Both the position numbers and the translations under genes were made by a program. Under the pieces are notes generated by a model. That model did not search any database and was not told the origin of the DNA. It saw nothing but the letters and a program-made list of their open reading frames with translations. DNA of 64,000 nt from a virus: positions 1 to 64,000 of the IMG/VR virus record IMGVR_UViG_3300035669_000001; one strand, written 5' to 3'. This document shows, in pieces, positions 1 through 64,000 of this stretch (positions are counted from its first letter, which is position 1; the number at the start of each line of letters is the position of its first letter).

Positions 1-1
1 C

Positions 2-1354
2 TTCACCAAGCGCCGGGGCTACCTCAAGGCGCAGGGGAAGAAGGTCCCCTGGCCAGACGACTGGGACGCCGTGGACGCCGAGGACAAGGCCGAGATCGCC
101 GCCCTGGCCAAGAAGGAGGCCCTCTCTGGGTACGGGACGCACACCTGCGCCCTGGTGCTGGTGAACTCCCGGACCGAGCTTGAGTCGATGGTCCCGATGA
201 TGTGGGTGGCCTCCTCCAAGACCATGGTCACCCAGTACACCGGCAAGGTGATCGAGAGCATCGGGCTCATCAAGCTGGACCTGCTGGGGAGCAAGACGAT
301 GAGTGTGGTCAAGATGGCCTGCGACAACATCGGGATGACCCCGGCCGACCTGGACAAGATCCCCTTCAACTCCCCAGCGGTCTTCAGGATGATCTGTGAC
401 GGCGACACCGATGGCTTCTACCAGATGGAGGGGGCCACCACCAAGAAGGGCTGCAAGGAGGTCAAGCCCAAGAAGATCTCCGAGGTGATCGACATCATGG
501 CGCTGTTCCGGCCCGGGGTGATGAAGTCCGGTGCCGCCGACTCCTACATCGACCGGAAGTTCGGCCGGGAGGACCTGCCCAAGCGCCACGACCTGATCGC
601 CAGGCACACGGACTCCACCCGGGGCATCCTGCTCTACCAGGACCAGATCATCGCCATCCTGCGGGACCTGGGGATGGACCCGGACGACCTGACCCGGTTT
701 CTCAAGGCGGTCAAGGCGTCCAACAAGAACGTCACCGCCGCCAAGGTCGAGATCGACTACTACATGCCCATCGTGGAGCGGATGTGCCGGGACCGCGGGA
801 TGGGTACCGAGGACTGGGACTGGCTCCAGGGGGCCTTCACGGCCTTCGCGGAGTACTCCTTCAACGTGGCCCATGCCACCGTCTACGGGATCACCGCCTA
901 CCAGTGCGCCTACCTCGCGGTGCACTCCCCGGTGCATTTCCACGCCGCTCTGCTGGCCGTCGCGGCCGGTACCGACAAGGAGGTCCAGTACCTCCGGGTG
1001 ACCCGTCGTCGCAAGGTCAAGGTGAAGGGTCCCGACCTGAACGGCTCCGGTGCCGTCTACCGGGTGGACCCCACCGGCAGGTGGGTCCGGAAGGGCTTCC
1101 GGTCCATCGACGGCATCGGTCCCGGCACTGCTCCCGCGCTGGAACGCGGTCAGCCGTACATTGACTGGGAGGACTTCGTCACCAAGTCGATCGGGACGAG
1201 CATCGACGGGGTGAAGCCCTTCAAGAAGGGAAAGACGACGCCTGAGGAGCTGATAGGCACCGTCAAGGCCCTGTACGAGGCCGGGGCCTTCGAGGACTCA
1301 ATCGGCAACCCTCCGTTCGGAAGGAAAGAGAATGACACTGCTGCTGCTGTGTGA
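2..1354 (+). CDS. dnaE: DNA polymerase III alpha subunit (5'-truncated by window edge)
   Basis: Frame open from base 2; DnaE motifs KLDLLG, MALFRPG, GILLYQDQI, YSFNVAHATVYG, HhH-like GFRSIDGIG; no C-terminal OB fold visible. Confidence 0.93.
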   Translation, partial: FTKRRGYLKAQGKKVPWPDDWDAVDAEDKAEIAALAKKEALSGYGTHTCALVLVNSRTELESMVPMMWVASSKTMVTQYTGKVIESIGLIKLDLLGSKTMSVVKMACDNIGMTPADLDKIPFNSPAVFRMICDGDTDGFYQMEGATTKKGCKEVKPKKISEVIDIMALFRPGVMKSGAADSYIDRKFGREDLPKRHDLIARHTDSTRGILLYQDQIIAILRDLGMDPDDLTRFLKAVKASNKNVTAAKVEIDYYMPIVERMCRDRGMGTEDWDWLQGAFTAFAEYSFNVAHATVYGITAYQCAYLAVHSPVHFHAALLAVAAGTDKEVQYLRVTRRRKVKVKGPDLNGSGAVYRVDPTGRWVRKGFRSIDGIGPGTAPALERGQPYIDWEDFVTKSIGTSIDGVKPFKKGKTTPEELIGTVKALYEAGAFEDSIGNPPFGRKENDTAAAV

Positions 1355-1613
1355 CGTATGCAAGGGGGAGATCGAGGACAACACCTCGTCCTTCTCACTC
1401 GTGGTCCCGGCCAGGTACACCGACAACGGCGAGGCCTTGGGGATAGACGTCTGTGACGCTGCCTGTCTGCGGAACGTTGCGTTGTCCCTGGAAGGGCTGG
1501 ACGAGCCGGATACCCAGCCGGAGCTGATCCCTGACGCTGGTACCAGGCTGGACATCGGCCCCAACCCGCTGATGGCTATGGACGGCGTGGGCCAGGTGGA
1601 GATGCGCTCGTGA
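1332..1613 (+). CDS. Small Cys-containing hypothetical protein
   Basis: CDVC...DVCDAAC; overlaps neighbours as in a phage operon. Confidence 0.7.
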   Translation: MTLLLLCDVCKGEIEDNTSSFSLVVPARYTDNGEALGIDVCDAACLRNVALSLEGLDEPDTQPELIPDAGTRLDIGPNPLMAMDGVGQVEMRS

Positions 1614-2323
1614 CCCAGACCACCAACATCCCGTTCCGGGGCGGTCGGACGTGCATCTGCGTCGTTGTCTCACTGCCGCTGCTGGAGATGGTGCTGCTCA
1701 CCAAGGGCCTCCTCAACACCGAGATGGACATCTACCAGCTCGGCTACAACTCCGGCGGCGTCACGGCGTCCGCCGGCACTCACGACCTCGGTGGGAACAC
1801 CGACTGGGGTCAGTACTTCCAGGAGCAGATCGCGGTCGAGCGGTGGGCAGGCTGGACCACCCAGCGCCGCTACCCACCGAGCTTCAGCCCCCACGGCCAT
1901 GGCTGGCCGTGGAAGTGCCCCCACCTCTCCCGGGGTGGCAGGTCTCAAGCGGTCCAGTGGGCCAATCACACCAACGGCCTCGCCAACTACGGTCCCATCG
2001 AGGGTCCGTGGCCAGTCGTCAGCTGGCAACAAGGCGTCAAGAGAATGGAGAAGTACCTCATGGGATTCAAGGAAGACCTGGCTGACATGATCGATCGGCG
2101 AGTGTCAGCCTCACTGCCGGAGAAGATCTGGAACGCCGATGTGATCCCCAACCGCAGCATCGTCGGGGATCCCAAGAAGAACACGAACCTGGCGGCCAAG
2201 AACGCCATTGCCTTCCTGGGCGAGGACGCCAACAAGATCCCCGCCCTGGCCTCCAGGGTCACCAGTGTCGAGACGAAGCTCGACACCATCATCAAGCTGC
2301 TCGCCAAGCCACCGACCACCTGA
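1610..2323 (+). CDS. Endolysin, M15/LAS-type Zn peptidase
   Basis: SAGTHDLGGNTD and PHGH motifs typical of actinophage lysin peptidase domains; followed by holin-like gene. Confidence 0.75.
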   Translation: MTQTTNIPFRGGRTCICVVVSLPLLEMVLLTKGLLNTEMDIYQLGYNSGGVTASAGTHDLGGNTDWGQYFQEQIAVERWAGWTTQRRYPPSFSPHGHGWPWKCPHLSRGGRSQAVQWANHTNGLANYGPIEGPWPVVSWQQGVKRMEKYLMGFKEDLADMIDRRVSASLPEKIWNADVIPNRSIVGDPKKNTNLAAKNAIAFLGEDANKIPALASRVTSVETKLDTIIKLLAKPPTT

Positions 2324-2330
2324 GGAAGAC

Positions 2331-2753
2331 ATGGTCACCTACGAGATCGTCCTGAACGAGCGGGCCACCGCTCTGATCGTCGCCTACGCGGCCGCTATCG
2401 GCCTGCTCTACCCGGTGTTCCAGGCCATGCTGCAGAAGCCCTGGTGGAGCCCGCGTACCAAGGCCCTGCTGACCGTTGGCGGCGCCGTCGTCTTCGGCCT
2501 GGCCGGCTACCTGATCACCACCGACTTCGACTTCTCCGACCCCTCCAAGATCGTGCTCTGGCTGATCGGCCTCTACTCGGCCATCCAGCTGGGGTACCAG
2601 GCCCTGAAACGGCCGGTGCTGGACAAGGTGGAGCTGTCGGTCAACGGGAACTACCACGACTACCTGACCAAGAAGGGGCTACCTGTCGAGGGGGACCACA
2701 CGTCCATGGACCTCAGCGACGGGGACCTCAAGCCTCCACAGAACCTGTCTTGA
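2331..2753 (+). CDS. Holin
   Basis: ATG 2331 after GAGGAAG; three hydrophobic segments, LQKPWWSPRTKALL motif; adjacent to lysin. Confidence 0.75.
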   Translation: MVTYEIVLNERATALIVAYAAAIGLLYPVFQAMLQKPWWSPRTKALLTVGGAVVFGLAGYLITTDFDFSDPSKIVLWLIGLYSAIQLGYQALKRPVLDKVELSVNGNYHDYLTKKGLPVEGDHTSMDLSDGDLKPPQNLS

Positions 2754-3088
2754 CCGTCCATGACCTGGTGGTGGTTCGGTCGGACCGACACTGCGAGGCC
2801 ATGGTCAAGGTCAGGGGGATCTACACCCGCTGCGGGAAGTTCGCCGAGGACGTCCACCACCGGCTCACCAGGTCGCGTGGTGGAGACGTCCTCGACCGCG
2901 AGGGCGAGACCTACCACCTGATCAACCTGTGCCACAACCACCACATGTGGGTGCACGCCAACATCTCCGAGGCCACCCGGAGCGGGCTCTACCTGCTCGG
3001 TCAGGTCTTCATCGACGGAGGCCGGGTGCTCTACCTCGGTCCCGACCAGTACCTCTCACAGCGTTACGGAAGGAGTCTCAGTGCCTAA
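2750..3088 (+). CDS. HNH endonuclease
   Basis: RCEA-like CEA...RC...HHRLTRSRGG...NLCHNHHMWVH; TTG start overlapping holin stop. Confidence 0.8.
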   Translation: MTVHDLVVVRSDRHCEAMVKVRGIYTRCGKFAEDVHHRLTRSRGGDVLDREGETYHLINLCHNHHMWVHANISEATRSGLYLLGQVFIDGGRVLYLGPDQYLSQRYGRSLSA

Positions 3089-3857
3089 GTACGGGACGCT
3101 GGCCAAGGCCGCCGACACCTCGCGCAAGGTGCTGGACCTCTACGACGCCTACGTCCTCGGGCCGCGGAACCTCGCGAAGGAGGCCGAGGCGATCAGCTAC
3201 ATCCTCACCAAGAACCTGGAGAAGATCGAGACCGGGGAGCGGGACCGCACCCAGGCCTGGTCGGCGTCGTCCTCCGGAAGGTGCCTGCGCGAGCAGCAGT
3301 TCACCTTCCTCGGGATGCCCTCCAACCGCGGCGGCGTGGACCGGAAGAACATCTTCCTCAACGGCGACTACCTGCACCTGCGCTACCAGGTGGCCGGGCT
3401 GGTCGCCGGCTGGCTCACCGACGTCGAGGTCCCCCTCACCCACGAGGGGCTGGTCAAGGGCACGATGGATGGTGACCTGGTCTGGGGCGAGGTGCTGGAG
3501 CTCAAGAGCATCAATGACCGGGGCTACAAGCAGATCCTGGACCTCGGGCCGAAGGACGCCCACAAGGCCCAGGCCACCGCCTACATGCTCTGCAAGGGCT
3601 ACTCCACCACCAGGTTCGTCTACGAGAACAAGAACGACAACCAGAACTCCGAGTACGTCTTCGAGCTGACTGACGGCTGGGCCCTCAAGGTGCGTGAGGA
3701 GTGGGACCGGCTCAACGAGCTGACCGAGCAGCGGAAGCTCTCCCCGATGCTGCACGAGTGCATGAACCACCGGGGCTTCGACTGGAGGTACTGCGAGTTC
3801 TCCAAGATCTGTGAGGGGGCGAGATGGCCGAGGCGGCTCACCCTAGTATCCGACTGA
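3081..3857 (+). CDS. Cas4-like PD-(D/E)XK exonuclease
   Basis: SASSSGRCLR, GTMDG, LELKS, QATAYM, C-terminal C...YCEFSKIC. Confidence 0.85.
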   Translation: MPKYGTLAKAADTSRKVLDLYDAYVLGPRNLAKEAEAISYILTKNLEKIETGERDRTQAWSASSSGRCLREQQFTFLGMPSNRGGVDRKNIFLNGDYLHLRYQVAGLVAGWLTDVEVPLTHEGLVKGTMDGDLVWGEVLELKSINDRGYKQILDLGPKDAHKAQATAYMLCKGYSTTRFVYENKNDNQNSEYVFELTDGWALKVREEWDRLNELTEQRKLSPMLHECMNHRGFDWRYCEFSKICEGARWPRRLTLVSD

Positions 3858-4270
3858 GGCTGATCGACGAGGAGCTTCCCGACCTCGCCGCACCGGGGCA
3901 CATCCAGTACGGCCAGCGGGTCACTGACGTCCCCCTCCCGGTGGGGCTGGGGACCTACGACGAGCTGGTGGACGAGCTCCTGGGCTACGCCCACATCCTC
4001 AAGGGGCTGGCGGACGCACCGATGGCCTCGCCCTACCTGACGCTGATGGAGACCGCCACCGCCTACCTGGTGCGCGCGTACGAGATCGAGATGCTCATCT
4101 ACACCGGGGAGCACAACAAGACCCTGGAGAAGGAGTACTCCAACCTCCGCACCCGCCAGCTGCAGTCCTTCATCGACATGGCCAGGAAGATGGCCGACCT
4201 CGGCTCCCGGCGGCTGACCATGGAGCAGGTGCTGACCGAGCAGCGCAGGACCGAAGGGGAGCGGTGGTAG
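3824..4270 (+). CDS. Hypothetical helical protein
   Basis: High-GC3 ORF filling the gap between nuclease and RuvC. Confidence 0.65.
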   Translation: MAEAAHPSIRLRLIDEELPDLAAPGHIQYGQRVTDVPLPVGLGTYDELVDELLGYAHILKGLADAPMASPYLTLMETATAYLVRAYEIEMLIYTGEHNKTLEKEYSNLRTRQLQSFIDMARKMADLGSRRLTMEQVLTEQRRTEGERW

Positions 4271-4764
4271 TCGTCGGGATCGACTCGGCCCAGGACCGGG
4301 TGGACGCCGTGGCTATGGAGGAGGGCTGTTTCGTCCCCGGCCTGGCGGCGTTCACCATCGACCTGGCCAAGGTGAACAAGATGTACCCGCGAGGCCTGGT
4401 GCTCACCCGGATGCAGATGGCGGTGGCCTTCTGGCTCTCCGGGGTTTCTGAGGTGACGGAACAGGAACCCCAAGTTTTCATCGAGGAGTCCATCGTGATG
4501 CGTCACAACCTCAGAGTGGCCGTTCTGCTCGCGGAGACTGTGGGTATGCTGCTCGCGTTGCCTTATACCACCGAGGTGGTGCCGATCGACTCCTGGAAGA
4601 TGGCAGTGATCGGCAAGGGCGGTGTGGACAAAGAGACGGTGAAGCAGGGGATCATCCGCCGCCTACCGCAGACTGAGCAGATGTTCGGGAAGAGGCAGGA
4701 TCTGTTCGATGCCACAGGGGTTGCTATCTACGGAGCCGGAGTGCTACGACACCGTCCTCGATGA
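4264..4764 (+). CDS. ruvC: RuvC-like Holliday junction resolvase
   Basis: VVGIDS, VFIEE, WKMAVIGKGGVDKETV, DLFDATGVA. Confidence 0.85.
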   Translation: MVVVGIDSAQDRVDAVAMEEGCFVPGLAAFTIDLAKVNKMYPRGLVLTRMQMAVAFWLSGVSEVTEQEPQVFIEESIVMRHNLRVAVLLAETVGMLLALPYTTEVVPIDSWKMAVIGKGGVDKETVKQGIIRRLPQTEQMFGKRQDLFDATGVAIYGAGVLRHRPR

Positions 4765-5059
4765 CCCTTTCGAGATCCCCTGGCACAAGTCCGCAGCCTG
4801 TTACAACAAGGGCACCGAGCTGTACTTCCACGAGGGGCTGAAGAACGCCAAGCCGGTGGCGAGGCAGGCTAAGGCCCAGTGCATGTCGTGTCCGGTGCGC
4901 GACCTCTGCCTCCAGTCCTCTCTCGAGCACCGGGACCGTTACGGCATCTGGGGTGGTCTTACCCCCAGCGAGAGAGCCCGGCTGCTGTCCCGGATAGACG
5001 CCGGTGACCTGACCATAGACCAGGCGGTCTGGGCGGTGACCCATGTTCAGGCCGCTTGA
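4709..5059 (+). CDS. whiB: WhiB family transcription factor
   Basis: AAC...ELYF...AKAQCMSCPVRDLCL...YGIWGGLTPSER; start uncertain. Confidence 0.93.
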   Translation: MPQGLLSTEPECYDTVLDDPFEIPWHKSAACYNKGTELYFHEGLKNAKPVARQAKAQCMSCPVRDLCLQSSLEHRDRYGIWGGLTPSERARLLSRIDAGDLTIDQAVWAVTHVQAA

Positions 5060-5618
5060 GGAGCCGGAGTCCCTGGCTGACGAGAACACCGACATCCGCG
5101 AGATCATCTACCACTACCGGATGGCCGGGGAGACCCTGGCCTGGATCGCCGCGAAGCTGAACCTCAGCCTCAACCGAACCGCCACCTACATGCGGCAGTA
5201 CACCGTCGAGATGAGCAAGCACGTCAACCTGGAGGACCGCCAGAGCGTCGTCCAGATGGAGCTCGACCGCCTCGACCAGCTGCAGGCGTCCCACTGGGTG
5301 CCGGCCACGGAGTACCACGAGGTGGCGACGTTGGTCGGCAAGGGCGAGAGCGCCCACGTCGAGCTGGTGGAGGCCCCGCCGGACATCAACCACGCGAAGT
5401 TCGTCCTGGACCTGATGCGCCACCGGGCCAAGCTGCAGGGCCTGGAGCAGCTCAACCCGACCGACCAGAACGTCGTCCACCAGGTGCTCGTGGTGGGTGC
5501 CAGCCAGCAGGCCTTCCTGGAGGCGCTGCAGGCGGGCCAGCATCCCGCGTTGCCCAGCGGGCACCGGGATAATGATGTGGAAGGGGAAGCAGTCGAGGTA
5601 GAGGAGTTCACGACGTGA
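5043..5618 (+). CDS. HTH protein, probable terminase small subunit
   Basis: N-terminal HTH (RMAGETLAWIAAKLNLS), ELDRLDQLQ..W and RAKLQGLE segments resembling actinophage TerS-like proteins. Confidence 0.55.
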   Translation: MFRPLEEPESLADENTDIREIIYHYRMAGETLAWIAAKLNLSLNRTATYMRQYTVEMSKHVNLEDRQSVVQMELDRLDQLQASHWVPATEYHEVATLVGKGESAHVELVEAPPDINHAKFVLDLMRHRAKLQGLEQLNPTDQNVVHQVLVVGASQQAFLEALQAGQHPALPSGHRDNDVEGEAVEVEEFTT

Positions 5619-6013
5619 GTGCGGCGAAGGTGGACTTCGACATCTACGAGGGCGAGGACTGGGCCGTCCAGCTGTGGTGGACCAACGGCGACAACGTGCC
5701 CTACTTCGTGGCCCCGCCGATCCGGATGGAGATCCGCAACAGCGTCGGCGGCGTGGTCATCACCCTGCAGTCCAACGAGACCTCCACCGACTTCGACTCC
5801 GACCCGGACAACCAGTCGATCCTCTACAACTCCGAGTCCGGGCTGATCCAGCTGCACATCAAGTCAGAGGACACCGACAAGCTCGGTGCCAGTGGCGCCT
5901 ACCTTTACGACCTGTTCACCCACTACCGTGACCCGGTCACCGGCAAGGTCCGCAAGCGCCCCCTGATAACCGGCAAGGTCAACGTCACGCGGAGGGTCAC
6001 CCAGAATGTCTAA
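5615..6013 (+). CDS. Virion structural protein (baseplate/fibre adaptor-like beta-sandwich)
   Basis: DIYEGEDW...MEIR...GLIQLHI...T..L...YLYDL...LITGKVNV pattern. Confidence 0.6.
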   Translation: MSAAKVDFDIYEGEDWAVQLWWTNGDNVPYFVAPPIRMEIRNSVGGVVITLQSNETSTDFDSDPDNQSILYNSESGLIQLHIKSEDTDKLGASGAYLYDLFTHYRDPVTGKVRKRPLITGKVNVTRRVTQNV

Positions 6014-6707
6014 CAGCGTCACGCGGCTGAGCTCCGGGGACATCATCCACGTCCGCGAGGGCGCCCTGGCCGGCATCGGCCCGGCCGGTCCCACGGGTCC
6101 CTCGGGTCCCCAGGGTCAGGAGGGCGAGCCCGGGCCCCAGGGCATCCCCGGTCCCACCGGCCAGATCGACGACTTCTACACCCGGGCGCACAACACCGGG
6201 AACTCCCTCAGCGTGGCCACCGGCACCTCCACCCTGGTCTCCTACCCCACGGTGGTCAAGGACGAGCCGTCCCTGGTCTCCTCGCTGACCAACTTCACCC
6301 TGCCCATCGGGCTGTGGCTGGTGCGGGTGGCGGTGACCTTCACCAAGCCCGGCTCGGCCAACGCGGCCGGCTGGCGCCGGGTCTCGCTGGTCTACGACAC
6401 CGTCGAGGTGGAGGCGACCACCCAGAACGCCATCCCCGACCTGGACACCCAGTTCGCCCTGACCGGCCTGATAGAGGCCGTGGCAGCAGGCAGGGTGCTG
6501 TCGGCGCGTGTGCAGCACTCGGACTCGGTGGCCATCGCCGTCGTCTCCAGCATCTACATCACCAGGCTCGGTCCCGGGCCGTCTGGCCCGGCTGGGCCGC
6601 AGGGACCCGCAGGTCCTCCCGGACAGACCGGTCCCACCGGACCGCAGGGACCTCCCGGCTCCCTGGTGAACAACACCACCACCTACGCATCCATCGGAGG
6701 CAGCTGA
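6006..6707 (+). CDS. Collagen-like minor tail protein
   Basis: Two Gly-X-Y runs flanking a beta-rich (C1q/TNF-like) domain. Confidence 0.8.
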   Translation: MSNSVTRLSSGDIIHVREGALAGIGPAGPTGPSGPQGQEGEPGPQGIPGPTGQIDDFYTRAHNTGNSLSVATGTSTLVSYPTVVKDEPSLVSSLTNFTLPIGLWLVRVAVTFTKPGSANAAGWRRVSLVYDTVEVEATTQNAIPDLDTQFALTGLIEAVAAGRVLSARVQHSDSVAIAVVSSIYITRLGPGPSGPAGPQGPAGPPGQTGPTGPQGPPGSLVNNTTTYASIGGS

Positions 6708-7063
6708 TGAGCACTCGGCTCGTGCAGCGTCCCACCAGCGACCTTCCTGCCTGGTACGTGTCCACCGTCCTGCGGCGTGGCAGCACAGAGGTGGAGTTCA
6801 CCGGCAGCGGTGCGCCGTCACAGATGCCCTGCTACGGCCGGGTCGGGCTGGTCGCCTGGACCTTCGCGGTGACCGGGACGGTGCCTCCCACCGGTGAGTG
6901 GACGTTGGACTGCCCGATCCTGTCCGAGATCCCTAGCCAGGCACTGGGTCTACTGATCCAGGAGGCGACCATGGTCCCCCTGCACATCTCCGGCGGGATC
7001 GTCGCCATCCCCGCTCTGGACCCGACCAAGCCGTTCGGCATCCAAGGGATGGTGGCGCTGTGA
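6707..7063 (+). CDS. Hypothetical (tail cluster)
   Basis: ATG 6707 coupled TGATG to previous stop. Confidence 0.65.
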   Translation: MSTRLVQRPTSDLPAWYVSTVLRRGSTEVEFTGSGAPSQMPCYGRVGLVAWTFAVTGTVPPTGEWTLDCPILSEIPSQALGLLIQEATMVPLHISGGIVAIPALDPTKPFGIQGMVAL

Positions 7064-7395
7064 GCTTCCTCAAGACACCGATCAACGCCTGGGACGTCCC
7101 GGACGCCTCGGAGAACATCAACCGCGGTGCGCTGCACGTCCGGACGCTGGGGTACGAGGCCGAGCAGTTCACGGTCATGCGGTTCGCCAACATGGCCACC
7201 CTGCTGGCGAAGCTGGTGGGCGACAACGCTCCCAAGGACGGGATGGTCGCCTTCGTCGACGACGTCGACCAGCTGCTGTTGTACGCCGGCGGTGCCTGGC
7301 ACCGCGTCTACCCCACGGAACGGATGATCTACTCGGGAACGACCACCCCGGCAGCCTCGCTGGGCACGGTCGGCGACCTCTACTACCAGTTCTGA
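7060..7395 (+). CDS. Minor tail protein
   Basis: MRFAN...PKDGMVAFV...LLLYAGGAW and IYSGTTTP...GTVGDLYYQ motifs common in tail fibres. Confidence 0.7.
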   Translation: MSFLKTPINAWDVPDASENINRGALHVRTLGYEAEQFTVMRFANMATLLAKLVGDNAPKDGMVAFVDDVDQLLLYAGGAWHRVYPTERMIYSGTTTPAASLGTVGDLYYQF

Positions 7396-7399
7396 GCCC

Positions 7400-8419
7400 A
7401 TGGGAAAGCATCTGGTCAAGGACGAGACCGGGGTATGGCGCGACGCCCTGCCCTACATCCGCACGGCTGCTGGCTGGGCCCGGGTCAAGATCGGGTACCG
7501 CAAGACCAGCCCCACCGTCTGGACGCAGTTCTTCGTCCTCGACCTGACCATCCCGGCGGTCCCGGTGGTGACCTCCATCACCAGGGACGGCGCGCGGCTG
7601 AAGATCACCATCACGGCCCCGGCGAGCACCGACGTCAAGAGCCTCCGGGTCAAGGTGGGCAAGCGGATCGCCACCAACCTGGAGGTGGACTCCGACTACA
7701 TCACCACCGCCGACGCCAACGACCCGGCCTGGAGCGAGTGGCAGGTCACCCCCAACCAGGTGCGGACGAAGTACTACCCGGTGGCCGGCACGCTGACCAA
7801 CGGCGCCACCTACTACGTGACCGCCTGGGCGCAGGACGCCTCCCGGAACTTCAGCCCGCCAGCGGTGGCGAGCTTCAAGTACACCGAGCCGGTGGTCCCG
7901 GTGCCGGTCAAGAAGACCGCCTACGTCACCACCGTGGACACCACCACCTTCCGGCGGGTGCAGAACACCTACTACCGCGCCGACAAGCTGATGCGCCTCG
8001 GCAGCGTGAACGAGCTGGTCGGCCTGGCCTACTACTCGAACAAGATCGCCGCCACCTTGAAGAACGCCAAGCGGCTCACCCTGGTCAAGATCGGCCTGCA
8101 GCGCACCAACACCGACTACGTCGGCGCCGGGCAGTTCCGGCTGCTCGCTCACACCCAGACCGGCTACTCGGCGGTGGACATCGACACCGGCGGCCGGGTG
8201 GTGTTCTCCGATCCGGTCTGGCACACCCTCAACCGGGGGCAGTCGGCCTCTGTCGTGATCCCCGAGGCGTGGTACCCGGCGATCCTCGCGGGCAAGGTCA
8301 AGGGCTTCGGGCTGTACTCCCAGGTCTCCACCGGGATCGACACCATCGACCCCTACGCGGTGACGTTCCACGGTTTCGGCACAACCTCGGGCCGGGTCTA
8401 TCTCGAGTACGAGGAGTAG
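7400..8419 (+). CDS. Minor tail protein (FN3-like plus C-terminal domain)
   Basis: LTNGATYYVTAWAQD..RNFS FN3-like signature. Confidence 0.7.
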   Translation: MGKHLVKDETGVWRDALPYIRTAAGWARVKIGYRKTSPTVWTQFFVLDLTIPAVPVVTSITRDGARLKITITAPASTDVKSLRVKVGKRIATNLEVDSDYITTADANDPAWSEWQVTPNQVRTKYYPVAGTLTNGATYYVTAWAQDASRNFSPPAVASFKYTEPVVPVPVKKTAYVTTVDTTTFRRVQNTYYRADKLMRLGSVNELVGLAYYSNKIAATLKNAKRLTLVKIGLQRTNTDYVGAGQFRLLAHTQTGYSAVDIDTGGRVVFSDPVWHTLNRGQSASVVIPEAWYPAILAGKVKGFGLYSQVSTGIDTIDPYAVTFHGFGTTSGRVYLEYEE

Positions 8420-8423
8420 TTCC

Positions 8424-8729
8424 GTGATGACGGTCAGCGGACACATCCTCGGCGTCCGGAAGCTGTTCTTCCGTCCCTCGGTGACTGAGTTCCGCGACGA
8501 CCTGGGCAGGGTGTTCTTCACCAACAGCATCGTCGTCGAGCCGGACTCCAAGAGCTGGTTCTCGGTCGACCTGTTCGACGGCGAGGAGGTTCGCGACCCG
8601 CGCGGGTTGCCCTGGCGGTGGATCTGCACCGAGCACGTCAGCCGGGTCCAGGAGTTCAAGTTCGCCTTCGCCCCACGTCCGGGAGGATGGGACTACGCGC
8701 TGCTGCGTCCGATCGGAGGCGGGTTGTGA
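8424..8729 (+). CDS. Hypothetical (tail cluster)
   Basis: ORF with SD; coupled to the next gene. Confidence 0.6.
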   Translation: MMTVSGHILGVRKLFFRPSVTEFRDDLGRVFFTNSIVVEPDSKSWFSVDLFDGEEVRDPRGLPWRWICTEHVSRVQEFKFAFAPRPGGWDYALLRPIGGGL

Positions 8730-10624
8730 GAACGGTCAACGTCTCGGGCACCTACTACCTGGCCGACTTCCGCCCGGCCACCAACATCCGGATGCGGTTC
8801 ACCCCCACCGGCGTGCTGAAGTCGGTCGCCGAGAACCTCGTCGTGCTGGACATCCCGCGGGAGGCGCTGGCCAACAACCACGGTGAGTTCTCCATCGACC
8901 TGGTCCCGATGCAGGACGAGGTCACCCCGAAGCAGTTCCTCTACAAGGTGGAGCGCATCCAAGAGGGCCAGGTGGTCGCCTCCTGGCACATCCGGCTGGA
9001 CAAGGACACCCCCGACAACGTCAGCCTCACCAGCATCTGGCCCACGGCCAAGCCGTCCTTCATCGAGGTCTACCCGACCCTGGACGACGTCCGCTCGATC
9101 GCGGCCGACATGGACAACCAGGTCTACACCCGGGTGGACACCCTGCGGGGCGAGGTCAGCACCTACCGGGCGATGCTGGGCTCCAAGCTGGACACCGACG
9201 TGCTGGGGTCGCAGGTCCCCACCCTGCAGGACGGTCTCATCCGCCCGGAGTTCCTCCCCTCGGTGCGGATCGGCTCCGCCTTCGCGGCCGCCTCCCACGC
9301 CGAGATGCTCGGCCATGCGGGCACCCAGCAGTTCGACATCTGCATCCGCTACGACATCACCCAGCGCTACATCCTGATCGGTGAGGACCCGGCGGTCTTC
9401 ACCAACTGGGTGCTGCTGGACGACAACCTCGCCGTCTCCTCCATCAACGGCCACGTCGGCCGGGTGCTGCTGAACTACACCGACGTCGGCGCGGCACCGG
9501 CCAACCACGACCACGAGTCCCTGGCGGGGATGGACTACGTCGCCACCTACATGACCGGTGAGGTGCTGACCGGCCAGAAGCGGCTGATCGTCGGCGACAC
9601 CGGTGACGTGGTGCAGGCCAGCAACCGCGAGGTGGTGTTCAAGGACGCAGCCGGCGACGAGATGTACGCCATCCGGCCCTACCAGGTCACCCCGTGGACG
9701 GCCATCCCGGTCCAGGTCTTCACCGCCGCCGGTGTGCTGATCCCCTCAGCAGTCGCCACCGCCTCGGTGCGCAAGATCAACACCGACACCGCCGAGATCC
9801 GCATCACCTGCTCCAACGTCCTCGGCCCGGTGTACTTCACCACCACCGACGCCGGGGTCAACTTCGCGATGACCGACGCCGTCATCGGCTCCTGGGTGCT
9901 GACCACCCAGGCCGACGTCATCCTCGACGCAGGCGTGGTGGGGCAGCAGAGCAAGCGGGTCACCCCGATCGGCCTCGTCGTTCCGCAGACCTCGAGCAAG
10001 GTCTCGGTCAAGGGCACCATCCCCGGTGTCTTCCTGACCACCCAGCAGGTGTTCAAGCCGGTCGACCCGGACGAGCAGTACTCCCTGGAGGTGGGAGAGC
10101 TCAACCAGGGCGACCTGAGCGCCGACATCACCGGCTCGGGCCTCCACCAGATGCTGCACCTGACCATCCCGTCCGGTGAGCCCGGTCCGCGTGGCCTGGC
10201 GGGGCCACAGGGCCCCCAGGGGCCGGTTGGTCCCATAGGTCCGCCCAACGGTCCGCCAGGGCCTCCTGGGCCTGCTGGGCGCAGCGCGTACCAGGTCTGG
10301 CTGGACCTGGGGAACTCAGGCACGGAGTTCGACTTCATCGTCTCGCTGCGCGGACCCTCGGGGACCGGAGGCACGGGAGGAGGCGGTGGTCAGTTCCTGC
10401 TGGACAGCAACGGGATGCCCTACTTCCAGAGCCTCGACCCCACCATTGGCGCTCTGGTGCTGGACGCCTTCGGCAACCCGACCTTCGACACGGCGGTGTC
10501 CGCCTCGGGGACGATCCAGGTGGACGCGCAGGGCTTCCCGTACTTCGACACCGCGACCACCCCGGGAGTGCCCACCGGGACCATCAGCGTGGACTCCAAC
10601 GGATTCCCGCTGCTTGCCACTTAG
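8726..10624 (+). CDS. Tail fibre protein with short collagen segment
   Basis: GTG 8726; SSINGHVGRV..DVGAA motif, Gly-X-Y run, SAYQVW motif, C-terminal DxxGxPxF repeats. Confidence 0.8.
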   Translation: MRTVNVSGTYYLADFRPATNIRMRFTPTGVLKSVAENLVVLDIPREALANNHGEFSIDLVPMQDEVTPKQFLYKVERIQEGQVVASWHIRLDKDTPDNVSLTSIWPTAKPSFIEVYPTLDDVRSIAADMDNQVYTRVDTLRGEVSTYRAMLGSKLDTDVLGSQVPTLQDGLIRPEFLPSVRIGSAFAAASHAEMLGHAGTQQFDICIRYDITQRYILIGEDPAVFTNWVLLDDNLAVSSINGHVGRVLLNYTDVGAAPANHDHESLAGMDYVATYMTGEVLTGQKRLIVGDTGDVVQASNREVVFKDAAGDEMYAIRPYQVTPWTAIPVQVFTAAGVLIPSAVATASVRKINTDTAEIRITCSNVLGPVYFTTTDAGVNFAMTDAVIGSWVLTTQADVILDAGVVGQQSKRVTPIGLVVPQTSSKVSVKGTIPGVFLTTQQVFKPVDPDEQYSLEVGELNQGDLSADITGSGLHQMLHLTIPSGEPGPRGLAGPQGPQGPVGPIGPPNGPPGPPGPAGRSAYQVWLDLGNSGTEFDFIVSLRGPSGTGGTGGGGGQFLLDSNGMPYFQSLDPTIGALVLDAFGNPTFDTAVSASGTIQVDAQGFPYFDTATTPGVPTGTISVDSNGFPLLAT

Positions 10625-10668
10625 GGAAGAATGGTGCCCTGAGGGCCCCAAAGAGATGAGGAGCATCC

Positions 10669-11385
10669 ATGGCTGTCACACGTCTCGCCAAGGCCGACGT
10701 AGACGGCGACATCGTCGACTACCAGGGACGCAAGCTCGCCACCAGGGACCGGATCACCCACACCGGGACCCAGCTGGCAGCCACCATCTCCGACCTGCCC
10801 GAGGCGGTGCAGGACCTCGTCGCGGCTGTCTTCGGCGGGACGCACACCGGGATCACCTTCACCTACGACGACGCGACCGGCCGGATCACCGCGGTAGCCG
10901 CCGGTGGTGGCGGTGGGGCGGGGCTCGACGCCGAGGCCTTGATGGACTTCCTGGCCGGGGTCACCACCGCCGGCAAGGGCCTGGTCCAGGGCACCAACAT
11001 CACCCTGGTCTACGACGACGTCAACGATAAGATCACCATCTCGACCACGGCCACCCCGAACTCCACCGACGCCCAGCTGCGCGACCGCGCCCTGCACACG
11101 AACACCCAGCTCGCGGCGACCATCTCGGACTTCCAGGCCAAGGTCAACCAGTACGCCAACCCCTACGTCGACACCTCGATCGCCGGCTTCTACACCTCCC
11201 ACCCGTACCCGCAGCGACAGTGGGACTCGGGCACGTCCTCGTGGAGCGCGCGACCCGCCGTCCCGGCCAACGTGAGGGTCTGGTCGGACTCCACCCTGGA
11301 CGTCGCGGCTGTCCCGCCCCCGGGCGGTCTCCGCTACGACAAGTGGATCCCGCACCCGGACTCCCCGTACTGGCCGGTGCAGTAG
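10669..11385 (+). CDS. Tail fibre-associated protein
   Basis: Duplicated RDRxxHTxTQLAATISD and ITxxYDD repeats. Confidence 0.7.
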   Translation: MAVTRLAKADVDGDIVDYQGRKLATRDRITHTGTQLAATISDLPEAVQDLVAAVFGGTHTGITFTYDDATGRITAVAAGGGGGAGLDAEALMDFLAGVTTAGKGLVQGTNITLVYDDVNDKITISTTATPNSTDAQLRDRALHTNTQLAATISDFQAKVNQYANPYVDTSIAGFYTSHPYPQRQWDSGTSSWSARPAVPANVRVWSDSTLDVAAVPPPGGLRYDKWIPHPDSPYWPVQ

Positions 11386-12687
11386 ATGCCGCGGCACCAG
11401 GTACTGACCTATGACGGTGTCGGCTACTGGCGGGGACCCAGCGGCGTCGCCATCCCCGGCAGCGTCAGCACCGGCACGCTCTACCGCCCCACCAGGATCA
11501 CCCCGTCCGGAGGGACGGTCACCGTGGCCCAGCTGCAGGCAGCGGGCATCCAGGGGCTCACGGGTGTCACCAACTCCCAGCTGGTGATGTGGCCCGGTGC
11601 CAACCCGGACGCGGCGTTCTTCGATGACATCGTCAAGACGATGGCCGACACCGAGATCCTCATCCTGCCCGAGGCGACCCGTCCGGACGGCACCCCCTGG
11701 AAGTACCAGATCGACTCCGCGCCTGGCTTCCGCCGGGCCGCGAACATCAACTACTACTACTCGATGTCGCGCTACAAGAAGGGCGTGATCGGCCTCGGTC
11801 CCAACGTGCTGCTGGACACCAGCGTGTCCTCCTTCACGGCCCCGGCCCAGCCCAAGCCGGTGGCCAACGGCGGGACAGGCTTCTTCGACCCGGTGGACGG
11901 GGTGGAGAAGGTCGGCTGCCAGCACAAGATCCTGGAGACGACTGTCACCAAGTCCATCTTCGCCAACCTCTGCATGGTGGGCCGGTCCTTCGGCGGCATC
12001 GCCTACTCCGCAGTCGCCATGAGCAAGGGCGGCGGGATCATGCAGAACGTCTACATGAAGGGCGCCTCCCGGGGCTTCCAGAACTCTCCCAACGGCGAGT
12101 CCGGCGGCGTCTCCATCCGCTCGGGCAGCTCGGAGACCGGCGACCGTTCCGGGACGCTCATCAACTGTGAGATCGACTCCCGCGACGCCACCGGGGCTCG
12201 GGTCGGCACCTCCCCGTTCATGTTCAACAACAACGTCGGGGTCACCGCCATCGACGTCTACGCCCACCACGCGCGCGCCGGCATGCCCACCTGCTGGAGC
12301 GTGGACGGCCCGATCAACTACACCCGGGTGCGCAGCGAGTACAACGGCTCCTCCGGCAGCGGCCAGAACGGCCACTCGATGAACTTCGAGCTCTGCACCG
12401 GGGTGGCCGAGGTCAACGACTGCGACCTGATCTGCAACTACCTCGCCAACACCAACCCCAACGAGGCGAGCAACACCGGCATGCACATCGGCGGCGGCTC
12501 CGACGTCGCGCGCCTGCTGTTGAACGTCCGCAACACCCGGATCGACAAGGGCCCTCGCGCGCTCAACCCGAACGGCACCGCAGTGCTCGCCTGCCAGCTG
12601 TTCGGCTACGTCCCCCAGCAGGGCATCGACATGCACTACTACGACGCAGACGGCACCGAGCTGCCCTCGTTCATCTACGGAGGCTGA
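11386..12687 (+). CDS. Putative beta-helix tailspike/depolymerase
   Basis: Gly/Asn/Ser-rich alternating beta pattern in the C-terminal two-thirds; located in tail cluster; fold inferred. Confidence 0.5.
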   Translation: MPRHQVLTYDGVGYWRGPSGVAIPGSVSTGTLYRPTRITPSGGTVTVAQLQAAGIQGLTGVTNSQLVMWPGANPDAAFFDDIVKTMADTEILILPEATRPDGTPWKYQIDSAPGFRRAANINYYYSMSRYKKGVIGLGPNVLLDTSVSSFTAPAQPKPVANGGTGFFDPVDGVEKVGCQHKILETTVTKSIFANLCMVGRSFGGIAYSAVAMSKGGGIMQNVYMKGASRGFQNSPNGESGGVSIRSGSSETGDRSGTLINCEIDSRDATGARVGTSPFMFNNNVGVTAIDVYAHHARAGMPTCWSVDGPINYTRVRSEYNGSSGSGQNGHSMNFELCTGVAEVNDCDLICNYLANTNPNEASNTGMHIGGGSDVARLLLNVRNTRIDKGPRALNPNGTAVLACQLFGYVPQQGIDMHYYDADGTELPSFIYGG

Positions 12688-12688
12688 G

Positions 12689-13687
12689 ATGGCACTGTCG
12701 ACCAACACCGCCGAGATCACCGGCGGCACCAACGGCATGGCGGTGGTCTCCAACTCCCAGCCCGGGACCGGCACGTCGTTCACGGTGACGCTGGCCCAGG
12801 GCGGCACCATCACCCTGGACAACACGGTCAAGCACCGCGGGAGCTTCTCCTACAAATGCACCGCTGCCGTGGCGGGCCAGGTGGCCCGCGCTGACCAGGC
12901 GTTCCCGGCCGACCCCAACTTCGCCGCCGAGCCGTACTTCTACTTCGGCAACGGCTACCCCGACATCGAGAACCGGCTGATGGAGGTGCGCTCGGACCTC
13001 GCCTCGGTCTCCTACATCAACATCATGCCCTCGGGGCTGATCCGGCTCTACACGGCAGCCTCGGCCGTCCTGCTGGTCTGGACCTCCACCTCCCCGGTCC
13101 CGCTGAACCAGTGGTGGCGGGCCGCGATGACCCTCACCAAGGGCGGTGCGGCAGGCACCGGGACGCTGAAGTTCCGGGTCCACCAAGGTGCCAACGCCGA
13201 CTCGGCCACCCCGAGCGAGGAGTACCTGCGCACCGGCAACGCCGACCTCGGGGTCAACGACTTCACCATCTACCGGCGCGGCAAGGTGGGCTCGGGCAAC
13301 GGCTGGACGCTCAACTTCGACGACGACCAGTGGAACCCGGGCTCGGCCGCCTTCATCGGGCCGGTCTCATCCGCACCTCCAGTGCTCAACGTCTCGACCA
13401 AGAACATCCGCGAGTACGACACCTCGCAGTCCTCGCTCTCCGGTGCGGTGCTGTCGCTGACCCAGTCCTCAGGACCCACGGTGACCATCACCGGGCCGGT
13501 CAACGGCAAGTTCACCGTCGAGGTTCCCTCGCCCATGAACACCGCAGCCGTGCTCGACCTGGTGGCCACGCCGACTGTCGGCAGCCCGGTGCACTACCCG
13601 ATCACCATCTCCCCCTCGGGCGGGTCTGTCACGGTGCTCGAGCGGATCGGTCTCACCAACGACGGCGCGGGGAACTGGGTGCTCTGA
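12689..13687 (+). CDS. Putative lectin/LamG-like virion protein
   Basis: VPLNQWWR and FDDD motifs typical of ConA/LamG-like beta-sandwiches. Confidence 0.55.
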
Positions 13688-15198
13688 TGGACCTTCCGGC
13701 GTACCTTCGCTCGGGGACTGACACCTTCGTCTACGACGCGATACTCAACCACGAGTCGCGCATCCAGGTGGTGGAGACCACCGGTGGCGCGGGTACGGGT
13801 GGCACTAGGTGGTACCTCGGTGCCGGGGCTCCGGGGACTATCGCCGGCCAGGCAGTTGGGGACTTCTACCTCAACAGCACCAACGGTGACTACTACCAGC
13901 GTGACATCTCCTCCTGGACGCTGAAGGGCAGCCTCAGAGGTCCTCAGGGGGCCACAGGAGCCGCAGGAGCGACCGGGAGCACCGGACCCACTGGTGGTAC
14001 TGGCCCTGCTGGTCCAACGGGCTCTACGGGCCCACAGGGCGTCAAGGGCGACCCCGGGAACACCGGTGCCACCGGCCCCCAGGGACCACAGGGTGTGATC
14101 GGTCCTGCCGGTCCTCAGGGTGCCGAGGGTCCTGCGGGTCCGACAGGTCCCGCCGGCGGCGGCGGTACCGTCATCGACGCCTACAACGACATCTCGTCCC
14201 TTCCTGGCTACCCCACCACCTTCCCGCCAGCCATCGGGGCCACCTCCACAACTGCTGTAGCTGGCAACGACACACGGCTCACCGACCAGAGGGTGCCGAC
14301 CGACAACTCGGTCACCAACGCCAAGGTGCCAGTCGGTGCCGCCATCGCGGCCTCCAAGATCGCCGGTCTCGCCACGGTGGCCACCACTGGTGTCTACAGC
14401 GACCTCACCAGCAAGCCAGCGCTGGCAACGGTGGCTACCAGCGGGGCCTACAACGACCTCTCCGGTAAGCCAGCGCTCGCTGCTGTCGCTACGTCAGGCT
14501 CCTACACCGACCTGACCAATAAGCCGGCCGCTGTCCCCGAGTCCTTGCGGGGCAAGTCCCGGGCCTTCTCGGACCTGCTGGGCTCCAACAGCGGCAACTA
14601 CGCCCCGTTCATCTCCGCTGCCATCGCCACCGGGACCCTGGCTGTCGCTGCTGCTCCTGCTGCCAACCACATGGGTGTCATCCGGATCACCAGCTCGACC
14701 ACCACCAACTCCGGTGCCCGGATCCAGACCGACGTCAGTGCCATCCTGCTGGACGCAGGCGACTACGCCGAGTTCGTCTTCTCTATCGTCGCCACGGCCC
14801 TCACCACGATCCGGTGCGGGTTCCTCGACACCACCAGCGTCACCGACACCACTGACGGTGCCTACCTGGAGATCGTGGGTACGACAGCGTCCTTCAAGAC
14901 CGCGAACAACAACACCAGGTCGACCGCGGGCGCCACTGCCACTGTGGCGGCAGCCACCTGGTACCGGGCCGAGATCGAGATGGTCACTGCTACCGACGTG
15001 AGGTGCCGTCTCTACAACTCCGACACCGGGGCAGTGGTGCTGGCTGAGCAGACGCTGACCACCAACATCCCGGTTGCGGCCGGGCGTGCCACCGGGATGG
15101 GGATCGTCGTCACCAACTCCGGTACCACGGCTATCGACCTGGTGGACGTCGACCTTCTGAACTACGAGCGCAAGGCCGGTCTGGAGCGGGTGCGCTGA
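13687..15198 (+). CDS. Collagen-like tail fibre
   Basis: ATG 13687; WYLGAGAP...GDFYLN...GDYY, Gly-X-Y run, three 18-aa LAxVATxGxYxDLxxKP repeats. Confidence 0.85.
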
Positions 15199-16760
15199 TG
15201 GCCGGTTGGACAGCTGTCCCGGTCAAGGGGACCTTCGAGAACGCCGAGGGCATGCGCTCCGGCAAGTGGTCGGCAATTCTCGTCCAGAACGTCCTCAACA
15301 GTGACGCGGACGTGGTCCTCACCGCCGGCGAATGGGCCTCCGGGAAGCTCAACGTCACCCCAGGCTCTCCCAGCCTGGAGTTCGACGCACCGGCCCTGGA
15401 CGACCCGGCCAACTTTCCCAACGGCTTCGAGCTGGTCCTCCAGGTCTCCTTCGATAACGGGGGTCTGAGGTACAGGCTGCACCCGAGTGTTGACCTGCTC
15501 CCGGACGGTATCGACCTCTCCACGGTGGTGGTTCCCCAGGATCTTCCTGAGCTCTCTCCGCTGCTGGTGATGGGTGTCCCGAACGGATTGGCCACCCTGG
15601 GCGCTGATGGGCTCATCCCGGCCGACCAGCTGCCAGAAAGCGTTGGCGGCGTTGGCTACTCTGCGTACGACTTGGCTGTCCGGAACGGTTTTGAGGGCAC
15701 GTTGGCGGACTGGTTGATCTCCCTGGTGGGTGACCAGGGGCCACAAGGACCACAGGGGCCTCAGGGGGCTGTTGGTCCTAAGGGAGACGCTGGGAACACC
15801 GGTTCAGTAGGACCACAAGGTGCTCAAGGGACTACCGGAGGTACTGGTCCACAGGGACCGCAGGGCCTCAAGGGAGACGTCGGGGACACCGGTCCAGCAG
15901 GGCCACAGGGCCTTCAAGGGATTACCGGAGGTTCAGGGCTACAAGGCCCCAAGGGTGACAAGGGAGACGTCGGGGACACCGGTCCAGCAGGGCCACAGGG
16001 CTCTCAGGGTACGACCGGAGGCACTGGGCCTCAAGGACCGCAAGGCATCAAAGGTGACAAAGGTGATGTCGGTAATACCGGGTCGCAGGGGATACAAGGA
16101 CTCAAAGGTGACAAGGGTGATACCGGTACAACAGGAGCTACTGGGCCTCAAGGTCCGGTAGGCCCTGAAGGCCCCTCGGGTGCTTCTGGGTCTTCGCCTC
16201 GGCCATTCTCAGCCCAGTCAGACCAGTGGCAGAATCCTGTCAACCTGCAGACTCAGACAACTGGGACCCCAAACCAAGGCACGGTGTACCTGATGCCGTC
16301 CGATATAGGCCCGGTTGCGGCGGTTGTAAAAGGTCTAGGCTCTAACGTGTCCGTGGCGGCGGTGCTTGCCGCCGCCACCATTGTTGTTACGTATGGCATC
16401 TACAAGGACAACGGATCAGGTGGGGCGCCAGACTTTACACAACTGCTGGGCTCAGTCACCGTCGATCCGACCTCCACGGGCATCAAGCTAGGGTTGTTTG
16501 GCTCCCCACTCACTTTGCAGCCGGGACGCTATTGGGTGGCGTCACTGTATGTAGTTACTGGCAGCCCTACTACTGCACCATCCTTTACCTCTATTAGCAT
16601 TGCCAACACCAGCCTAGCGTTACCAGCAGCAACCGCTGTAGGGACAGTCAATAAAGCGTGGTTTATCTCATCACAAACGTCGCTACCGACGACTAACCCA
16701 CAAACGCTGGGCGTCTACGTCAACACTGCTGCACCCATCGTCGCGCTGAGATACAACTAG
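15198..16760 (+). CDS. Collagen-like tail fibre / receptor-binding protein
   Basis: Long Gly-X-Y run (about 15730-16190); C-terminal globular domain with A/T-rich codons. Confidence 0.85.
   Translation: MAGWTAVPVKGTFENAEGMRSGKWSAILVQNVLNSDADVVLTAGEWASGKLNVTPGSPSLEFDAPALDDPANFPNGFELVLQVSFDNGGLRYRLHPSVDLLPDGIDLSTVVVPQDLPELSPLLVMGVPNGLATLGADGLIPADQLPESVGGVGYSAYDLAVRNGFEGTLADWLISLVGDQGPQGPQGPQGAVGPKGDAGNTGSVGPQGAQGTTGGTGPQGPQGLKGDVGDTGPAGPQGLQGITGGSGLQGPKGDKGDVGDTGPAGPQGSQGTTGGTGPQGPQGIKGDKGDVGNTGSQGIQGLKGDKGDTGTTGATGPQGPVGPEGPSGASGSSPRPFSAQSDQWQNPVNLQTQTTGTPNQGTVYLMPSDIGPVAAVVKGLGSNVSVAAVLAAATIVVTYGIYKDNGSGGAPDFTQLLGSVTVDPTSTGIKLGLFGSPLTLQPGRYWVASLYVVTGSPTTAPSFTSISIANTSLALPAATAVGTVNKAWFISSQTSLPTTNPQTLGVYVNTAAPIVALRYN
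15869..16001 (+). repeat. 43-bp exact direct repeat within collagen-coding region
   Basis: CAAGGGAGACGTCGGGGACACCGGTCCAGCAGGGCCACAGGGC at 15869 and 15959. Confidence 0.85.
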
Positions 16761-16768
16761 GAGAACTG

Positions 16769-17032
16769 ATGGGCACCAGGCAGACGACGATTACCGAGTT
16801 CCGGGACGGTGTTATGGTCCGAACTGTTCCAGTCACCTACGAGACCACCCCGGAGCAGGACAACGACGAGGCGATACGGGGACAGGCGGCGCAGGCTCTA
16901 GCGACCAACCGGACATTCATCGGTCTCGCATCTCCGACCAACGCGCAGGTAGTCGCGCAGGTCAAAGCGTTGTCACGACAGAACAACGCACTGATTCGGT
17001 TGGCACTCGGGCTTCTCGACGGTACCGACTAA
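16769..17032 (+). CDS. Small protein, possible tail fibre chaperone
   Basis: Follows fibre gene, SD GGAGA, same atypical codon usage. Confidence 0.6.
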   Translation: MGTRQTTITEFRDGVMVRTVPVTYETTPEQDNDEAIRGQAAQALATNRTFIGLASPTNAQVVAQVKALSRQNNALIRLALGLLDGTD

Positions 17033-17060
17033 CACCGTGGTCTGAGGACATACTTGACCT

Positions 17061-18563
17061 GTGACCCGCATCCACCTGGAGCGTCCTCCTCGTAACGACG
17101 AGGAGCTCTACGCACTGGTCAAGACGCTCTGGGGTGTCACCATCCCCCGTCACAAGGTCTGCGTGGAGCACAACGCCCCCTTCGAGGCCTTCAGTGACGC
17201 CTTCTTCGCCAGGCACCCCCAGGGGCTGATCCACGGCTCCCGTGGCCTCTCAGGCAAGAGTGTGCTGATGTCCACTCTGGGACAGACCGTTGCTGCCGTG
17301 CTGGGGGCTGACTGCAACATCCTGGGTGGGTCGCTGTCACAGTCAACAAACGTGATGGAGTCGATGCAGCGCAACTGGGAGTACGAGAACGCCCCCACCT
17401 ACATGCTCTCGGCCAACATGAAGACCGAGCAGAGGCTCACCAACAGGGCCAAGGTGAGGCCTCTCACGGCCTCCCAGAAGACCGTGCGTGGCCCTCACCC
17501 GGCACGTCTGCTGCTGGACGAGATAGACGAGATGGACCCGCTGATCCTCTCCGCTGCCAAGGGCCAGCCGATGCCCCAGAAGAACTGGCTGGGGGTGACT
17601 ATCCCTGCCCAGACCCTGATGGCCTCCACCTGGCAGTACCCGGACAAGACCTTCGCGGCCGAGTACAAGCGGTTCAAGGAGGAGGACATGCCCATCTACA
17701 CCTGGTGCTTCAAGGACTCCGCGAACCCTGTCGACGGCTGGCTCACAAGTGAGATCATCGAGCAGAAGCGCCGTGAGGTCTCCCGCGAGATGTGGCGGGT
17801 GGAGTACGAGCTCGGTGAGCCCTCCATCGGCTCGCGCGCGATCGACACCGAGAGCGTCGAGGCGATGTTCGACGTGGGCGCCCCAACCCCCTTGAAGTGG
17901 ACCCGCGAGCACCAGGAGTACCAGATCCTGCGCTACGCCCCTGATCGCGAGTACGTGGTGAGCGCCGACTGGGCCAAGGAGAACGACTGGACCGTGATCG
18001 GGGTCTGGGACGTCACCCAGACGCCCATCCGGCTGGCCTACTACGTCCGGCTGCAGCGCCGGCCCTACCCCTACATGATCGGCATCTTCAACGTGCTGAT
18101 GCAGCGCTACCACGCCGAGGGCATCCACGACAAGACCGGCCTGGGGGGCGTGGTGGCCGACTACATCGACGGGGACGCCCGGGGCTTCCTGATGACCGGT
18201 GAGAAGCGCGACAACATGCTGAGTGAGTTCGTGGCGGCGGTGGAGGCCAACAAGATCCGGGCCTCCCGCATCGATACCTTCTACACGGCCTGCAAGTACG
18301 TCAGCGTGGACGACCTCTACTCCCGGTCCAAGGAGTTCCACCTCCCCGACGAGGTGTGCTCGGCGGCACTGGCCTGGAAGATGGTCTCCTCGAGGTGGCC
18401 GGCGGTGACCCCCTACGCGGCCCCCAAGAACGACAACAACTGGATGGGCACCGCGGTCGAGACGAACTTCCAGACCGACTACATGGACTCCGCAGGCATC
18501 CGCAGGGAGGGTGAGGTGGCCGAGAAGGAGCCAGAGCTGGGCTTCTCCCTCACCGGGGTCTAG
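17061..18563 (+). CDS. terL: Terminase large subunit
   Basis: Walker A variant GSRGLSGKS, VRGPHP, Walker B LLLDEIDEM, nuclease ADWAKENDWTV and PDEV. Confidence 0.92.
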   Translation: MTRIHLERPPRNDEELYALVKTLWGVTIPRHKVCVEHNAPFEAFSDAFFARHPQGLIHGSRGLSGKSVLMSTLGQTVAAVLGADCNILGGSLSQSTNVMESMQRNWEYENAPTYMLSANMKTEQRLTNRAKVRPLTASQKTVRGPHPARLLLDEIDEMDPLILSAAKGQPMPQKNWLGVTIPAQTLMASTWQYPDKTFAAEYKRFKEEDMPIYTWCFKDSANPVDGWLTSEIIEQKRREVSREMWRVEYELGEPSIGSRAIDTESVEAMFDVGAPTPLKWTREHQEYQILRYAPDREYVVSADWAKENDWTVIGVWDVTQTPIRLAYYVRLQRRPYPYMIGIFNVLMQRYHAEGIHDKTGLGGVVADYIDGDARGFLMTGEKRDNMLSEFVAAVEANKIRASRIDTFYTACKYVSVDDLYSRSKEFHLPDEVCSAALAWKMVSSRWPAVTPYAAPKNDNNWMGTAVETNFQTDYMDSAGIRREGEVAEKEPELGFSLTGV

Positions 18564-18646
18564 TTATCTGATCGTTATACGTCTCCCCTTCCATCCATTA
18601 CACGATCTGCGTAATGTGACGTGTGAGGTCAAAAAGAGGAGGCGTG

Positions 18647-18946
18647 GTGGCGACGAAGATCAAGGACAAGTACGCGACAGCCAGACCCGGCGATGCCGGC
18701 TACCTGGCGATATTCGTCGACACCGCGAAGAAGTTCTGCAACGTCTACGGTCCCTACCCCACCCGGGGAAAGGCTCAGACCCAGATCAACCGGTTCAGAC
18801 GGGACTGGGCCAAGGCGGTCGAGGAATCCGGTGCTGAGCCTCTGGGCCTACAGCATCTGATGTTCGTGCGTCCACTGCTCACCGAGGACATGTTCGGCAT
18901 CATCTCACCGAAGGAGGTCGGAGATGCAGGTCCTGGAGTGCCCTGA
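18647..18946 (+). CDS. Hypothetical protein
   Basis: SD GAGGAGG upstream; YGPYPTRGKA motif. Confidence 0.65.
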   Translation: MATKIKDKYATARPGDAGYLAIFVDTAKKFCNVYGPYPTRGKAQTQINRFRRDWAKAVEESGAEPLGLQHLMFVRPLLTEDMFGIISPKEVGDAGPGVP

Positions 18947-19259
18947 CTGCCACCTGACGCTGCAGCGGGTCGAGGAGGTCACCGACAAGAACAAGACTGT
19001 CGGCACCACCCAGCTCTCGAAGCACTGCTTCGACTACCACACGCTGCCCCAGATCCACGAGATGCTGAGGTACACCGCGGACCTGGTGGCGCGCAAGCGC
19101 CTGTCGGTCGAGGACGTCAAGGGCGTGTTCGCCCTGAAGTGCCCCGGGTGCGGTAAGTGGGGTCCGCAGGACTCCTACCTGTACCTGAGGATGGGCAACC
19201 GCACCGTGCTGTGCTGCTCGGAGTACTGCCTGACCGTCGTCAAGAAGCGCATGCAGTGA
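18924..19259 (+). CDS. Zn-finger-like protein
   Basis: CPDC, CPGC, CCSEYC. Confidence 0.7.
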   Translation: MQVLECPDCHLTLQRVEEVTDKNKTVGTTQLSKHCFDYHTLPQIHEMLRYTADLVARKRLSVEDVKGVFALKCPGCGKWGPQDSYLYLRMGNRTVLCCSEYCLTVVKKRMQ

Positions 19260-19474
19260 GAGGGCGTCCACCGGCCGACTACGCGGTGACCTACCAGCGC
19301 AGGGCCGACAACCTGCGCGGTGCCTGGCTGGTGGAGATCACCGAGCCGTCCGAGGCCGAGAAGATCGCGCGCAAGATCAGGCGGGACGGTGGCTACGAGG
19401 CCAGGTTCTTCCGCCTTGACCCAGAACTGTCCGTACTAGCAGTGAGGACTGCTGATGTTCCTGAAGTTGACTGA
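19256..19474 (+). CDS. Hypothetical protein
   Basis: GTGA-coupled start. Confidence 0.55.
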   Translation: MRGRPPADYAVTYQRRADNLRGAWLVEITEPSEAEKIARKIRRDGGYEARFFRLDPELSVLAVRTADVPEVD

Positions 19475-19718
19475 TCGAAATGGCGCGGTGGGCTGGTACA
19501 ACCTCAGCTCTGGCTGTGTGTTGCAACTGATCCCGACGAAGTTTCTTCCCGGAAAAGCCTATTGGGAGACCGGAGAGGAAGACGAGTACGTTCTTGGCAC
19601 CTTCATCTGTTGGGCAGTAGGGGTCGATGCGGTTGTCCAGGAGAGTGTTGACGAGATCATGGTCATGCTCAGCCGACCTCAGGCCATGATAAACGAGGGC
19701 AGGATGGCCTCGTGGTGA
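19455..19718 (+). CDS. Hypothetical protein
   Basis: MFLKLT...VQESVDEI pattern; SD GAGGA. Confidence 0.6.
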   Translation: MFLKLTDRNGAVGWYNLSSGCVLQLIPTKFLPGKAYWETGEEDEYVLGTFICWAVGVDAVVQESVDEIMVMLSRPQAMINEGRMASW

Positions 19719-20194
19719 CCCTCGTGCTGGAGCCGCTGGTGTACTACACGGATGGCTCCTGCTGGCCCAACCCAGGCCCTGGTGGATGGGCAGTGGTGAA
19801 GGAGGTAGGCGAGGGTGAGTACGAGGCTGTGGGGGTCGGTTCTGCCATCCTCACGACCAACGTGCAGATGGAGGGCCAGGCGCTGATCGAGGCCATGGTC
19901 ATCACCTCGGGCCTGACAGCGGTGATCCACACGGACTCGCTGTTCTGGGTCCAGGCGATGACGGAGTGGGCGTCGGTCTGGGAGCGCAGCGGGTGGAAGA
20001 ACTCCAACCACGAGCAGGTCAAGAACCTGGTGATGGTCAAGCACCTGTGGGGCCTGTACCAGCGGGGCAACGTGGGCCTCAGGTGGGTGAGAGGCCACTC
20101 GGGCTTCGCCGGCAACGAGTACGCCGACCAGGTGGCAGATGCAGCACGCAGGGGCCGAGAGCCCTTCACACGACCAGAGATGAGGACGGCATGA
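19712..20194 (+). CDS. rnhA: Ribonuclease HI
   Basis: YTDGSC.PNPGPGGWA, TTNVQME, IHTDS, WVRGHSG..GNEYAD. Confidence 0.95.
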   Translation: MVTLVLEPLVYYTDGSCWPNPGPGGWAVVKEVGEGEYEAVGVGSAILTTNVQMEGQALIEAMVITSGLTAVIHTDSLFWVQAMTEWASVWERSGWKNSNHEQVKNLVMVKHLWGLYQRGNVGLRWVRGHSGFAGNEYADQVADAARRGREPFTRPEMRTA

Positions 20195-20493
20195 CGGCAG
20201 TAGTAGCCAAGCGCTGGCTCAGCGACCAGGTACTGGTCGCAAGTATCGAAGGACCCAACAACGTCTACTCCTCGGTAGTCAAACAGATGCTCGACCAGCT
20301 GGACTCCCTGCTCAAGGAGAGGCCACGTCCGGACGACGACCCAAGTCACACGATCGTCTTGGTGCATCCCTACCCGAGTCAGTTCTCCCGAGAGGTAGTG
20401 GTGTTCCGAGGTAACAGGACGGAGGTCATCCGTGAGCTGCAGCATCTTGCCGATGAGCTGAGGTACGAGATCTACCAGGAGGAGAAAGCATGA
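20191..20493 (+). CDS. Hypothetical, paralog of next gene
   Basis: IVLVHP...EVVVFRGNRTEVIREL. Confidence 0.65.
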   Translation: MTAVVAKRWLSDQVLVASIEGPNNVYSSVVKQMLDQLDSLLKERPRPDDDPSHTIVLVHPYPSQFSREVVVFRGNRTEVIRELQHLADELRYEIYQEEKA

Positions 20494-20786
20494 CGATATT
20501 GGGGTCCAGGCAGATCGTTTCCAAGGAGGTGCTGATGAGGGGCTACGCGCCTGCCCAGGTGTGGGAGCAGGCAATCGGCAGGCAGCTGAGGAGCATGGAC
20601 GAGAAGGACAGGGAGCACCCAGGAGAGGTGGGGGACATCACGATCATGCTGATCCACCCCTCGGCGGATGTACCTGATGCTCACGAGGTCAGGATCTTGA
20701 GAGGGGACACCAGGGAGATGATCCATGAGCTCAAGGGCTTCGTGGACGACCTGGAGATGGACGCAATCGTAGGAGCCAAGAAGTGA
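20490..20786 (+). CDS. Hypothetical, paralog of previous gene
   Basis: IMLIHP...EVRILRGDTREMIHEL. Confidence 0.65.
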   Translation: MTILGSRQIVSKEVLMRGYAPAQVWEQAIGRQLRSMDEKDREHPGEVGDITIMLIHPSADVPDAHEVRILRGDTREMIHELKGFVDDLEMDAIVGAKK

Positions 20787-20989
20787 GCTATGTCATCGGG
20801 AGGTTCTTCAACGGCCATCCCAACACCGTCTACGCGACCCCGTACCACACCCTGGAGGAGGCCCAGTACAAGCTCTCCCAGATCACCCCGCTGGGTGATG
20901 TGAGGATTTATGAGCTGGTGGAGCCTACCTTGCCTGCTCGTGAGCAGGATCTCGAGGACGAGGACACTACATTGCCTGAGGAGCACTAG
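20783..20989 (+). CDS. Hypothetical protein
   Basis: GTGA-coupled start. Confidence 0.6.
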   Translation: MSYVIGRFFNGHPNTVYATPYHTLEEAQYKLSQITPLGDVRIYELVEPTLPAREQDLEDEDTTLPEEH

Positions 20990-21310
20990 GTGAGCGACAG
21001 GTCGTACAACTGGGTCATCGACCAGATGGGTCTGGACCCCCGAGAACCCCAGCCCAAGTACTTCGGGCTGCAGAGCGGGCACGAGTATCACACCATCGAG
21101 ATGGCCTCCCCACTAGGGCTGAAGATCTTCGGCTTCGGGTGGGACGAGGACTTCTGGTTCTACCGCAGAGGCTGGAAGGGGCACTTCGACCGGGTGGCCA
21201 ACGGCTACTGGGAGGACGGCGACCCCAACTGGTCGAGGGTCAGGAAGGAGATGCGGACGGTGAGTGACTGGAACCCCGCTGCTGCCTTCAAGATCCCGGT
21301 GGTGTGGTGA
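20990..21310 (+). CDS. Hypothetical Trp-rich protein
   Basis: SD GAGGAG; high GC3. Confidence 0.6.
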   Translation: MSDRSYNWVIDQMGLDPREPQPKYFGLQSGHEYHTIEMASPLGLKIFGFGWDEDFWFYRRGWKGHFDRVANGYWEDGDPNWSRVRKEMRTVSDWNPAAAFKIPVVW

Positions 21311-21314
21311 AGTT

Positions 21315-21749
21315 GTGAGCGTCTATGACCAGATGAGAGGCGAACTGTCAGATGCCCTGTACGGGGTATTTGATACCTCTCCCCAGTCGGTCCTGGTGAT
21401 GGCTGCGTTGCAGGTTCAGGCGATACAGGCAGAGGCCCTGGTGAGTATCGCCGAGACCTTGGCCAAGAGGGAGGAGCGGAAGACAAACCCGAAGCTCCGC
21501 ACCTTCGGGAAGGTGGGAGAGGTGGCCTGGACTCCTGACTTCCCGTCAGGAGTGGTCAAGCTGGCTGACATGGTGGTCCAGACCGAACTGGCTGACGAGA
21601 TCTACGGAGGTGACCCGACGCAGTACCACCGTCCCCAGGATCACAACAAGGGCAAGCGCGGGTACTTCCACATCGGGGACATCCATGAGTGCGACCGCTG
21701 CATCAAGGCAGCTACAGAGTCTCTACCGGAGGAGCAGGACAATGGCTGA
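21315..21749 (+). CDS. Hypothetical protein
   Basis: C-terminal H..H..ECDRC. Confidence 0.55.
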   Translation: MSVYDQMRGELSDALYGVFDTSPQSVLVMAALQVQAIQAEALVSIAETLAKREERKTNPKLRTFGKVGEVAWTPDFPSGVVKLADMVVQTELADEIYGGDPTQYHRPQDHNKGKRGYFHIGDIHECDRCIKAATESLPEEQDNG

Positions 21750-21978
21750 CCAGGACATCAGGGACACAGCGCCCAACCAGTGCCCGAGCGAGTTCGGGGG
21801 CTACACCGCCAAGGGCAACGGAGAGCCCCACGACCACAGGTGCGCCTGGGACGAGGGTCACCCGGGGCACCACAACTGCTACTGCGACGGTGTGGAGTGG
21901 AGCAACCTGGTCTGGACCCAGACAGGCAAGGTTCCGGTCCAGAGCATCAAGCTGGACGGCAGTGTGGTGACGGCATGA
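21742..21978 (+). CDS. Cys/His-rich microprotein
   Basis: CPS...HRCAWDEGHPGHHNC. Confidence 0.6.
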   Translation: MADQDIRDTAPNQCPSEFGGYTAKGNGEPHDHRCAWDEGHPGHHNCYCDGVEWSNLVWTQTGKVPVQSIKLDGSVVTA

Positions 21979-22109
21979 TCGAGGAGGGTGAGGTCGTCGT
22001 GGTCTGGTGCTGGCAGTGCAAGCAGGACACCGCCCACGTCGTGGTCAGCAGCGGCGGGGAGATCACCCTGGCAGAGTGCGAGACCTGTGGTGCGGAGGAC
22101 GAGCTGTGA
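21975..22109 (+). CDS. Zn-ribbon microprotein
   Basis: CWQC...H...CETC, ATGA-coupled. Confidence 0.65.
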   Translation: MIEEGEVVVVWCWQCKQDTAHVVVSSGGEITLAECETCGAEDEL

Positions 22110-22405
22110 GTATCAGGACTTCGCCGTACTACTGGCTGGAGTGTGATGCACCAGGGTGTGGTGCGAACAGCACTGAGGGTGATGACTACACCGCCTACGG
22201 GACCGAGGAGGGCGCCAAGGAGCAAGCGCAGGACGCAGAGTGGAAGCTCATCGAGGATGGTCGGCACTACTGCTACGAGCACGCCATGTATGTCTGCATG
22301 GAGTGTGGTGCTCTCGACCTGACCGAACTGGCCGGGGAGCGTGACTACCTCTGTGTGTCGTGCTTCTCCAAGACCAGAGAGGTCGAGGAGGTGGCTTCCC
22401 CGTGA
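22106..22405 (+). CDS. Double Zn-finger protein
   Basis: CDAPGC...HYCYEH and CMEC...CVSC. Confidence 0.7.
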   Translation: MSIRTSPYYWLECDAPGCGANSTEGDDYTAYGTEEGAKEQAQDAEWKLIEDGRHYCYEHAMYVCMECGALDLTELAGERDYLCVSCFSKTREVEEVASP

Positions 22406-22614
22406 ACCTCAACCTTCTGAGGCATGAGCACTACGCAGGAGAGCCTGCTGTGAGGAACGGCCGCACAGACCCCGTCCAGTGCTTCAAGTGCAAGCAGGCC
22501 TGGCCCTGTGCCACCCGGCTGCTGCTGGACGAGGTCGACAACCGGGACTACGAGATCAAGAGGTTCAGGGCTCTCCTGGAGGAGGCCGAGGTGGAGCAGG
22601 TGACACCACTGTGA
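22402..22614 (+). CDS. Zn-binding microprotein
   Basis: H...CFKCKQAWPCAT. Confidence 0.65.
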   Translation: MNLNLLRHEHYAGEPAVRNGRTDPVQCFKCKQAWPCATRLLLDEVDNRDYEIKRFRALLEEAEVEQVTPL

Positions 22615-22850
22615 AGACCTACGCCTACGTCACTGTGGAGCCCTCCTATGCCTGGAACGGCAACGTCACGGGCTTCAAGATGACCAAGATCCGCCAGAAC
22701 AAGCCTGCAGATGGACGGATCATCAAGGTCACCATGGAGCTGCCGGACAAGTTCTTCGACCCCGAGAACATCCAGGTGCAGGTCAGCGTTCCCGAGACTC
22801 CAGACCTCCCTGAGCCCAGTGCCACAGGTGAGGAGATGTATCTGACATGA
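22611..22850 (+). CDS. Hypothetical protein
   Basis: GTGA-coupled start. Confidence 0.6.
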   Translation: MKTYAYVTVEPSYAWNGNVTGFKMTKIRQNKPADGRIIKVTMELPDKFFDPENIQVQVSVPETPDLPEPSATGEEMYLT

Positions 22851-23044
22851 GCGACCCTCCCTACGAGCAGGCTTCGGTCTACTGGGCGGCCTTTCTGGCG
22901 GCCTACAAGAGGGATCAGGTGGCGCTGATGGAGACTGTGCGTGAGCTGGGTGTTACTGACGCCATGGACCTCCAGCACATCTGTGTACGCATCACAGCGG
23001 CCTGTGAGGTCCAGATTCGGCTCAAGGTGAGGGAGGGCGAATGA
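22847..23044 (+). CDS. Hypothetical protein
   Basis: ATGA-coupled start. Confidence 0.55.
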   Translation: MSDPPYEQASVYWAAFLAAYKRDQVALMETVRELGVTDAMDLQHICVRITAACEVQIRLKVREGE

Positions 23045-23301
23045 GGTTCGTGATGCTGTCCCTGGAGATGCCCCTGCTGGACGAGTGGCGCGAGTGGCTC
23101 ACCCAGCACGGGCTGGTGCCAGACGACATTCCCAACGGCTCTGTGCTGTTGTGCGACGACGAGACAAGGACGGTCCAGGTGGAGGTGTACGTGCGGGACG
23201 AGAACGGCTACCTGGTCTCTGACGGCCGTGAGGGGGTCCTCAGTGACCTGAGGACAGTACAGCTGGAAGCGCCGGCGCTGTCCTTCCCCGGGGAGTCGTG
23301 A
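23041..23301 (+). CDS. Hypothetical protein
   Basis: WLTQHGL.P.DIP...RDENG motif; SD GGAGG. Confidence 0.65.
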   Translation: MRFVMLSLEMPLLDEWREWLTQHGLVPDDIPNGSVLLCDDETRTVQVEVYVRDENGYLVSDGREGVLSDLRTVQLEAPALSFPGES

Positions 23302-23534
23302 TGGAGATCGAGGTGCTCGGCTACCAGGAGATCGACTACTGGATAGCCCGCAAGCAGCCCGGCTACAACGTCTGCAACGCCGTGGTCAGGCACCGCCTGG
23401 GGGCCACTGCGCCCTGTGTGCTGGAGAGGGGCCACGAACAGCCCCACGAGGCCATCTTCATCGTGAGGTACGAGGGTGAGGCCAAGGAGAGGCTTGCTGA
23501 GGACGGCTACCCGGAGGAGGAGATGGGCACATGA
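23298..23534 (+). CDS. Cys/His microprotein
   Basis: CNA...PCVLERGHEQPHEA. Confidence 0.6.
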   Translation: MMEIEVLGYQEIDYWIARKQPGYNVCNAVVRHRLGATAPCVLERGHEQPHEAIFIVRYEGEAKERLAEDGYPEEEMGT

Positions 23535-23641
23535 CCATCAACCCCTGGGGCTGGGCTGTGATAGGGCTCAACGTGGTCCTGGTGGTCCTGGTGACGATGG
23601 TGCTGCCCTTCTTCTTCGTCCGGAACGGGAGGCACCAGTGA
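23531..23641 (+). CDS. 36-aa single-TM peptide (not in ORF track)
   Basis: MTINPWGWAVIGLNVVLVVLVTMVLPFFFVRNGRHQ; coupled at both ends. Confidence 0.65.
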   Translation: MTINPWGWAVIGLNVVLVVLVTMVLPFFFVRNGRHQ

Positions 23642-23841
23642 TTACTCCCGAGGGATACCAGATGGGGCCTGTGGTAGGGCACGTCTACTACTTGCGCTGC
23701 CTGAACTGCGGGATGACCATCGAGGACAACTCCAGCGGCCAGTGGACCTCGGTCCACACTGCCTGGCACGACCGGATGCTCGCCTACATCTCCGACATGC
23801 TCGGCGCCCTCAACACTCTCAAGGGAGACCAACGTGCCTAG
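23638..23841 (+). CDS. Zn-finger microprotein
   Basis: CLNCG...HTAWH. Confidence 0.65.
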   Translation: MITPEGYQMGPVVGHVYYLRCLNCGMTIEDNSSGQWTSVHTAWHDRMLAYISDMLGALNTLKGDQRA

Positions 23842-23983
23842 TGCCATCACCTACACAGACGCCTTCGAGGTCAACGGCCAGAAGATCAAGACCTGCTCCT
23901 GCGGCGCCCTGGTCTTCGACACCTCCAAGCACACCAGCTGGCACAACGACCAGTTGTCCAAGGGACAGGAGTACCGCAGATGA
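23834..23983 (+). CDS. Zn-finger microprotein (not in ORF track)
   Basis: MPSAITY...CSCGALV...HTSWH; SD GGGAG. Confidence 0.6.
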   Translation: MPSAITYTDAFEVNGQKIKTCSCGALVFDTSKHTSWHNDQLSKGQEYRR

Positions 23984-24171
23984 GTGACCTCACCCTGGCC
24001 CAGGAGAACTCCGTACGCCTGGCTCAGAGGTGCGCCAGGCAGGCTATGTCCATCCAGGCTGTCCAGAGGGTTCACTACTCGTCCTTCACGGACCCGAACG
24101 GGCTCACGCTGTGTCACGAGGACGGACAGAAGTACCCCTGCACGACCATTCGACTGTTGGAGATGGAATGA
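23980..24171 (+). CDS. Zn-binding microprotein
   Basis: H...CHEDGQKYPCTT. Confidence 0.6.
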   Translation: MSDLTLAQENSVRLAQRCARQAMSIQAVQRVHYSSFTDPNGLTLCHEDGQKYPCTTIRLLEME

Positions 24172-25103
24172 GAGCGTCGGTACAGAAGGCCTGGTACCCC
24201 TGGGCGGCAGAACACGAAGGTGTCTGTACCTGGATGTACCCGGATACCCATAGGACCAAGGACGGCAGGTGGGATCCCCTTCCCACCACCGGGATAGGCA
24301 CCCAGTTCGGCGAGGGGCCCGAGACCCAACGCAACGTCAACTCCTTCGGGCTGTCACTGCCCTGGAAGACTGCTACCGGCAACTACGTGCGTGAAAGTGC
24401 GATCGTCAAGGAGTGGGAGAGGCTGAGGGGATTAGGCCTGATCGGAAGCGGTTTCGCTTATGAGTCCAAGGCCAAGCTCTTCCTGGACCAAGATGTGGTG
24501 CAGTGGTGCTTCGAGACCGACACCATCCTCAAGTGGGCCTCTGCTGACAAGACCTTCCCTAACACAGAGACCTGGCCTGCCTCAGCACAGCTGGCCTTCA
24601 TGGACATGCTCTGGTGGATGGGGGCTTCCTTCTTCGAGTCCTGGCCCAAGCTGAGCGCGGCACTGCACAGTGAGGACTTCTTCACCGCGGCCAGGGAGTG
24701 TGTCTCGGTGGCCAAGGCTGACCGGGACTACGAGCACCAGCAGCTGTTCACCAACGCTGGCAAGGTCGTGGCTGCCTACATCGACAAGGAGCACCTCTGG
24801 ATGCCCAAGGACGTCGTGATACCGATCACTCCACTCGGAGCAGAGACCTACCCGGCTCTGGTGGTCATCAAGGCCTCCCAGATAGCCAACACCCCCACCA
24901 AGTTCAACCTCCAGGCCTGGTACGTCCAGCGGATGCTCAAGAGGCTGGGGTTCTACACAGGGGCTGTAGACGGCCTGTGGGGCTCTGTGAGCGCCAAGGC
25001 CATGAACGCCTTCGTGGTTGACGCCAAGCACACTGGCGGGCTCTCAGCGGCCAACCTCAAGCTGCTCAGTGCCAAGTCCCGGTTCTTCCTGGACGTGGTC
25101 TGA
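24168..25103 (+). CDS. Second endolysin: lysozyme-like domain plus peptidoglycan-binding domain
   Basis: HEG...MYPD...TTGIG (T4-lysozyme-like E/D/T), WPKLSAAL..EDF..AARE; C-terminal VQRMLKRLGFYTGAVDGLWG. Confidence 0.8.
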   Translation: MRASVQKAWYPWAAEHEGVCTWMYPDTHRTKDGRWDPLPTTGIGTQFGEGPETQRNVNSFGLSLPWKTATGNYVRESAIVKEWERLRGLGLIGSGFAYESKAKLFLDQDVVQWCFETDTILKWASADKTFPNTETWPASAQLAFMDMLWWMGASFFESWPKLSAALHSEDFFTAARECVSVAKADRDYEHQQLFTNAGKVVAAYIDKEHLWMPKDVVIPITPLGAETYPALVVIKASQIANTPTKFNLQAWYVQRMLKRLGFYTGAVDGLWGSVSAKAMNAFVVDAKHTGGLSAANLKLLSAKSRFFLDVV

Positions 25104-25255
25104 TGGACCCGCTGGCCAAGGCCTTCGCCGCGGCACTGGTGGTGACCGCTCCTGGGACGTTCGCCTTCATGGTGAACTGGCTCAGGTCCCACCGGGACAC
25201 CAGGCACAGGAGCAGGAAGTGGAAGAAGGCCCACAGGAAGCGCTGGAAGCGATGA
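25103..25255 (+). CDS. 50-aa TM peptide with basic tail
   Basis: MDPLAKAFAAALVVTAPGTFAFMVNW...RKWKKAHRKRWKR; TGATG coupling. Confidence 0.6.
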   Translation: MDPLAKAFAAALVVTAPGTFAFMVNWLRSHRDTRHRSRKWKKAHRKRWKR

Positions 25256-25329
25256 GCTGGCTGCCCACTGTGGCCTTTACAGTGATCGTGGTGGTGATGG
25301 TGATGTTCCTCTGGAGGCACCGTGGCTGA
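25252..25329 (+). CDS. 25-aa TM peptide
   Basis: MSWLPTVAFTVIVVVMVMFLWRHRG; ATGA coupling. Confidence 0.55.
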   Translation: MSWLPTVAFTVIVVVMVMFLWRHRG

Positions 25330-25435
25330 CGCACTGGCGTGGTTCCTGGTCTCCATCATGGTCGGCCTCATGGTCGGGGACATGGTGGGTGGTATCTGGT
25401 CGCACTACCTGAAACATCATGGGCATCGGCGCTGA
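25322..25435 (+). CDS. 37-aa TM peptide
   Basis: MADALAWFLVSIMVGLMVGDMVGGIWSHYLKHHGHRR; SD GGAGG. Confidence 0.5.
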   Translation: MADALAWFLVSIMVGLMVGDMVGGIWSHYLKHHGHRR

Positions 25436-25514
25436 CCTCTGGCTGGCCTTCCTCGTGGGATGCTTGTACTGGCCCATGACGGGCCTTCGCATAACCTCAG
25501 AATGGAGCAGGTAA
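25419..25514 (+). CDS. 31-aa hydrophobic peptide
   Basis: MGIGADLWLAFLVGCLYWPMTGLRITSEWSR. Confidence 0.45.
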   Translation: MGIGADLWLAFLVGCLYWPMTGLRITSEWSR

Positions 25515-25603
25515 TGACTCGGAACGGCTACTACGGCGTTGGTGGAGTGATCGTGGTCGTCATCATCGTGCTGATCTTCCTCAAGGTCTTCCACGTCATC
25601 TGA
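25514..25603 (+). CDS. 29-aa TM peptide
   Basis: MTRNGYYGVGGVIVVVIIVLIFLKVFHVI; TAATG and TGATG coupling, SD GGAG. Confidence 0.6.
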   Translation: MTRNGYYGVGGVIVVVIIVLIFLKVFHVI

Positions 25604-25860
25604 TGGACGAGCAGCTCCTCATCAAGGGCCTCGCCTATCTCTCGTGCTCCTCACTGGTCTGTTCTGACCTCGGGATCGGGGACAGGTCCGAGACCTCCCA
25701 GGTTCTCAAGCGCGCCCAGGCCCACATGGAGTCCTGGCCCGAGGACAGGGAGGACGAGGTCACCGACCAGGGTGAGGCCATGATGGCAACGCTCGCCAAC
25801 GACCTGTGGGAGCAGGGCGAGATGATGATCCGGGAGGCCCTGACTCTTGATGCACAGTGA
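25603..25860 (+). CDS. Hypothetical acidic protein
   Basis: Coupled start; high GC3. Confidence 0.6.
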   Translation: MDEQLLIKGLAYLSCSSLVCSDLGIGDRSETSQVLKRAQAHMESWPEDREDEVTDQGEAMMATLANDLWEQGEMMIREALTLDAQ

Positions 25861-25883
25861 TACAAAGACTAGGTTTTGTATCA
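25858..25883. promoter_or_regulatory. Operator-like inverted repeat
   Basis: TGATACAAA-N8-TTTGTATCA, overlapping TATCAT -10-like hexamer, directly before an RHH-like gene. Confidence 0.55.
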
Positions 25884-26059
25884 TGGTGAATCAGACTGAA
25901 CGAACCCACCCGGTGATTACTCGGGTCAAGCCCGCAGGACTGGCGAAGATCAACGAGCTTCGAGGTGAGTGGAGCATCAGCGAGTACGTCAGGCAGGCAC
26001 TCGGCCTGGCTGTGAAGCAGGGCCTACGCGGTCCTCGGAAGGTTGACCTGTACCTATGA
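25883..26059 (+). CDS. Ribbon-helix-helix DNA-binding protein
   Basis: VITRVKPAGLAKINELRGEWSISEYVRQAL. Confidence 0.7.
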   Translation: MVNQTERTHPVITRVKPAGLAKINELRGEWSISEYVRQALGLAVKQGLRGPRKVDLYL

Positions 26060-26382
26060 CCACCCCTAGCCAGAACCTGCTGGCCTTCTTCGACTCAAGC
26101 CACTACGTCAACACCCGCCTGCAGCCCCTTGCCAAGATGTGCGAGCAGCTGGCCTGGAACATGGAGGACATCCTCCCGGACGGCCCAGAGAAGACCGCTG
26201 GCCTGAGGAAGCTCCTGGAGGCCAAGGACTGCTTCGTCAGGGCTGCCCTGACGATCTACCCCAACCCGAAGCCGGAGGACACAGATGTCCAGGAGTACGT
26301 CCCGGATACCCGGGAGGTCATCGGATTCAAGATCCCCCTGGCAGACCCCCGTGACGAGGACGTGATCGGGAGGGTGGAGTGA
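26056..26382 (+). CDS. Conserved phage helical-hairpin protein (Acb2/Tad1-like?)
   Basis: FF..SH...LQ...LPDGPEKTAGLRKLLEAKDCFVRAA. Confidence 0.5.
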   Translation: MTTPSQNLLAFFDSSHYVNTRLQPLAKMCEQLAWNMEDILPDGPEKTAGLRKLLEAKDCFVRAALTIYPNPKPEDTDVQEYVPDTREVIGFKIPLADPRDEDVIGRVE

Positions 26383-26693
26383 TGACCGGTGTGACAGATG
26401 ACCGCAACGACCCGGGCCTTGCCAAGGTCGACCCACAGACTGGACTACAGGAGACCTACCTAGTGCTCTCTGACGAGGAACGTACCAAAGACCTTGTCAG
26501 GCCTGTACGCCGTTCCTACCTGCACCTGAAGTGCGGTGGGGTGACCACGATGGGGCGCAAACTGGCTGAGACCTACGCGAGAGACCCGAAGTTCTACGAC
26601 GGAACCTACTGTGCAACTTGTCGGTACCACTATCCAGTGGGTGAGAACGGTGAGTTCGTCTGGGAGGGAACAGACGAGAAGGTGGGAACCTAA
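26379..26693 (+). CDS. Conserved phage Zn-binding protein
   Basis: YLVLS.EER...VRPVRRSYLHLKCG...AETYARDP.FY..TYCATC. Confidence 0.7.
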   Translation: MMTGVTDDRNDPGLAKVDPQTGLQETYLVLSDEERTKDLVRPVRRSYLHLKCGGVTTMGRKLAETYARDPKFYDGTYCATCRYHYPVGENGEFVWEGTDEKVGT

Positions 26694-27511
26694 CTGAACC
26701 CCTTGGCCTTGGCCCATGTCTCCAGGGCCTTCACAGCCTTCCCGGCCTTGGTGTAGCGGGAGACGATCCCCTTGCGCCAGTCCTGTGTGGAGGCCCACAG
26801 GAGGACGTCAGGGTCGGGCACAGGGGCAGGAGCGGTGACAGGAACGAGCACAGTGGCGTCTCCCTGGCGGTTCAGCAGCATCTCCTTGGTGTCTGCCTCG
26901 CTCATGTAGAAGCGTCCTCTCAGACCCCAGGTCTCCCTCCAGTGGTTGGTGAAGCCCACACGTCCCCTGTTCGGGTCCCACTCGTCCACGCAGAGCTCGT
27001 GGCCACCCCTCTCGATGGAGGTGGGGGTGATCTTCACCAGCCCCTCTGGATCAGGGTCGTCGAAGGTGTCCATCCAGCCCATGCCCATGATGATGCGGTG
27101 CTTCTGGAGGGCTCCCATGAAGTCGTCCCAGGTGAAGATGTGGGAGTAGCCCGACAGCAGCCCCAGCTGCACCGCAGCCTTGCCTCCTGCTAGCCCTGAG
27201 GTGCCGGTGTCGACCTTGCCGATCTTGGTGTCGTACCAGCCGGGAAAGGGGTCGAGCTTGGTCGCCAATGAGTAGCCCGCTACTCCGTACTCGAAGGTGA
27301 AGATCCCGGGTGGAACGGTCATGAAGAAGGGATCCGAGCCCAGCACGTCCAGGATGGAGAAGAACACGCACGCGCCCACGCCGTCCTGGTCCAGGATGCC
27401 GATGTTGGACTCGTGCTTGACAGGGCCGTAGGTGAGCCCTCTAGGCGCTGTGAACGCGTACGCCCTGCTCTTGGGGTCGTGTTCCAGCCTGCGTCCGAGT
27501 GTTCCTGGCAT
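26690..27511 (-). CDS. Papain-like (C1) cysteine peptidase
   Basis: DQDGVGAC (oxyanion Gln and catalytic Cys), GGHEL (His), FTNHW...WGLRG.FY (Asn). Confidence 0.85.
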   Translation of the reverse strand: MPGTLGRRLEHDPKSRAYAFTAPRGLTYGPVKHESNIGILDQDGVGACVFFSILDVLGSDPFFMTVPPGIFTFEYGVAGYSLATKLDPFPGWYDTKIGKVDTGTSGLAGGKAAVQLGLLSGYSHIFTWDDFMGALQKHRIIMGMGWMDTFDDPDPEGLVKITPTSIERGGHELCVDEWDPNRGRVGFTNHWRETWGLRGRFYMSEADTKEMLLNRQGDATVLVPVTAPAPVPDPDVLLWASTQDWRKGIVSRYTKAGKAVKALETWAKAKGFS

Positions 27512-27812
27512 TTCTCTCCTCAGTGTCTTGGGCCAAGGCCTCTGCGTGGGCCATCACCTGGTCGTAGCCCGACTGGGCCAGTGCGCGGATCTTCATGCCG
27601 TAGTCCCGAGGCTCCCAGGGCTTGCCCTTGAACATCAGCTCCATCAGGAAGTGGATGTCGGAGTGGGCGTTGCAGCAGATCTGGACCTTGTTCGAGGCCA
27701 CGTTCTTGCCCCCGTACCCGAGCGGGAAGACGTGATGGATCTCGTAGGAGACCTTGGACTCGTGGACGTGGCACACGAACCCGGTGTTACTCCTGGCCAC
27801 GGTGGCACTCAC
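27441..27812 (-). CDS. HNH endonuclease-like
   Basis: EIHHVFPLGYGG...NKVQICCNAHSDIH. Confidence 0.75.
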   Translation of the reverse strand: MSATVARSNTGFVCHVHESKVSYEIHHVFPLGYGGKNVASNKVQICCNAHSDIHFLMELMFKGKPWEPRDYGMKIRALAQSGYDQVMAHAEALAQDTEERNARNTRTQAGTRPQEQGVRVHSA

Positions 27813-27906
27813 AGACGCAGGGGGCGTGACAGGTCTTGCAGGTCAGCCGGCAGTCGGCGTGGTTGCCGTGGAAGCAGTAGGTCGAGAGGTAGACGTGGTC
27901 CTCCAT
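27787..27906 (-). CDS. Cys/His-rich microprotein
   Basis: HVYLSTYCFHGNHADCRLTCKTCHAPCVCECH. Confidence 0.65.
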   Translation of the reverse strand: MEDHVYLSTYCFHGNHADCRLTCKTCHAPCVCECHRGQE

Positions 27907-27952
27907 GGCTTTCATCCTAAGGTCGCGTGGACCCCGATGAGAGGATTGGCCT

Positions 27953-29950
27953 GTGAGTATCGACCAGTCCAACTACGCCCAGATGGTGGACGTCACCCAG
28001 GAGGGTGAGGTCAAGCAGCTGCCTGTCGGCGGGATGTTCGACGAGATGGGCGGGACCGGGCTCAAGCGCTCTGCGGGGGTCATCGACGAGGAGTTCATGC
28101 CCGCCCTCCGGGGCACCAAGGGCGTCGCGGTCTTCCGGGAGATGTCGCTCAACGACTACACCGTGGGCTCGTTGCTGTTCACGATCGAGATGCTGCTGCG
28201 CCAGATCGACTGGACGGTGACCGGGGACGACACCTCACCGGAGCAGTCAGAGGCTGTGCAGTTCGTGGAGGAGTGCATGGACGACATGTCCCACTCCTGG
28301 AACGACATGATCGCCGAGATCCTCTCGATGCTCACCTACGGGTGGGCCTGGCACGAAATCGTCTACAAGAAGCGGGTAGGGCCCTGGGAGACCGACCCCA
28401 AGAAGCGCTCCAAGTTCACCGATGGCCGGATCGGGTGGCGCAAGATGCCCATCCGGGCCCAGGAGACGCTGTTCCGGTGGATCTTCGACGTCGACGGCGG
28501 CATCAAGGGGCTCGTGCAGATCCCTCCCCCGGACTACACCCAGCGCACCTTGAGCATCGAGAAGGGCCTGCTGTTCCGCACCGGGATCCACAAGGGCAAC
28601 CCCGAGGGCCGGTCAATCCTTCGGAACGCGTACCGCCCGTGGTACTTCAAGAAGCGCCTGGAGGAGTTCGAGGCGATCGGGGTCGAGCGTGATCTTGCGG
28701 GCCTTCCATTCGCCAAGATCCCCAGCCGGCTGATGGACCCGAACGCCTCCCCTGCTGAGAAGCAGATGTACGCAGCGTTCAAGAAGCTCGTGGCCAACGT
28801 CCGGCGGGACGAGCACGAAGGGGTAGTGATTCCCAGCGACGTCGACGCCGAATCCAAGGCCCCCAAGTACGACTTCCAGCTCCTCGCCTCCGGGGGCAGC
28901 CGCACCTTCGACACCAACGCGCTGATCGGCCGCTACGAGCTGGCCATCCTCTCGACCGTTCTGGCCGACTTCCTCAAGCTGGGTCACGAGGGTCAGGGCT
29001 CCTACGCCATGCACGTGGACAAGACCGGCATCTTCCGGGCTGCTCTCAACACCATAGCCACTGCCATCGCCGACGTCTTCAACCGCTACGCGATCCCGAG
29101 GCTGTTCGCGGCCAACTCCTGGAAGCTGGACAAGCTCCCCAAGATCGAGCCCTCCAACGTCGACCCGCCCAACCTGGCCGAGCTGGGCCAGTTCATGACG
29201 TCCATGGCGGGCCTGGGGATGACCTTCTTCCCCGACCCCGACCTCGAGAAGTACCTGCGTGACACCGCGCACCTCCCCGCCCTCTCAGAGGAGCAGGAGG
29301 AGATGCACCGGATGATGAGCGAGCAGGCCAACGCGATGGAGTTCATGGGGGCCAAGCAGAAGGCCGAGATGGTGGGCCAGGGGATGACCCCCGAACAGGC
29401 CCAGATGCAGTCGGAGATGCCCACCCCGGAGATGCAGGCCCAGGATCCCCAGGCCCAGGCGACCAACCAGAAGATGCAGATGGACCAGGCGGCCTCTGAG
29501 CAGAAGATGGCCCAGGAGGCACAGTCCCACTCACTGCAGCAGGCCACCCAGGCCCAGGGGCTGGAGCAGGCCACCAAGGAGACCGACCTCAAGGCCAAGC
29601 AGGGCGAGGCCGAGCTGGCGACCGAGATGAAGCGGATGCAGATGGAGCTCGACGCCATGAAGGCCAAGATGGGCCTGGAGGCAGAGGGTTCCAAGCAGAC
29701 CCTGGACGCCAAGGCCAAGGGCTCCGCGCTCGACCTCAAGGCCAAGGAGGCGAGCACCAAGGCCGACCTGGACGCCAAGAGGCGGGGCAACGTGATCGAC
29801 CTGAAGGCCAAGCAGGCCCAGGCGAAGCTGCGTCCACAGCCGGCCGCAGGAAGGTCCAAGGGACGCGGAAGGGTGAGCAAGAACGGCAATCTCGGGCCTT
29901 CCAACGGCTGGGGCTGGCCGAACGATGACAACCCGTTCCGTAGGTCCTGA
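27953..29950 (+). CDS. Portal protein (Mu gp29/DUF935-like) with long C-terminal extension
   Basis: MLTYGWAWHEIVYK, GNPEGRSILRNAYRPWYFKK, GVERDLAGLP, AIPRLF..N. Confidence 0.92.
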   Translation: MSIDQSNYAQMVDVTQEGEVKQLPVGGMFDEMGGTGLKRSAGVIDEEFMPALRGTKGVAVFREMSLNDYTVGSLLFTIEMLLRQIDWTVTGDDTSPEQSEAVQFVEECMDDMSHSWNDMIAEILSMLTYGWAWHEIVYKKRVGPWETDPKKRSKFTDGRIGWRKMPIRAQETLFRWIFDVDGGIKGLVQIPPPDYTQRTLSIEKGLLFRTGIHKGNPEGRSILRNAYRPWYFKKRLEEFEAIGVERDLAGLPFAKIPSRLMDPNASPAEKQMYAAFKKLVANVRRDEHEGVVIPSDVDAESKAPKYDFQLLASGGSRTFDTNALIGRYELAILSTVLADFLKLGHEGQGSYAMHVDKTGIFRAALNTIATAIADVFNRYAIPRLFAANSWKLDKLPKIEPSNVDPPNLAELGQFMTSMAGLGMTFFPDPDLEKYLRDTAHLPALSEEQEEMHRMMSEQANAMEFMGAKQKAEMVGQGMTPEQAQMQSEMPTPEMQAQDPQAQATNQKMQMDQAASEQKMAQEAQSHSLQQATQAQGLEQATKETDLKAKQGEAELATEMKRMQMELDAMKAKMGLEAEGSKQTLDAKAKGSALDLKAKEASTKADLDAKRRGNVIDLKAKQAQAKLRPQPAAGRSKGRGRVSKNGNLGPSNGWGWPNDDNPFRRS

Positions 29951-32900
29951 TGCCCTGGGAGCGCACCGGCAGCGGCTACAAGACCGCCAAGGGCGGCTTC
30001 GTCCGTAATCCTGGTCAGTACGAGACCCTTAGGTCCAAGGGGATGTCCAAGAGACGTGCGGCCATGATCTCCAACTCGGTGGGCAAGTCCTACATCGGCG
30101 GCAAGTTCGTCCGGGCGGTGGACCTGACCGCCGAGCAGCGCAAGGTCCTGGGCGCAGGCAAGTACATCCTTTACCGCGGCCGCAACAAGCATGTCAGCAG
30201 AGGTCTTGAGAGGTTCGGACCGAACAACCAATGGAGGCAGTCTCGAGGAGCCAGCGGCAACCGGGGCACCCACCTCAACGAGTACAGGGCAGGGTGGAGC
30301 GCTACCAAGAACGTCGTCGCAGCGCCAGGGAACATGGGTGGTGCTCGCCGGAACAAGCAGGCGTACCGCCGGCTTGAGCAGGTCAACGGGGAGACCAACA
30401 CCGCTGCCTTCACCATCCGTACCGGGTCCAAGAGCACAGGCAAGTCCCACGTCTTCTACAACCGGAAGCGGATGCAGGAGGCCGAGAGTCATAAGCCCGG
30501 CTACCTGGCTGCCGTAGCTCCACACGAGCACGCCCATGCCGCTCCCAAGAGGTCCGGCTACCGGCTCTTCCAGGTCATCCAGGACCCTGCCACGCTGGGA
30601 CGCGAGGAGGCCAGGGCGGACTTCATCGCCTCAGGTGGGAAGCCGGTCAGGGGGCTGAAACGCACGTCCTTCTACGCCCACAACGCCCTGCGGGATCGAC
30701 AGGCGTCCAAGTACAAGTACGTGAAGGACGTCGGGGGCAAGCAGGGCGAGTTCGGTGCGTCCTACATCGCGCACACCCGGATGCTGCACAACAAGATCAG
30801 CAAGCCAAAGAAGGTGTCCAAGGCGTTCGGCGGGGTCAAGCGGGTGGCAGGAGCCTTCGCCAGGAAGCCCACAGCAGAGGCCGCGACCTTCGTGGACAAC
30901 CGGGTGGCTCAGGTTGCTCCCGGGATCACCAGGGCCGCTGCACCGCCGAAGAACGCCACCCAGTCACTGGTCAGCGACACGTTGGCCCACATCAACCGGG
31001 TCAAGGCCAGCCCTCCTGCTGCTGTCCCCTTCGCCCCGCACAAGCCCAAGACCATCGGGTCACTGGGGGCCGAGTGGCATCCCAAGCCACAGGCAGCCGC
31101 TGCGTCCGGGGCTCTCAGCTTCAAGGGCCACAAGGCGCCTCCGCTGACCAAGCCCGCACCAGCGAAGGCAAAGCCTGTTCAGGCACCCCCACCCGCTGCT
31201 CCTCGGCTCTCCCGTGTTGGTGCCCAGCGGAGCAGGTCGGGGTTCCAGGGGTTCACCCGGAGGCCCAGGGTTGTTCCTGCGGCCCCCAGTGCCCCTCCCA
31301 GGGCCGCTCCTGCAGTCACCAGGCCACCTAGTGCCCAGCCGGTGAGCACACCGACCCAGGCTCCGCGTGGCAACGGCCGGCGCAACGCCGGCATTGCAGC
31401 AGCCGGTGCAGGTGCGGTAGGTCTTACCGGAGCAGCGGTCTACTCGAGGAGGAAAAAGGTGGACGGCGTATCAAAGGCGTTCTCCCTACGCGGGGTCGCC
31501 CCGCGCCGGATGGGGGTCAACGTCGGCCAGCATGCCGGTGTGAACACACCACGCAGGGCCGGTGGCTTGTCGAGCATGTTCCAGCGGGGCAGTGCGCCGA
31601 AGCGCGCCATGCAGGCAGGCTCGCGGGAGATGGGTGTCGCTGCCAGCCCTCGTCGGCTGATGGGTCCAGGTGCCGCCCCAGGTGGCGGCATCAACCCCCG
31701 CGGGACTGGACGCCCTGCCAGTGCTGTGGGCCGTCCAGGACTGGCTGCTGCTCCCTCGGTGGCCGCCGGTGGTCCTGCCGCGGCCGCACCCAAGGTGGGA
31801 GGCATCGCCCGTCCGGTCGGTTCCGGCAGCAGGCCGGCGCCGAAGACCGGCGGGATGGCCCGGCCCTACGCCCCGGTGCCCAAGCCTCCGGTGACCACTC
31901 CCAAGCTGCCAGGGGCTGCTGCAGCGCGTCCGTACGCGCCTGTCCCTGTCGCTCCGAGGACCAGCAACCGGAACCGTAACCTTGCCCTGGGAGCAGGCGC
32001 TGTGGGTGCTGGCGGGCTCGGCATGGCCGGTGGTGCTCTCGGGCAGCGCAAGGTCCGCAAGTCCTTCTCGCCCAACCAGGCACGAGACGAAAGGGGCAGG
32101 TTCATGCCCATGGTGCAGATGCTCCAGGTCAACGACTTCGAGCAGACCGAGGACAACGTCGAGAAGAAGTTCGACCGGACCGACAAGATCATCGCCGGAC
32201 TGTCAGCAGTCGGGTTGGCCGGTGCCGGGGCTGCCGCCTACAAGGGCAACAAGGAGGCCAAGCGTCTGGGTGGCACGAAGGGACTCACCACCAAGGAGAA
32301 GATCTTCGGTGTCCGGGGCAAGGTTGCCCAGTGGGCCGGTACCGAGAAGCCCAAAGGTTGGAAGCCCTCGGACCGGGTGCACAAGTCTCTGCGGGTCACA
32401 GGGGCACGTCGGCTCCCGGGGTACAAGCCACATCCTGACGACGTGGAGGAAGCGGTCGCCCTGGCACGCAAGCAGTTCCCCGGTCGCAAGACGACCAAGA
32501 AGGAGGTCCTGGAGGAGCTTCAACCCTCTGGTGGTCTGGGTGGTGTAGCAGGTAGGGGCTTCGGGGCAAGGTCGAACCGCATCTCCAAGGGCTCTCCCGA
32601 CATGGCCGACGTCCACATCGAGGGTGTGCTGCGTCCGGTCGGCAAGATGCGTCGTGCCCGGGTGGAGAAGGGCATGGTCGTGGTGGGCAAGGCCGACGAG
32701 CCCCGCAAGCCCGGCCAGTGGAACGCCAACCAGCGTGCTGGCGCTGCTGGACTGGTGAGCACGTTGGCCGGTGGTGCCATTCCCCTCGGGGTAGGGATCG
32801 GCGCTGGCAGTGCTGCGCGCAAGGGCAAGCGGTTCAAGACCGGCGGCAACGCCTTCGTCCGCACCGGCGCGGAGGGCGGCGTCGGGGGTGCTGTGGGAGC

Positions 32901-33039
32901 AGGTGCGGGTATGTTGACCCGCAACCGTATGGCTACGAAGATCGGCGCAGCTCTCGGTGGAGGTGTCGGGACCGTCCACGGTGCCAATCGGTCGATCGCC
33001 AACTCACGTCGCAAGGGATACCTGAGGAGCGGTTTCTAG
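29950..33039 (+). CDS. Very basic modular head-associated protein (candidate polyprotein)
   Basis: 1029 aa, R/K/A/G/P-rich; about 10 [VI]xK[SAGKM] sites; HEHAH motif; RDERGRF; PDMADVHI. Confidence 0.75.
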   Translation: MPWERTGSGYKTAKGGFVRNPGQYETLRSKGMSKRRAAMISNSVGKSYIGGKFVRAVDLTAEQRKVLGAGKYILYRGRNKHVSRGLERFGPNNQWRQSRGASGNRGTHLNEYRAGWSATKNVVAAPGNMGGARRNKQAYRRLEQVNGETNTAAFTIRTGSKSTGKSHVFYNRKRMQEAESHKPGYLAAVAPHEHAHAAPKRSGYRLFQVIQDPATLGREEARADFIASGGKPVRGLKRTSFYAHNALRDRQASKYKYVKDVGGKQGEFGASYIAHTRMLHNKISKPKKVSKAFGGVKRVAGAFARKPTAEAATFVDNRVAQVAPGITRAAAPPKNATQSLVSDTLAHINRVKASPPAAVPFAPHKPKTIGSLGAEWHPKPQAAAASGALSFKGHKAPPLTKPAPAKAKPVQAPPPAAPRLSRVGAQRSRSGFQGFTRRPRVVPAAPSAPPRAAPAVTRPPSAQPVSTPTQAPRGNGRRNAGIAAAGAGAVGLTGAAVYSRRKKVDGVSKAFSLRGVAPRRMGVNVGQHAGVNTPRRAGGLSSMFQRGSAPKRAMQAGSREMGVAASPRRLMGPGAAPGGGINPRGTGRPASAVGRPGLAAAPSVAAGGPAAAAPKVGGIARPVGSGSRPAPKTGGMARPYAPVPKPPVTTPKLPGAAAARPYAPVPVAPRTSNRNRNLALGAGAVGAGGLGMAGGALGQRKVRKSFSPNQARDERGRFMPMVQMLQVNDFEQTEDNVEKKFDRTDKIIAGLSAVGLAGAGAAAYKGNKEAKRLGGTKGLTTKEKIFGVRGKVAQWAGTEKPKGWKPSDRVHKSLRVTGARRLPGYKPHPDDVEEAVALARKQFPGRKTTKKEVLEELQPSGGLGGVAGRGFGARSNRISKGSPDMADVHIEGVLRPVGKMRRARVEKGMVVVGKADEPRKPGQWNANQRAGAAGLVSTLAGGAIPLGVGIGAGSAARKGKRFKTGGNAFVRTGAEGGVGGAVGAGAGMLTRNRMATKIGAALGGGVGTVHGANRSIANSRRKGYLRSGF

Positions 33040-33042
33040 GCC

Positions 33043-35121
33043 ATGACCCAGCCCAAGGTCGTGATCCACGGGAAGTTCGAGGACGGAGACCTCCCCGCCC
33101 AGGGGACGCTGACGTTCTCCGACTTCGCCTTCTCCACCGACACGGTGGAGAACGTCATCCACGTCCCCCACACGGAGAAGGCCTACCTCGACCAGAACGG
33201 TGAGTTCTGGGTGGAGCTGCCCCTGAACGTGGGCATCAACTCCACCCCCACGCCCCGCCGGTACTCCGTGGACATCGCCGTCTCGGGGTTCGCCGACTCC
33301 TGGGAGTTCGTGCTCGACCCGACTTCCCTGCAGGTCGAGCTCTCCTCCCTGATGCCGGTCAACGCCCCGCCGGTGATCCCCTACCAGTACGTCTCCTCGC
33401 TGATGGGCATGACGGGCCCGATCACCTACTCCGACTTCATTGAGCGCGTCCCACAGCTGGCCCCGGACGCCGGCAAGAGCGCCTACGAGCTCTGGGTGGA
33501 CCAGGGCAACACCGGGTCGTTCTCCGACTTCCTGGACGACATCTCAGGCCCTCCTGGGATCATGGGGCCGCGCGGTGCCCAGGGAGACATAGGCACCGAG
33601 GGCCCACGGGGGCTGAGAGGCCCGGCTGGACCCCAGGGCAGGCCCTTCCACCTCGACGCCATCGTGATGACCGAGTCGGCTCTCAGTGGCGGTGGAGGGG
33701 TGCTCACCGACGACGAGCAGACCGTCCTGATGCCCAAGTGGAGCATCGTCGCCGTCTTGGAGAACCAGTCCTTCTACCACTTCGACGGGGTCGAGTGGCG
33801 CAACCTCGGCTCCTACAAGGGCGCGCAGGGGGAGCCGGGCAACACCCCGACCGCGGCCGACCTCGGGCTCGGGACCTTCGTGGGCCTCACCCCGGCCACG
33901 ATGCCCATCCCCGGCTCGGTGCAGATCGCCCTGAACACCCTGGCGGCCAACGTGGGCCAGGTGCAGAGTGTCAACGGCCAGGTCGGTGAGGTGGAGATCG
34001 GCGCGGACGACGTGGGTCTCGGCAACGTCGCCAACCTGGCTCCCTCCCAGATGCCCGTCTCGGCCGACACCCAGGCGGCCCTGAACGCCCTGAGCGTCCT
34101 GCTGGGGGGCAAGGAGCCCCTGCTGCCCTCGGGCGGCACGGTGACCACCTTCCTGCGCGGGGACAAGTCCTGGCGCACCCTGATCCCCGCTGACGTGGGT
34201 CTGGGGCAGGTGCGGAACTTCGCCTCGATGAACGTGCTGGGCTCGGTGAGCCTGGACGCCGTGACCTCCACCGGCACCTACCACCAGCCCTTTGACACGG
34301 TCGCCTCCACCGACCTGGGCTACCCGGTGAACAGGGCGGGCTTCCTGGTGGTGGTGGCCAACAACGACGGCACCAAGATGGTCGCCCAGAGCTACACCAC
34401 CTACGGCTACGCGGGGTCGGAGTCCCGGGTCTATCTGCGCGCGATCTACGCCACCAACTCCTGGGGCCCCTGGCGGCAGGTCTACACCTCATCGGGTGCT
34501 GACCCCTTCACGGCGCAGTCCTACCGGGGCACCTCGGGTGGAGGGGTGTCAGCCTCCGGTGTGGTGCATGCGCGGTCCTTCGTGGCCAGTGCGGGCATCT
34601 CGGCTTTTGACCTGGACTCCGCAGCAGGGGTGACGGTGTCCTACCCGCTGGCCCCGGTGGTCGGCACCCTGCCGGACGCCTTCCCACAGGGGTACTCGGT
34701 CTGGCGCCTGCAGGCCGGTGCAGCCGGCAGCCCCACCGGCTACCCGGTTCTCTCGGGCACACTGGAGAGCTACCGCAACACCTTCTACCCCAGGCAGCGC
34801 CTCACAGCAGTCGACGGCACGGTCTACACCAGGACCTTCTCGGGAACCTGGTCGCCCTGGAAGGTCAGCGACAACCTCCAGTTCCTGGCCGGTCAGGTGG
34901 CCATCCTGCCCTCTGCCATCGACGTCCCCACCTCGGTGGTGGTCAACCTTCCGGCTGGGAGGTTCAGCGTCCCGCCTGTTACCGTCGTCTCGGCCAACTC
35001 CTCGGTGCCCGACCGGATCCACGTCAGCACCCAGCTCGCCACGGTGGACTCCTTCACCGTCACCATGACCCGGTCGTCCGTGGCCAACACCTTCATCAAC
35101 TGGCTGGCCGTAGGAGTCTGA
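33043..35121 (+). CDS. Tail fibre with pyocin-knob-like domains
   Basis: SAYELW, collagen, VQSVNGQVG..DVGLGNV, two knob-like repeats ending WGPW/WSPW, C-terminal H-lectin-like INWLAVG. Confidence 0.8.
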   Translation: MTQPKVVIHGKFEDGDLPAQGTLTFSDFAFSTDTVENVIHVPHTEKAYLDQNGEFWVELPLNVGINSTPTPRRYSVDIAVSGFADSWEFVLDPTSLQVELSSLMPVNAPPVIPYQYVSSLMGMTGPITYSDFIERVPQLAPDAGKSAYELWVDQGNTGSFSDFLDDISGPPGIMGPRGAQGDIGTEGPRGLRGPAGPQGRPFHLDAIVMTESALSGGGGVLTDDEQTVLMPKWSIVAVLENQSFYHFDGVEWRNLGSYKGAQGEPGNTPTAADLGLGTFVGLTPATMPIPGSVQIALNTLAANVGQVQSVNGQVGEVEIGADDVGLGNVANLAPSQMPVSADTQAALNALSVLLGGKEPLLPSGGTVTTFLRGDKSWRTLIPADVGLGQVRNFASMNVLGSVSLDAVTSTGTYHQPFDTVASTDLGYPVNRAGFLVVVANNDGTKMVAQSYTTYGYAGSESRVYLRAIYATNSWGPWRQVYTSSGADPFTAQSYRGTSGGGVSASGVVHARSFVASAGISAFDLDSAAGVTVSYPLAPVVGTLPDAFPQGYSVWRLQAGAAGSPTGYPVLSGTLESYRNTFYPRQRLTAVDGTVYTRTFSGTWSPWKVSDNLQFLAGQVAILPSAIDVPTSVVVNLPAGRFSVPPVTVVSANSSVPDRIHVSTQLATVDSFTVTMTRSSVANTFINWLAVGV

Positions 35122-35122
35122 C

Positions 35123-35665
35123 ATGGGTCGTCTGGTCGAGAGACTGAGATGGCTTGCATCCAAGCCACTGCTGTTCGGGCACTGGATTGTGGAGAAGATC
35201 GACGACTCCAGGATCAAGGCGTGTCCGGTCACCCGGGCCCTGATCCGGCTCATCTCCTCGGCGACCTTCGTCTACGCGATGGCGATCATGGTCGGTGGTG
35301 AGAAGCGCTGGTCCCAGGTCACCTACTCGGTCCTCAACCAGTTTCCTGGTTCTCCGTACAGCTGGGCCTCGATCCTGATGACCACGACGGTGATGGTGAT
35401 GGCCGGGTCGCTGCTGGCCTCGCACGACCACTCCTGGGGCCAGTGGCTGAAAGACGCCGGGTTCTTCCTCGGGTGCCTGTGGTGGATCACCTTCGGGCTC
35501 TGCGTGGCCAGCGCGGTCACCCCCACCAACTCGGTGCCCTTCTCCACTGCGGTATTCCCGTTGCTGCCTATCGTCGTCTACGTCTGTCTGGGCATGGTCG
35601 ACGAGCGCAACTCCTTCGACGACGAGGAGATCTTCGCCAGGCCCTACCACTCACACCCCGCGTAG
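35123..35665 (+). CDS. Membrane protein (4 TM)
   Basis: Four hydrophobic segments. Confidence 0.75.
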   Translation: MGRLVERLRWLASKPLLFGHWIVEKIDDSRIKACPVTRALIRLISSATFVYAMAIMVGGEKRWSQVTYSVLNQFPGSPYSWASILMTTTVMVMAGSLLASHDHSWGQWLKDAGFFLGCLWWITFGLCVASAVTPTNSVPFSTAVFPLLPIVVYVCLGMVDERNSFDDEEIFARPYHSHPA

Positions 35666-35673
35666 GAGCCGCC

Positions 35674-36135
35674 ATGATCCAGAAACACTCCATCCCCTCG
35701 CCCAACCCTGTCGCGTTCGGGATGAGCGTTCTGCTGATGGTGGCGTTGGTACAGATAGCCAGGGGCCAGGGTGACGTGCCGGTCTCTCTCCAGGAGATGC
35801 CTACCACCGGGATCGTCGCGCTCTACGGGATGGCACTGGGCTGCCTGATGGTCATCGGGGGCAGCGCGTTCCAGGTCCCGTCGCGCTTCCTCTCGCTCCG
35901 CACCAGGATCAACGGCTTCTGGGTGGAGTTCTTCGGCAGTGTGCTGGTCGGCTTCGGTACGGTGGCCTACTGGCTGGCGATCTACCTGGTCAACCCGGTG
36001 CAGGGCACCCTTGCGGGGTTCTCCAGCGCCTGTCTCACACTCATGTTCTGTGGTCGGGGGATCCAGATCATCCGTCTCGTCCTCCGAGTGGGGAGGGAGG
36101 CGGATGCTCTCCGGGCGAAGGAGTCCCTCGAGTGA
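35674..36135 (+). CDS. Membrane protein (4 TM)
   Basis: ATG after AGGAG; four hydrophobic segments. Confidence 0.75.
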   Translation: MIQKHSIPSPNPVAFGMSVLLMVALVQIARGQGDVPVSLQEMPTTGIVALYGMALGCLMVIGGSAFQVPSRFLSLRTRINGFWVEFFGSVLVGFGTVAYWLAIYLVNPVQGTLAGFSSACLTLMFCGRGIQIIRLVLRVGREADALRAKESLE

Positions 36136-36539
36136 ACACGCAGCTGGTCTACAACGTGATCCTGGCGGTCGTCGGGACCACGTGGTTCGGCAGTGCCTTG
36201 ATGTTCTTCCTGACCCGGAGGCGCTTCCGCGCCGACGTCCGGAAGGTGGAGGCCACCATCACCACCGACGAGGCCAACACCGCACGGATCATCACCGAGA
36301 CCTCCTCCGGGCTGCTCAAGGACGTCAACGCCCAGTTGGCGGCCCAGGCCAACCGGATCGCCAGCCTGGAGCAGTCCCGGGTCGCCACCATCGCCTTCAT
36401 GCGCCGGCAGGGGATGGCCCTGCGGCAGATGCGGGACATCGTTCTCGTGCTCAACAAGGAGCTCGAGAAGGTCGACGGGAAGTCCCATCCGGTGCCCGAC
36501 ATCGACGAGATCCTCAACACCGACATCACTAGCCTGTGA
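36132..36539 (+). CDS. Single-TM coiled-coil protein (holin/lysis accessory-like)
   Basis: N-terminal TM, RRRFR, coiled coil, HPVP end. Confidence 0.7.
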   Translation: MNTQLVYNVILAVVGTTWFGSALMFFLTRRRFRADVRKVEATITTDEANTARIITETSSGLLKDVNAQLAAQANRIASLEQSRVATIAFMRRQGMALRQMRDIVLVLNKELEKVDGKSHPVPDIDEILNTDITSL

Positions 36540-36554
36540 TGGGAGAATCCTGGT

Positions 36555-39338
36555 ATGGCGTTCAACGAACACTGCGCTCAGCGCGTCTACGACATCGTCT
36601 CCAAGATGGACGACGACGAGGCCCAGATGTTCGGCCTCCTGGTGGCCCACGACGTGTGGTCGCGTGACGTCCGGGCCAACGAGCGGTACCTCCGCCGGCT
36701 GAAGGACTCCTACGATGCCGAGGTCACGGACACGGTTGCCAAGGCCCTCCTCGAGCACCTGGACGAGGGCGGCGACCCTGAGGCTGCTGTGGCGGTCGCA
36801 GCGGCTGTGGCAGTCGCGAAGGACGACGACGACTGGTGGAAGTTCCAGGAGCGCGACAAGCAGGGTCGCTTCGGCCGGATGACCGGTGCCCAGTACCGGG
36901 CCAACCTGAAGGCGATCAAGGCCAGTGCCAAGCTGACCCAGGCTGAGCGCAAGGCGCAGCTGAAGGACGCCAGGTCCGGACGGGCCAACTACCTCAGCGG
37001 CTCGGGGCTCTACGTCGACGTCAAGGGAGGCGGTCAGGGAGTCGTCCGAGGTACCCAGAGGTTCGAGCAGGACTGGAACCGCCCACCGGACGAGGAGTCC
37101 AACGCCACCACCACCTTCAACCGGCTGAAGACCGGCGGCCAGACGGTGCAGGCCATCGGCGCCGCCACGGGCAGCCAGAAGCTAGCCATCGCGGGTGCGG
37201 TGGGCAACTACGCCGGTCAGTTCGGCCCGGAGGCCGAGAAGGTCGTCGGGCCCTCCATCCGGCGGACCGCCTACCGCTACCGGGGGACAGAGCGTCGTCC
37301 CGACGCTGCCTACGTGCAGATCGCCCAGGCCAACCTCAACGAGGTCAAGCGTGAGGGGCAGCCGGTCACTGCGGAGCAGAAAGCCTTCGCGGCCGAGACC
37401 GCGGCGATCCGGTACTTCCTCGGTGACGACCCGACGGCTGGCAAGCGGGGCGGTGGCTCACGCATCCCCAGTGCGAAGCTCTCCGGGCTGCACCGCGCCT
37501 CGGGCCGGATCACCCCCTCCGAGGGCATCATGATCGACGCCAACGGCAACATCGCCCACCAGGCGGTCGGCTACGGCGAGGACCACTACCTGCCCTTCAA
37601 CCTCAAGAACCTCTCCGCGCTCAAGGGCGGCTCCTACATCCGGACGCGCGAGAGCGGCGGTCTGACCACCGAGGACATCTACACCGGTCTGGTGGCCGGT
37701 GCGCGCTCGATGACGGTGGTGAGCAACTCCGGGGTCTTCACAGTGGACTACGCCGACGACCTGCGCGGAGGCAGGCGCTACAACGACAAGGCCCGGCAGA
37801 TGGTCAGCCGCTACGGCCAGACCCTGGACGCGATCCAGTCCGAGAAGGTGGCCAACCCGGAGCGCGGCCTGTCCTCGCGGGAGAGGGCGAAGATCCAGGT
37901 CGAGACCGAGCAGAAGATCAACGAGGACCCGATCCTGCGGTCCTTCCCCGACGACCAGAAGAAGTCCTGGGTCAAGGAGGCGATCCAGCGCGCCGAGTCC
38001 ACCACCCAGCTGTCCGAGGACGAGATCGCCGAGATCGACCGGAAGTCCAAGGAGCAGGGCAAGACCAAGTCCGACCAGGACATCTTGTTCCGTCAGCTGT
38101 ACGACGAGAAGATCGACGCGGTCAGCCGCCGGCACTACCGGTTGGACGGTGAGGGTTACGCCACCTCGATGGAGGCGCTGCGCGAGCAGTTCCCCTACTA
38201 CATCTCCAACATCAGCTACCGCACGGTCAAGAGCAACGACTCGCTGGCTCCCGACAGGTTCAACCGGGCCACCGACAAGGGCTACGTCAAGCCGCGGTTC
38301 AACCGGCCCGAGGGAGCCCAGTCGGGCTACTACGACGACACCATCACCGGCAGGGGCAAGACCAGCGCCGACCGGACGGACTACCAGAACTGGCGGGTCC
38401 GGGCCAAGCGCGGGGGAGATGTTGCGGCTGTTGCGGATGTTGCGGCAACCACGGGTGCCCCCAACAGCATGAAGGCCACCCAGGACAAGTTCGCGGCCGA
38501 GGCCAAGGAGAAGGCCGGCGACCCGTTGATGAACAACGCCATCATCTCCGACGCCGACTCCCTCAAGGCCACCCACGAGGCCTCCCGCGAGGCCAAGGCC
38601 GGTGGCATCGGGATGCAGTACGAGGGTGTGCACGAGTGGTTCAACGCCGACGACTCCGAGCGGCACGCCATCATGGCCGACCCGGCCCGCAGGGCGAAGC
38701 TCAAGGCCGACATCACCAAGGTGAAGCGGGACTACGCCAAGGAGTTCGGTTCCTCCGCGCCGCAGAACATCGAGTTTGCCGAGAAGAAGGCGAAGACCGC
38801 CATGATGAGCGACGAGGTCCTCGCGGCCGAGAAGGCCCCGGACACCCCGCTGCGGATCACCGACGAGCAGTTCGAGCAGGCGGCTCAGACCGACCACATC
38901 CGCAACCTCACCCAGCAGGAGGACCACGACCTGCAGGCGATCAGCCAGGACCTGCGTACCCAGCGCGCCCTCACGGCGAAGGCGGGCAACGACAAGGAGA
39001 CCACGTCGCTCACCCAGCAGATCACCGCGCTGGAGTACGCCCGCGCCCTCAAGGCCCGCACCACCGAGGTGCCGACCGACGTCTACGCCGAGATCGCCCA
39101 GCGCACCAGCCCGACCAAGGGCACGCTCACCCCGGTGCCGAAGGTCTCGTCGAGGGCCACGCTCACGTCCACCCAGGCCACTGAGCAGGTCCGCCGGCTG
39201 CACAACCAGCACCGGCTCGGGCTGATCGACGCCAACGAGTTCGAGCGGAGCGTCAGAGAGGTCATCGAGGACTCCGACATGGACGATAACGAGAAGCAGG
39301 TTGAGTACCGCCGTGCTACCGGGAACATCATGCGGTGA
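36555..39338 (+). CDS. Large head-associated protein with degenerate JAB-like domain
   Basis: VSKM/VAKA/VAKD sites, RDKQGRF, E-GIMIDANG...LKGGSYIRTR..GGLTTEDI. Confidence 0.7.
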   Translation: MAFNEHCAQRVYDIVSKMDDDEAQMFGLLVAHDVWSRDVRANERYLRRLKDSYDAEVTDTVAKALLEHLDEGGDPEAAVAVAAAVAVAKDDDDWWKFQERDKQGRFGRMTGAQYRANLKAIKASAKLTQAERKAQLKDARSGRANYLSGSGLYVDVKGGGQGVVRGTQRFEQDWNRPPDEESNATTTFNRLKTGGQTVQAIGAATGSQKLAIAGAVGNYAGQFGPEAEKVVGPSIRRTAYRYRGTERRPDAAYVQIAQANLNEVKREGQPVTAEQKAFAAETAAIRYFLGDDPTAGKRGGGSRIPSAKLSGLHRASGRITPSEGIMIDANGNIAHQAVGYGEDHYLPFNLKNLSALKGGSYIRTRESGGLTTEDIYTGLVAGARSMTVVSNSGVFTVDYADDLRGGRRYNDKARQMVSRYGQTLDAIQSEKVANPERGLSSRERAKIQVETEQKINEDPILRSFPDDQKKSWVKEAIQRAESTTQLSEDEIAEIDRKSKEQGKTKSDQDILFRQLYDEKIDAVSRRHYRLDGEGYATSMEALREQFPYYISNISYRTVKSNDSLAPDRFNRATDKGYVKPRFNRPEGAQSGYYDDTITGRGKTSADRTDYQNWRVRAKRGGDVAAVADVAATTGAPNSMKATQDKFAAEAKEKAGDPLMNNAIISDADSLKATHEASREAKAGGIGMQYEGVHEWFNADDSERHAIMADPARRAKLKADITKVKRDYAKEFGSSAPQNIEFAEKKAKTAMMSDEVLAAEKAPDTPLRITDEQFEQAAQTDHIRNLTQQEDHDLQAISQDLRTQRALTAKAGNDKETTSLTQQITALEYARALKARTTEVPTDVYAEIAQRTSPTKGTLTPVPKVSSRATLTSTQATEQVRRLHNQHRLGLIDANEFERSVREVIEDSDMDDNEKQVEYRRATGNIMR

Positions 39339-41506
39339 GCGTCCCCGCCTTTGACCAGGAGCCACTGACGCCCCAGGAGGCCTACCAGGTCGACTACGTC
39401 ATCCGAGGGGCACAGGGGGGCTCCACGCTGGCTGTGGCGGCCGCACTGGGCGGGGCCTTCCTGGTGTACCGGGCGTACATGCGGAGACGCCTGCGGGAGC
39501 GCATGGGCTCGCTGGAGGGCACCACGCCCGAGGAGGTGATGCGCGAGACCAACCAGGTGTTCTCCACCTTCATGCCCACCTGGACGGCGATGGCCGCACC
39601 TGCTCTCTTGCAGGGCTACCTGTCCGGGGTGGCCGAGACGGAGTTCGGGCTGGACGAGGCGTTCCTGTCCGAGCTGGCCGATAACTACGCCTACTCCCTC
39701 GGGATGCACATCAACCAGGTCTCCGGCGACGCTCTCGTGCGCGGGTACGCGGCCCAGGTGAACCGGAAGGTCCCGGCCAAGGTCGCCCTGGGCAACGTGA
39801 TCGACGCGGTCGGGGTGACCAACTCCCACATGCGGACTCTGAACGTGATGCTCTCGGGCAAGGAGGACGCCAAGCTCAGCGAGACCCTGATCCCCTCGGT
39901 CAAGAAGGCCAGGGCACAGCGCCAGGTGATGGCCGCCCTCAACCAGCGCGCCGAGGTGATCGGCGACTCGGAGTCCTGGAACGCCAAGCAGCAGGGCAAG
40001 CAGATCGCCTGGTTGTACGCCCAGCGTCAGGGGTTCATCCCCTCCACCGCTACCCGGGAGTGGATCACCGCCGACGACGAGCGGGTCTGCCCGTCCTGCG
40101 GCCCGCTGCACAAGGTGGAGCTGCCGGTCGCCGAGCAGTTCGACATCCCGAACGTCGGCAAGTTCTGGTCCCCGCCCGTGCACCCGAGGTGCCGCTGCGA
40201 CGTGCGTCTCAAGGTCGGCCTGGGGCAGATCATCGCCAACAACGTGGTCTTCGGGCAGTTCGGCCGGCAGTGGCTCAAGCCCGACGACGTCGAGGAGGTC
40301 GGAAAGTCCGACAACCCCCACGACAACGACTGGGACACCCAGCCGAGACAGAAGACCGGCAGGTTCGGCGCGCGTCCTGAGGTTCGTTTCAAGGAGGCTG
40401 ACGTCGACCTCGATGCGGCCATCGCCCAGGCCACCCAGGCGGCGCAGATCGAGGACGCGGTACCCAAGGGTCCGATCCTCGGGCGAACGGTGCTGGGAAA
40501 GCCAGGGGTGATAGGCGAGACGACACTGGGCAAGCCTCCGGTGCTCGGCCAGGTCGTCCTCGGCAAGCCTCCTGTCCTCGGCGGGTCCAAGCTCGAGTCG
40601 CAGGGTCTGCAGGCCCAGCGGATGAAGTCTCACGCCCTGCAGGGCCGCAAGCTGGACAAGAGCAAGCTGGACCATGCCAGGCGGATGGCCCGGGCCGAGA
40701 TGGACGGCCGGATCATGGCACTGCCCGGGGACATCTCGGGCACGGTGGTGGACGACGAGGTCAAGGCACCCGAACCCGACTACTCCGACCTGGTGCCCAC
40801 TCCGGAACCCATGTTCGCCGTTGCCGATCCGCGTTGGGTTATTCGTGGACCAAACACCGACTCGCGTTCAATCAACGCTTCCAACGGTATGTACCGGCTG
40901 GACGGAGCCGAGGTGATAGGCGGGGTGGACAAGCTCCAGGCCAAGATCGAGGAGCTCGAGGCCGAAGCTGACGACGAGTACCTGGAGTACCTCTTTGACA
41001 GTAATGAGGCGAGCTACTTCGACAACGAAACCGGTTGGGAGAGTCCCGTCCCCGAGCACGTCTACGCCGCAGCTATGGAGTGGGTTCGGGCCCAGGAACA
41101 GACAAACATGGCGGTGGCGGACTTCACGGTCGAGCTTGATGCGTACGGGCCGCTGTGGACCAAGGACGGCACGCCGGTGGAGGGAGGGTACAACCATCCT
41201 GACTACGAGGCCCTCTACGAGAACGGGGATATTGAGTTTGACCTGGTTGACAGCCAGTACGTGCAGATCTCTGACATCGCGGACAAACTGAGTCTTTGGG
41301 AGCACGTCAGCGATACTCAGCCCCGGATCATCCAGCTGGACAAGGTCAGGGGCAACGACGTCGACTACGACCCTGACGGTGCTCCTTATGCCCAGGTGAG
41401 CGATAGCTACAAGATGGACGGGATGTCCACGGTCACCATCAACGGGAGGCACTATGTGACCGCCCGACTCGAACCGGCCTGGCTGGACGAAGGCGGGAGA
41501 ATGTAG
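39335..41506 (+). CDS. MuF-like (gpF/SPP1 gp7) minor head protein with C-terminal extension
   Basis: EWITADDERVCPSCGPLH...PPVHPRCRC. Confidence 0.88.
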   Translation: MSVPAFDQEPLTPQEAYQVDYVIRGAQGGSTLAVAAALGGAFLVYRAYMRRRLRERMGSLEGTTPEEVMRETNQVFSTFMPTWTAMAAPALLQGYLSGVAETEFGLDEAFLSELADNYAYSLGMHINQVSGDALVRGYAAQVNRKVPAKVALGNVIDAVGVTNSHMRTLNVMLSGKEDAKLSETLIPSVKKARAQRQVMAALNQRAEVIGDSESWNAKQQGKQIAWLYAQRQGFIPSTATREWITADDERVCPSCGPLHKVELPVAEQFDIPNVGKFWSPPVHPRCRCDVRLKVGLGQIIANNVVFGQFGRQWLKPDDVEEVGKSDNPHDNDWDTQPRQKTGRFGARPEVRFKEADVDLDAAIAQATQAAQIEDAVPKGPILGRTVLGKPGVIGETTLGKPPVLGQVVLGKPPVLGGSKLESQGLQAQRMKSHALQGRKLDKSKLDHARRMARAEMDGRIMALPGDISGTVVDDEVKAPEPDYSDLVPTPEPMFAVADPRWVIRGPNTDSRSINASNGMYRLDGAEVIGGVDKLQAKIEELEAEADDEYLEYLFDSNEASYFDNETGWESPVPEHVYAAAMEWVRAQEQTNMAVADFTVELDAYGPLWTKDGTPVEGGYNHPDYEALYENGDIEFDLVDSQYVQISDIADKLSLWEHVSDTQPRIIQLDKVRGNDVDYDPDGAPYAQVSDSYKMDGMSTVTINGRHYVTARLEPAWLDEGGRM

Positions 41507-41508
41507 CC

Positions 41509-42360
41509 ATGGACGTACTGGAGGCTCTGCGCGCGCACGGTGAGGCTGGGGCGGCTGTCGTGGACCTGCTCTACGGCGAGGGTGCGGAGGAGGTTGTCAA
41601 GGCTCTCAGTGAGGACCGCAAGCGGAAGATCGCCACCGCCTCCAACGTGGTCGGGATCGGCGCTGGGCTGGCTGCCATCCCCGGTGCCACCCGCGACTTC
41701 CGGAACGCCGCGAAGACTGCCAGGGGTGCCAGTGACAAACCGGTCGGCGTCCTGAAGCCGGTGGGCAAGATCCGGGGCAACATCCGCGGTGGTCTCAAGG
41801 CCACCAAGAACTTCCTGGGCAAGCCGAAGACCGCGCTGGCACTGGCCGGCGGCGGTCTGGCCCTGCAGGCGGGGAACGTCGGCGGGGACTTCGTGACCAA
41901 CCAGGTCCTCCGCGCCGACCAGAAGAAGTCGGGCGTCTCCAAGGGGCTGACCGACATCGAGTGGACCGGCGAGTTCTCCAAGATGGACACCGACAAGCGC
42001 CAGGTGTTCGGGTGGGCCTCGGTCACCGCGGTCGACGGCGTCCCGGTGACCGACCTCCAGGAGGACGAGATCGACCTCGAGGAGATCGAGAAGGCCGCCT
42101 ACTCCTACGTGGCCAAGTCCCGGGTCGGCGGCAACATGCACAAGAAGACCATCGACGGCTCCCCGGTGCACGTCTCCGACATGATCGAGTCCTTCGTGGT
42201 CACCCCGGAGAAGAAGCAGACGCTGCACCTGGGCAACGACACCCCGGAAGGGTGGTGGGTCGGCTTCCAGGTCAACGACGACGAGACCTGGGACGCGGCC
42301 AAGAACGGCGAGCTGGTGGGCTTCTCGATCCACGGAACGGGAAAGAGGCGTGACGGCTGA
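41509..42360 (+). CDS. XkdF-like prohead serine protease with N-terminal extension
   Basis: KRQVFGWASV...DLQEDEI...EKAAY...NMH...IESF...PEGWWVG...TWDAAKNGELVGFSIHG. Confidence 0.9.
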   Translation: MDVLEALRAHGEAGAAVVDLLYGEGAEEVVKALSEDRKRKIATASNVVGIGAGLAAIPGATRDFRNAAKTARGASDKPVGVLKPVGKIRGNIRGGLKATKNFLGKPKTALALAGGGLALQAGNVGGDFVTNQVLRADQKKSGVSKGLTDIEWTGEFSKMDTDKRQVFGWASVTAVDGVPVTDLQEDEIDLEEIEKAAYSYVAKSRVGGNMHKKTIDGSPVHVSDMIESFVVTPEKKQTLHLGNDTPEGWWVGFQVNDDETWDAAKNGELVGFSIHGTGKRRDG

Positions 42361-43589
42361 TGCCCATGGTGAAGCTGGTGTTCGTCCCGGAGACGACGAA
42401 CAAGCCGACCAGGCAGTCCCACAACATCGTGGCGCTGCCCAAGATCGAGCCTCTGCAGGGCAAGGGGAAGCCCCAGTTCGGGCGCAACGGCAAGCCGGTC
42501 AGCAACGTCTCCGATGCGCTGTTCGGGCGCGGGGGAGGCGTCCACACCGACGTGATCCGCAAGGCCCTGAGCAGGGAGCAGAAGGTGGGCGTGGGAGCCG
42601 CCGGCGTGGTAGGTGCCGGGCTGGCAGCAGGTTCGGTCGGACGAGCGGTCAGATACGGCGGCCAGGCGCGCAACGCCTTCCGGGTGGCCCAGGGTTTTAG
42701 TCATGGCCCCGCCCACCAGGCCGGGGCCACCCTCAAGCAGTACGGCGCACATCGCAGGAAGATGGCTCTCCGCAACGTGGGTGCGGCGACAGTGGCGGGC
42801 GGGCTCCTGGCTGGCGGTACGGCCGCCACGATGTCCAGTGCCAACGCAGCGAACCAGCGCCGCACCGGTGTGGCCAAGATGAGTGACGCGGAGCTTCGCC
42901 ACCGCAAGCGCGTCCAGGCCGGGATCAGCATCGGCACCTCCACCCTCGGTCTCTCCGCGCTGGGGTCAAAGGCCGGGGCCGGTGTGCTCCGCAAGCTCAA
43001 CAAGGCCCCGGGTGCGGCCCATCGGCTGGACAAGGCAACCACCAACCTGCTCACCAGCGGTGCAGGACTGGGTGGGGTCGGTGGGTTCAACTTCGCCTCG
43101 GTGCAGCGCCAGGAGGCCAGGAAGCGGACGCCGGTGGTAAAGGCTTACGACCCCGAGCGCAACCGGGAACGCAGGGCCAGGCAGGAGGCCAAGGTGGCAG
43201 GAGTCGTCGGAGGTGCAGCGTCCGGCGGTGCGCTAGCGGCTGGAGGTCTCGCAGCACGACGTGGGTTTCAACGCCGGGACGAGACCACCCGGATAGGTAG
43301 TCCGGTGGAGCTCGAACAGGAGGTTCTCCCCGGTGGCGGCAAGACCCGACTGGACCCGAGGGGGCGAGTTCACCACGGGCCTGCTCGGAAGTTCCGGACG
43401 GCGAACTTCGGGGAGAAGATGTCCTCGGCGACCAAGGTCAAAGGGCTCAAGGCCAGCCAGGTGAGGGCGGGCAAGGTCGGTGTCGGACTGGCCGCGCTGG
43501 GCGTCGGCGGGCTGGTTGCGTCGGACCGGATCGCCTCCTACTCCCGGGGGAAGGGGCGGAAGTACTCACCCCGGTTCAAGCGGGACTGA
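42360..43589 (+). CDS. Basic Gly-rich modular protein (candidate polyprotein)
   Basis: Three cassettes starting at IRK|A, VAK|M, VVK|A, each with two Gly/Ala hydrophobic segments. Confidence 0.75.
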   Translation: MPMVKLVFVPETTNKPTRQSHNIVALPKIEPLQGKGKPQFGRNGKPVSNVSDALFGRGGGVHTDVIRKALSREQKVGVGAAGVVGAGLAAGSVGRAVRYGGQARNAFRVAQGFSHGPAHQAGATLKQYGAHRRKMALRNVGAATVAGGLLAGGTAATMSSANAANQRRTGVAKMSDAELRHRKRVQAGISIGTSTLGLSALGSKAGAGVLRKLNKAPGAAHRLDKATTNLLTSGAGLGGVGGFNFASVQRQEARKRTPVVKAYDPERNRERRARQEAKVAGVVGGAASGGALAAGGLAARRGFQRRDETTRIGSPVELEQEVLPGGGKTRLDPRGRVHHGPARKFRTANFGEKMSSATKVKGLKASQVRAGKVGVGLAALGVGGLVASDRIASYSRGKGRKYSPRFKRD

Positions 43590-43627
43590 ACGGGTTGCAG
43601 GCTAAGACAGAATTGTGGGTGAGGAAC

Positions 43628-44806
43628 ATGCCAAAGCTCAGTGATCTGAACATCGACGAGGTCAGCCTCGTGCGCAAGGGCGCCAACCAACATGCCCGGG
43701 TGGCAATCGCGAAGTCAGCAGGAGGAGAAGTGGACGAGGAGTACTTCGACCAGGAAGGAAACGCGGTCGACGTCGAGGAGCTCGAGCATGGCGACATCGT
43801 CTTCGACTCTGACGGTGAGGCCTACCAGTACGACGAGCCTGGTGACGATGACGACGAGGTCGAGAAGGCCCTGTACGTCGGTGGCCGCGAGGTCACCAGC
43901 CGGGTCGGACGTGCCGCTGGCAAGGCGTACATCGGAGCCGGCCGCAAGGCCAAGTCCGCCAACAAGTTCCGGATCCAGACAGGTGCGATTGCCGGGCAGG
44001 CAGCCCGCAGGGGCGCCAAGCGTGTATCCAGCGCTGCCGGTACGGGTGCCGGGTTCGTCGCCGGCAACGCCAAGCGTGGTGCAGGGGCAGTGGCGGGAGC
44101 CGCACGTAGCACCGGCACGGCAGCCGGGAACGCGGGCAACGCCATGGGCGGGGCGATCCGCGGGGCCGCGGCGCAGACCGAGGGCTTCCTGCGCACCGAG
44201 AACAACGCCTTCAACACCCGCGGCCGGATCGGCGCCCTCGGTGCCGGTGGTGTGCTCGCCGGTGCCGGTGGCGGCTACGCGGCAGGCAGCAACGGCCGGG
44301 TCCGCAAGAGCGCGTCCGACGACCTCCGGGAGGAGCTCTCCAAGGCACTCACCGACGACGACCGGGACGAGGTGATCGCGAAGGCCTTCGGGTACGTCGA
44401 ACAGGCCGAGCAGGTCGCCCAGGAGGCCTGGGAGATCGCCGAGGAGGAGCGGGAGAACCGCCGGGCTGCGGAGTTCTACGAGGTGGCCAAGTCCTACGAC
44501 ATGGTCCCGGTGGATACCGAGGACCTCGCGATCGCCATGATGCACATGGCCGACCTGCTGCCCGAGGAGGACGTGCAGGTCATCGCCAAGGCCCTGGGCT
44601 TTGCGGCCGACGTGGCCGACGAGCTCTACGAGGAGCAGGGCAACGTGGGCGGTGGCGACAACTCCGACGTGATGGAGCAGCTGCAGACGTTCGCGCGCAA
44701 CCGGGTCGCCAAGTCCGGTGAGGGCTCAGCCGAGCAGTACCTGGTCGATGCCCTCAACCATGACCCAGCGGTGTACGACCAGTACCTCGCGGACAACAGC
44801 CGCTGA
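43628..44806 (+). CDS. Scaffolding protein carrying the protease EVSLV..AN strand and a basic insert
   Basis: MPKLSDLNIDEVSLVRKGAN; eight [VIL]xK[SA] sites; C-terminal PAVYDQY; lies before decoration and capsid genes. Confidence 0.8.
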   Translation: MPKLSDLNIDEVSLVRKGANQHARVAIAKSAGGEVDEEYFDQEGNAVDVEELEHGDIVFDSDGEAYQYDEPGDDDDEVEKALYVGGREVTSRVGRAAGKAYIGAGRKAKSANKFRIQTGAIAGQAARRGAKRVSSAAGTGAGFVAGNAKRGAGAVAGAARSTGTAAGNAGNAMGGAIRGAAAQTEGFLRTENNAFNTRGRIGALGAGGVLAGAGGGYAAGSNGRVRKSASDDLREELSKALTDDDRDEVIAKAFGYVEQAEQVAQEAWEIAEEERENRRAAEFYEVAKSYDMVPVDTEDLAIAMMHMADLLPEEDVQVIAKALGFAADVADELYEEQGNVGGGDNSDVMEQLQTFARNRVAKSGEGSAEQYLVDALNHDPAVYDQYLADNSR

Positions 44807-44829
44807 CCGGCGAAGGAGGATAGAACACC

Positions 44830-45249
44830 ATGGCTTACGACGAAGCGTGGCGGGCGGTCACTTTCAACGCTGACTCCTCGCTCGCCGGGTACACGGGTGT
44901 TCCTGGCGTGCCAGGATCAGTTAGCCCGAACTACGGCAAGGCGCTCTACAGGTTTGTGAAGGTCGTGGGCAAGCGCCTGGTGGGTCGAACCACCGGTGTT
45001 GCCGACCGCAACAAGACCGTGGGCATCTGTCAGAGCAAACCACAGGTGACCGGTGAGGCCGCTACCATCGCGATCCGGGGCGAGTCCCTGGTGTTCGCGG
45101 GCGGTGTCATCGCGGCCGGTGACATGGTCACCTCAGACGCCACTGGACGAGCTGTGACCACTGCGGTGGTGGCGGACCATCTTGGCCTCGCTGTCGAAGA
45201 CGCATCCGGAGCCGACGTGCTCACCACCGTGCTGCTTCGGTGCAACTGA
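44830..45249 (+). CDS. Capsid decoration/cement protein
   Basis: YRFVK...GICQSKP..GEAA...AGGVIAAGDMVTSDATGRA. Confidence 0.8.
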   Translation: MAYDEAWRAVTFNADSSLAGYTGVPGVPGSVSPNYGKALYRFVKVVGKRLVGRTTGVADRNKTVGICQSKPQVTGEAATIAIRGESLVFAGGVIAAGDMVTSDATGRAVTTAVVADHLGLAVEDASGADVLTTVLLRCN

Positions 45250-45262
45250 GAGGAGATGACCA

Positions 45263-46258
45263 ATGCCTCGTCCTGACATGGCAGATGTCCATATCAACAC
45301 CCCGCTGACCAACGTCAGCATCGCCTACATCCAGAACGCCTCCAACTTCATCGCCACCAAGGTCTTTCCCAAGCTCCCGGTGGACAAGAGGTCGGACCTG
45401 TACTGGAAGTACTCCAAGAGCGACTGGCGGCGTACCGACGTCCAGCGTCGTGCTCCCAGCACCGAGTCTCCGGGCACGGGCTGGAACACCTCGATGGACC
45501 AGTACTTCTGCCACGTCTACGCAGTGCACAAGGACATCGACGACCAGCTCCGGGCGAACGCGGACTCGGTCTTCCGGCTGGACAGCGATGCCACTGCCTT
45601 CGTGACGAACCAGATGCTCATCAAGCGCGACCTGGACTGGACCGCCTCGTTCTTCAAGACCGGGGTATGGGGCACGGACAAGGCGCTGCTGGCGACCGAT
45701 GCCAACCCGGAGAACATCCGCTGGGACCGGGCCACCTCGGACCCGATCGGTCTGTTCGGCACGCTGCAGCTCGCCTTCATCCAGCAGACGGGCTTCAAGG
45801 CCAACACCGCCGTGTGCGGTGCCAACGTCCTGAAGGCGCTGAAGAACCACCCGGCCATCATCGACCGGATCAAGTACACCCAGAAGGGCATCGTGACGAC
45901 CGACCTGATCGCCACCCTGCTCGACGTCGACCGGGTGTTCGCGGCCTACGCCACCTACTCCACCGGACCCACCATCCCTGATGCGGTGGCCCAGGACGCA
46001 GCGGCGACCAACACCTTCATCGCGGACCCCAACTCGGTGCTGTTGTGCTACTCCCCGGCCAGCCCGTCTCTGATGAGCCCGGCCGCTGGGTACACCTTCA
46101 CCTGGAAGGGCTACCTCGGAGGGAACGCGCAGGGGATCCGGATGACCCGGTTCCGCATGCCGGCCATCCGGTCGGACCGCATCGAGGCCGAGATGACCTA
46201 CGACATGCACGTGATCTCCCCGGACTGCGGTGTGTTCCTGACGAGTGTTGTCGGCTGA
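45263..46258 (+). CDS. Major capsid protein (HK97 fold, lambda gpE-like)
   Basis: HINTPLTNVSIAY.Q...FIA.KVFP, SDPIG, LKNHPAIIDRIKYT, PAAGYTF.W. Confidence 0.92.
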   Translation: MPRPDMADVHINTPLTNVSIAYIQNASNFIATKVFPKLPVDKRSDLYWKYSKSDWRRTDVQRRAPSTESPGTGWNTSMDQYFCHVYAVHKDIDDQLRANADSVFRLDSDATAFVTNQMLIKRDLDWTASFFKTGVWGTDKALLATDANPENIRWDRATSDPIGLFGTLQLAFIQQTGFKANTAVCGANVLKALKNHPAIIDRIKYTQKGIVTTDLIATLLDVDRVFAAYATYSTGPTIPDAVAQDAAATNTFIADPNSVLLCYSPASPSLMSPAAGYTFTWKGYLGGNAQGIRMTRFRMPAIRSDRIEAEMTYDMHVISPDCGVFLTSVVG

Positions 46259-46286
46259 GCCGATACTGGGAAGCAAGACAAGCCTT

Positions 46287-46319
46287 GAGGGCGTTCGGTC
46301 ATACAGGCTGGGCGCCCTC
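46287..46319 (+). terminator. Stem-loop downstream of capsid gene
   Basis: GAGGGCGTTCGGTC-ATACA-GGCTGGGCGCCCTC, 14 bp with G:U pairs valid on + strand; weak U tail. Confidence 0.6.
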
Positions 46320-46336
46320 TTGCATGAGGAGGACAG

Positions 46337-47053
46337 ATGGCCCTCGGGGACGTCAAGTACATCGTGGCCCGCGGTTTCCAGTCGCACCTGGGCTGGCACG
46401 TGATGGGAGAGCTAGCGCCCAAGGAGGCTGCCGAGTGGCACAACGTCATGTCCATCGTCGCCGCCGGCTACCTCATCCCCTACACCTACGAGACCGGCTA
46501 CGACCGGCTACCGCCCCACGTCTTCTCTGCAGTGGTGACGCTGCAGGAGGCCAAGGGCCTGATCGCGAAGGGAGACGCTCCGATGGCACTGGACTGGGAA
46601 CCGGCCCCTGAGCTGGTCGAGGCACAGCAGGTGATCGAGGCCGAGAAGGCCTCGGCAGAGCGCAACCGGGAGGAGGCCCAGGAGCGCGCGGTCAAGCAGA
46701 TCGCCGAGCTGCGCAACAACGAGGTCGACCCCCGTCCGGTGCTGGTACCGGACAAGACTGTCCTGGTGGACGCCAAGCGGCGCGAGGCCGAGAAGGCCGC
46801 AGGGTCGGACCGCCGCGAGGAGTACGAGGACTGGAACAAGGACCGGCTGGTCGAGGAGATCAACCTCCGCAACGAGGAGGACGACACGACCGACCGGATG
46901 CCGGTGGGCGGCACCAAGGGCGACCTGGTGCAGCGGCTCGTCGAGTACGACCTCACCAGTGCGCGGACGCAGCGCAAGGCCGCTCGGAAGACGTCCGAGC
47001 CGAAGAAGAAGGAGACGGACAGTGACCGAGAAGAAGCAGTCAAAGAAGGCTGA
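46337..47053 (+). CDS. Protein with SAP/HeH-like domain
   Basis: YEDWNKDRLVEEI...PVGGTKGDLVQRL. Confidence 0.7.
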   Translation: MALGDVKYIVARGFQSHLGWHVMGELAPKEAAEWHNVMSIVAAGYLIPYTYETGYDRLPPHVFSAVVTLQEAKGLIAKGDAPMALDWEPAPELVEAQQVIEAEKASAERNREEAQERAVKQIAELRNNEVDPRPVLVPDKTVLVDAKRREAEKAAGSDRREEYEDWNKDRLVEEINLRNEEDDTTDRMPVGGTKGDLVQRLVEYDLTSARTQRKAARKTSEPKKKETDSDREEAVKEG

Positions 47054-47393
47054 GGACCAGGAGAGCACCGGCCCGGGCACCGAGAGGAACGCCGAGGCCG
47101 AGCGTCGCAGAGACCTGGTCACCGGCGAGGAGGTACCCACCGACGACGTGGTCCTGGAGGAGGTGCCGCCGGAGGAGAACCCGGCCTTCACCGAGTCCAC
47201 CCTGCGCCAGAGCGACGCCGGGATCGTTGACGACGCCGACCGCGAGGCGGCCGAGAACACCGAGGACCCAGGCCCCAACGAGGCCGTGCTGGCCAAGGAG
47301 GAGGCCGACGCCGAGAAGGCCGAGGAGGCCCGCGCGGAAGCCAAGCGGCGCAACGAGGAAGACGACGAGAAGCGGGCCGCAGAGGACTCGTGA
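47022..47393 (+). CDS. Highly acidic low-complexity protein
   Basis: GTG 47022 after AAGGAG; E/D/A-rich. Confidence 0.65.
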   Translation: MTEKKQSKKAEDQESTGPGTERNAEAERRRDLVTGEEVPTDDVVLEEVPPEENPAFTESTLRQSDAGIVDDADREAAENTEDPGPNEAVLAKEEADAEKAEEARAEAKRRNEEDDEKRAAEDS

Positions 47394-47399
47394 CTACGG

Positions 47400-47504
47400 A
47401 TGAGCGGGGCTGACATCGCGCTGGTGATCAGCCTCGTCCTCATCGACGTAGTCGTCGTAGGTAGCCTGCTGGTGATCGGTCTGACCCTGAGGAGGAGAAG
47501 GTGA
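47400..47504 (+). CDS. 34-aa single-TM peptide (not in ORF track)
   Basis: MSGADIALVISLVLIDVVVVGSLLVIGLTLRRRR; stop overlaps next start. Confidence 0.55.
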   Translation: MSGADIALVISLVLIDVVVVGSLLVIGLTLRRRR

Positions 47505-47968
47505 CGTTCAGCTACCTGGACCCGAGCACCAACTTCCGGGACGGCCTGCGGCTGCTGTGCGGGGACACGACGCCCTCCCAGGTGCTCCTGCAGGACGAGG
47601 AGTACGACTTCGTCCGGGTCCAGTGGCCCGACGAGAGAAGCCCCTACATCCTGGCCTCCTACGCCTGCGAGATGATCGCGGCCAAGTTCGCCCGTGAGAT
47701 CAACATCTCGGCGGACTCCCAGACGGTGGGAGCGGACGTCCTGCAGCAGAAGTACCTCACCCTCGCAGAGCGGCTCCGCACCATCGCAAAGACGGCTCAC
47801 CCAGGCGAGGTCTATGTGGGTGGCATGGACTCCTGGGTGAGCTACGACCCATCGGTGGCGCCGCTAGCCTTCGGCACCCAGATGCACGACAACCCGGCCG
47901 CCGGCCAGCAGGACTACGGCGACAACCGGCAGCTGTTCGGCGACCCGCTGGTGGACTACGGACGATGA
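47501..47968 (+). CDS. Head-to-tail adaptor
   Basis: FSY.DP...RDGLRLLCGDT...LLQDEE...ACEMIAAKFAR. Confidence 0.8.
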   Translation: MTFSYLDPSTNFRDGLRLLCGDTTPSQVLLQDEEYDFVRVQWPDERSPYILASYACEMIAAKFAREINISADSQTVGADVLQQKYLTLAERLRTIAKTAHPGEVYVGGMDSWVSYDPSVAPLAFGTQMHDNPAAGQQDYGDNRQLFGDPLVDYGR

Positions 47969-48417
47969 CACTCGCAGACGACTCACCGATCTTCATGCGG
48001 GTCTCGCCCTACTCGCAGGCCTACATCCAGAACAAGGCCCAGGAGCTGATGAACTCCCGGGTCAAGATCTTCACCCCGGACCTGGGCGGCGGCACCTACG
48101 ACCCCGTCACCGGCGACGTGACACCCGGGGAGGGGACCTTCAAGTACGAGGGTCCCGCGCGCATCTGGGAGGTCCCCGGTGGCCAGAACATCGTCATCGG
48201 TGAGGAGGAGGTCACGGTCACCCAGACCTACCTCTCCATCCCCTACTGGGTAATGCCGCTGCCGGAGATGGACGACGTCATCGCCGTGCTCGAGTCCGAC
48301 GACCCGGACCTGGTGGGCCGGACGGTCATCATCCAGAACACCATCCGGGGCGGCGGGCTGCGGGCCTCACGGAGGTTCCAGGTCCAGGTCAGCGACTCGA
48401 AGAAGTCAGAGTGGTAG
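47965..48417 (+). CDS. Head-to-tail stopper
   Basis: M...V.I...YDPVTG...YEGPARI...YLSIP...DPDLVGR. Confidence 0.75.
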   Translation: MTLADDSPIFMRVSPYSQAYIQNKAQELMNSRVKIFTPDLGGGTYDPVTGDVTPGEGTFKYEGPARIWEVPGGQNIVIGEEEVTVTQTYLSIPYWVMPLPEMDDVIAVLESDDPDLVGRTVIIQNTIRGGGLRASRRFQVQVSDSKKSEW

Positions 48418-48867
48418 ATGAGCTTCGACCTCGACTACTCACAGGTGTCCGACCTGTCCCGCCGGCTGAGGCTGGCGCAGACCCTCGCGCCCAAGCGGAT
48501 GGACATCTGGCTGCACGAGGTGGTCGGCCCCAAGCTCAAGACCGCCATGCAGGACGCGGCCCCGGTGGACACCGGAAACCTCAAGTCCAAGATCATCCTG
48601 ATCACCGAGCCGGGGAAGATCCGGGTGGGCACCCACGGCGTCCCCTACACCAAGTACGTGGTGGAGGGCACCGCCCCGCACGACATCGTCCCCAAGACCT
48701 CCTCGGTGCTGGTGTTCAAGGTGGGCGGGAAGACGGTGTACGCGAAAAAGGTCCGCCACCCAGGCACCAAGCCCAATCCCTTCATGAAGGTCAGCGTCGA
48801 GCGGGTCATCGCGGAGTCCAAGTCCTCCCTGCACGGCATGGTGTTCAGCCTGAGGTCCGGTGGCTAG
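48418..48867 (+). CDS. HK97 gp10-like tail completion protein
   Basis: APVDTGNLK...YTKYVVEGT.PH.I...VRHPGTKPNPFM. Confidence 0.85.
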   Translation: MSFDLDYSQVSDLSRRLRLAQTLAPKRMDIWLHEVVGPKLKTAMQDAAPVDTGNLKSKIILITEPGKIRVGTHGVPYTKYVVEGTAPHDIVPKTSSVLVFKVGGKTVYAKKVRHPGTKPNPFMKVSVERVIAESKSSLHGMVFSLRSGG

Positions 48868-49321
48868 CGCGCCCGCCCGCGGGGACCTGTCCCGCTGGCT
48901 GAAGAACCTGCTGACCTCCAAAGGGCTGCTGGTGGAGCTGCTCAAGGCCCCCGCTGCCGGAGGCTGGGATAACGACCCGGGACAGCCGTCGAGCAAGTTC
49001 AAGCAGTACGTCACCTTGCTCCCGCTGGACGCCAGCGCCCCCACCGGGTCGATGGAGGACCCCGCGGAGATGTGGGCCTTCCCCTACATCCTGGCCTCGA
49101 CCGGCGTGAACCACGATCAGGTCGAGGGTCAGGCAGACAAGGCCCGTAGGATTGTCAATGAGATCGGGCGTGTGAATGTCACTCTCGGTGGTGAGGTCTG
49201 GCGGGTCTACGACGCGAGGATCAACTCCATCGGTGGGGTGGACATCACCCGGGCGATCGACCCGAATGAGTACACCCAGCGTGACGTGGTCATGGTTCGG
49301 ATCAGTAAGGAGAGACCGTAG
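48860..49321 (+). CDS. Tail terminator
   Basis: Position and size between gp10-like gene and major tail gene. Confidence 0.6.
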   Translation: MASAPARGDLSRWLKNLLTSKGLLVELLKAPAAGGWDNDPGQPSSKFKQYVTLLPLDASAPTGSMEDPAEMWAFPYILASTGVNHDQVEGQADKARRIVNEIGRVNVTLGGEVWRVYDARINSIGGVDITRAIDPNEYTQRDVVMVRISKERP

Positions 49322-49546
49322 ATGCCCAGCAAGAAAGCAGAGGCGCCGGAGCAGAAGCGCTCCGTTGACCGACAGGGCTACGTCACCATCGAGAAGGGTG
49401 GCGTCCAGGCCAAGATCGTCCCGAGCTCCTTCGCGGTGTGGGAGAAGAAGGGCTGGACGGAAGTATCCGGCGAGGCCGACCCGGCGAAGCTCGTCCCGAG
49501 CGACCTGTCGAAGCCTGTCGACGAAGACGAGAGCCAGGAGGGCTGA
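49322..49546 (+). CDS. Hypothetical protein
   Basis: SD AAGGAG; WEKKGW motif. Confidence 0.65.
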   Translation: MPSKKAEAPEQKRSVDRQGYVTIEKGGVQAKIVPSSFAVWEKKGWTEVSGEADPAKLVPSDLSKPVDEDESQEG

Positions 49547-49549
49547 TTC

Positions 49550-50029
49550 GTGTCCAAGCTGATTCCGAATGAGAACACCTGGCTCGGGTTCTCGTTGGCA
49601 TGTCTGGACCTGGCCGAGCCACTCCTGTCCGAGGTGACCGGGGCCGTCAACCTGACGAAGCTCCTGATGAGCATCAACGCCTCGACCACCGGCAACACGG
49701 TGCCCACCCCGACCCTGGACACCAAGTTCGAGACCTCCATCCCAGGCACGGTGACCGCCGCCTTCTCGGCGGACTTCTACCGCGACGACGAGAACGACCT
49801 CGCCTGGGAGACCCTCCCCCGCAACACTAAGGGGTTCTTCTTCCTCTGCCGCTTCGGTGGCAGCGGCCCGTTGAACCGCCCCAACACCGGGGACCCGCTG
49901 GAGGTATGGCCGGTCATGGTCACCTCCCGCTCCAACAGCAACAACACCAACAACGCGGTGATGACCTTCACGGCCACCTGCTCCATCCCGGTCGAGCCGG
50001 TAGAGGACGCGGTAGTCGCTGCGGCGTAG
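49550..50029 (+). CDS. Major tail tube protein
   Basis: Actinophage tube pattern (V.TP.L...FETSIPG...AWETL...GD.LEVWPV); precedes chaperones. Confidence 0.85.
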   Translation: MSKLIPNENTWLGFSLACLDLAEPLLSEVTGAVNLTKLLMSINASTTGNTVPTPTLDTKFETSIPGTVTAAFSADFYRDDENDLAWETLPRNTKGFFFLCRFGGSGPLNRPNTGDPLEVWPVMVTSRSNSNNTNNAVMTFTATCSIPVEPVEDAVVAAA

Positions 50030-50067
50030 CCTGAGACCAACCTATCCACCCAATAGGAAGGGCTCCT

Positions 50068-50478
50068 GTGCCTGCCTTGAAGCTCCAGTCCGAGGAGAGC
50101 CTGGCCGATGCCGCGGTGTCGGCCAAGGACGCTTTCCTGAAGAAGACCCGCCGGATCGACCGGCCGAAGATCACCCTCGGTGACCAGACCTACACCCTGG
50201 AGATCCACGCGCTCACGAACAAAGAGCTGAACACCCTCATCGACGAGCACCCGGCGCGCAAGAACAACGACGAGGACAAGCCCTACGGCTACAACCGGAC
50301 CACGCTGCCCCCTGCGCTGTTCGCGATGAGCGTCAAGGACCCGCAGATGACCCGCGAGGAGTGGGAGCAGGTCTGGATCTCCCCGGAGTGGTCCCCCGGT
50401 GAGCTGAGCCACCTCCTCGACCTGGTGATGTCCACCTCGACCCGGGGCTTCGACGTCCCTTTTGGCGCGAGAAGCTAA
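50068..50478 (+). CDS. Tail assembly chaperone (gpG)
   Basis: Between tube and tape measure; LIDEHP motif; ends at slippery site. Confidence 0.85.
   Translation: MPALKLQSEESLADAAVSAKDAFLKKTRRIDRPKITLGDQTYTLEIHALTNKELNTLIDEHPARKNNDEDKPYGYNRTTLPPALFAMSVKDPQMTREEWEQVWISPEWSPGELSHLLDLVMSTSTRGFDVPFGARS
50457..50463 (+). other. Programmed -1 frameshift site
   Basis: C CCT TTT (XXXYYYZ) in gpG frame; -1 frame reads PFWREKLRSDPEFN into ATG 50499. Confidence 0.85.
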
Positions 50479-50882
50479 GGAGCGACCCGGAGTTCAACAT
50501 GGAGATGGCGTGGTGCACCGACAAGGGCATCCCGCACTCGGTGCTGTTGGACTGGGACTCCGAAGACCGGGCCAAGCTCCACGCCTACCTGCTGGAGGAG
50601 TCGCTGCGCTGTGTGATGTGCGGCACCCAGCCCTGGGAGTGGGACCCGGAGCAGGGGGGCTCGCGGAGGGCCTACATCCCGGTCGAGCTGTTCTGTCCCG
50701 GCTGTTATGCCAAGCAGACGACTGCTGACGGCAACGACGCCCCGAAGGGCACCACGATCCAACTGGTTCCCCACTCCGAGACAATAGTGGAGGAGCAGAG
50801 ACAGCGGTACCTCAAGGAGCAACGACGGAAGGCCGAGGGTGGACGAGGACTACACAGTAGGCCTGAGAGCCGACACCCGTAG
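50457..50882 (+). CDS. Tail assembly chaperone frameshift extension (gpT)
   Basis: W..EDRAK...CVMCG...CPGC; in -1 frame of gpG. Confidence 0.8.
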   Translation, partial: PFWREKLRSDPEFNMEMAWCTDKGIPHSVLLDWDSEDRAKLHAYLLEESLRCVMCGTQPWEWDPEQGGSRRAYIPVELFCPGCYAKQTTADGNDAPKGTTIQLVPHSETIVEEQRQRYLKEQRRKAEGGRGLHSRPESRHP

Positions 50883-53800
50883 CTACGAGTCGTCCATCAG
50901 TGGTGCTGCCAGCATCACCAACACTCTCACCGCCTCTCTCGTACGGCTCGGTCAGACCCTCGGGTCGGTAGCCCAGCGGGCGGACCGCCGGCTCACCTTG
51001 ATCTCGGCGGCCGAGGCTGCCACCATCGTCGGCGTCACGGTGGCCGCGGCCCGGCTGGACCAGCAGATGTCCCAGCTGCAGGCCCGCCAGGTGATGTTGG
51101 ACCGGGGCACCAACAACTACCTCAAGACGGTCAACCAGCTGCGCACCGGGCTCGGGCTGACCTCGCAGGAGAGCATCGGCCTGGTCACCCAGCTGAACCG
51201 GCTCAACGTGCCCTTCAGCCAGCAGAAGACCTCGATCGAGAGCTACGTCCGGCTGGCCGCTGTCACCGGCGACTCCGTACAGGGGCTGGCCCAGGCCAAC
51301 ACCCAGTTCATGCGGACGATGGGCAACACCCAGCCGGTGGAGCGCTACTCCTCCATGGTGGCCAACCTGTCCGAGAAGTACGGCGCCGGTGCCCAGTCCA
51401 CCCTGGACTTCGCAAACCAGATCGCTCCGCTGTCGAAGGTGATGGGCATGAACGCCCAGGAGATCACCGGGATCTCCGCTGCCTTCTCCAAGGCCGGGCA
51501 GGACGGCTCCGCAGCGGGCAACGTCTACACCAAGATCCTCTCCGACGTGAACCGAGCCATCCAGTACGGCTCCCCGGAGGTGCAGGTCTACTCCGACATG
51601 CTCGGCAAGAGCGTGGAGCAGTTCAAGGCCATGCCCAAGGCCGAGGTCGTCACGGCCATCTTCGAGTCCCTCAACAAGGAGGGCCCGCAGGCCATCAAGA
51701 CCCTGGAGCGCCTCGGCCTGGAGGGGGTGCGCTCCCAGCGGGCCATCACCGCAGTGGTCCAGCAGGGCGGCCTGCGCCAGGGCATCGCCGACGCCAACGC
51801 TGGCTGGAACGACCCGGCCCGCTTCCGGGGTGCCTCCGACCAGGCCCTGAAGGGCATGAACGACCAGCTGGCCCGGGCGGGGGAGACCACCAAGGCTTTC
51901 GCGCAGGGAGTTGGTCAGACCTTCCTGCCGGCCGCCAACTCACTGGCCAAGGGCTTCAACGTCCTGCTCTCCCCGCTGCGGGTGCTGACCGACCTGTTCA
52001 ACTCCGACTCAGGGCTGGCGGGGGCGGTCAAGACACTGCTCGCCTTCGGGGCTGGAGCGGCTGTTCTGGCCCCTCTGATCCCACGGCTGCTGATGGGGCT
52101 GGCCGGAGCCTCCCTGCTGCCCACACTGGCCCGCGGGAGCCTGGGACAGGGCTTCCTGCTCGGCCGCAACCCCAACATGGCCCTGGGTGCCAACCAGCGG
52201 TCGTTCATGGAGGGCGGGGGCACCGCTGGCACCCGCACGCTGTTCCGCGGCGGCATGGCCCTGGGCGGGATGCTCAACGTCGGTGGGCGGCGGGGTGACC
52301 TCTCCCAGCACCGGTTCGTCGACCCGGTCACCGGGCGGGTGCGCGAGCACAGGTCGCTGCCCGGCTACGCGGAGTCGATGGTCCGCCTGGGGCTGATGAC
52401 CGAGGAGGACGCCGCCCGCAGCCTCAACCGCGAGGGCAGGGCACCGTACACCGGCGAGCTGACCGGGAGGGCGGCCAGCCTGGCAGCAGCGGGGCTGCCG
52501 GTCCCGGCGGGCGTGGCCAGGGACATCGAGAACGCCCGGCCGCGGGAGCGGCTCGGCACCCGCACGATCAACCGCGGAATCGGGTTCGCCGGCGACATGT
52601 TCCGGGCCCAGCTGAACCCGTGGACCAAGAGCTACCTGGACAAGTCGATGGAGGGCGGGCCGGACGCCGTCACCCAGGAGTCCCGCTGGCGCGACACCAA
52701 GCCGATCGCGAGCGTGCGGAGGTTCTTCAGCCAGGACGCCCTGGACGAGCAGGTCAAGGCGACCAAGGAGCACGCGGGCAACATCCGGTCCCAGACCAAG
52801 ATGCTCACCGAGATGACGGCCGAGCAGCGCCGGGTCTACCGGGAGTCCCACTCCATCGTGCGGAACTTCGGCAAAGAGCTGCTGATGACCGCTGGGACGG
52901 GCGCCAGGGCCACCGCAGGGCTCGGGTACGGCGCGGCCCGGCTGGGTGCCACCGGGCTGATGAAGGCCGGTGGAGGGCTGCTGAACCTCGCCGGTGGCCC
53001 CGCCGGGGTAGCCCTCGCCGCCGGGCTGGGTGCCTACACCTTGAACAAGGAGAACCGGGCCAGTTGGGAGGAGGGCATCAGGGGACGCGAGGGCGACCAG
53101 TCCGCCGGTGCCGACTACCGCAACGCCCTGGGGCTCGGGGAGAAGTCGCTCAAGAGCTTCGCTGAAGTGGTCAACCAGACCAACGCGGCGCTGAAGACCT
53201 CGGTCTCCTCGGTCGGTGAGGCCATCACGATCTCTGCCGAGGACATCGCCAGGGCGTCCGGGCGGGTCAACCTGATCGTGGACAACAACATCAAGACCAT
53301 GTCCGCGAACCAGGCGAAGATCTACGCCGGGGCCATCCTGCCCACCGCGGACCCGCGCGAGGCCCAGGCCCTCAAGCTCGACCTGATCGCCAGGTACGGC
53401 GGTGCCGAAGCCAAGAACATCCTGTCGGCCGGGATGGAGGGCGGCACCCAGAGCAACGCCTTCGGGATGATCGCCAACCAGCAACAGCAGTCCTGGGTGC
53501 CGAAGTGGCTCGGGACCTGGCAGGGGACGCAGACCCAGGCCACCAAGGACGCCGTGCAGATGGTGGCGGACACCAACAAGACCCAGATCGCGGCAGTGGA
53601 GCAACGCTCGGGTGCCTCGGGGGTGGGACAGCTCCAGCAGTCGAAGATGAACGAGTTCTTCGCAGCGGTGGACGACCGGGGACGCGCCGGCGGCAACGCC
53701 CGCGGCTACAGCCTCGGGGCGATGGGCTCCCAGACGTCCAAGGGCATGTACCAGAGCATGGCCCAGACCCTGGGGCTGGACGTCAACGACAACGCCTCCA

Positions 53801-56800
53801 AGGAGGCCGTGCAGCGGGTGCTGGACCGGCTGCGCAAGTCCGACACGACGGGGATGACCGACCCGCAGCGGCAGGCGCTGATCCAGCGGCTGCAGAACGA
53901 GGAGTTCGCCAACACCAGCATCGGCGCGCGCAGGGCCGAGATGATCGGGATGGGAGGCCAGTTCAGCGGGCTGGGGTACGAGGTCAAGGGGCTCTCGGAG
54001 GAGAAGCCCTTCCTGGCCATCCAGGGGATGGGCCTGGAGAACCTCCGCAAGACCTCGGTCGGGCGGACGGCCACCTCCTTCACCGGAGGGGGCACGGGCA
54101 GCAGCTTCAACGAGGCGCTGGCCAACGAGGGCAACCCGGACATCCAAGCCCACGCGGTGCGCGAGCTGCTGGACCGGACGATGACGGAGAACCAGGGCAA
54201 CTGGGCCTTCATCAACGCCGCGATGGTGGACTTCAAGCAGAACGCCGGCGCTGCCTCCCAGCAGTCCTCCCAGCTCGCGGACGCGCTGATGGCGGCCGGT
54301 GCAGCGGCCCGGCAGTTCTCCAACAACATGGAGGGGCGGAACACCCTGCCCCAGCGCGCCCAGTCGGCACTGACCGACCTGGCGGACGCCCAGAACGCCT
54401 ACCGGACCAACCCCAACGCACCGGGTGCCTACACCCGGGTCGAGGAGACCCGCAAGGGCGTGGAGGCCACCCTGGTCGAGGGCAAGGAGCGGATGGACTC
54501 CCTGGCCACCCAGATCCGCCAGGCCGAGGTGCAGCGCCGCCAGGGGATCGAGGCGATGGACCGCCAGCAGGCCAGGTCGCTGGAGAGCTACTACCGCCAG
54601 GCCGGGAACGCCGAGACCGACTTCGCCCGCTCGCGTGCGCGGAACACCGAGCAGTTCCAGCTCTCTCAGGCACGCGCGCAGGAGGACTTCACCCGGCAGC
54701 GCCGCAGGGGCGAGGCGGACTTCTTCAAGCAGCGCCGCCGCGGCGAGGAGGACTACAACCACCAGGTCGTCACGATGGCCAACGCGGCGGCCAAGAGCGT
54801 CTCCGACGTCTACGCCAGGATCAACGTGTCCAGGACGTGGAGCGCGCCCAACCTGCTGTCGAACATGGCCGACCAGCAGCGCAGGCTGGACGAGCAGCAG
54901 GCCAACCTGGCCCGCGCACGGCGGGCGGGCCTGTCCAACGCGGCCATCCAGCAGCTGGGGCTGAACGAGGCGGCCAACGCCCAGCAGCTCGAGCGGATGG
55001 TGCAGGACATGATCGACGACCCGCGGCTGGCTGCGCAGATGAACGCCGCGGTGAACAAGCGCCGCAAGACCGCCGGTGCCCTGATGAAGGACCCCGCCAA
55101 CGAGCAGTGGACCGAGATGGAGCGCCAGCGCAAGCTCGGCCTGCGTCGGTCCCAGGAGGACTTCAACGAGGCCATGGACCGCCAGGCCGCGGACTTCCGC
55201 AGGTCGGTGTCTCGAGGGCGCAGGGACTTCTCCCGGCAGATGAGCCAGGCTGCCGAGGACTTCTCGATCATGCGGGAGCGCCAGCGCAAGGAGCTGGACA
55301 TCTCCTTCCAGCAGATGCGCACGGACTTCAGGATCCAGCAGCGGATCAGCAAAGAGAACATGAGCACCTTCGCCAAGGACATCTCGCAGTCCTGGGCCGA
55401 CGTCTACAAGGTCATCCACGCCAACACCACCGGTGAGACCCGCAGGCAGTTCGAGGAGATCAACCGGATCTTCGGCATCTACGACAAGGTCACCAAGGAC
55501 CACAACAACACCCTGGTCGCCGACGTCACCGAGCCCTACCGGGCCCTCACCGCGGCCAAGCCGTTCCGGCTGACCAAGGGCGGGCCGCTGATGGCCATGG
55601 GCGGTCCAGAGAGTCCCTCGGACGTCGCACACGCCGCGGCCCTGGGAGGACCCGGTGGAGCCTCCGGGAACCCCGCCCAGGCCGATGGGGACACCTCCAA
55701 GAAGTGGAACCCGCTGGCCACGATGCACGTCAACACCCCCTACGGCAAGCGGGGCGCGTGGGCGGCCGGCTACCACACCGGCACGGACCTGCGGGGAACC
55801 ACCGGGACGCCCATCCACGCCGTCGCCCCCGGCAGGGTGGTGTTCGTCGGCTGGGGAGGGGCCTACGGGAACTTCACCAAGCTCGACCACGGCAAGGACG
55901 GCGCGGGGCGCAACGTGCAGTCCTGGTACGCCCACCAGTCCGCCCAGAACGTCCGCCGCGGCGAGGTCGTGGACGGCGGCGAGCAGATCGGCAAGGTCGG
56001 CTACACCGGTCGCGTCTTCCCCAAGGGGCCCGGAGGCTCCCACCTGCACCTGGAGATCCGGCTCAACGGCCGCGACGTCAACCCGATGTCCTGGCTGCGC
56101 GGGTCCTCGGGGGTGTCGGGTGCCGGTGGCACTGACGTCGGCGACCCCACCCAGATGCCCGACTGGTCGAAGATGAAGGGGGTCAAGGCGCACGCCGACT
56201 GGCTGGACGCCCTGGGCATGTTCGACCAGGGCTGGGCGAGCAAGAAGACCCTCCCGGCACTGCTGTCCGCCAGGTTCGCTGCCGACCTGGAGAAGGCCGG
56301 GCTCACCCCAGGCACCTCCAGCACACCGGGCAACCTCTCCAAGGGGGTCAGCGGGACCAACCAGGAGATCGGCCGGCAGATGATGCTCCGGATGGGCTGG
56401 GCGGCCAACCAGTGGCCCTCCCTGAAGGCGCTGTGGACCGGTGAGTCCAACTGGGACGAGCACGCCTACAACCGCTCCTCCGGGGCCACCGGCATCCCCC
56501 AGGCCCTGCCGGGGTCCAAGATGCGCTCCGCTGGTGCGGACTGGCGCACCAACGCCGCCACCCAGATCGAGTGGGGGCTGGGCTACATCAAGGACCGCTA
56601 CGGCTCGCCCTCCAAGGCCTACTCCACCTGGAACAACCGGCACCCGCACTGGTACGCCCAGGGCACCGAGTCCGCCCAGACCGGCTGGGGCGTGGTCGGC
56701 GAGAATGGTCCCGAGCTGCGCTACTTCAGGGGCGGGGAGCGGGTCCGCAACAACACCCAGCTGATGCAGACGGTGCTGTCCTCCAAGGCGCACGAGGTGG

Positions 56801-56961
56801 TCACCCCGTCCTCGACCGTGACCAACAACAACCGCTACGACCACTCGGTCACCTACACAGGTGAGATCAAGGTGGAGGCCAACGACCCGCTCGACTTCGA
56901 GCGGAAGCTGGAGAACAGGAACCGGCTGCGGAGCCTGACCACGCCGAGGAGGAGCAGATGA
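50839..56961 (+). CDS. Tape measure protein with M23 peptidase and lytic transglycosylase domains
   Basis: 2040 aa helical; HTGTD...YAHQ...HLHLE (M23); ESNW...SSGATGIPQALP...QIEWGLGYIKDRYG (transglycosylase). Confidence 0.93.
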   Translation: MDEDYTVGLRADTRSYESSISGAASITNTLTASLVRLGQTLGSVAQRADRRLTLISAAEAATIVGVTVAAARLDQQMSQLQARQVMLDRGTNNYLKTVNQLRTGLGLTSQESIGLVTQLNRLNVPFSQQKTSIESYVRLAAVTGDSVQGLAQANTQFMRTMGNTQPVERYSSMVANLSEKYGAGAQSTLDFANQIAPLSKVMGMNAQEITGISAAFSKAGQDGSAAGNVYTKILSDVNRAIQYGSPEVQVYSDMLGKSVEQFKAMPKAEVVTAIFESLNKEGPQAIKTLERLGLEGVRSQRAITAVVQQGGLRQGIADANAGWNDPARFRGASDQALKGMNDQLARAGETTKAFAQGVGQTFLPAANSLAKGFNVLLSPLRVLTDLFNSDSGLAGAVKTLLAFGAGAAVLAPLIPRLLMGLAGASLLPTLARGSLGQGFLLGRNPNMALGANQRSFMEGGGTAGTRTLFRGGMALGGMLNVGGRRGDLSQHRFVDPVTGRVREHRSLPGYAESMVRLGLMTEEDAARSLNREGRAPYTGELTGRAASLAAAGLPVPAGVARDIENARPRERLGTRTINRGIGFAGDMFRAQLNPWTKSYLDKSMEGGPDAVTQESRWRDTKPIASVRRFFSQDALDEQVKATKEHAGNIRSQTKMLTEMTAEQRRVYRESHSIVRNFGKELLMTAGTGARATAGLGYGAARLGATGLMKAGGGLLNLAGGPAGVALAAGLGAYTLNKENRASWEEGIRGREGDQSAGADYRNALGLGEKSLKSFAEVVNQTNAALKTSVSSVGEAITISAEDIARASGRVNLIVDNNIKTMSANQAKIYAGAILPTADPREAQALKLDLIARYGGAEAKNILSAGMEGGTQSNAFGMIANQQQQSWVPKWLGTWQGTQTQATKDAVQMVADTNKTQIAAVEQRSGASGVGQLQQSKMNEFFAAVDDRGRAGGNARGYSLGAMGSQTSKGMYQSMAQTLGLDVNDNASKEAVQRVLDRLRKSDTTGMTDPQRQALIQRLQNEEFANTSIGARRAEMIGMGGQFSGLGYEVKGLSEEKPFLAIQGMGLENLRKTSVGRTATSFTGGGTGSSFNEALANEGNPDIQAHAVRELLDRTMTENQGNWAFINAAMVDFKQNAGAASQQSSQLADALMAAGAAARQFSNNMEGRNTLPQRAQSALTDLADAQNAYRTNPNAPGAYTRVEETRKGVEATLVEGKERMDSLATQIRQAEVQRRQGIEAMDRQQARSLESYYRQAGNAETDFARSRARNTEQFQLSQARAQEDFTRQRRRGEADFFKQRRRGEEDYNHQVVTMANAAAKSVSDVYARINVSRTWSAPNLLSNMADQQRRLDEQQANLARARRAGLSNAAIQQLGLNEAANAQQLERMVQDMIDDPRLAAQMNAAVNKRRKTAGALMKDPANEQWTEMERQRKLGLRRSQEDFNEAMDRQAADFRRSVSRGRRDFSRQMSQAAEDFSIMRERQRKELDISFQQMRTDFRIQQRISKENMSTFAKDISQSWADVYKVIHANTTGETRRQFEEINRIFGIYDKVTKDHNNTLVADVTEPYRALTAAKPFRLTKGGPLMAMGGPESPSDVAHAAALGGPGGASGNPAQADGDTSKKWNPLATMHVNTPYGKRGAWAAGYHTGTDLRGTTGTPIHAVAPGRVVFVGWGGAYGNFTKLDHGKDGAGRNVQSWYAHQSAQNVRRGEVVDGGEQIGKVGYTGRVFPKGPGGSHLHLEIRLNGRDVNPMSWLRGSSGVSGAGGTDVGDPTQMPDWSKMKGVKAHADWLDALGMFDQGWASKKTLPALLSARFAADLEKAGLTPGTSSTPGNLSKGVSGTNQEIGRQMMLRMGWAANQWPSLKALWTGESNWDEHAYNRSSGATGIPQALPGSKMRSAGADWRTNAATQIEWGLGYIKDRYGSPSKAYSTWNNRHPHWYAQGTESAQTGWGVVGENGPELRYFRGGERVRNNTQLMQTVLSSKAHEVVTPSSTVTNNNRYDHSVTYTGEIKVEANDPLDFERKLENRNRLRSLTTPRRSR

Positions 56962-57452
56962 GGTACGACTACCAGGGCGGACCGGCCCGCCTCGCCAACG
57001 ACTTCGCGCTGGCCCTGGACGTAGAGGTCTCCTACGCGGGCCTGTGGCACAGCCTCAACGACCACTTCAACTACCGGATGGGCACCGAGGGGTTCGGGGT
57101 CGCCGAGCAGACCAGGCGCCGCAAGAGCGTCTCCAACGACTTCTTCGAGGGCGACTTCGAGGTGCGCTCGGTGCGTGCCAGCGTGAAGCGGACCCTGGAC
57201 GTCTGGGTGTACGGCGCCGACCAGGTAGAGGTCCAGGAGAACATCGCCAGGCTCGTGGACGAGGACAGCGGGTGGTTCTCCCAGGACGCCTACAACGTCC
57301 GGGTGCGCCTGAACGAGTACGCCGAGACCTGGCTCTGCGACTCCGCTGACTACTCGGTGGACGGGTCCCACATCTTCCTGCACAACTGCATGGCCCGGGT
57401 GCGGCTGACCTTCTCGACCGCGCCCAAGGTCTCCAAGGAGATCCTGCTGTGA
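56958..57452 (+). CDS. Distal tail-like minor tail protein
   Basis: Immediately after tape measure. Confidence 0.65.
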   Translation: MRYDYQGGPARLANDFALALDVEVSYAGLWHSLNDHFNYRMGTEGFGVAEQTRRRKSVSNDFFEGDFEVRSVRASVKRTLDVWVYGADQVEVQENIARLVDEDSGWFSQDAYNVRVRLNEYAETWLCDSADYSVDGSHIFLHNCMARVRLTFSTAPKVSKEILL

Positions 57453-57886
57453 GCGCCGGCGGGATCACCCAGGCCGGGATCGGCTACCTGCTGGACCTGC
57501 TCCGCAACGCCGTGGCACCGGCGCCCACCTACTACGTCGCCCTGGTGGCCCAGCTGCCGCCGGGGTTCACCATCGGCGGGGAGGAGCTCGACGAGCCGGA
57601 CTTCGCCGAGTACGCCCGCGCGGAGATAGTCAACGACTCCGCGTCCTGGGAGATCACCGACAATGTGATGTCCAACACCGGCGAGGTCACCTTCCCCACC
57701 GCCGGTGCGGAGTGGGGCCAGGTGAGCTACTGGGCGATCTGCGACCAGCCCCAGTCTCTGGGAGGATCGGTGCTGTGGTGCGGGCAGTTCTCCGAGCCGC
57801 TGTGGGTCGAGGACGGACAGCAGGTCTACCTCAACCCCGGCGAGCTCGGGCTGCCCATCTCGGGCAACCAGTGGCTGATGAGGTAG
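57449..57886 (+). CDS. Minor tail protein
   Basis: YVAL...E...YAR...N...VTFP...WG.V..WAI.D...G; paralog of 60897. Confidence 0.75.
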   Translation: MSAGGITQAGIGYLLDLLRNAVAPAPTYYVALVAQLPPGFTIGGEELDEPDFAEYARAEIVNDSASWEITDNVMSNTGEVTFPTAGAEWGQVSYWAICDQPQSLGGSVLWCGQFSEPLWVEDGQQVYLNPGELGLPISGNQWLMR

Positions 57887-57889
57887 CAG

Positions 57890-58741
57890 ATGAGCGTCAC
57901 CCCGTACGGCTTCGCCTCCGCGCAGGTGCGCTCCTTCGCACCGGTCGAGGACGACGGCGTCATCCCCCAGTCGGTCGTCGCCGTGGCCACCGAGGACTTC
58001 GTGCTGCTGGACGGCCAGCCGGTCGTGCCGGCCGTCTGGGCCGAGGCGGTGGGGGAGGTCACTGCGGAGGGCCTGTACTACGTGGAGCGTCCCTCCATCC
58101 TCGACATCCACTCCGACGCCATGGTGCGCTTCGTGGCGACCGAGGAGACCTTCGACACCGTCTCCTACGTCTGGAGCCCGCTGGCCTCTGAGATGGTCAG
58201 CAGGTACCAGCTGGACGGGTCCCCGCTGAGCGCCCCCGTCCTGGGGGAGAGCCGCTACCAGATCGGCCGGGAGATCTTCACCCCGGGCCACCTGGACTTC
58301 GCCGGGGCGGTGCTGACGAGCGACTTCAACGACGGCTTCGACGACGCCTTCTCCTTCACCATCGCGATGGCCCTCAACCTGTCCGACACCGGCTACAACC
58401 TCGTCACCTTCCTGGACGGCTCCTTCGTCTCGGTGGTCGACGGCGGGCTGCTGGCAGAGGTGGACGGGCACCGCTTCGGCGTCGACATCCCCCAGGGCCC
58501 CGCGGCCGCCACCCCGTTGTATGTCGTGCTGGACGTCACACCCCCCGTAGCGACCCTGATCGGTGCCACCGGCCCGGCCAAGATCTTCCGGGGGTCGTCC
58601 GCGGTGAGCGCGCGGACCACGTCCTTCGTCTTCACCCTGACCGGGGAGATGGAGCTGTTCAGCCTGGACGTCTGGGGCGACGAGAAGCCCGGGGTGGCCG
58701 AGATCGTGGCCCGCTACGCCTCCGTGCTGGGTGCCTCGTGA
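57890..58741 (+). CDS. Minor tail protein
   Basis: Tail-tip position, beta-rich. Confidence 0.65.
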   Translation: MSVTPYGFASAQVRSFAPVEDDGVIPQSVVAVATEDFVLLDGQPVVPAVWAEAVGEVTAEGLYYVERPSILDIHSDAMVRFVATEETFDTVSYVWSPLASEMVSRYQLDGSPLSAPVLGESRYQIGREIFTPGHLDFAGAVLTSDFNDGFDDAFSFTIAMALNLSDTGYNLVTFLDGSFVSVVDGGLLAEVDGHRFGVDIPQGPAAATPLYVVLDVTPPVATLIGATGPAKIFRGSSAVSARTTSFVFTLTGEMELFSLDVWGDEKPGVAEIVARYASVLGAS

Positions 58742-60900
58742 GGGCACCGGGAGCGACCAAGCACTACGGGGGCAAGGGCTACTTCCGGGTCCGGGTCAAG
58801 CACCCCTCGGGCAGGTGGCGCGACATCACCATGTTCCGGAGCAAGCCGGTCCTGGTGACCTCCTACTCCTCGGCCGACCCCTTCGGGGACACCTCGGCGG
58901 TGCTGACCTTCCCGCAGGTCACCGCCTTCGAGCGGCCGGGCTCGGGCGACCTGTGGTGGCTGGTGCCCTGGGCGGGCGTGGAGATCGTCTGGTACGACCT
59001 GGTGGACGGGGTCTCGATCCCCTCCGACTGGGTCTGGGAGGGCAACATCGTCTCCGAGGAGATCAGCAGCGACTACTCGGTGCAGTGCAAGGGCGCGCTC
59101 TACATGAGCGACAACTTCCAGGCCGCGCCCTTCTACCCCCAGTACCCGGTCCCCTACGAGAAGCTGATCGTGATGGCGCTGGACCCGGTCACCCACCCGT
59201 CGCTTAGGAACAAGCCCTGCAAGGTGGTCTGGCCGGAGGGGTGGAACGTGCGGGTGCCGGCCTTCGACGAGCCCTCCTACCTGTGGTTCCTGCGGCCCTG
59301 GGGCGTCGCCAAGGGCGAGCGCTGGTCGAGCCTGACGACACGCTCCACGGGCTCGTGGGAGCCGGTGCTGACCGGCTTCGTGCAGACCCTGCTGTCGACG
59401 ATGTACACCCCCGAGGGCGACCAGTGGACGCTGCTGAAGGAGCGCGGGAGGGTGCCGGTCCTGCGGGTTCGGAACCCGGTCCGGGCCCCTCAGGCGGACA
59501 CCCTGACGGTCTACCACGGCGCACCCGGGGTGACGGTGAGCCTCAGCCGCGACTTCAACCAGAGCGCGAACGTGATCTACGGGTCCGGAACCGACCTCGC
59601 GGGGAGCACGTTCTCCGGGGCCCAGGTCTCCACGGACGGCGAGAGCACCTACTACGAGCCCTTCGCGGCCCTCCCCCAGGTGCACCCGGCAAGCGGTGCC
59701 AACCCCCGGCTGGTCTCGACCATGACCCGCAAGGAGTCCCGGCTCACCTTCCCCTCCGGGATCGACGAGCTTGCGGCCAGGGACATCTCGACCACCCAGA
59801 TCCGGCGCTTCGCCGACCCGGGCTACACCGGCACGGTGACGCTGGAGAGCGACCCGTTCTCCGATGGCGAGCCCTTCAACCGGATGCTCGTCACCGCCGG
59901 CGTCTCGCTGCTGGTGAAGAACCTGCGGGGCGACGACGTGCTGTTCCACGTCTCGTCGGTGGAGGTGTCCCCGATGGACGGCACGGCCTCCCTCACGGTC
60001 GACACCAAGTTCCGGGACGCCGTCAGCGTGGCCGAGGTGCGCGCGCGTACGCGGGACGCCCTGGACCCCGTCTACGCCCTGCAGGTGGGCAAGGCCTCCA
60101 CCACGGTGCCCGACCTGCTCAAGCCCTGGTCCTACTCCGCTGGGTCGGGTGTGATCCCCTCCGGGTCGAGCCTGGACGCCACCCCGCTGTTCAAACAGAT
60201 GCCGCCGACCACCGCGTTCCCCTGGACGGAGTGGACCCGGAGGTTCCCGCCGAAGAAGTACCCGAAGTACTACGTCAAGGTCTCCCGCAAGGGACCCAAG
60301 GCCTCCGACCGCTGGCAAGACAACGGCTACAAGCCGACCGCCAAGCGCTCGATCGCGGTTCCCGTCAAGGCCTCCCAGACCGGGGAGGTCAGGCTGACCC
60401 AGATCGCGGCCTACGACGCGGACGGCAACCAGGTCAAGGTGCGCTTCCACGTCGGGGTCTACTTCAACTCCGGCGTCACCACCAACGACATGCCGATGAT
60501 TCCCAAGGGGGCCAAGGGCCTCCCCTACGCCGCGTCCGACCGCTACCCGTTCTTCCCCGAGGCCTTCGAGACCCACAAGCCCAACGGGGAGGAGCAGGAC
60601 AACCCGGCTGTGCTGCTGCCCCAGGGGGCCGAGATGGTGGTGGGCTGGGGGAACGTGAACGACCCGGCCGGCTACTCACCCGGTCTGTTCTCCTCCGGTG
60701 GGGCGAAGACCGGCAGGCTGGTCGACGAGACCGGGTGGTCCTTCGACACCTCCGGCTACGGGGACTTCGACAAGTACTCGGTCAAGAACAACGCCAAGAA
60801 CAAGTCGGCCGGAATGCTCTACATGATGGTGTTCTGTGACGATACGGCCGAGGATGTGTACTTCCTGGGCAGACTTTTCAGGAAGGAGCCTGGGACGTGA
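58738..60900 (+). CDS. Tail hub/Tal-like minor tail protein
   Basis: VWEG.I...VQCKGAL, ANVIYG.G, GTVTL..DP; position. Confidence 0.75.
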   Translation: MRAPGATKHYGGKGYFRVRVKHPSGRWRDITMFRSKPVLVTSYSSADPFGDTSAVLTFPQVTAFERPGSGDLWWLVPWAGVEIVWYDLVDGVSIPSDWVWEGNIVSEEISSDYSVQCKGALYMSDNFQAAPFYPQYPVPYEKLIVMALDPVTHPSLRNKPCKVVWPEGWNVRVPAFDEPSYLWFLRPWGVAKGERWSSLTTRSTGSWEPVLTGFVQTLLSTMYTPEGDQWTLLKERGRVPVLRVRNPVRAPQADTLTVYHGAPGVTVSLSRDFNQSANVIYGSGTDLAGSTFSGAQVSTDGESTYYEPFAALPQVHPASGANPRLVSTMTRKESRLTFPSGIDELAARDISTTQIRRFADPGYTGTVTLESDPFSDGEPFNRMLVTAGVSLLVKNLRGDDVLFHVSSVEVSPMDGTASLTVDTKFRDAVSVAEVRARTRDALDPVYALQVGKASTTVPDLLKPWSYSAGSGVIPSGSSLDATPLFKQMPPTTAFPWTEWTRRFPPKKYPKYYVKVSRKGPKASDRWQDNGYKPTAKRSIAVPVKASQTGEVRLTQIAAYDADGNQVKVRFHVGVYFNSGVTTNDMPMIPKGAKGLPYAASDRYPFFPEAFETHKPNGEEQDNPAVLLPQGAEMVVGWGNVNDPAGYSPGLFSSGGAKTGRLVDETGWSFDTSGYGDFDKYSVKNNAKNKSAGMLYMMVFCDDTAEDVYFLGRLFRKEPGT

Positions 60901-61256
60901 GCTTCTCCGACTACCTCGTGGAGAAGTGGCTGGGGGACTTCTCGACCTGTTTCGTGGCGCTGCACTACGACGACCCGAGGACCGCCGGCGCCTACGCCTC
61001 GGAGGTGTGGGGCGGGGCGTACGCGCGCTGCAGGGCCACCTTCTCCCTGCCCGGCAACCGGGTCACCTGGAACTCCACGGTGCTGCACTTCGCCGGTCTC
61101 CCCGGCACCCTCATCACCCACCTGGCGATCTGGGACGTGGAGGTGAACGGGAACTTCATGGCCTCCGGGGTGGTCCCCAACGGCCCCGTCCGGGTCGCTC
61201 CGGGCGGACGGTACGACCTCGGGGTCAACCAGTTCGCGGTCAGCATCCGGTCTTGA
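60897..61256 (+). CDS. Minor tail protein
   Basis: FVALHYDDP...EV.GGAYAR...ITHLAIWD...GNF; paralog of 57449. Confidence 0.75.
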   Translation: MSFSDYLVEKWLGDFSTCFVALHYDDPRTAGAYASEVWGGAYARCRATFSLPGNRVTWNSTVLHFAGLPGTLITHLAIWDVEVNGNFMASGVVPNGPVRVAPGGRYDLGVNQFAVSIRS

Positions 61257-61264
61257 TTCTGGGC

Positions 61265-61304
61265 AAAAAAAAAGGCCAGAGGCCCGCCCCCGAAGGGGCG
61301 GGCC
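61265..61304 (-). terminator. Intrinsic terminator between convergent operons
   Basis: Perfect 10-bp stem GGCCCGCCCC/GGGGCGGGCC, cUUCGg loop on minus strand, 9-nt U tract. Confidence 0.85.
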
Positions 61305-61310
61305 AGAGGC

Positions 61311-61598
61311 TCATTTGTAGGGACCGAACGAGCGGACGCGTGTGGGTTGACCGATGACCCCGTTGTCGTACAGGTCGATGATCTCCCCGCGGATCTTCTT
61401 GTTCGTCTGCTCGGCCACCAGACGTTCCAGGTCGGCCTTCATCTCCGGGGACGAACGGTAGACGATCTGCTGCGGTGGAGGGGGCTCGTACTTGTACTTG
61501 AGCACCTTGACGCACAGATACAACACGCTCCAGGTCAGGTTCACCAGGAACCCTGCAGCACCGACGACCTCGGCAGTGGACATCATCTCCGGGATCAT
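61311..61598 (-). CDS. Single-TM hypothetical protein
   Basis: N-terminal hydrophobic segment. Confidence 0.6.
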   Translation of the reverse strand: MIPEMMSTAEVVGAAGFLVNLTWSVLYLCVKVLKYKYEPPPPQQIVYRSSPEMKADLERLVAEQTNKKIRGEIIDLYDNGVIGQPTRVRSFGPYK

Positions 61599-61699
61599 GG
61601 GCGCCTCCGAACATAGAGGACTGTCCCGATGACGTACCCGATGATGCCAGCAGCGGCGACAAGGGAGATGATGAGGAGGACCTGGTTCATGACGCTCAT
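61595..61699 (-). CDS. Small TM peptide
   Basis: MSVMNQVLLIISLVAAAGIIGYVIGTVLYVRRRP; ATGA coupling. Confidence 0.6.
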   Translation of the reverse strand: MSVMNQVLLIISLVAAAGIIGYVIGTVLYVRRRP

Positions 61700-61953
61700 G
61701 GGTGGTCCTGAGGGTGCTTGTGCGCCCACGGGACGATCAGCCAAGTCGTCACGTACTTTCCGGTGGGGAAGGCTTTGTCGCCCGGAACGAACTCGCGGAT
61801 GACGTACTTTTGCATCCCGGTCTTGTGATGACGGATGCCGACCAGTCGTCCCCAACGCTCAGCAGGCTCACACCCGGCCCCGAGGGTCACACCCAGCTCC
61901 ACCTGGTCACCTGACTCTGGGGCGACATCGCGCCCGCAGATGCAGACAGTCAT
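61696..61953 (-). CDS. Hypothetical protein
   Basis: CICG start; SD GGAG; coupled. Confidence 0.6.
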   Translation of the reverse strand: MTVCICGRDVAPESGDQVELGVTLGAGCEPAERWGRLVGIRHHKTGMQKYVIREFVPGDKAFPTGKYVTTWLIVPWAHKHPQDHP

Positions 61954-62177
61954 GGTTGGCTCCTCGGCTTTCGGTAGGGCGATTTAAGCCAGCTTGGTTG
62001 GGGGTCACCGCGGTAGACCCCAGTTGCTTCCGAGAGACCGACCGTGTGTCCCTCACGCCATGCCTCGTAGCGCAGCCTTCGGAACTTACGGTCTTGGAGG
62101 AGGATGACTGCTGTCGCAAGGACTACGACCAGGAGAACGATGAAGCCTGCGAGGACGTAAGCAGCCCACGTGGTCAT
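61950..62177 (-). CDS. Single-TM hypothetical protein
   Basis: MTTWAAYVLAGFIVLLVVVL...AWREG...SPYR. Confidence 0.65.
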   Translation of the reverse strand: MTTWAAYVLAGFIVLLVVVLATAVILLQDRKFRRLRYEAWREGHTVGLSEATGVYRGDPQPSWLKSPYRKPRSQP

Positions 62178-62518
62178 TCCTGGCCCTTCGCGATCTCGTC
62201 GGATGAGGGTAACGTTTGCCGATCCCTGACCTTGACAGTGATCTGAAACATGTCGTCTGGGTCGATGCTCCACCGGCACTCGATGATCTCGCCCACGGCC
62301 GTCCCGTAGGCCGTACGCCAGATCAGTTGATCTCCCACCCGAACACCAGGCGAAGACCAACAGAAGCCACGCAAGAGGCCGTCCTGGCCTTGCTTAATGC
62401 TGAGGTCGTGACCCCAGTATTTGCGGGTGTAGTCGACAGTTCTCGTCATGCCGTCCCCCCCGACCTTACGGTGCTCGGCCATGATCGCGGCCGGGTCGAG
62501 CGGCTCAGAGGTAGACAT
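62174..62518 (-). CDS. Hypothetical protein
   Basis: DYT..YWGHD...VGD.LI...DPDDMF; alternative start 62449. Confidence 0.6.
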   Translation of the reverse strand: MSTSEPLDPAAIMAEHRKVGGDGMTRTVDYTRKYWGHDLSIKQGQDGLLRGFCWSSPGVRVGDQLIWRTAYGTAVGEIIECRWSIDPDDMFQITVKVRDRQTLPSSDEIAKGQE

Positions 62519-62858
62519 ACTCCACCCCGATGCCGCTGACCTTGTTCCCGTCCTTGTCGATCTCCGTTCCGGTGACGGAGATCCTTCGTCCTGAGGCGGG
62601 GTGGCGGTGCCAGCCCTTGGGCTCTCCCTCCCCGTCCCAGGCCTCGAGCGCGGCATGAGCAGCCTCGGTGGAGTGGTAGCACCAGCGGTCGGTGAAGCTG
62701 TAGTCGTCCCCGATGTCCCCGGTGATGATCGCCGCCGTGAACAGCATCGGCGACACCAGGGCGTACCTGTCACCGGGGAGGATCTTGGGTCCCTCGTAGT
62801 GGCACTTCTCGGCGAAGTCGGTGAGCCACTCCTCGGGGGTGGTTGTCAGTTCGGTCAT
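62505..62858 (-). CDS. Conserved phage protein
   Basis: MLFTAAI...DRWCY...AL.AWDGEGEPKGWHRHP.SGRR. Confidence 0.7.
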   Translation of the reverse strand: MTELTTTPEEWLTDFAEKCHYEGPKILPGDRYALVSPMLFTAAIITGDIGDDYSFTDRWCYHSTEAAHAALEAWDGEGEPKGWHRHPASGRRISVTGTEIDKDGNKVSGIGVEYVYL

Positions 62859-64000
62859 GTCTGTCCTAGCTCGGCCTCCTCGGCCGTGGTCAGGGGCTCG
62901 TGCCCGGCGTTTTTCGCTTTGGCGACGTCGAAGGTGATCCGGGTGGAGAAGCGCATCCGCTGTCCCCACCACCTGTTCATCTCGGCGACGTCTTCCTTGG
63001 AGGAGACCGTCCTGATGATGGTCTCGTTTCCTCGGTGGACGGCGTTGCCGGAAAGGTTGTGCGAGCCCTGGTAGATGCTCGCACGTCCCTTCCCGTACAA
63101 CGTCCCGTCGACCCAGAAGGTCTTGTCGTGAAGGTAGATCCCCAACCTCGGGTCCTTAGGCGTCCAGTGACCGTCCCAGGTCGGTAGACGGGCCGCGGTG
63201 ACCAGGTAGCGCACGATCCGCGGAGAAGTGTCCCCCGCGTTGTTGACCGCTACTTGGACGATGCAGCCGGCATCCCTAAGAGCTTTCAGCTGGACCGCTA
63301 CGGCCTTGCGCGCATCACTCCAGAAGAAGACCGCGACCCGGATGAGAGTACGTCCCCCGACGCCGTATCCGGGCTTGGCCTTGCAGCTGACATGTTTCAG
63401 AGCGTTGACCCATGGGTCCGGCTTCCCCGAGGTTGGGAAGTACTGCATCTGCAGGTTGCCGCACGAGACACCAGGGAAGTTGCGTCTCGTCCTGTCAGCC
63501 TGCAGAGCTTTGTGGAAGGCCACCAGCGAGCGGTACATGCACTCACCTGCGAACACCTGGGTGGAGTTCCAGGAACCGGCGTTGGTGCTGCCGGTGAAGT
63601 GCTGGGTACCGACTGCGCCCACCATGCGGTAGTAGCCACCGCCCGGCTTGGCGACGCTGGAGGCCGTCCAGATCTTGGCGTGCATCACCCCCGATGAGTC
63701 GGAGGTGAAGCAGGAGCCCTCGCAGACCCGCACGTAGGACTTCGCACGGGTGTTGGTGCCGAGGGTCTTGATGAGGGCATTGATCTTCCCGCTCGGCGGG
63801 ATACGCCTCTGCATCACCCCCTGGACGTGGACCCCGCGGCGGTAGGTCCGCTGCAGGGCGGCCAGGACATCCTGGTCGGCCCCGACGTAGGCGGACGACG
63901 GCTTGGCGGGGTCCCTGCCCAGGTCCAGGTTGGGGATGACGAACCGGAAGACCGACCCCCGAGGCATCGCGTCGAGGACCCCGATGGTCGTCCGGATGTA
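62855..64000 (-). CDS. Phospholipase D-family (HKD) protein, 5'-truncated by window
   Basis: MHAKIW...GTQHFT and LHDKTFWVD...GSHNLS..A...NET; IRVAVFFW. Confidence 0.85.
   Translation of the reverse strand, partial: YIRTTIGVLDAMPRGSVFRFVIPNLDLGRDPAKPSSAYVGADQDVLAALQRTYRRGVHVQGVMQRRIPPSGKINALIKTLGTNTRAKSYVRVCEGSCFTSDSSGVMHAKIWTASSVAKPGGGYYRMVGAVGTQHFTGSTNAGSWNSTQVFAGECMYRSLVAFHKALQADRTRRNFPGVSCGNLQMQYFPTSGKPDPWVNALKHVSCKAKPGYGVGGRTLIRVAVFFWSDARKAVAVQLKALRDAGCIVQVAVNNAGDTSPRIVRYLVTAARLPTWDGHWTPKDPRLGIYLHDKTFWVDGTLYGKGRASIYQGSHNLSGNAVHRGNETIIRTVSSKEDVAEMNRWWGQRMRFSTRITFDVAKAKNAGHEPLTTAEEAELGQT

Follow-up and report, generated by a model that had tools for sequence, protein, structure and literature searches.

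The window analysed in this study is a stretch of 64,000 nucleotides (positions 1 to 64,000 of IMG/VR record IMGVR_UViG_3300035669_000001) from an uncultured metagenomic contig representing a phage with a 78-kb, siphovirus-like genome. No near relative of this phage was found in the phage collection, and no prophage relative was found among 185,579 genomes. The head module follows the order portal, p1029 and, further downstream, p927, MuF, protease, p409, scaffold, cement and capsid, so that the protease gene lies within the module and adjoins the scaffold and capsid genes. The genes and the parts of the protease gene were as follows:

27953..29950, plus strand, portal protein (context; Pfam Portal_Mu, E 1.5e-31; phrog_113, E 1.3e-84)
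29950..33039, plus strand, p1029, a multi-module basic protein of 1029 aa with nine strict motif sites
36555..39338, plus strand, p927, a 927-aa head protein with 32 orthologues
39335..41506, plus strand, MuF-like head protein (Phage_Mu_F and PHROG head-morphogenesis matches)
41509..41601, plus strand, protease leader (aa 1-31) ending in VVK↓A, delimited by homologue comparison
41602..41943, plus strand, basic Gly/Ala cassette in the protease ORF (aa 32-145) ending in VSK↓G, net charge +15
41944..42357, plus strand, XkdF / Peptidase_S78_2 catalytic domain (aa 146-283; Pfam E 4.2e-19)
42360..43589, plus strand, 409-aa protein (p409), a 68-aa leader and three basic Gly/Ala modules delimited by motif positions
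43595..44806, plus strand, putative scaffold, 403 aa, acidic, with eight strict sites and LSK↓A at K250
44830-45249, plus strand, cement protein (context, not a predicted substrate; Phage_cement_2, E 8e-7)
45263-46258, plus strand, gpE-like major capsid protein (context, not a predicted substrate; phrog_1005, E 1.6e-82)

The arrow marks the bond after Lys. A sequence-only reading of the window had proposed that a [VI]-x-K-[S/A/G/M/D] motif recurs at module boundaries in six head proteins. This observation was confirmed, and all tetrapeptides were present at their positions in the ORFs to which they had been assigned: VGKS 30079, VSKA 30814, VSKA 31468, VRKS 32053, VEKK 32158, VHKS 32377, ISKG 32581, VEKG 32662 and VGKA 32683 in p1029; VSKM 36597, VAKA 36735 and VAKD 36813 in p927; VGKS 40298 in MuF; VVKA 41593 and VSKG 41935 in the protease; IRKA 42555, VAKM 42870 and VVKA 43134 in p409; and IAKS 43706, VEKA 43859, VRKS 44300, IAKA 44375, VAKS 44483, IAKA 44582 and VAKS 44705 in the scaffold. 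Six further matches had been overlooked, namely, VGKM 32638, VKKA 39899, VPKG 40460, IEKA 42085, VAKS 42109 and VRKG 43670.

The pattern [VI]xK[SAGM] was enriched in the six proteins and flat in the other ORFs. It occurred 29 times, against 8.1 expected from whole-protein shuffles (z approximately 7.5-7.7; 0 of 1000 shuffles reached 29), and block shuffles that keep the local composition over 15, 30 or 60 residues gave an expectation of 8.1-8.4 with a maximum of 20 in 2000. The window's 35 remaining confident ORFs (11,056 aa) contained 15 matches vs 13.7 expected, and the 2040-aa tape measure contained none vs 2.2 expected. Control motifs with R for K (including [VI]xR[SAGM]), L or F for V or I, shifted spacing or reversed order were not enriched. 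In a blind scan of all 8000 patterns of the form a.bc, V.KS ranked first in the six window proteins. The claim for six proteins was only partly borne out by counts: the scaffold (8 vs 0.62 expected), p1029 (9 vs 2.7; p 0.002) and protease (4 vs 1.0) were individually significant, but MuF (3 vs 1.0), p409 (3 vs 1.1) and p927 (2 vs 1.6) were not, and the backing for the latter three proteins comes from conserved junction sites rather than from counts.

The cement protein contained no match, and the capsid protein contained 1 vs 0.47 expected; no N-terminal propeptide bearing a site was found in the capsid protein. The capsid match, VLK↓A, sits in a conserved fold element, and two further matches lie in the portal core. 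The motif alone is insufficient for cutting because matches also occur at such positions, where cutting would be harmful or unlikely. The portal C-terminal VSK↓N at 29873, also put forward as a site, is probably not genuine, as judged from the C-terminal tails of 12 related portals, in which no matching hydrophobic-x-K was found. The abrupt switch of amino-acid composition described at many sites is real but modest: the mean divergence of the 25-residue flanks was 0.088 at sites vs 0.053 at other lysines (p 0.0003), with some eight sites accounting for the difference. The fragments between sites showed nearly no mutual BLAST similarity (one weak pair, E 0.002), and the site count is therefore not inflated by recent repeat duplication. 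The earlier figure of 15-20 distinct peptides was a guess; cutting at the strict sites alone would yield upwards of 30 fragments, and some matches may stay uncut.

The positions of the motif relative to domains, tags and cassettes were then considered using the following features:

29950..30087, plus strand, p1029 module 1 (aa 1-46), DUF7218 ending at VGK↓S (Pfam DUF7218, E 7.7e-8, residues 18-47)
30523..30621, plus strand, HEHAH ... REEARAD (p1029 aa 192-224), an HExxH metallopeptidase-like signature recognised by conservation in relatives
32080..32103, plus strand, tag ARDERGRF in p1029 (aa 711-718), 7 residues downstream of VRK↓S
32596..32619, plus strand, PDMADVHI in p1029 (aa 883-890), an 8/8 copy of the capsid N-terminus, 2 residues past ISK↓G
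36846-36872, plus strand, tag QERDKQGRF in p927, after K89 and followed by the conserved core
40298-40309, plus strand, MuF junction site VGK↓S (K324), followed by the tag and an acidic 345-aa C-terminal part
40343-40366, plus strand, MuF tag PRQKTGRF, downstream of the K324 site
43868..44308, plus strand, basic Gly/Ala cassette in the scaffold (aa 92-238), bracketed by VEK↓A and VRK↓S

The strict sites of p1029 are K46, K291, K509, K704, K812, K880, K899, K907 and K914, and the K46 site coincides with the end of the DUF7218 domain. Besides this domain, p1029 comprises the HExxH module and basic low-complexity modules, most of them without a family match; its fragments have net charges of +7 to +32 and contain Gly/Ala hydrophobic stretches. 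In relatives, a family-wide tag, (E)HPRx3-8G[RQK][FW], comes after a hydrophobic-x-K. The PDMADVHI segment is identical to the capsid N-terminus at 8/8 positions, and 0 of 100 shuffled N-termini reached 7/8; in one relative (L091), EVSK↓MGPDQSELHV corresponds to its own capsid N-terminus, MNPTQSDLHV.

The HExxH metallopeptidase-like module of p1029 went unnoticed in the sequence-only reading and is a candidate rival or second protease. Its signature, HExxHxxP[KR]R ... REE[AG]RA[DE], is kept in post-portal proteins from five relatives and also in two stand-alone ORFs, and the module matched no Pfam (peptidase) family, even at E <= 5.

The N-terminal 89 aa of p927 carry VSK↓M (K17), VAK↓A (K63) and VAK↓D (K89). 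The K17 site was found in 14 of the 16 sequences having that column and the K89 region in 10 of 12; Pfam, PHROG and Atlas gave no lead for this protein. The MuF-like protein scored 28.0 bits (E 4e-6) against Pfam Phage_Mu_F, just below the cut-off of 29.6, and its residues 192-294 matched PHROG head-morphogenesis and portal-associated families down to E 4e-11. The HPxCRC motif is kept in 26 MuF orthologues; of 24 orthologues, 20 have V-x-K-[AS] where the HPxCRC MuF domain ends, with the tag coming next. The modules of p409 begin after IRK↓A, VAK↓M and VVK↓A and have net charges of +13, +11 and +19, respectively. The MSDAELRHRK and AYDPERNR modules are ORF starts in some relatives and are preceded by hydrophobic-x-K when internal.

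In the scaffold, 47% of the lysines lie within the motif. The K250, K263 and K299 sites were present in 50-60 of 60 orthologues, K40, K250, K263 and K373 were invariant in 27 sequences, and K263 and K332 are placed mid-helix by the structure model. The scaffold cassette has a net charge of +20 and 48% G+A, is predicted by the model to be disordered, and is an indel when compared with the 270-aa scaffolds that most relatives have. In relatives, the same position, after V[GE]K↓[SAG], is occupied by cassettes of differing length. The alignment of homologues revealed conserved sites and varying cassettes, both in these scaffold indels and in the cassette length of the protease.

The protease matched Pfam Peptidase_S78_2 with 69.2 bits (cut-off 24; E 4.2e-19), the match was confirmed on the genome, and residues 155-280 aligned to profile positions 4-124 of 126. 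His211, Ser273 (in GFSIHG) and His275 were invariant in 36 aligned homologues. A site at residue ~31 recurs in many of 120 protease homologues; the cassette varies in length among homologues of 249-600 aa, and V and K of the linker reach the majority consensus. The catalytic domain itself contains two sites, IEK↓A (K195) and VAK↓S (K203), at which the motif is conserved. Confidence in the protease model is low (pLDDT 66), and a Foldseek search with it gave no match at E <= 0.001; VIA-align ranked T4 gp21 (5jbl) first of 48,161 PDB chains, weakly and with this low-confidence model (Z 4.9, rmsd 4.2, 106 residues). Across 241 XkdF proteins, the motif occurred 517 times vs 186 expected in N-extensions and 55 vs 17.7 in C-extensions. 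A site lies within 30 aa upstream of the catalytic domain in 168 of 235 proteins and just past it in 24 of the 27 with a C-extension. The motif on both sides of the catalytic domain, family-wide, is the pattern expected of self-processing. The family comprises ~1900 cluster representatives at E <= 1e-10 in a library of 1.8 billion proteins and spans soil, marine and actinobacterial phages.

The enrichment extends to relatives. In 80 related metagenomic loci, the motif occurred 912 times vs 317 expected upstream of the capsid gene and 278 vs 193 downstream, and enrichment held across relatives with 43-70% GC. V.KS ranked second of 8000 patterns in non-redundant upstream proteins and was unranked among downstream proteins. 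Post-portal proteins of several relatives showed little or no enrichment (e.g. 2 vs 1.7; 1 vs 1.3). An XkdF domain was present in five of five further records, namely, the complete genome of Arthrobacter phage Kovu and the records behind loci L021, L030, L033 and L098, which have a motif-rich scaffold or motif-rich proteins upstream of the capsid gene. No protein match to the HExxH module was found in these five records, and the HExxHxxP[KR]R signature was absent from the four that were scanned, with the window's own record scoring as positive control. The junction code thus appears to follow XkdF rather than the HExxH module.

We consider it likely that the XkdF serine protease of this phage recognises [VI]-x-Lys ahead of a small residue and cuts the chain there, after the Lys. 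The earlier proposal of a Lys-cutting protease at 41509 is favoured by orthologue conservation, junction placement, the flanking of the catalytic domain and the tracking of XkdF; from these sequence patterns we infer cleavage, the exact bond and which sites would be used.

Three other explanations were weighed. There is only a negligible chance that composition, duplicated repeats or a motif chosen post hoc account for the enrichment. The motif was indeed defined after viewing the data, the proteins are compositionally extreme, and the modules of p409 and of the protease cassette resemble each other by eye; however, this explanation was rejected by the unchanged expectation in local-composition shuffles, the almost nil BLAST similarity between fragments, the emergence of the motif from the blind scan, in independent relatives too, and its persistence over their GC range. 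It is unlikely, though appreciably less so, that the motif is functional but uncut, serving as a docking motif (for the protease, shell interior or portal) or as a selected lysine modification or cross-link site. Such a role would suit the strong conservation in folded helical parts of the scaffold, including the modelled mid-helix lysines, and at K195 and K203 a structural role is as plausible as cutting; in the literature, no experimental report of specificity or cleavage was found for any XkdF-family protease. Yet a docking motif is not expected exactly at the boundaries of indel cassettes, directly ahead of modules that are independent ORFs elsewhere, or flanking the catalytic domain of fusion proteins on both sides, and in T4 gp21 the dicing of the scaffold and self-cutting of the protease at short motifs are established.

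We regard it as very improbable that the code is read by another protease, mainly the HExxH module in p1029 (aa ~190-225), otherwise a host protease or a 'peptidase' ORF at 26690-27511 (minus strand; phrog_16701, E 5.9e-28; unclassified). The retention of the HExxH signature in relatives and stand-alone ORFs speaks for the module, as does the analogy with Iyer et al. 2017 (PMC5512222), where processing of virion-packaged polyvalent proteins by metallopeptidase (MPTase) domains was proposed. Against it stand its lack of a Pfam peptidase family match, the five motif-rich records with XkdF and without a match to the module, and the self-processing pattern around the XkdF domain. The 26690-27511 ORF lies on the opposite strand, outside the head module and near a lysin-like gene.

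With the XkdF protease as the cutting enzyme, maturation inside the procapsid might proceed as follows. The protease would remove its own 31-aa leader and its own 114-aa basic cassette, and might later inactivate itself via the two sites within its catalytic domain. It would dice the acidic scaffold at ~8 sites into pieces of at most 50 aa, able to exit the shell, and release the 147-aa basic cassette. Cargo parts that start with a tag of the (E)HPR..GRF type would be split off from the MuF domain and, in p927, from the N-terminal 89 aa, and p409 and p1029 would be cut into basic, Gly/Ala-rich modules. Packaging and injection of the products, which the sequence-only reading had also raised, are conjecture, as is the fate of the basic peptides, whether DNA charge neutralisation or membrane action on ejection.

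A broader and rather doubtful idea is that the scaffold and protease genes double as carriers of excisable cargo, in the form of basic Gly/Ala-rich 'zipper' cassettes (100-150 aa) between cut sites. The same modules would also travel as small genes of their own, in tandem arrays (the 409-aa protein) or inside head genes that are essential. Once maturation is complete, the acidic pieces of the scaffold might leave, and the basic peptides might stay on the DNA and be ejected with it as DNA condensers or membrane-active entry factors; the fragment with the copy of the capsid N-terminal arm, which co-varies with the capsid in a relative, might tether some of the cargo to the shell or portal vertex.

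Prohead-protease codes are experimentally known from T4-like and phiKZ-like phages and involve cutting after Glu; for the XkdF family, no published specificity was found in the literature. If a Lys-directed code is true, mature protein ends in such phages could be predicted from sequence, and the code would delimit cargo modules, thereby aiding the annotation of many 'hypothetical' head proteins. Its products would be missed by routine tryptic virion proteomics because trypsin also cuts after Lys. The embedded basic cassettes would be an unusual route for loading peptides into a capsid.

T4 gp21 (MEROPS S77), which cuts after Glu in (I or L)-x-E, trims targeting peptides from cargo and destroys itself. 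The proposed system resembles it in a head-encoded serine protease, many head-interior substrates and a three-residue code in which P3 is aliphatic and P1 is charged, and gp21 is the top, albeit weak, structural match of the protease model. In contrast to T4, Lys instead of Glu would occupy P1, the enzyme is a member of a different Pfam family (S78_2/XkdF), and the capsid protein, which has no propeptide, seems to stay uncut. Long N-terminal regions would putatively serve in targeting, and the C-terminal product would keep the conserved tag instead of losing it. Short-motif processing of many head and ejection proteins is shared with phiKZ gp175 and SPN3US gp245, the latter with 14 sites in nine proteins mapped by semi-tryptic MS; however, these are gp21-like enzymes of jumbo myoviruses with (S, A or G)-x-E sites, unlike the XkdF enzyme and Lys code of the present siphovirus-like phage. 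Maturation of HK97 gp5 takes place at a Lys↓Ser bond, and HK97 gp4 (Peptidase_S78) is likewise an S78-clan enzyme, but a separate scaffold or cargo is lacking in HK97, where the delta domain of the capsid protein itself is the substrate, and we know of no documentation of V or I at P3. The adenovirus protease acts inside the capsid and cuts the core-protein precursors pVII and pre-mu at a short motif, after which small peptides of very basic character remain on the packaged DNA; this enzyme is a cysteine protease of a eukaryotic virus and is unrelated, and a DNA-binding role of the peptides proposed here is conjecture.

The polyvalent proteins described by Iyer et al. 2017 (PMC5512222) are associated with the virion and consist of several exchangeable modules; some are linked to MuF, and a peptidase was proposed to release the modules. 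p1029 carries an HExxH metallopeptidase-like signature. That work credits zincin-like MPTase domains, whereas the present junction code tracks a prohead serine protease; most modules here are basic Gly/Ala-rich peptides instead of enzymes, and cassettes lie inside the scaffold and protease genes. In MuF polymorphic toxins (Jamet et al. 2017, PMC5576092), an N-terminal MuF domain is joined to a variable C-terminal part that is presumed to travel with the virion. That description mentions neither cleavage nor a linker or junction motif, whereas in the present family a conserved V-x-K↓[AS] and an HPR..GRF tag lie between the MuF domain and the variable part.

The window is the leading 64 kb of a 77.9-kb viral contig (65% GC), for which no close relatives were found among 50,697 deposited phages and no prophage relatives in 185,579 bacterial genomes. 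The nearest capsid proteins among those phages shared approximately 42% identity and belonged to Pseudomonas KPP23/RSP and Arthrobacter phages. The motif [VI]-x-K-[SAGM] concerns the head module, whose genes, all on the plus strand, are as follows.

27953-29950, plus strand: Mu-type portal
29950-33039, plus strand: p1029, basic protein of 1029 aa
33043-35121, plus strand: p692, collagen/tail-fibre-like protein of 692 aa with collagen repeats
36555-39338, plus strand: p927, 927 aa, no function assigned
39335-41506, plus strand: MuF-like protein (MuF)
41509-42360, plus strand: protease, XkdF / Peptidase_S78_2, 283 aa
42360-43589, plus strand: p409, 409 aa
43595-44806, plus strand: putative scaffold, acidic, 403 aa
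44830-45249, plus strand: cement protein, Phage_cement_2
45263-46258, plus strand: gpE-like major capsid protein

p692, located after the portal and before the other head genes, contains zero motif copies; it may encode a head fibre or else represent a tail gene out of place. A 138-aa ORF (36149-36565, GC3 0.94) is on the minus strand within the otherwise plus-strand structural block and had no PHROG match. The protease stop overlaps the p409 start in an ATGA at 42357-42363, p409 being in the -1 frame, and one or two basic-cassette genes always lie between protease and scaffold in the relatives. The minus-strand ORF at 26690-27511 matched the 'peptidase' phrog_16701 (E 5.9e-28) without a Pfam family; with a nearby protein bearing a weak peptidoglycan-binding domain (24030-25103), it probably constitutes a lysis region.

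The sequence-only reading had inferred that the XkdF-like protease at 41509 cuts after Lys of the motif and releases peptides from six head proteins (p1029, p927, MuF, protease, p409 and scaffold). All of its listed tetrapeptides were located at the coordinates given, together with six additional matches, and the six proteins contained 29 copies vs 8.1 expected (z 7.7). Block shuffles of 15-60 residues, in which local composition was kept, gave the same expectation and a maximum of 20 copies in 2000 trials. The 35 other window ORFs contained 15 copies vs 13.7 expected, and the tape measure protein (2040 aa, 79 lysines) contained none. The signal was lost with control motifs (K to R, V/I to L/F, shifted spacing, reversed), and when all 8000 a.bc patterns were scanned blind in the window head proteins, V.KS ranked first. 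Taken singly, the scaffold (8 vs 0.62, with 47% of its lysines within the motif), p1029 (9 vs 2.7) and the protease (4 vs 1.0) were enriched, whereas the other three were not significant by count. The abrupt composition switches described at the sites were statistically real but were carried by approximately eight of them. Repeat duplication was rejected as the source of the count because BLAST between inter-site fragments detected almost nothing (one weak pair, E 0.002). The portal and capsid, which need to stay intact, showed no motif depletion, which therefore gives no argument for or against cutting; a VLK↓A match (the arrow marks the presumed cut after Lys) sits in a conserved element of the capsid protein, so the motif alone is not sufficient.

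Using the capsid protein as query, 80 related IMG/VR loci were collected (59-75% identity, 43-70% GC); capsid and portal queries succeeded, and the whole protease as query retrieved no loci. Based on crude gene calls in these loci, 912 motif copies vs 317 expected were counted upstream of the capsid gene, and 278 vs 193 in the downstream (tail) proteins. V.KS was second of the 8000 patterns in non-redundant upstream proteins, where I.KA was also high; neither ranked in downstream proteins. Of the scaffold sites, those at K250, K263 and K299 were shared by 50-60 of 60 aligned orthologues, and K40, K250, K263 and K373 were invariant in the alignment. The MuF K324 site recurred in 20 of 24 orthologues and the p927 K17 site in 14 of 16, whereas the site proposed in the portal tail had a counterpart in none of 12 related portals. 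Nothing useful emerged from Atlas searches with p409 or the core of p927.

The placement of the motif at junctions is the strongest argument for cutting. The scaffold is approximately 270 aa in most relatives vs 403 aa in the window, where an insert of 147 aa (net charge +20, 48% Gly+Ala), predicted to be disordered, is flanked by VEK↓A on one side and VRK↓S on the other. In other lineages the same position, after V[GE]K↓[SAG], holds inserts of differing length. The p409 modules MSDAELRHRK... and AYDPERNR... are ORF starts in some relatives and, when internal, are preceded by VSK↓, VAK↓, IGK↓ or VKK↓. In p1029, VGK↓S marks the end of the DUF7218 domain. In the MuF linker, past the HPxCRC motif that closes the MuF domain, V-x-K-[AS] provides the only conserved columns, and a tag, (W/F)D..(E)HPRx3-8G[RQK]F, starts 8-14 residues further on. 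Across the loci, 30 of the 38 distinct tag contexts had hydrophobic-x-K ahead of the tag, which never stood at the start of an ORF. The window contains three plus-strand copies.

32080-32103, plus strand: tag in p1029
36846-36872, plus strand: tag in p927
40343-40366, plus strand: tag in MuF

Written as (W/F)(D/E)..(E)HPRx3-8G[RQK][FW], the tag opens the C-terminal portion of proteins of the MuF, p927-like and p1029-like kinds in many loci (e.g. L021:2932-5427 and L046:3454-5748), 8-14 residues past a hydrophobic-x-K, with two tags in some p927-like proteins. Retention, an ejection signal and a protease exosite are candidate roles. In p1029, PDMADVHI (aa 883-890, 32596-32619), two residues past ISK↓G, is an exact 8-residue copy of the capsid N-terminus (45272-45295); none of 100 shuffled capsid N-termini reached 7/8. 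At L091:6700-6760, a post-portal protein reads EVSK↓MGPDQSELHV beside its own capsid N-terminus MNPTQSDLHV, and the mimic thus seems to track the capsid sequence; two other relatives gave no match of at least 6/8.

The protease comprises a leader (1-31), a basic cassette (32-145) and a catalytic domain (146-283) belonging to XkdF (Pfam E 4e-19), with His211, Ser273 and His275 invariant. In 241 XkdF-family proteins pooled from two database searches, the N-terminal extensions contained 517 motif copies vs 186 expected and the C-terminal extensions 55 vs 17.7. In 168 of 235 XkdF proteins a site lay at most 30 residues ahead of the catalytic domain, and in 24 of the 27 extending beyond the domain one lay immediately past GFSIHGxGKR. 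The protease model was poor (pLDDT 66); T4 prohead protease gp21 was its best match among 48,161 PDB chains (Z 4.9, weak), Foldseek with the model returned nothing, and a PDB sequence search with the protease gave chance matches only. Aa 14-40 (43634-43714; LSDLNIDEVSLVRKGANQHARVAIAK) of the scaffold N-terminus (LSDLNIDEVSLVRKGANQ) are highly conserved in relatives and gave weak matches to PHROGs for head maturation proteases (E 2.6e-4 for phrog_3270, E 0.01 for phrog_3017), a hint that the scaffold either derives from a fused protease and scaffold or binds the protease by docking. The predicted complex of the protease domain with scaffold 1-60 scored 0.34 and one control 0.37, which gives no support in either direction. 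Only 10 aa of the protease ORF follow the catalytic Ser, and a split protease with a scaffold strand supplied in trans was considered and dropped; the domain is probably complete because the weak gp21 alignment covers nearly the whole gp21 chain and 120 homologues share the same end point.

A second candidate protease is an HExxH module in p1029 (aa 192-224, 30523-30621), which reads HEHAH...REEARAD and may be a small head-packaged zinc metallopeptidase. Five relatives keep the signature HExxHxxP[KR]R...REE[AG]RA[DE] in their post-portal proteins, and it also stands alone in two ORFs. The module matches no Pfam family. The two candidates were compared in five further records (the complete genome of Arthrobacter phage Kovu and the source records of L021, L030, L033 and L098), where the motif abounds in the scaffold or in proteins encoded upstream of the capsid. 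The XkdF domain was present in all five, and none of them had a protein matching the HExxH module; its DNA signature was absent from the four scanned (Kovu, L021, L030 and L098), and the window scored as positive control. The code thus tracks XkdF. In L098, a 171-aa protease has a catalytic domain starting after IVK↓GRFKIAK↓S, and the 374-aa scaffold has 14 relaxed sites. Kovu gene 20, annotated 'RNA ligase', ends in an XkdF domain directly past LTK↓A and therefore looks like a cargo-enzyme-protease fusion. Gene 27 of Kovu resembles a scaffold and contains 5 strict sites vs 0.8 expected. Kovu gene 18 (L081 / L099, PQ184785.1), annotated 'capsid maturation protease', matched only Phage_Mu_F in Pfam; the deposited annotation of genes 18 and 20 is probably misplaced.

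By analogy with T4 gp21 and SPN3US gp245, the XkdF protease would co-assemble with scaffold and cargo, would then cut after Lys and free itself, and would dice the acidic scaffold while releasing tagged cargo and basic peptides. The original observation is confirmed: motif statistics, conservation, junction placement and enzyme family are shown here, whereas cleavage, the exact bond and the sites used are inferred from them. The original interpretation is partly supported, and cleavage at the motif by the XkdF protease is likely. The basic Gly/Ala fragments carry net charges of +7 to +32 each, and we conjecture that such peptides stay on DNA or act on membranes.

In T4, many head proteins are processed by the prohead protease. 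Such processing is also documented in phiKZ and SPN3US; T4 gp21 cuts at I/L-x-E with self-limiting autoproteolysis, and SPN3US gp245 cuts 14 sites across nine proteins. Module release was proposed for polyvalent proteins in 2017 and assigned to metallopeptidases (PMC5512222); the MuF-toxin paper (PMC5576092) does not mention cleavage. The literature retrieved on XkdF or S78 specificity, or on a Lys-directed prohead protease, consisted of genome-annotation mentions, and we found no published account of XkdF specificity; tryptic proteomics would miss a cut made after Lys. The window adds cassettes lodged between sites inside the scaffold and protease, free ORFs equivalent to internal modules, the motif on both flanks of the XkdF catalytic domain, and a phyletic test against a rival protease.

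What the first reader, a model, noticed from the sequence alone, without database searches (positions are those of the whole stretch)
32581..32640. Exact copy of the major capsid N-terminus (PDMADVHI) just after a predicted cleavage site
Seen: the 1029-aa protein reads ISK|GSPDMADVHIEGVL and the capsid protein (45263) begins MPRPDMADVHINTPL, giving 8 identical residues. The codons differ at 4 of 8 third positions (ccc gac atg gcc gac gtc cac atc vs cct gac atg gca gat gtc cat atc), which suggests conservation at the protein level rather than a fresh DNA duplication. Inference: the segment mimics the capsid N-arm to dock the polyprotein on the procapsid or scaffold, or acts as a decoy for a host sensor that recognises capsid.
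Basis: partly seen in the sequence, partly recalled or inferred. Interest (0 to 1): 0.85.

Follow-up and report, generated by a model that had tools for sequence, protein, structure and literature searches.

The report
Capsid N-terminus copy tagging head cargo
A 1029-residue head protein of this uncultured phage carries, right after a probable protease cut site, an exact copy of the first residues of the phage's own shell protein; related phages put the same kind of copy on their head protease, so it is most likely a self-mimicking label for loading proteins into the young capsid, though no binding or cutting has been measured.

Summary
PDMADVHI is encoded twice in the window, at 32596-32619 and at the capsid start (45272-45295). 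Four of the eight codons differ, so this is not a recent DNA copy.

The stretch is one instance of a conserved 27-35-residue module. It consists of [VI]-x-K, then an in-register copy of the capsid N-terminal tip, then Gly and a basic tail.

A profile of the module finds 51 protein clusters. N-terminal copies sit in the pro-region of XkdF prohead proteases. C-terminal copies sit on HExxH-domain proteins like this one.

A profile-profile comparison aligns the module to capsid residues 1-15 (P about 1e-4). Across 41 distinct phages the module resembles its own capsid more than other capsids (permutation p = 3e-5). Lineage-specific matches support this, for example PGS..H.DGP in L253.

In this phage the protease has lost the copy and the 1029-aa protein carries it, bracketed by ISK| and VEK|.

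Best reading, at about 45%: a docking tag that uses the capsid N-arm tip's own contact and is later cut out. Cleavage and binding are inferred only. The decoy idea has no support.

The scan has noted similar capsid-arm copies on other DNA (e1-6091958, e1-5770514, e1-5892721).

The parts
29950..33039 (+). 1029-aa head-module protein (P0001) encoded directly after the portal gene. It has an N-terminal DUF7218, an HExxH domain (about aa 150-235), Pro/Ala-rich and Gly-zipper segments, and the module near aa 878-907.
   Evidence: The ORF and its translation are, and the Pfam DUF7218 hit is. The HExxH domain is homologous to domains in other module-bearing proteins: E = 1e-13 against P0148, with the motif list. 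[VI]xK sites are enriched.
32581..32589 (+). I-S-K, the putative prohead-protease cut site; the cut would fall after 32589.
   Evidence: [VI]-x-K precedes the motif in all nine aligned instances, and K is invariant. It also precedes the motif in 50 of 50 profile hits. Cleavage itself is inferred.
32590..32619 (+). GSPDMADVHI, an in-register copy of the capsid N-terminal tip. The exact 8-mer lies at 32596-32619.
   Evidence: It is conserved as ASPDMADVHV in homologue P0005 and in the IMG/VR contigs G001 and G002.
32620..32670 (+). EGVLRPVGKMRRARVEK, the Gly/basic tail of the module, ending at a second [VI]-x-K site (VEK|). The excised module would be 27 residues (32590-32670).
   Evidence: The translation is. 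A basic tail follows the motif in all instances.
45263..46258 (+). Major capsid protein (Phage_cap_E / phrog_1005).
   Evidence: Family hits are. There are 1924 homologues with E < 1e-20.
45263..45322 (+). The capsid N-terminal tip, MPRPDMADVHINTPLTNVSI. The 8-mer lies at 45272-45295.
   Evidence: The sequence is. The family N-terminus M-P-x-P-x-x-x-D-[LV]-H-[VI]-N-x-P-L-T-N-V-S is among the best conserved parts of the protein; P4, H10, P14, L15, T16 and S19 are invariant in 121 sequences.
41509..42360 (+). XkdF-type prohead protease (Peptidase_S78_2 domain at aa 155-280) with a leader and a Gly-zipper pro-region.
41593..41616 (+). VVKALSED, the position in the protease pro-region where relatives carry K|MSPDxADVHV or K|MNPTQSDL. 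Here the capsid-like motif is lost.
   Evidence: See the alignment A4 and the list of pro-regions.
41746..41775 (+). GVLKPVGKIR in the protease pro-region. It matches GVLRPVGKMR of the module tail in the 1029-aa protein at 8 of 10 residues.
   Evidence: BLASTP result.
43595..44806 (+). Acidic scaffold-like protein, a candidate binding partner of the N-arm tip. It carries 8 [VI]xK[SAGM] sites.
   Evidence: The partner role is inference only.

Best explanation
The stretch is one copy of a portable short module that is widespread in tailed phages with an XkdF-type prohead protease and this capsid family. The module has three parts:
- a [VI]-x-K site, probably cut by the prohead protease;
- about ten residues that copy, in register, the extreme N-terminus of the phage's own major capsid protein;
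- a Gly-rich turn and a basic tail.

In most relatives the module sits at the end of the leader in the protease pro-region. In others it forms the C-terminal tail of HExxH-domain head proteins. In this phage the protease has lost it and the 1029-aa HExxH protein carries it, bracketed by ISK| and VEK|.

The most likely mechanism is as follows. The capsid-like tip makes the same contact that the shell protein's N-arm tip makes in the assembling procapsid, either with the scaffold or with a neighbouring shell subunit. The protease or cargo is thereby built into the procapsid interior. The protease then cuts at the flanking [VI]-x-K sites, freeing the cargo modules from the tag.

Shown here: the identity, its protein-level conservation, the module family and its hosts, the profile similarity to the capsid N-terminus, the tracking of the module with its own capsid, and the site enrichment.

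Inferred only: the cleavage, the binding partner and the loading.
For: - **Conservation without DNA copying.** The 8/8 identity shows no excess codon identity.
- **A distant homologue keeps the segment.** P0005 is 36% identical to the 1029-aa protein and reads KASPDMADVHVQGVLRPV. P0009, the capsid I matched to P0005's contig by its identical length (53761 bp) and sources, begins MPMPSMADVHI.
- **A module family exists.** A profile search of 1.84 billion representatives gave 51 hits at E <= 1e-3, with consensus V-S-K-M-S-P-D-x-[SA]-[DE]-[VL]-H-V-x-G followed by a basic tail.
- **The hosts are head proteins.** Eight of 10 hosts with an N-terminal copy are XkdF proteases. Hosts with a C-terminal copy share the HExxH...RSxYR...EEARAD domain of the 1029-aa protein.
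- **The module matches the capsid N-terminus.** hhalign places the module profile exactly on capsid residues 1-15, Met on Met, with P = 9.7e-5.
- **Many relatives carry a near-copy in the protease.** Their proteases read K|MNPTQSDL, identical to the capsid M(P)NPTQSDL.
- **The module tracks its own capsid.** Across 41 unique pairs, identity to the phage's own capsid is 5.07 of 9, against 4.55 of 9 to other capsids (permutation p = 3e-5).
- **Independent lineages share lineage-specific residues.** In L253 the capsid reads MNPGSPDVHIDGPL and the protease reads K|FSPGSSDLHMDGPV; 8 of 12 residues match and, read from the printed DNA, 6 of those 8 use different codons. In L248 HVNQ.L is shared. In one clade both carry Q-A-D.
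- **The motif looks like an exposed linear peptide.** An AF2 model of a motif-bearing protease leaves the motif as a flexible linker (pLDDT < 50) between structured parts.
- **A known precedent.** The capsid N-arm is the scaffold-binding element in 80alpha procapsids (PMC5744158).
Against: - No binding, cleavage or loading has been measured or modelled.
- Several relatives have no detectable copy. These include the near-complete G003 (97% complete, capsid 75% identical) and the less complete G004, G005 and G024. The tag is therefore dispensable or replaceable.
- Co-variation is partly explained by shared descent. In a first 10-pair sample it vanished once the window's clade was removed.
- Some pairs disagree. 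In G002 the module reads PDMADVHV while the capsid reads PTASDVHV. In G013 the module reads NPTQ while the capsid reads SPSQ.
- The module has conserved features of its own, such as the D after P and the basic tail, which the capsid lacks.
- Stand-alone 41-59-aa ORFs made of the module alone do not fit a pure 'tag on cargo' role, if they are real genes.
Confidence: 0.45

Rival explanations
1. The motif is a protease recognition element. On this reading it is the primed-side docking sequence (exosite) that the XkdF protease reads when it cuts after [VI]-x-K. The capsid N-terminus resembles it because the protease binds the capsid N-arm tip in order to be retained in the procapsid. The common partner is then the protease itself, not the scaffold or the shell.
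For: The motif is always immediately downstream of an invariant K with V or I at P3. Its commonest home is the protease's own pro-region. [VI]xK sites are enriched in head-internal proteins.
Against: Most enriched [VI]xK sites in the 1029-aa protein and the scaffold have no such motif after them, so the motif is not needed to define a site. The AF2 model of a motif-bearing protease does not dock the motif on the protease domain (weak evidence). The window's protease lacks the motif, yet the phage keeps it on cargo.
Confidence: 0.25
2. The released peptide is itself the product. After cutting on both sides, or after translation from a mini-ORF, a peptide of about 30 residues with a capsid-like head and a basic tail stays in the head. 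It would occupy N-arm sites on the inner shell surface and bind DNA, acting as a stabiliser or charge neutraliser.
For: In every context the module is bracketed by cut sites or lies at a C-terminus, so it would end up as a free short basic peptide. Stand-alone 41-59-aa ORFs consist of a leader plus the module only. Earlier scan notes describe the same design in T4-like phages (e1-5892721; not checked here).
Against: The short ORFs may be fragments at contig ends. The basic tail is poorly conserved in the window's copy. There are no data on virion content. The module is absent from some complete relatives.
Confidence: 0.12
3. A third party recognises both sequences. A host or phage factor, such as a chaperone, a processing protease or an N-terminal modifying enzyme, would act on both the capsid N-terminus and the module. 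The precedent is the host protease Prp, which acts on the motif shared by 80alpha capsid protein, scaffold protein and ribosomal protein L27.
For: The 80alpha precedent of one N-terminal motif on the capsid, the scaffold and a host protein (PMC5744158). The conserved Met and Pro positions also lie in register with a free N-terminus.
Against: In 80alpha the shared motif lies upstream of the cut and is removed. Here it lies downstream, and the capsid has nothing upstream to remove. No candidate factor was identified, and the host is unknown.
Confidence: 0.08
4. The segment is a decoy for a host immune sensor that recognises the capsid N-terminus.
For: Nothing specific. Prohead proteases and capsid proteins are known triggers of bacterial defence systems (PMC12991175, abstract).
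Against: The copies sit in late head-assembly proteins next to protease sites, not in early genes. The usual host of the module is the protease pro-region. No defence-related context was found.
Confidence: 0.03
5. The match is a chance match or a neutral remnant of an old duplication of the 5' end of the capsid gene, with no present function.
For: The motif is short, and some relatives have lost it.
Against: The chance expectation is 2.5e-5. The motif is conserved across 51 clusters. Synonymous codons differ while residues are kept. The module tracks its own capsid.
Confidence: 0.03

Closest known systems
T4 capsid targeting sequence (CTS) of internal proteins IPI-III and Alt, removed by the prohead protease gp21
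   Same: Both are short peptides on non-shell head proteins, next to a prohead-protease consensus site, presumed to load the protein into the procapsid and then to be cut away. T4 knowledge comes from my own reading of the literature; CTS papers are listed.
   Different: The CTS is N-terminal, lies upstream of the cut, binds the scaffold core and does not resemble the capsid protein. Here the tag lies downstream of the cut, may be internal or C-terminal, and copies the capsid's own N-terminus.
Staphylococcal phage 80alpha: conserved N-terminal motif shared by capsid protein, scaffold protein and ribosomal protein L27 (Prp site), and N-arm/scaffold contact (PMC5744158)
   Same: One short N-terminal motif is shared by the capsid protein and other head proteins. 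The capsid N-arm is also the element that binds scaffold in the procapsid.
   Different: In 80alpha the motif is removed by a host protease and mimics a host protein. Here the motif stays after the putative cut, the protease is the phage's own XkdF type, and the model that is copied is the capsid itself.
Herpesvirus scaffold C-terminal capsid-binding tail released at the maturational (M) site
   Same: The architecture is cargo, then a protease site, then a short tail. It is seen in relatives (G006, G021, G002, P0138, P0148), and the tail would be severed to free the cargo. Herpesvirus knowledge is my own.
   Different: The two are unrelated in sequence and lineage. The herpesvirus tail does not mimic the capsid protein. 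Binding is not shown here.
Phage-type polyvalent proteins (Iyer et al. 2017, PMC5512222)
   Same: The 1029-aa protein is a long multi-module protein encoded among head genes. It has an HExxH (zincin-like) domain and is probably packaged and processed.
   Different: No Pfam polyvalent-protein domain was detected apart from DUF7218. In my term search of that paper I found no mention of a capsid-N-terminus-like module.
Earlier notes of this scan on other DNA: protease or small proteins starting with a copy of the capsid N-arm (e1-6091958, e1-5770514, e1-5892721, e1-341508)
   Same: They describe the same design: a cut site, a capsid N-terminus copy and sometimes a polybasic tail, on the head protease or a small protein.
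   Different: They concern different genomes and, in part, different phage lineages (T4-like phages, archaeal viruses). They are AI notes that I did not check, so they are not independent evidence.

Membership tests
T4-type capsid targeting sequence (CTS) | A short peptide on a non-shell head protein, adjacent to a prohead-protease consensus site. | tested here: met
   The motif directly follows ISK. [VI]-x-K precedes all instances and is enriched in head-internal proteins.
T4-type capsid targeting sequence (CTS) | N-terminal position, upstream of the cut, so that the tag is removed from the mature protein's N-terminus. | tested here: not met
   In the 1029-aa protein the motif starts at residue 881 and lies downstream of the putative cut. 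In relatives it follows a 25-50-residue leader or forms a C-terminal tail.
T4-type capsid targeting sequence (CTS) | Sufficient to load a foreign protein into procapsids. | not testable with these tools
   This needs a reporter-fusion experiment.
80alpha / Prp-type shared N-terminal motif | The same motif appears on the capsid protein and on other head proteins. | tested here: met
   
80alpha / Prp-type shared motif | The motif lies upstream of the cut, is removed, and is shared with host protein L27. | tested here: not met
   The motif is downstream of the putative cut, and the capsid has only Met before it. The host is unknown, so L27 could not be compared.
Module of XkdF (Peptidase_S78_2) protease systems with phrog_1005 capsids | An XkdF protease and a phrog_1005 / Phage_cap_E capsid are present in the same head module. 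| tested here: met
   Pfam and PHROGs hits.
Module of XkdF protease systems | The consensus [VI]-x-K / x-[SG]-P-D-x-[SA]-[DE]-[VL]-H-[VI] / Gly / basic tail. | tested here: met
   The window sequence heads alignment A2. K, P, D and H are invariant, and the window fits the 50-sequence consensus.
Module of XkdF protease systems | Located at the leader end of the protease pro-region. | tested here: not met
   The window's protease has VVK|ALSED at that position. The copy is on the 1029-aa protein instead, as in G006, G021 and P0005.
Phage-type polyvalent proteins (PMC5512222) | A multi-domain protein in a head-gene context with a zincin-like HExxH peptidase domain. | tested here: inconclusive
   The head context and the HExxH motif with homologues are present. 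There is no Pfam hit for a peptidase or LPD domain, and the atlas gave only weak leads (LPD23 and M78, score 0.86).
Capsid-binding tail (herpesvirus scaffold / encapsulin cargo-loading peptide type) | The peptide binds the shell protein. | not testable with these tools
   No solved structure of a close capsid relative is available; the only PDB hit is 3bjq. The capsid model has low confidence.

The most novel reading that the evidence does not exclude
Self-mimicry of the shell protein's own N-terminal tip may be a general addressing code. On this reading tailed phages, and possibly archaeal viruses, load their maturation protease and injected cargo into procapsids this way. The label would evolve together with the capsid and be cut out by the protease afterwards. 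This window's family (XkdF protease with a Phage_cap_E-type capsid) would then be one of several lineages that use the same trick.
Probability: 0.3. Interest if true: 0.8.

Novelty: new variant of a known kind. Interest (0 to 1): 0.62.

Why it matters
How maturation proteases and injected cargo proteins get inside procapsids is known for only a few model phages. This finding offers a short label that can be predicted from sequence, that copies the capsid's own N-terminus and that is flanked by protease sites.

If the reading is right, it has three uses:
- It gives a simple rule for finding packaged proteins in uncultured phage genomes.
- It gives a handle for loading foreign proteins into capsids of this large family, which has about 1900 capsid homologues in the database.
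- It makes a testable prediction about what the strongly conserved capsid N-terminal tip binds during assembly.

The finding also defines an unannotated family of HExxH-domain head proteins and a probable cleavage rule, [VI]-x-K|, for XkdF-type proteases. I know of no substrate data for these proteases, and my one paper search on XkdF turned up none.

Tried and rejected
- **Contig look-up.** I paired P0005 with capsid P0009 through the shared contig length of 53761 bp and the shared sources.
- **Searches that found nothing useful.** A DNA search of the phage collection with the C-terminal region gave no match. Locus searches based on the MuF-like protein found no usable relatives. A word-based search for shorter proteins with the motif region found none.
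- **Closest capsids out of reach.** The closest capsid relatives (P0007 and P0008, 82-85% identical) could not be reached in either contig collection.
- **Distant capsid relatives.** The stretches fetched from Kovu and ValentiniPuff (±19 kb around the capsid gene) show no second copy.
- **Scan methods that were too strict.** A 15-mer PSSM that included PLT was too strict and missed true copies. A regex that required His missed the K|MNPTQSDL class until the protease pro-regions were listed directly (then 80, 81).
- **First co-variation test.** With 10 pairs it gave p = 0.048, 0.17 without the window, and 0.44 without the window's clade. The 41-pair test supersedes it.
- **Capsid model.** The AF2 model was poor (pLDDT 45), so no fold search was run. 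PDB sequence and profile searches gave only 3bjq.
- **Complex prediction.** Complex prediction with the capsid plus the cut module returned no verdict. I do not use it as evidence either way.
- **Protease model.** The AF2 model of a motif-bearing protease leaves the motif disordered, so it gives no cis-docking prediction.
- **Module not yet annotated.** PHROGs and Pfam hold no family for the module or for most of its cargo hosts.
- **Scaffold C-terminus.** None is evident.
Full report
**Observation.**
The window is 64 kb of a 77.9-kb IMG/VR virus record that is 97% complete, with GC 65.5%. Its head module on the + strand is:
- portal, 27953-29950;
- a 1029-aa protein, 29950-33039;
- a collagen/tail-fibre-like protein;
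- a 927-aa protein;
- a MuF-like protein;
- an XkdF-type protease, 41509-42360;
- a 409-aa Gly-zipper protein;
- an acidic scaffold-like protein, 43595-44806;
- a cement protein;
- the major capsid protein, 45263-46258.

The 1029-aa protein reads ...NRISKGSPDMADVHIEGVL, and the capsid begins MPRPDMADVHINTPL. These are the only two copies in six frames.

Twenty of 24 bases match and all four differences are at third codon positions. The flanks are unrelated. Only 4 of 8 codons are identical, against 5.6 expected for independent copies under this phage's codon usage. The match is therefore held at the protein level.

About 1e-3 chance 8-mers are expected against the whole capsid and 2.5e-5 against its N-terminus.

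The capsid start at 45263 is right. It has a GAGGAG 7 nt upstream, and about 120 homologues begin M-P-x-P. The database gene call starts five codons too late.

**The capsid side.**
The capsid belongs to a large family, with 1924 hits at E < 1e-20. The family's N-terminus, M-P-[NS]-P-[TS]-Q-[SA]-D-L-H-[VI]-N-x-P-L-T-N-V-S, is among the best conserved parts of the protein. The window's clade (74-85% identical) has the variant P-D-x-A-[DE]-V-H-I.

**The other side is a module, not a one-off.**
The only full-length homologue found is P0005, at 36% identity. It has EVDKASPDMADVHVQGVLRPV at the same place.

A pattern scan of IMG/VR found two more contigs with [VT]-x-K-ASPDMADVHV at the end of HExxH proteins.

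I then scanned 24 related genomes and about 175 loci fetched through the capsid or through a protease hit (P0156). This gave further copies, always directly after [VI]-x-K and always followed by Gly and a basic stretch.

A profile of nine copies, searched against 1.84 billion representative proteins, returned 51 hits at E <= 1e-3. The consensus is V-S-K-M-S-P-D-[PQS]-[SA]-[DE]-[VL]-H-V-x-G, then K/R-rich sequence, often GRL[RK]K.

The hosts fall into groups:
- Hosts with an N-terminal copy are XkdF proteases in 8 of 10 cases, and one is a MuF protein.
- Hosts with a C-terminal copy have no Pfam family. Most of them share the HExxH...RSxYR...EEARAD domain with the 1029-aa protein; the BLASTP E-value against P0148 is 1e-13.
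- Some hits are 41-59-aa ORFs made of a short leader plus the module only.

**It is a copy of the capsid tip.**
hhalign of the 50-sequence module alignment against the 121-sequence capsid alignment picks exactly capsid residues 1-15. It sets Met on Met, P on P and [DE]-[VL]-H-V on D-L-H-V, with P = 9.7e-5.

I also listed the protease pro-regions directly. This showed a second, commoner class at the same leader-end site, K|M-N-P-T-Q-S-D-L. It is identical to the family capsid start M-(P)-N-P-T-Q-S-D-L but lacks the H-V.

After a cut behind K the new N-terminus is in the same register as the capsid's. In the window this means G-S-P-D-M-A-D-V-H-I against P-R-P-D-M-A-D-V-H-I, assuming the initiator Met is removed. 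Removal is the known behaviour of methionine aminopeptidase before Pro; it is not shown here.

**Co-variation.**
A first sample of ten pairs was not convincing once the window's clade was removed. With 41 distinct module-capsid pairs, identity to a phage's own capsid is 5.07 of 9, against 4.55 of 9 for other capsids. Only 3 of 100,000 permutations reach that value.

Part of this reflects shared descent. Even so, separate lineages share lineage-specific residues:
- P[DS]MADVH in the window and in P0005/P0009.
- Q-A-D in one clade.
- HVNQ.L in L248.
- In L253 and L254, capsid MNPGSPDVHIDGPL against protease K|FSPGSSDLHMDGPV. Eight of 12 residues match and, read from the printed DNA, six of those eight use different codons.

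There are counter-examples, such as G002 and G013.

**This phage.**
Its protease has VVK|ALSED where relatives carry the copy, so the copy is lost there. The protease keeps GVLKPVGKIR, which matches the module tail GVLRPVGKMR in the 1029-aa protein.

The 1029-aa protein carries the module between ISK| and VEK|, so a 27-residue peptide would be released.

[VI]-x-K-[SAGM] is enriched in this protein, in the scaffold and in the protease. It is not enriched in the portal, capsid or tape measure. This fits a protease site but does not prove one.

Relatives such as G006 and G021 show the same arrangement, with the protease lacking the copy and a cargo tail carrying it. The near-complete G003, and the less complete G004, G005 and G024, have no detectable copy at all.

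**Mechanism.**
The best-supported reading is a self-mimicking docking tag. The copy would engage whatever the capsid N-arm tip engages in the procapsid. It would thereby load the protease or cargo, and it would then be cut out.

In 80alpha the N-arm is the scaffold-binding element, and one N-terminal motif is shared by capsid, scaffold and a host protein (PMC5744158). That makes this kind of logic plausible.

An AF2 model of a motif-bearing protease leaves the motif as a flexible linker between a helical leader and a helical hairpin. This suits a short linear docking or cleavage motif, and it gives no support for docking onto the protease domain in cis.

The main rival is that the protease itself reads the motif and also binds the capsid tip. 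A second rival is that the freed basic peptide is the functional product. I found no evidence for the decoy idea.

**Limits.**
- No solved structure of a close capsid relative exists; the only PDB hit is 3bjq.
- The capsid model was poor.
- The complex prediction gave no verdict, and I do not use it as evidence.

**Relation to earlier notes of the scan.**
First-reader notes on this genome list the [VI]-x-K sites and the Gly-zipper cassettes; I tested the site enrichment. Notes on other genomes report head proteases or small proteins that start with a copy of the capsid N-arm, sometimes with a polybasic tail. They agree with the present reading, but they are unchecked AI notes and not independent evidence.

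In the paper searches I ran I found no description of this module or of a capsid-N-terminus copy on an XkdF protease.

Noticed in passing
window 45263-45280: The database protein for the capsid (P0006, 326 aa) starts at Met6 (45278). The GAGGAG 7 nt before 45263 and about 120 homologues starting M-P-x-P show that the true start is 45263. The usual gene call therefore hides the first half of the shared motif.
   Followed up: yes
window 30400-30660 (about aa 150-235 of the 1029-aa protein): An unannotated HExxH domain (..TIRTGS..GKS..HExxHxxPKRSxYRxxQ...REEARADF) recurs once to three times in other module-bearing proteins (P0148 has 2 copies, P0177 has 3, P0138, P0146, P0152). There is no Pfam or PHROG family for it. 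It may be a zincin-like peptidase of packaged proteins.
   Followed up: partly
window 41746-41775 and 32626-32655: GVLKPVGKIR in the protease pro-region matches GVLRPVGKMR just after the capsid-like motif in the 1029-aa protein (8 of 10). It may be a remnant of the module tail left in the protease.
   Followed up: partly
window 32053-32103; also G001/G002 (L010, L008/L009): A K-x-[FY]-x-P-x-Q-x-R-D-x-x-G-[RK]-[WF] motif follows VRK in the 1029-aa protein. It recurs several times in head proteins of G001 and G002 (for example KYSEDQPRDEHGRW and KDFNPDQPRDEKGMW). It looks like a second portable junction motif.
   Followed up: no
proteins P0151, P0165, P0133-P0136 (profile hits): ORFs of 41-59 aa consist only of a 7-14-residue leader, [VI]-S-K, the capsid-like motif and a basic tail. 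They could be real mini-genes or fragments at contig ends.
   Followed up: no
L253:6612-9335 and L254: Here the leader, the capsid-like motif and the XkdF domain lie inside one ORF of 907-919 aa with a long extra C-terminal region. This would be a protease fused to further cargo.
   Followed up: no
G003 (L091-L094): This 77.9-kb relative is 97% complete and its capsid is 75% identical. It has no detectable capsid-like copy on the protease (EVSK|ALIEFGKEE) or anywhere else.
   Followed up: partly
L029/L034 (contig of 105,652 bp) and L030/L032 (contig of 135,953 bp): Each of two long IMG/VR contigs holds two copies of the capsid gene about 68 kb apart. This probably reflects concatemer assemblies of a genome of about 68 kb.
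   Followed up: no
window 45266-45295: The capsid copy of the motif uses codons that are rare in this phage (CCT 12%, GCA 9%, GAT 6%, CAT 16%). AT-richer codons are common at gene 5' ends. The internal copy uses the common codons.
   Followed up: partly

Follow-up and report, generated by a model that had tools for sequence, protein, structure and literature searches.

Phages inject proteins together with their DNA, among them anti-defence enzymes, toxins and polymerases. To our knowledge, the way such proteins are selected for packaging is understood only for T4, P1 and a handful of giant phages. In T4, the internal proteins IPI–III and Alt carry a capsid targeting sequence (CTS) that is removed by the prohead protease gp21. 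This is a short peptide next to the cut site, present on unrelated proteins that are packed in the head and enter the host along with the DNA; the payloads include ADP-ribosyltransferases. In the giant phages phiKZ and SPN3US, many unrelated head proteins are cut by the prohead protease at a short consensus, S/A/G-x-E, and their C-terminal parts stay in the head; we know of no conserved, retained tag reported after these cut sites. Elsewhere, encapsulin cargo-loading peptides are short and portable, and dock cargo inside an HK97-fold shell, while the VENN motif of CdiA is a pre-toxin boundary motif ahead of swappable toxin modules.

Two further protein classes have a comparable layout. MuF polymorphic toxins join a MuF minor-head domain at the N-terminus to a hypervariable domain at the C-terminus (Jamet et al. 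2017, PMC5576092), an arrangement that one protein of the locus described here (723 aa) appears to have, as do many other carriers of the peptide under study (the tag); a text search of the paper found no mention of a junction motif or of cleavage. Polyvalent proteins, as described by Iyer et al. (2017, PMC5512222), are large, multi-domain and encoded among head genes; packaging, processing and injection are proposed for them, and the multi-tag proteins seen here agree with that picture. The paper assigns the processing to zincin-like metallopeptidase domains, as a proposal, whereas the putative cut site seen here matches the sites of a scaffold-like protein family, pointing to a prohead protease; a text search of the paper found neither this motif nor a linker.

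The DNA analysed (the window, 64,000 nucleotides) belongs to a 78-kb genome of an uncultured phage with 66% G+C and a proteome rich in R and G; a close cultured relative was looked for and none was found. Like the T4 CTS, the tag is a short peptide beside a putative prohead-protease site on unrelated proteins. The CTS, upstream of the cut, is lost from the mature protein, whereas the tag lies downstream and, in two of the three families, is predicted to remain part of the payload; a signal N-terminal to the cut and removed with it is thus not what is seen here, with one family (1029 aa) as a possible exception. T4 cuts at L-x-E and the sites here are hydrophobic-x-K, the sequences and the protease family differ too, and the CTS is lineage-specific whereas the tag is common to very different phages. 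The likeness to phiKZ and SPN3US lies in a short prohead-protease consensus (here a putative one) on unrelated head proteins, the difference again in the consensus itself (S/A/G-x-E against hydrophobic-x-K). Encapsulin peptides and VENN are likewise short and portable but have no sequence similarity to the tag.

Three tag copies in the head module

By Pfam and PHROG gene assignments, all three tag genes are flanked by the portal gene on one side and the capsid gene on the other. The relevant features are as follows.

27953–29950, + strand: portal protein, which opens the head module (Portal_Mu, E 1.5e-31; phrog_113, E 1.3e-84)
29950–33039, + strand: 1029-aa basic, low-complexity head-module protein with the first cassette (ORF and Pfam match)
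32053–32061, + strand: V702-R-K704, putative protease site before tag copy 1
32065–32103, + strand: tag copy 1, F706-SPN-Q-A-R-D-ER-G-R-F718 (1029-aa protein)
36555–39338, + strand: 927-aa member of a large, unnamed family; carries tag copy 2
36813–36821, + strand: V87-A-K89, putative protease site closing the N-terminal helical bundle of the 927-aa protein
36834–36872, + strand: tag copy 2, W94-WKF-Q-E-R-D-KQ-G-R-F106 (927-aa protein)
39335–41506, + strand: 723-aa MuF-like minor head protein with tag copy 3 (Pfam, PHROG, TIGR01641, AF2 model)
40298–40306, + strand: V322-G-K324, putative protease site, 34 residues past the MuF C-R-C motif
40331–40366, + strand: tag copy 3, W333-DT-Q-P-R-Q-KT-G-R-F344 (723-aa protein)
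41509–42360, + strand: 283-aa prohead protease, XkdF type (Peptidase_S78_2, aa 155–280; Pfam PF14550)
43595–44806, + strand: 403-aa acidic scaffold-like protein with many [VI]-x-K-[AS] sites (site count)
45263–46258, + strand: major capsid protein (phrog_1005, E 1.6e-82, aa 5–330)

The capsid protein family match begins at residue 5, so there is no delta domain to trim. The original prediction placed an RxxxGRF motif just downstream of a V-x-K site in three unrelated head proteins, and the three peptides are indeed in frame in all three ORFs: VRK/SFSPNQARDERGRF (aa 702–718 of ORF 29950–33039), VAK/DDDDWWKFQERDKQGRF (aa 87–106 of ORF 36555–39338) and VGK/SDNPHDNDWDTQPRQKTGRF (aa 322–344 of ORF 39335–41506), where the slash marks the putative cut. 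The tag arginine follows V-x-K by 8, 11 and 14 residues, respectively. The common register is longer than first noted, [FW]-x(2,3)-Q-x-R-[DQ]-x-x-G-R-F being present in all three copies. Against the core R-[DG]-x-x-G-[RK]-[FW] they read RDERGRF, RDKQGRF and RQKTGRF, the last, with Q for D, being counted as a match.

A motif search across the whole 77.9-kb genome (about 88 heuristic gene calls, 22,021 aa) returned R-x3-GRF three times against 0.27–0.28 expected (P(≥3) = 0.004), and the three copies are those of the 1029-, 927- and 723-aa proteins. Chance matches might be suspected in a 66% G+C genome whose proteome is rich in R and G, where the count for GRF by itself is 8 and the expectation 4. 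However, 0.035 occurrences are expected of the combination [VI]xK-(3–26 aa)-RxxxGRF, and three copies were seen in 0 of 3000 proteome shuffles; the exact residues are also kept in hundreds of relatives, with a restricted distribution (see below). Chance does not explain the three copies, and that alternative is refuted. The codons at residues common to the copies vary (CGA/CGC/AGA, GGC/GGT), which points to conservation at the protein level and not to a DNA repeat. The carriers are unrelated, as predicted, since no other significant pairwise similarity was detected among them, and in a profile-profile comparison of the 927-aa and MuF families the V-x-K...RD..GRF cassette was the sole part that aligned. 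A weaker copy proposed in the 42360 protein, LDPRGRV, is not supported, as its relatives do not align there and lack any such motif.

Conservation and distribution of the tag

The 927-aa protein has more than 476 relatives and its gene is conserved directly upstream of MuF in this phage clade. It consists of an N-terminal helical domain (aa 1–89), the tag-bearing linker and a folded body. Across 67 aligned relatives, K89, R100 and G104 are the only residues at least 90% conserved within the first 170, and [VI][SA]K...R[DG]x(1-2)G[RKQ][FW] is present in 64 of the 67, the tag consensus of the family being RDxxGRF. In the AlphaFold model, helix 75–89 stops at the site, pLDDT is below 50 for aa 87–99, and the tag region (aa 91–110) has a mean pLDDT of 45–57.

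The 723-aa protein is modelled (AF2) as a MuF fold (aa 7–300), a disordered stretch (aa 305–480) and an orphan folded C-terminal domain (aa 480–720). Its matches to Phage_Mu_F (PF04233, 28.0 bits) and TIGR01641 (21.8) fall under the respective cut-offs of 29.6 and 39.65, while PHROG head-morphogenesis families match at E 4e-11 to 1e-7, and CxxC...HxxCRC is invariant in its relatives. Among 37 MuF relatives, the tag residue G342 is invariant like the Zn-site cysteines and R343 is at least 90% conserved, the consensus being HPRxxxGRF. The tag is disordered in the model (pLDDT about 44) and does not dock in cis. Homology to MuF relatives ends just past the tag; a search for relatives of the C-terminal 406 aa found none, and no toxin fold was recognised in the variable orphan domain. 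The gene that follows encodes the prohead protease, not a small immunity protein. Taken together, the halt of homology at the tag, the orphan C-terminus and a cassette that is the only similarity between families indicate that the payloads are swappable.

The same abrupt end of MuF homology and the orphan domain behind it would suit an alternative in which the tag marks boundaries in a module-shuffling system, like the pre-toxin motifs of polymorphic toxins: it would allow variable C-terminal modules to be swapped or processed, perhaps through self-cleavage or a role in the host once injected, and would have no capsid receptor; the multi-tag proteins, which string together unrelated modules, fit it as well. 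We consider it very unlikely, as protein-level conservation with varied codons means that DNA recombination alone is insufficient, and the strictly conserved upstream Lys site, common to the scaffold, indicates a phage protease rather than self-cleavage.

In a survey of 982 proteins from 80 related loci, the tag was carried by the 927-aa and MuF relatives, by one portal C-terminal extension and by six unassigned proteins (three with the full cassette of Lys site and tag); none was found in the terminases, capsid proteins, scaffolds or proteases of these loci. The canonical form of the tag is [WF]-[DE]-E-x-x-H-P-R-D-x-x-G-R-F. Searching viral contigs for E..HPRD..GRF gave more than 119 stretches among the matches listed, where about ten were estimated by chance. 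Among the matches listed there are 82 distinct canonical tags, 27 of them N-terminal and 33 with a Lys at most 8 residues before. Their carriers include proteins of about 2000 aa whose genes lie between those for portal/MuF-protease and capsid, fusions to MuF or portal, and proteins that combine several tags with RelA/SpoT or ART-like domains. Compared with this form, the window copies all keep the aromatic (F706, W94, W333) and all have Q for H, and P is present in the MuF copy only. Relatives of the 927-aa and MuF proteins have the canonical EHPR form at the matching alignment position, which ties the diverged and canonical forms together. Judged from these alignments, the three window motifs are best read as divergent versions of a single, widespread short linear motif. 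The original prediction had called motifs of this type established in MuF and other head-associated proteins; their recurrence in sequences is borne out, but no description was found in Pfam, NCBIfam, PDB or the literature searched.

What the window adds is the diverged Q-for-H form, a large unnamed family (927 aa, more than 476 members) with the tag at a fixed position, and a clear statistical link among the tag, the hydrophobic-x-Lys site and the scaffold's own sites.

The hydrophobic-x-Lys site and the prohead protease

A [VILFM]xK site lies at most 30 aa upstream of the tag in all tag-bearing relatives of the 927-aa (95/95) and MuF (33/33) proteins, against 24–26% in controls, although relatives are not independent samples and these counts overstate the number of independent events. 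P3 is V/I, P2 is S/A and P1' is A/S/D/G, and the spacing from K to the tag R is 3–26 residues. A stricter form of the site occurs within 60 aa downstream of the tag in only 5/95 and 0/33 of the relatives, compared with 16–22% in controls, so that in these two families the tag would be kept close to the N-terminus that cleavage creates on the downstream part.

The same site is abundant in the scaffold-like protein. The 403-aa protein has four V-x-K-[SA] sites against 0.29 expected, and its family 216 against 21.5 (10x), while enrichment is 2.4x in protease relatives and 1.0x in terminase; within this genome, site density in the head module is 3.3 times that elsewhere. The 283-aa protease matches Peptidase_S78_2 (PF14550) with 69.2 bits (E 4.2e-19, cut-off 24). 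The tenfold excess in the scaffold-like family suggests that hydrophobic-x-Lys is probably the cut site of this XkdF-type prohead protease, with cleavage after the Lys inferred from enrichment and conservation.

The tag could then simply dock the prohead protease for efficient cutting of low-copy cargo at the nearby Lys, with no later role. Internal tags always lie 3–26 residues downstream of a cut-type site, as this would require, and the abundant scaffold, with many sites and no tags, might need no such docking. On the other hand, those many untagged scaffold sites equally argue that the protease does not need the tag, the spacing between site and tag varies, 27 of the 82 canonical tags among the matches listed are at a true N-terminus and lack a preceding Lys site, and a relative of the 1029-aa protein begins with the tag. 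A docking role confined to the protease is in our view distinctly unlikely.

Proposed role of the tag in the capsid

The original prediction held that the motif is a shared capsid-targeting or ejection address exposed near the new N-terminus after cleavage. The first part stands in so far as the tag is selected, restricted to head-module proteins and always found after hydrophobic-x-Lys where internal; the address itself is kept here as a conditional reading. Exposure near the new N-terminus agrees with the 927-aa and MuF families, in which no site follows within 60 residues; the 1029-aa family, in which another site follows, may differ. Elsewhere, the tag is at the true N-terminus of head-module proteins, in accord with an N-terminal placement.

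The reading we favour, if only modestly, is that a cassette of cut site plus tag heads capsid-internal payloads and that the tag is a docking peptide. Each copy sits in a flexible linker 8–14 residues past hydrophobic-x-Lys. Within the procapsid, the XkdF-type protease would cut after that Lys and so free the payload from its N-terminal anchor, which is the first 704 aa in the 1029-aa protein, the 89-aa helical domain in the 927-aa protein and the MuF domain in the 723-aa protein. The tag would then lie within a few residues of the N-terminus that the cut gives the payload. There a conserved component inside the head would most likely read it in trans, and docking would cause payloads to be loaded or held, or to be aligned for leaving with the DNA. 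A broader version makes the tag a portable address, near-universal among tailed phages and read by a single conserved head component, for which the portal, the MuF domain and the inner capsid surface are candidates; any protein bearing the tag at a native or post-cut N-terminus would be loaded, held and delivered with the DNA. This version is possible but more doubtful.

A MuF or portal anchor may already bring a fusion into the head, in which case a loading address would be redundant and the conserved tag of such fusions may serve another step. It might be an exit signal, the post-cleavage N-terminal tag engaging the portal channel, the DNA end or DNA so that the payload leaves with the genome, with no part in loading. 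The retention of the tag on the payload in the 927-aa and MuF families, its conservation in MuF and portal fusions, which the anchor by itself should bring to the portal vertex, and an N-terminal position suited to threading are consistent with this. Against it, the conserved acidic residues speak against simple DNA binding, and the entry into the procapsid of stand-alone, N-terminally tagged proteins is left unexplained; we regard an exit signal as unlikely.

Whichever step is served, the sequence evidence suggests that the tag probably marks proteins that phages carry inside the capsid. Tag and protease site together, on unrelated proteins of very different phages, would be a sequence marker of the injected proteome, and the tag a practical handle for capsid cargo loading. 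If it is indeed an address, sequence would reveal which proteins uncultured phages inject, and about 15 added residues could load foreign cargo.

The 1029-aa protein, which has few relatives, differs from the other carriers in what follows the tag. It has DUF7218 at aa 18–47 and, at aa 191–195, a possibly zincin-like HEHAH (HEQAH in relative P0126) that no Pfam model matches, and contains six V-x-K-[SA] sites against 1.2 expected. Relative P0125 has VRK/AY at the corresponding place, and relatives of the C-terminus carry RDARGQF, RARDGRF and RNRKGQF, with RD..G[RQ]F kept after VRK; in the RNRKGQF protein the tag is at the extreme N-terminus, at the start codon. A further V-x-K site follows the tag after about 20 residues in the window protein and about 30–40 in relatives, so in this family the tag may come to lie on a short, acidic leader peptide that is released, instead of on a large payload. 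Finally, F/Y/L occupies P2' in 10 of the 16 V-x-K-[SA] sites of this head module, and the aromatic near the Lys may be a P' preference of the protease rather than part of the tag.

Three tag copies in the head module

The window forms the first 64 kb of one 77.9-kb contig (~66% G+C). No match to the region, or to the 927-aa or MuF-like proteins described below, was found in cultured phages (megablast, tblastn), and scans of viral contigs with single proteins recovered 0 relatives of the former protein and, for the latter, a single weak 4-kb locus. The head module is arranged as follows.

27953-29950, + strand, portal
29950-33039, + strand, 1029-aa basic low-complexity protein, after the portal
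33043-35121, + strand, collagen/fibre-like 692-aa protein
between the 692-aa and 927-aa genes, + strand, two small ORFs
36555-39338, + strand, 927-aa protein without known family
39335-41506, + strand, MuF-like 723-aa protein
41509-42360, + strand, XkdF-type prohead protease (PF14550, 69 bits)
42360-43589, + strand, 409-aa Gly/Ala-rich basic protein
43595-44806, + strand, 403-aa acidic scaffold-like protein
between the scaffold-like protein and the capsid protein, + strand, 139-aa scaffold
45263-46258, + strand, major capsid protein

Since the family match of the major capsid protein begins at residue 5, this protein lacks a delta domain. The 692-aa gene, lying between portal and MuF inside the head module, is unusually placed for a fibre gene; a second collagen/tail-fibre-like protein (695 aa) is found at 13111-15198.

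The 1029-aa, 927-aa and MuF-like proteins had been noted to carry an R-x3-GRF motif just downstream of a V-x-K site, and all three peptides were confirmed, in frame, at 32053-32103, 36813-36872 and 40298-40366. Their common register extends beyond R-x3-GRF, and reads F706-x3-Q-x-R-D-x2-G-R-F in the 1029-aa protein, W94-x3-Q-x-R-D-x2-G-R-F in the 927-aa protein, and W333-x2-Q-x-R-Q-x2-G-R-F in the MuF-like protein. This element is referred to here as the tag (canonical form, E-x-x-HPRD-x-x-GRF), and together with the putative protease site ahead of it, hydrophobic-x-Lys, as the cassette. In the three copies the tag Arg lies 8, 11 and 14 residues downstream of V-x-K. Among the ~88 heuristic gene calls of the whole genome, R-x3-GRF occurs only in these carriers (3 seen, 0.28 expected), as does its combination with V-x-K, and 0 of 3000 composition-preserving shuffles reached three copies of the combined pattern. 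The carriers are otherwise unrelated to one another, the shared tag residues are encoded by different codons among the copies, and when the profiles of the 927-aa and MuF families were compared with each other (hhalign), the alignment covered the cassette only.

A weaker copy, LDPRGRV, had also been proposed in the 409-aa protein, and is rejected because relatives do not align there and carry no such motif. Just past the window, a 69-aa protein (64262-64471, minus strand) contains RTKGRF (R-x2-GRF) at aa 20-25, with neither the aromatic/Q register nor an upstream V-x-K; this is probably a chance occurrence.

Tag-bearing families and the upstream lysine site

Metagenomic contigs, many of them 77-83 kb long, encode >476 unnamed relatives of the 927-aa protein, and the family alignment was used to retrieve 80 related loci. 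Gene order is kept in related loci (terminase, portal, variable genes, 927-aa, MuF, protease, scaffold-like, scaffold, capsid). In an alignment of 67 relatives, conservation of at least 90% is confined, within the first 170 residues, to K89, R100 and G104; 64 of the 67 show, in the alignment columns, [VI]-[SA]-K followed by R-[DG]-x(1-2)-G-[RKQ]-[FW], the spacer between them being variable and including an aromatic. Some relatives have the canonical E-HPR-x3-GRF at the equivalent position. Structure and family comparisons gave no fold or family match for the 927-aa protein. AlphaFold, run with the family alignment, predicted a confident N-terminal helical bundle that stops exactly at K89, a stretch of pLDDT <50 (residues 87-99), and a long folded body downstream of the tag. 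The tag itself was modelled at low confidence, with an R100-F106 bridge that suggests a small hairpin. Within aa 190-605 the family also has ~60 invariant residues, its gene is always directly upstream of MuF in this clade, and a few members carry AAA+ domain fusions.

Across 37 MuF relatives the tag Gly is invariant and the tag Arg nearly so, level with the CxxC...HxxCRC residues. The family consensus is HPNCRC...V-x-K-A...HPR-x3-GRF, with no conservation beyond the tag, and the C-terminal 406 residues had no relative in 5.8 billion proteins save their own record (100% identical). In the AlphaFold prediction residues 7-300 are confident, 305-480 (including site and tag) are disordered, and a separate folded domain follows at the C-terminus. 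Seen in these models, the tag, a short linear motif, lies in a flexible linker and outside both flanking folds; it was not docked in cis on the MuF domain in the AF2 model, a weak indication. Foldseek and VIA-align returned no convincing match for the folds of the payloads (the parts behind the tag): the hits were helical hairpins of a generic kind and, in the MuF protein, short local ART-like matches not assigned to any one region, and Atlas hits were all under TM 0.5. The disordered linker also contains about four tandem (V/T)LGKP(P/G)V(L/I)G copies (aa 383-418; 40481-40588).

Relatives of the 1029-aa C-terminus are few, and retain VRK↓AY...RDARGQF (↓, putative cut), RARDGRF or MEREMIRNRKGQF, the last at the extreme start of one relative. 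Here the tag is itself followed by a further site, at a distance of ~20 residues in the window and ~30-40 in relatives, so that in this family the tag may be part of a short acidic leader.

A hydrophobic-x-Lys lies within 30 residues upstream of the tag in all tag-bearing relatives (95/95 in the 927-aa family, 33/33 for MuF), compared to ~25% at random positions. Site preferences among tag-bearing relatives are V/I at P3, S/A at P2 and A/S/D/G at P1', and the aromatic beside the Lys may belong to the P' preference of the protease. A stricter form of the site is near-absent from the 60 residues downstream of the tag (5/95 and 0/33, respectively, versus 16-22% in controls) and, if cutting occurs, the tag would thus remain on the downstream part. 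With sites upstream and depleted downstream, the original placement of the tag in head proteins, near the new N-terminus after putative cleavage, holds.

Site density in the head module of this genome is 3.3-fold above elsewhere. The scaffold-like family has 216 sites where composition predicts 21.5 (tenfold), the protease family is enriched 2.4-fold, and terminase shows no enrichment. Prohead proteases classically act on scaffolds and proteases, and from the enrichment in these two families we infer that the XkdF-type enzyme cuts at hydrophobic-x-Lys. That the tag acts as an exosite for this protease is quite unlikely, as N-terminal tags exist without a preceding site, and scaffold sites are tag-free.

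Wider distribution and possible role of the tag

Among 982 proteins of related loci, tags are carried by the 927-aa and MuF relatives, one C-terminally extended portal, and six unassigned proteins. In three of these six the cassette, K↓...tag, is complete; the terminase, capsid, scaffold-like and protease proteins have 0 tags. In viral contigs, the DNA pattern for E-x-x-H-P-R-D-x-x-G-R-F was found in at least 119 stretches versus about ten estimated by chance. The matches listed include 82 distinct copies, of which 66% have W/F two residues ahead of the Glu, 27 have the tag at the true protein N-terminus, and 33 have a Lys not more than 8 residues ahead of it; Lys at -5 and -4 of these listed tags reaches 18-25% (background 6.6%). 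Some carriers are ~2000 aa in length and lie between portal/MuF-protease genes and the capsid gene, others are MuF or portal-MuF fusions, and multi-tag carriers have two to five tags between modules, RelA/SpoT or ART-like domains for example.

Pseudomonas phage Orisa03 encodes a carrier, gp4 (PP179327.1, L203:2270-4381; 704 aa, annotated as hypothetical), directly after the terminase genes. A portal-like part, probably a portal, is followed by DFDENKHPRSDDGKF and then by an ADP-ribosyltransferase-like domain (LYRGM, FLSTS, EKEVLLP). Orisa03, a cultured phage, is well suited to experiments on the tag.

SPP1 gp7 and TP901-1 ORF33 are without the canonical tag, no Pfam or NCBIfam model covers it, and single-sequence and profile searches of the PDB gave no significant instance. 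A PDB candidate from phage Milano, PRDASGRF in a loop of its baseplate hub gp26 (E 0.045-0.8), was rejected, being without the remaining motif. Literature searches with several motif spellings found no description of the tag, nor did a text search of the MuF polymorphic toxin (PMC5576092) and polyvalent protein (PMC5512222) papers find mention of it.

Judged from sequence comparison, the tag is real, under strong selection, and a member of a widespread motif class; relative to known systems, the cassette is a variant among protease-coupled head-cargo signals. The prohead-protease site would unlink an anchor (small helical domain, MuF, portal, or long N-terminal region) from the downstream payload, leaving the tag a few residues from the payload N-terminus, as it natively is in stand-alone carriers. 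The tag is far better conserved than its flanks, in phages of 39 to 71% G+C, and the payloads behind it are unrelated and freely exchanged. Most likely, therefore, the tag would dock to a conserved component inside the head, whether this serves to load the payloads, to retain them or to order their exit. The capsid-targeting or ejection address originally proposed is, as far as an address function goes, plausible; a tag that is purely an exit leader is unlikely. Within single genomes, the tag subtypes of the 927-aa and MuF proteins are alike in some loci and unlike in others, with no sign of co-evolution with one receptor. A boundary motif without any capsid receptor is a highly improbable reading, and docking is preferred.

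Other features of the head-module proteins

Gly/Ala-rich hydrophobic stretches in basic segments, with V-x-K sites at each boundary, are inserted in four proteins.

31350-33039, 1029-aa protein
41509-41940, protease N-terminus
42360-43589, 409-aa protein
43880-44300, scaffold-like protein

These segments may be membrane-active peptides freed in the head. A second junction-like motif, hydrophobic-x-K↓AYDPE(R/K)xRxxR, is found at the start of Gly/Ala-rich hydrophobic modules, in the 409-aa protein (aa 256-272; 43125-43175) as well as in many related-phage proteins that have no assignment. Over its first half it is similar to one form of the tag, K↓AY(D/N)PxQxRD..GRW.

At 32587-32643 the 1029-aa protein has the sequence ISK↓GSPDMADVHIEGVLRPVGK, and the start of the capsid protein (45263-45307) has MPRPDMADVHINTPL, the two sharing eight identical residues directly after the cut-type site. 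Relatives of the 1029-aa protein retain this (S/M)PD.ADVH(I/V).GVLRP.GK element, which may be a mimic of the capsid N-arm and in that way offer a separate route into the procapsid. Closer to the N-terminus, in a region with no Pfam model match, HEHAH (aa 191-195; 30520-30534) aligns with HEQAH of a relative (P0126), and may be a zincin-like metallopeptidase motif of the type proposed for polyvalent proteins.
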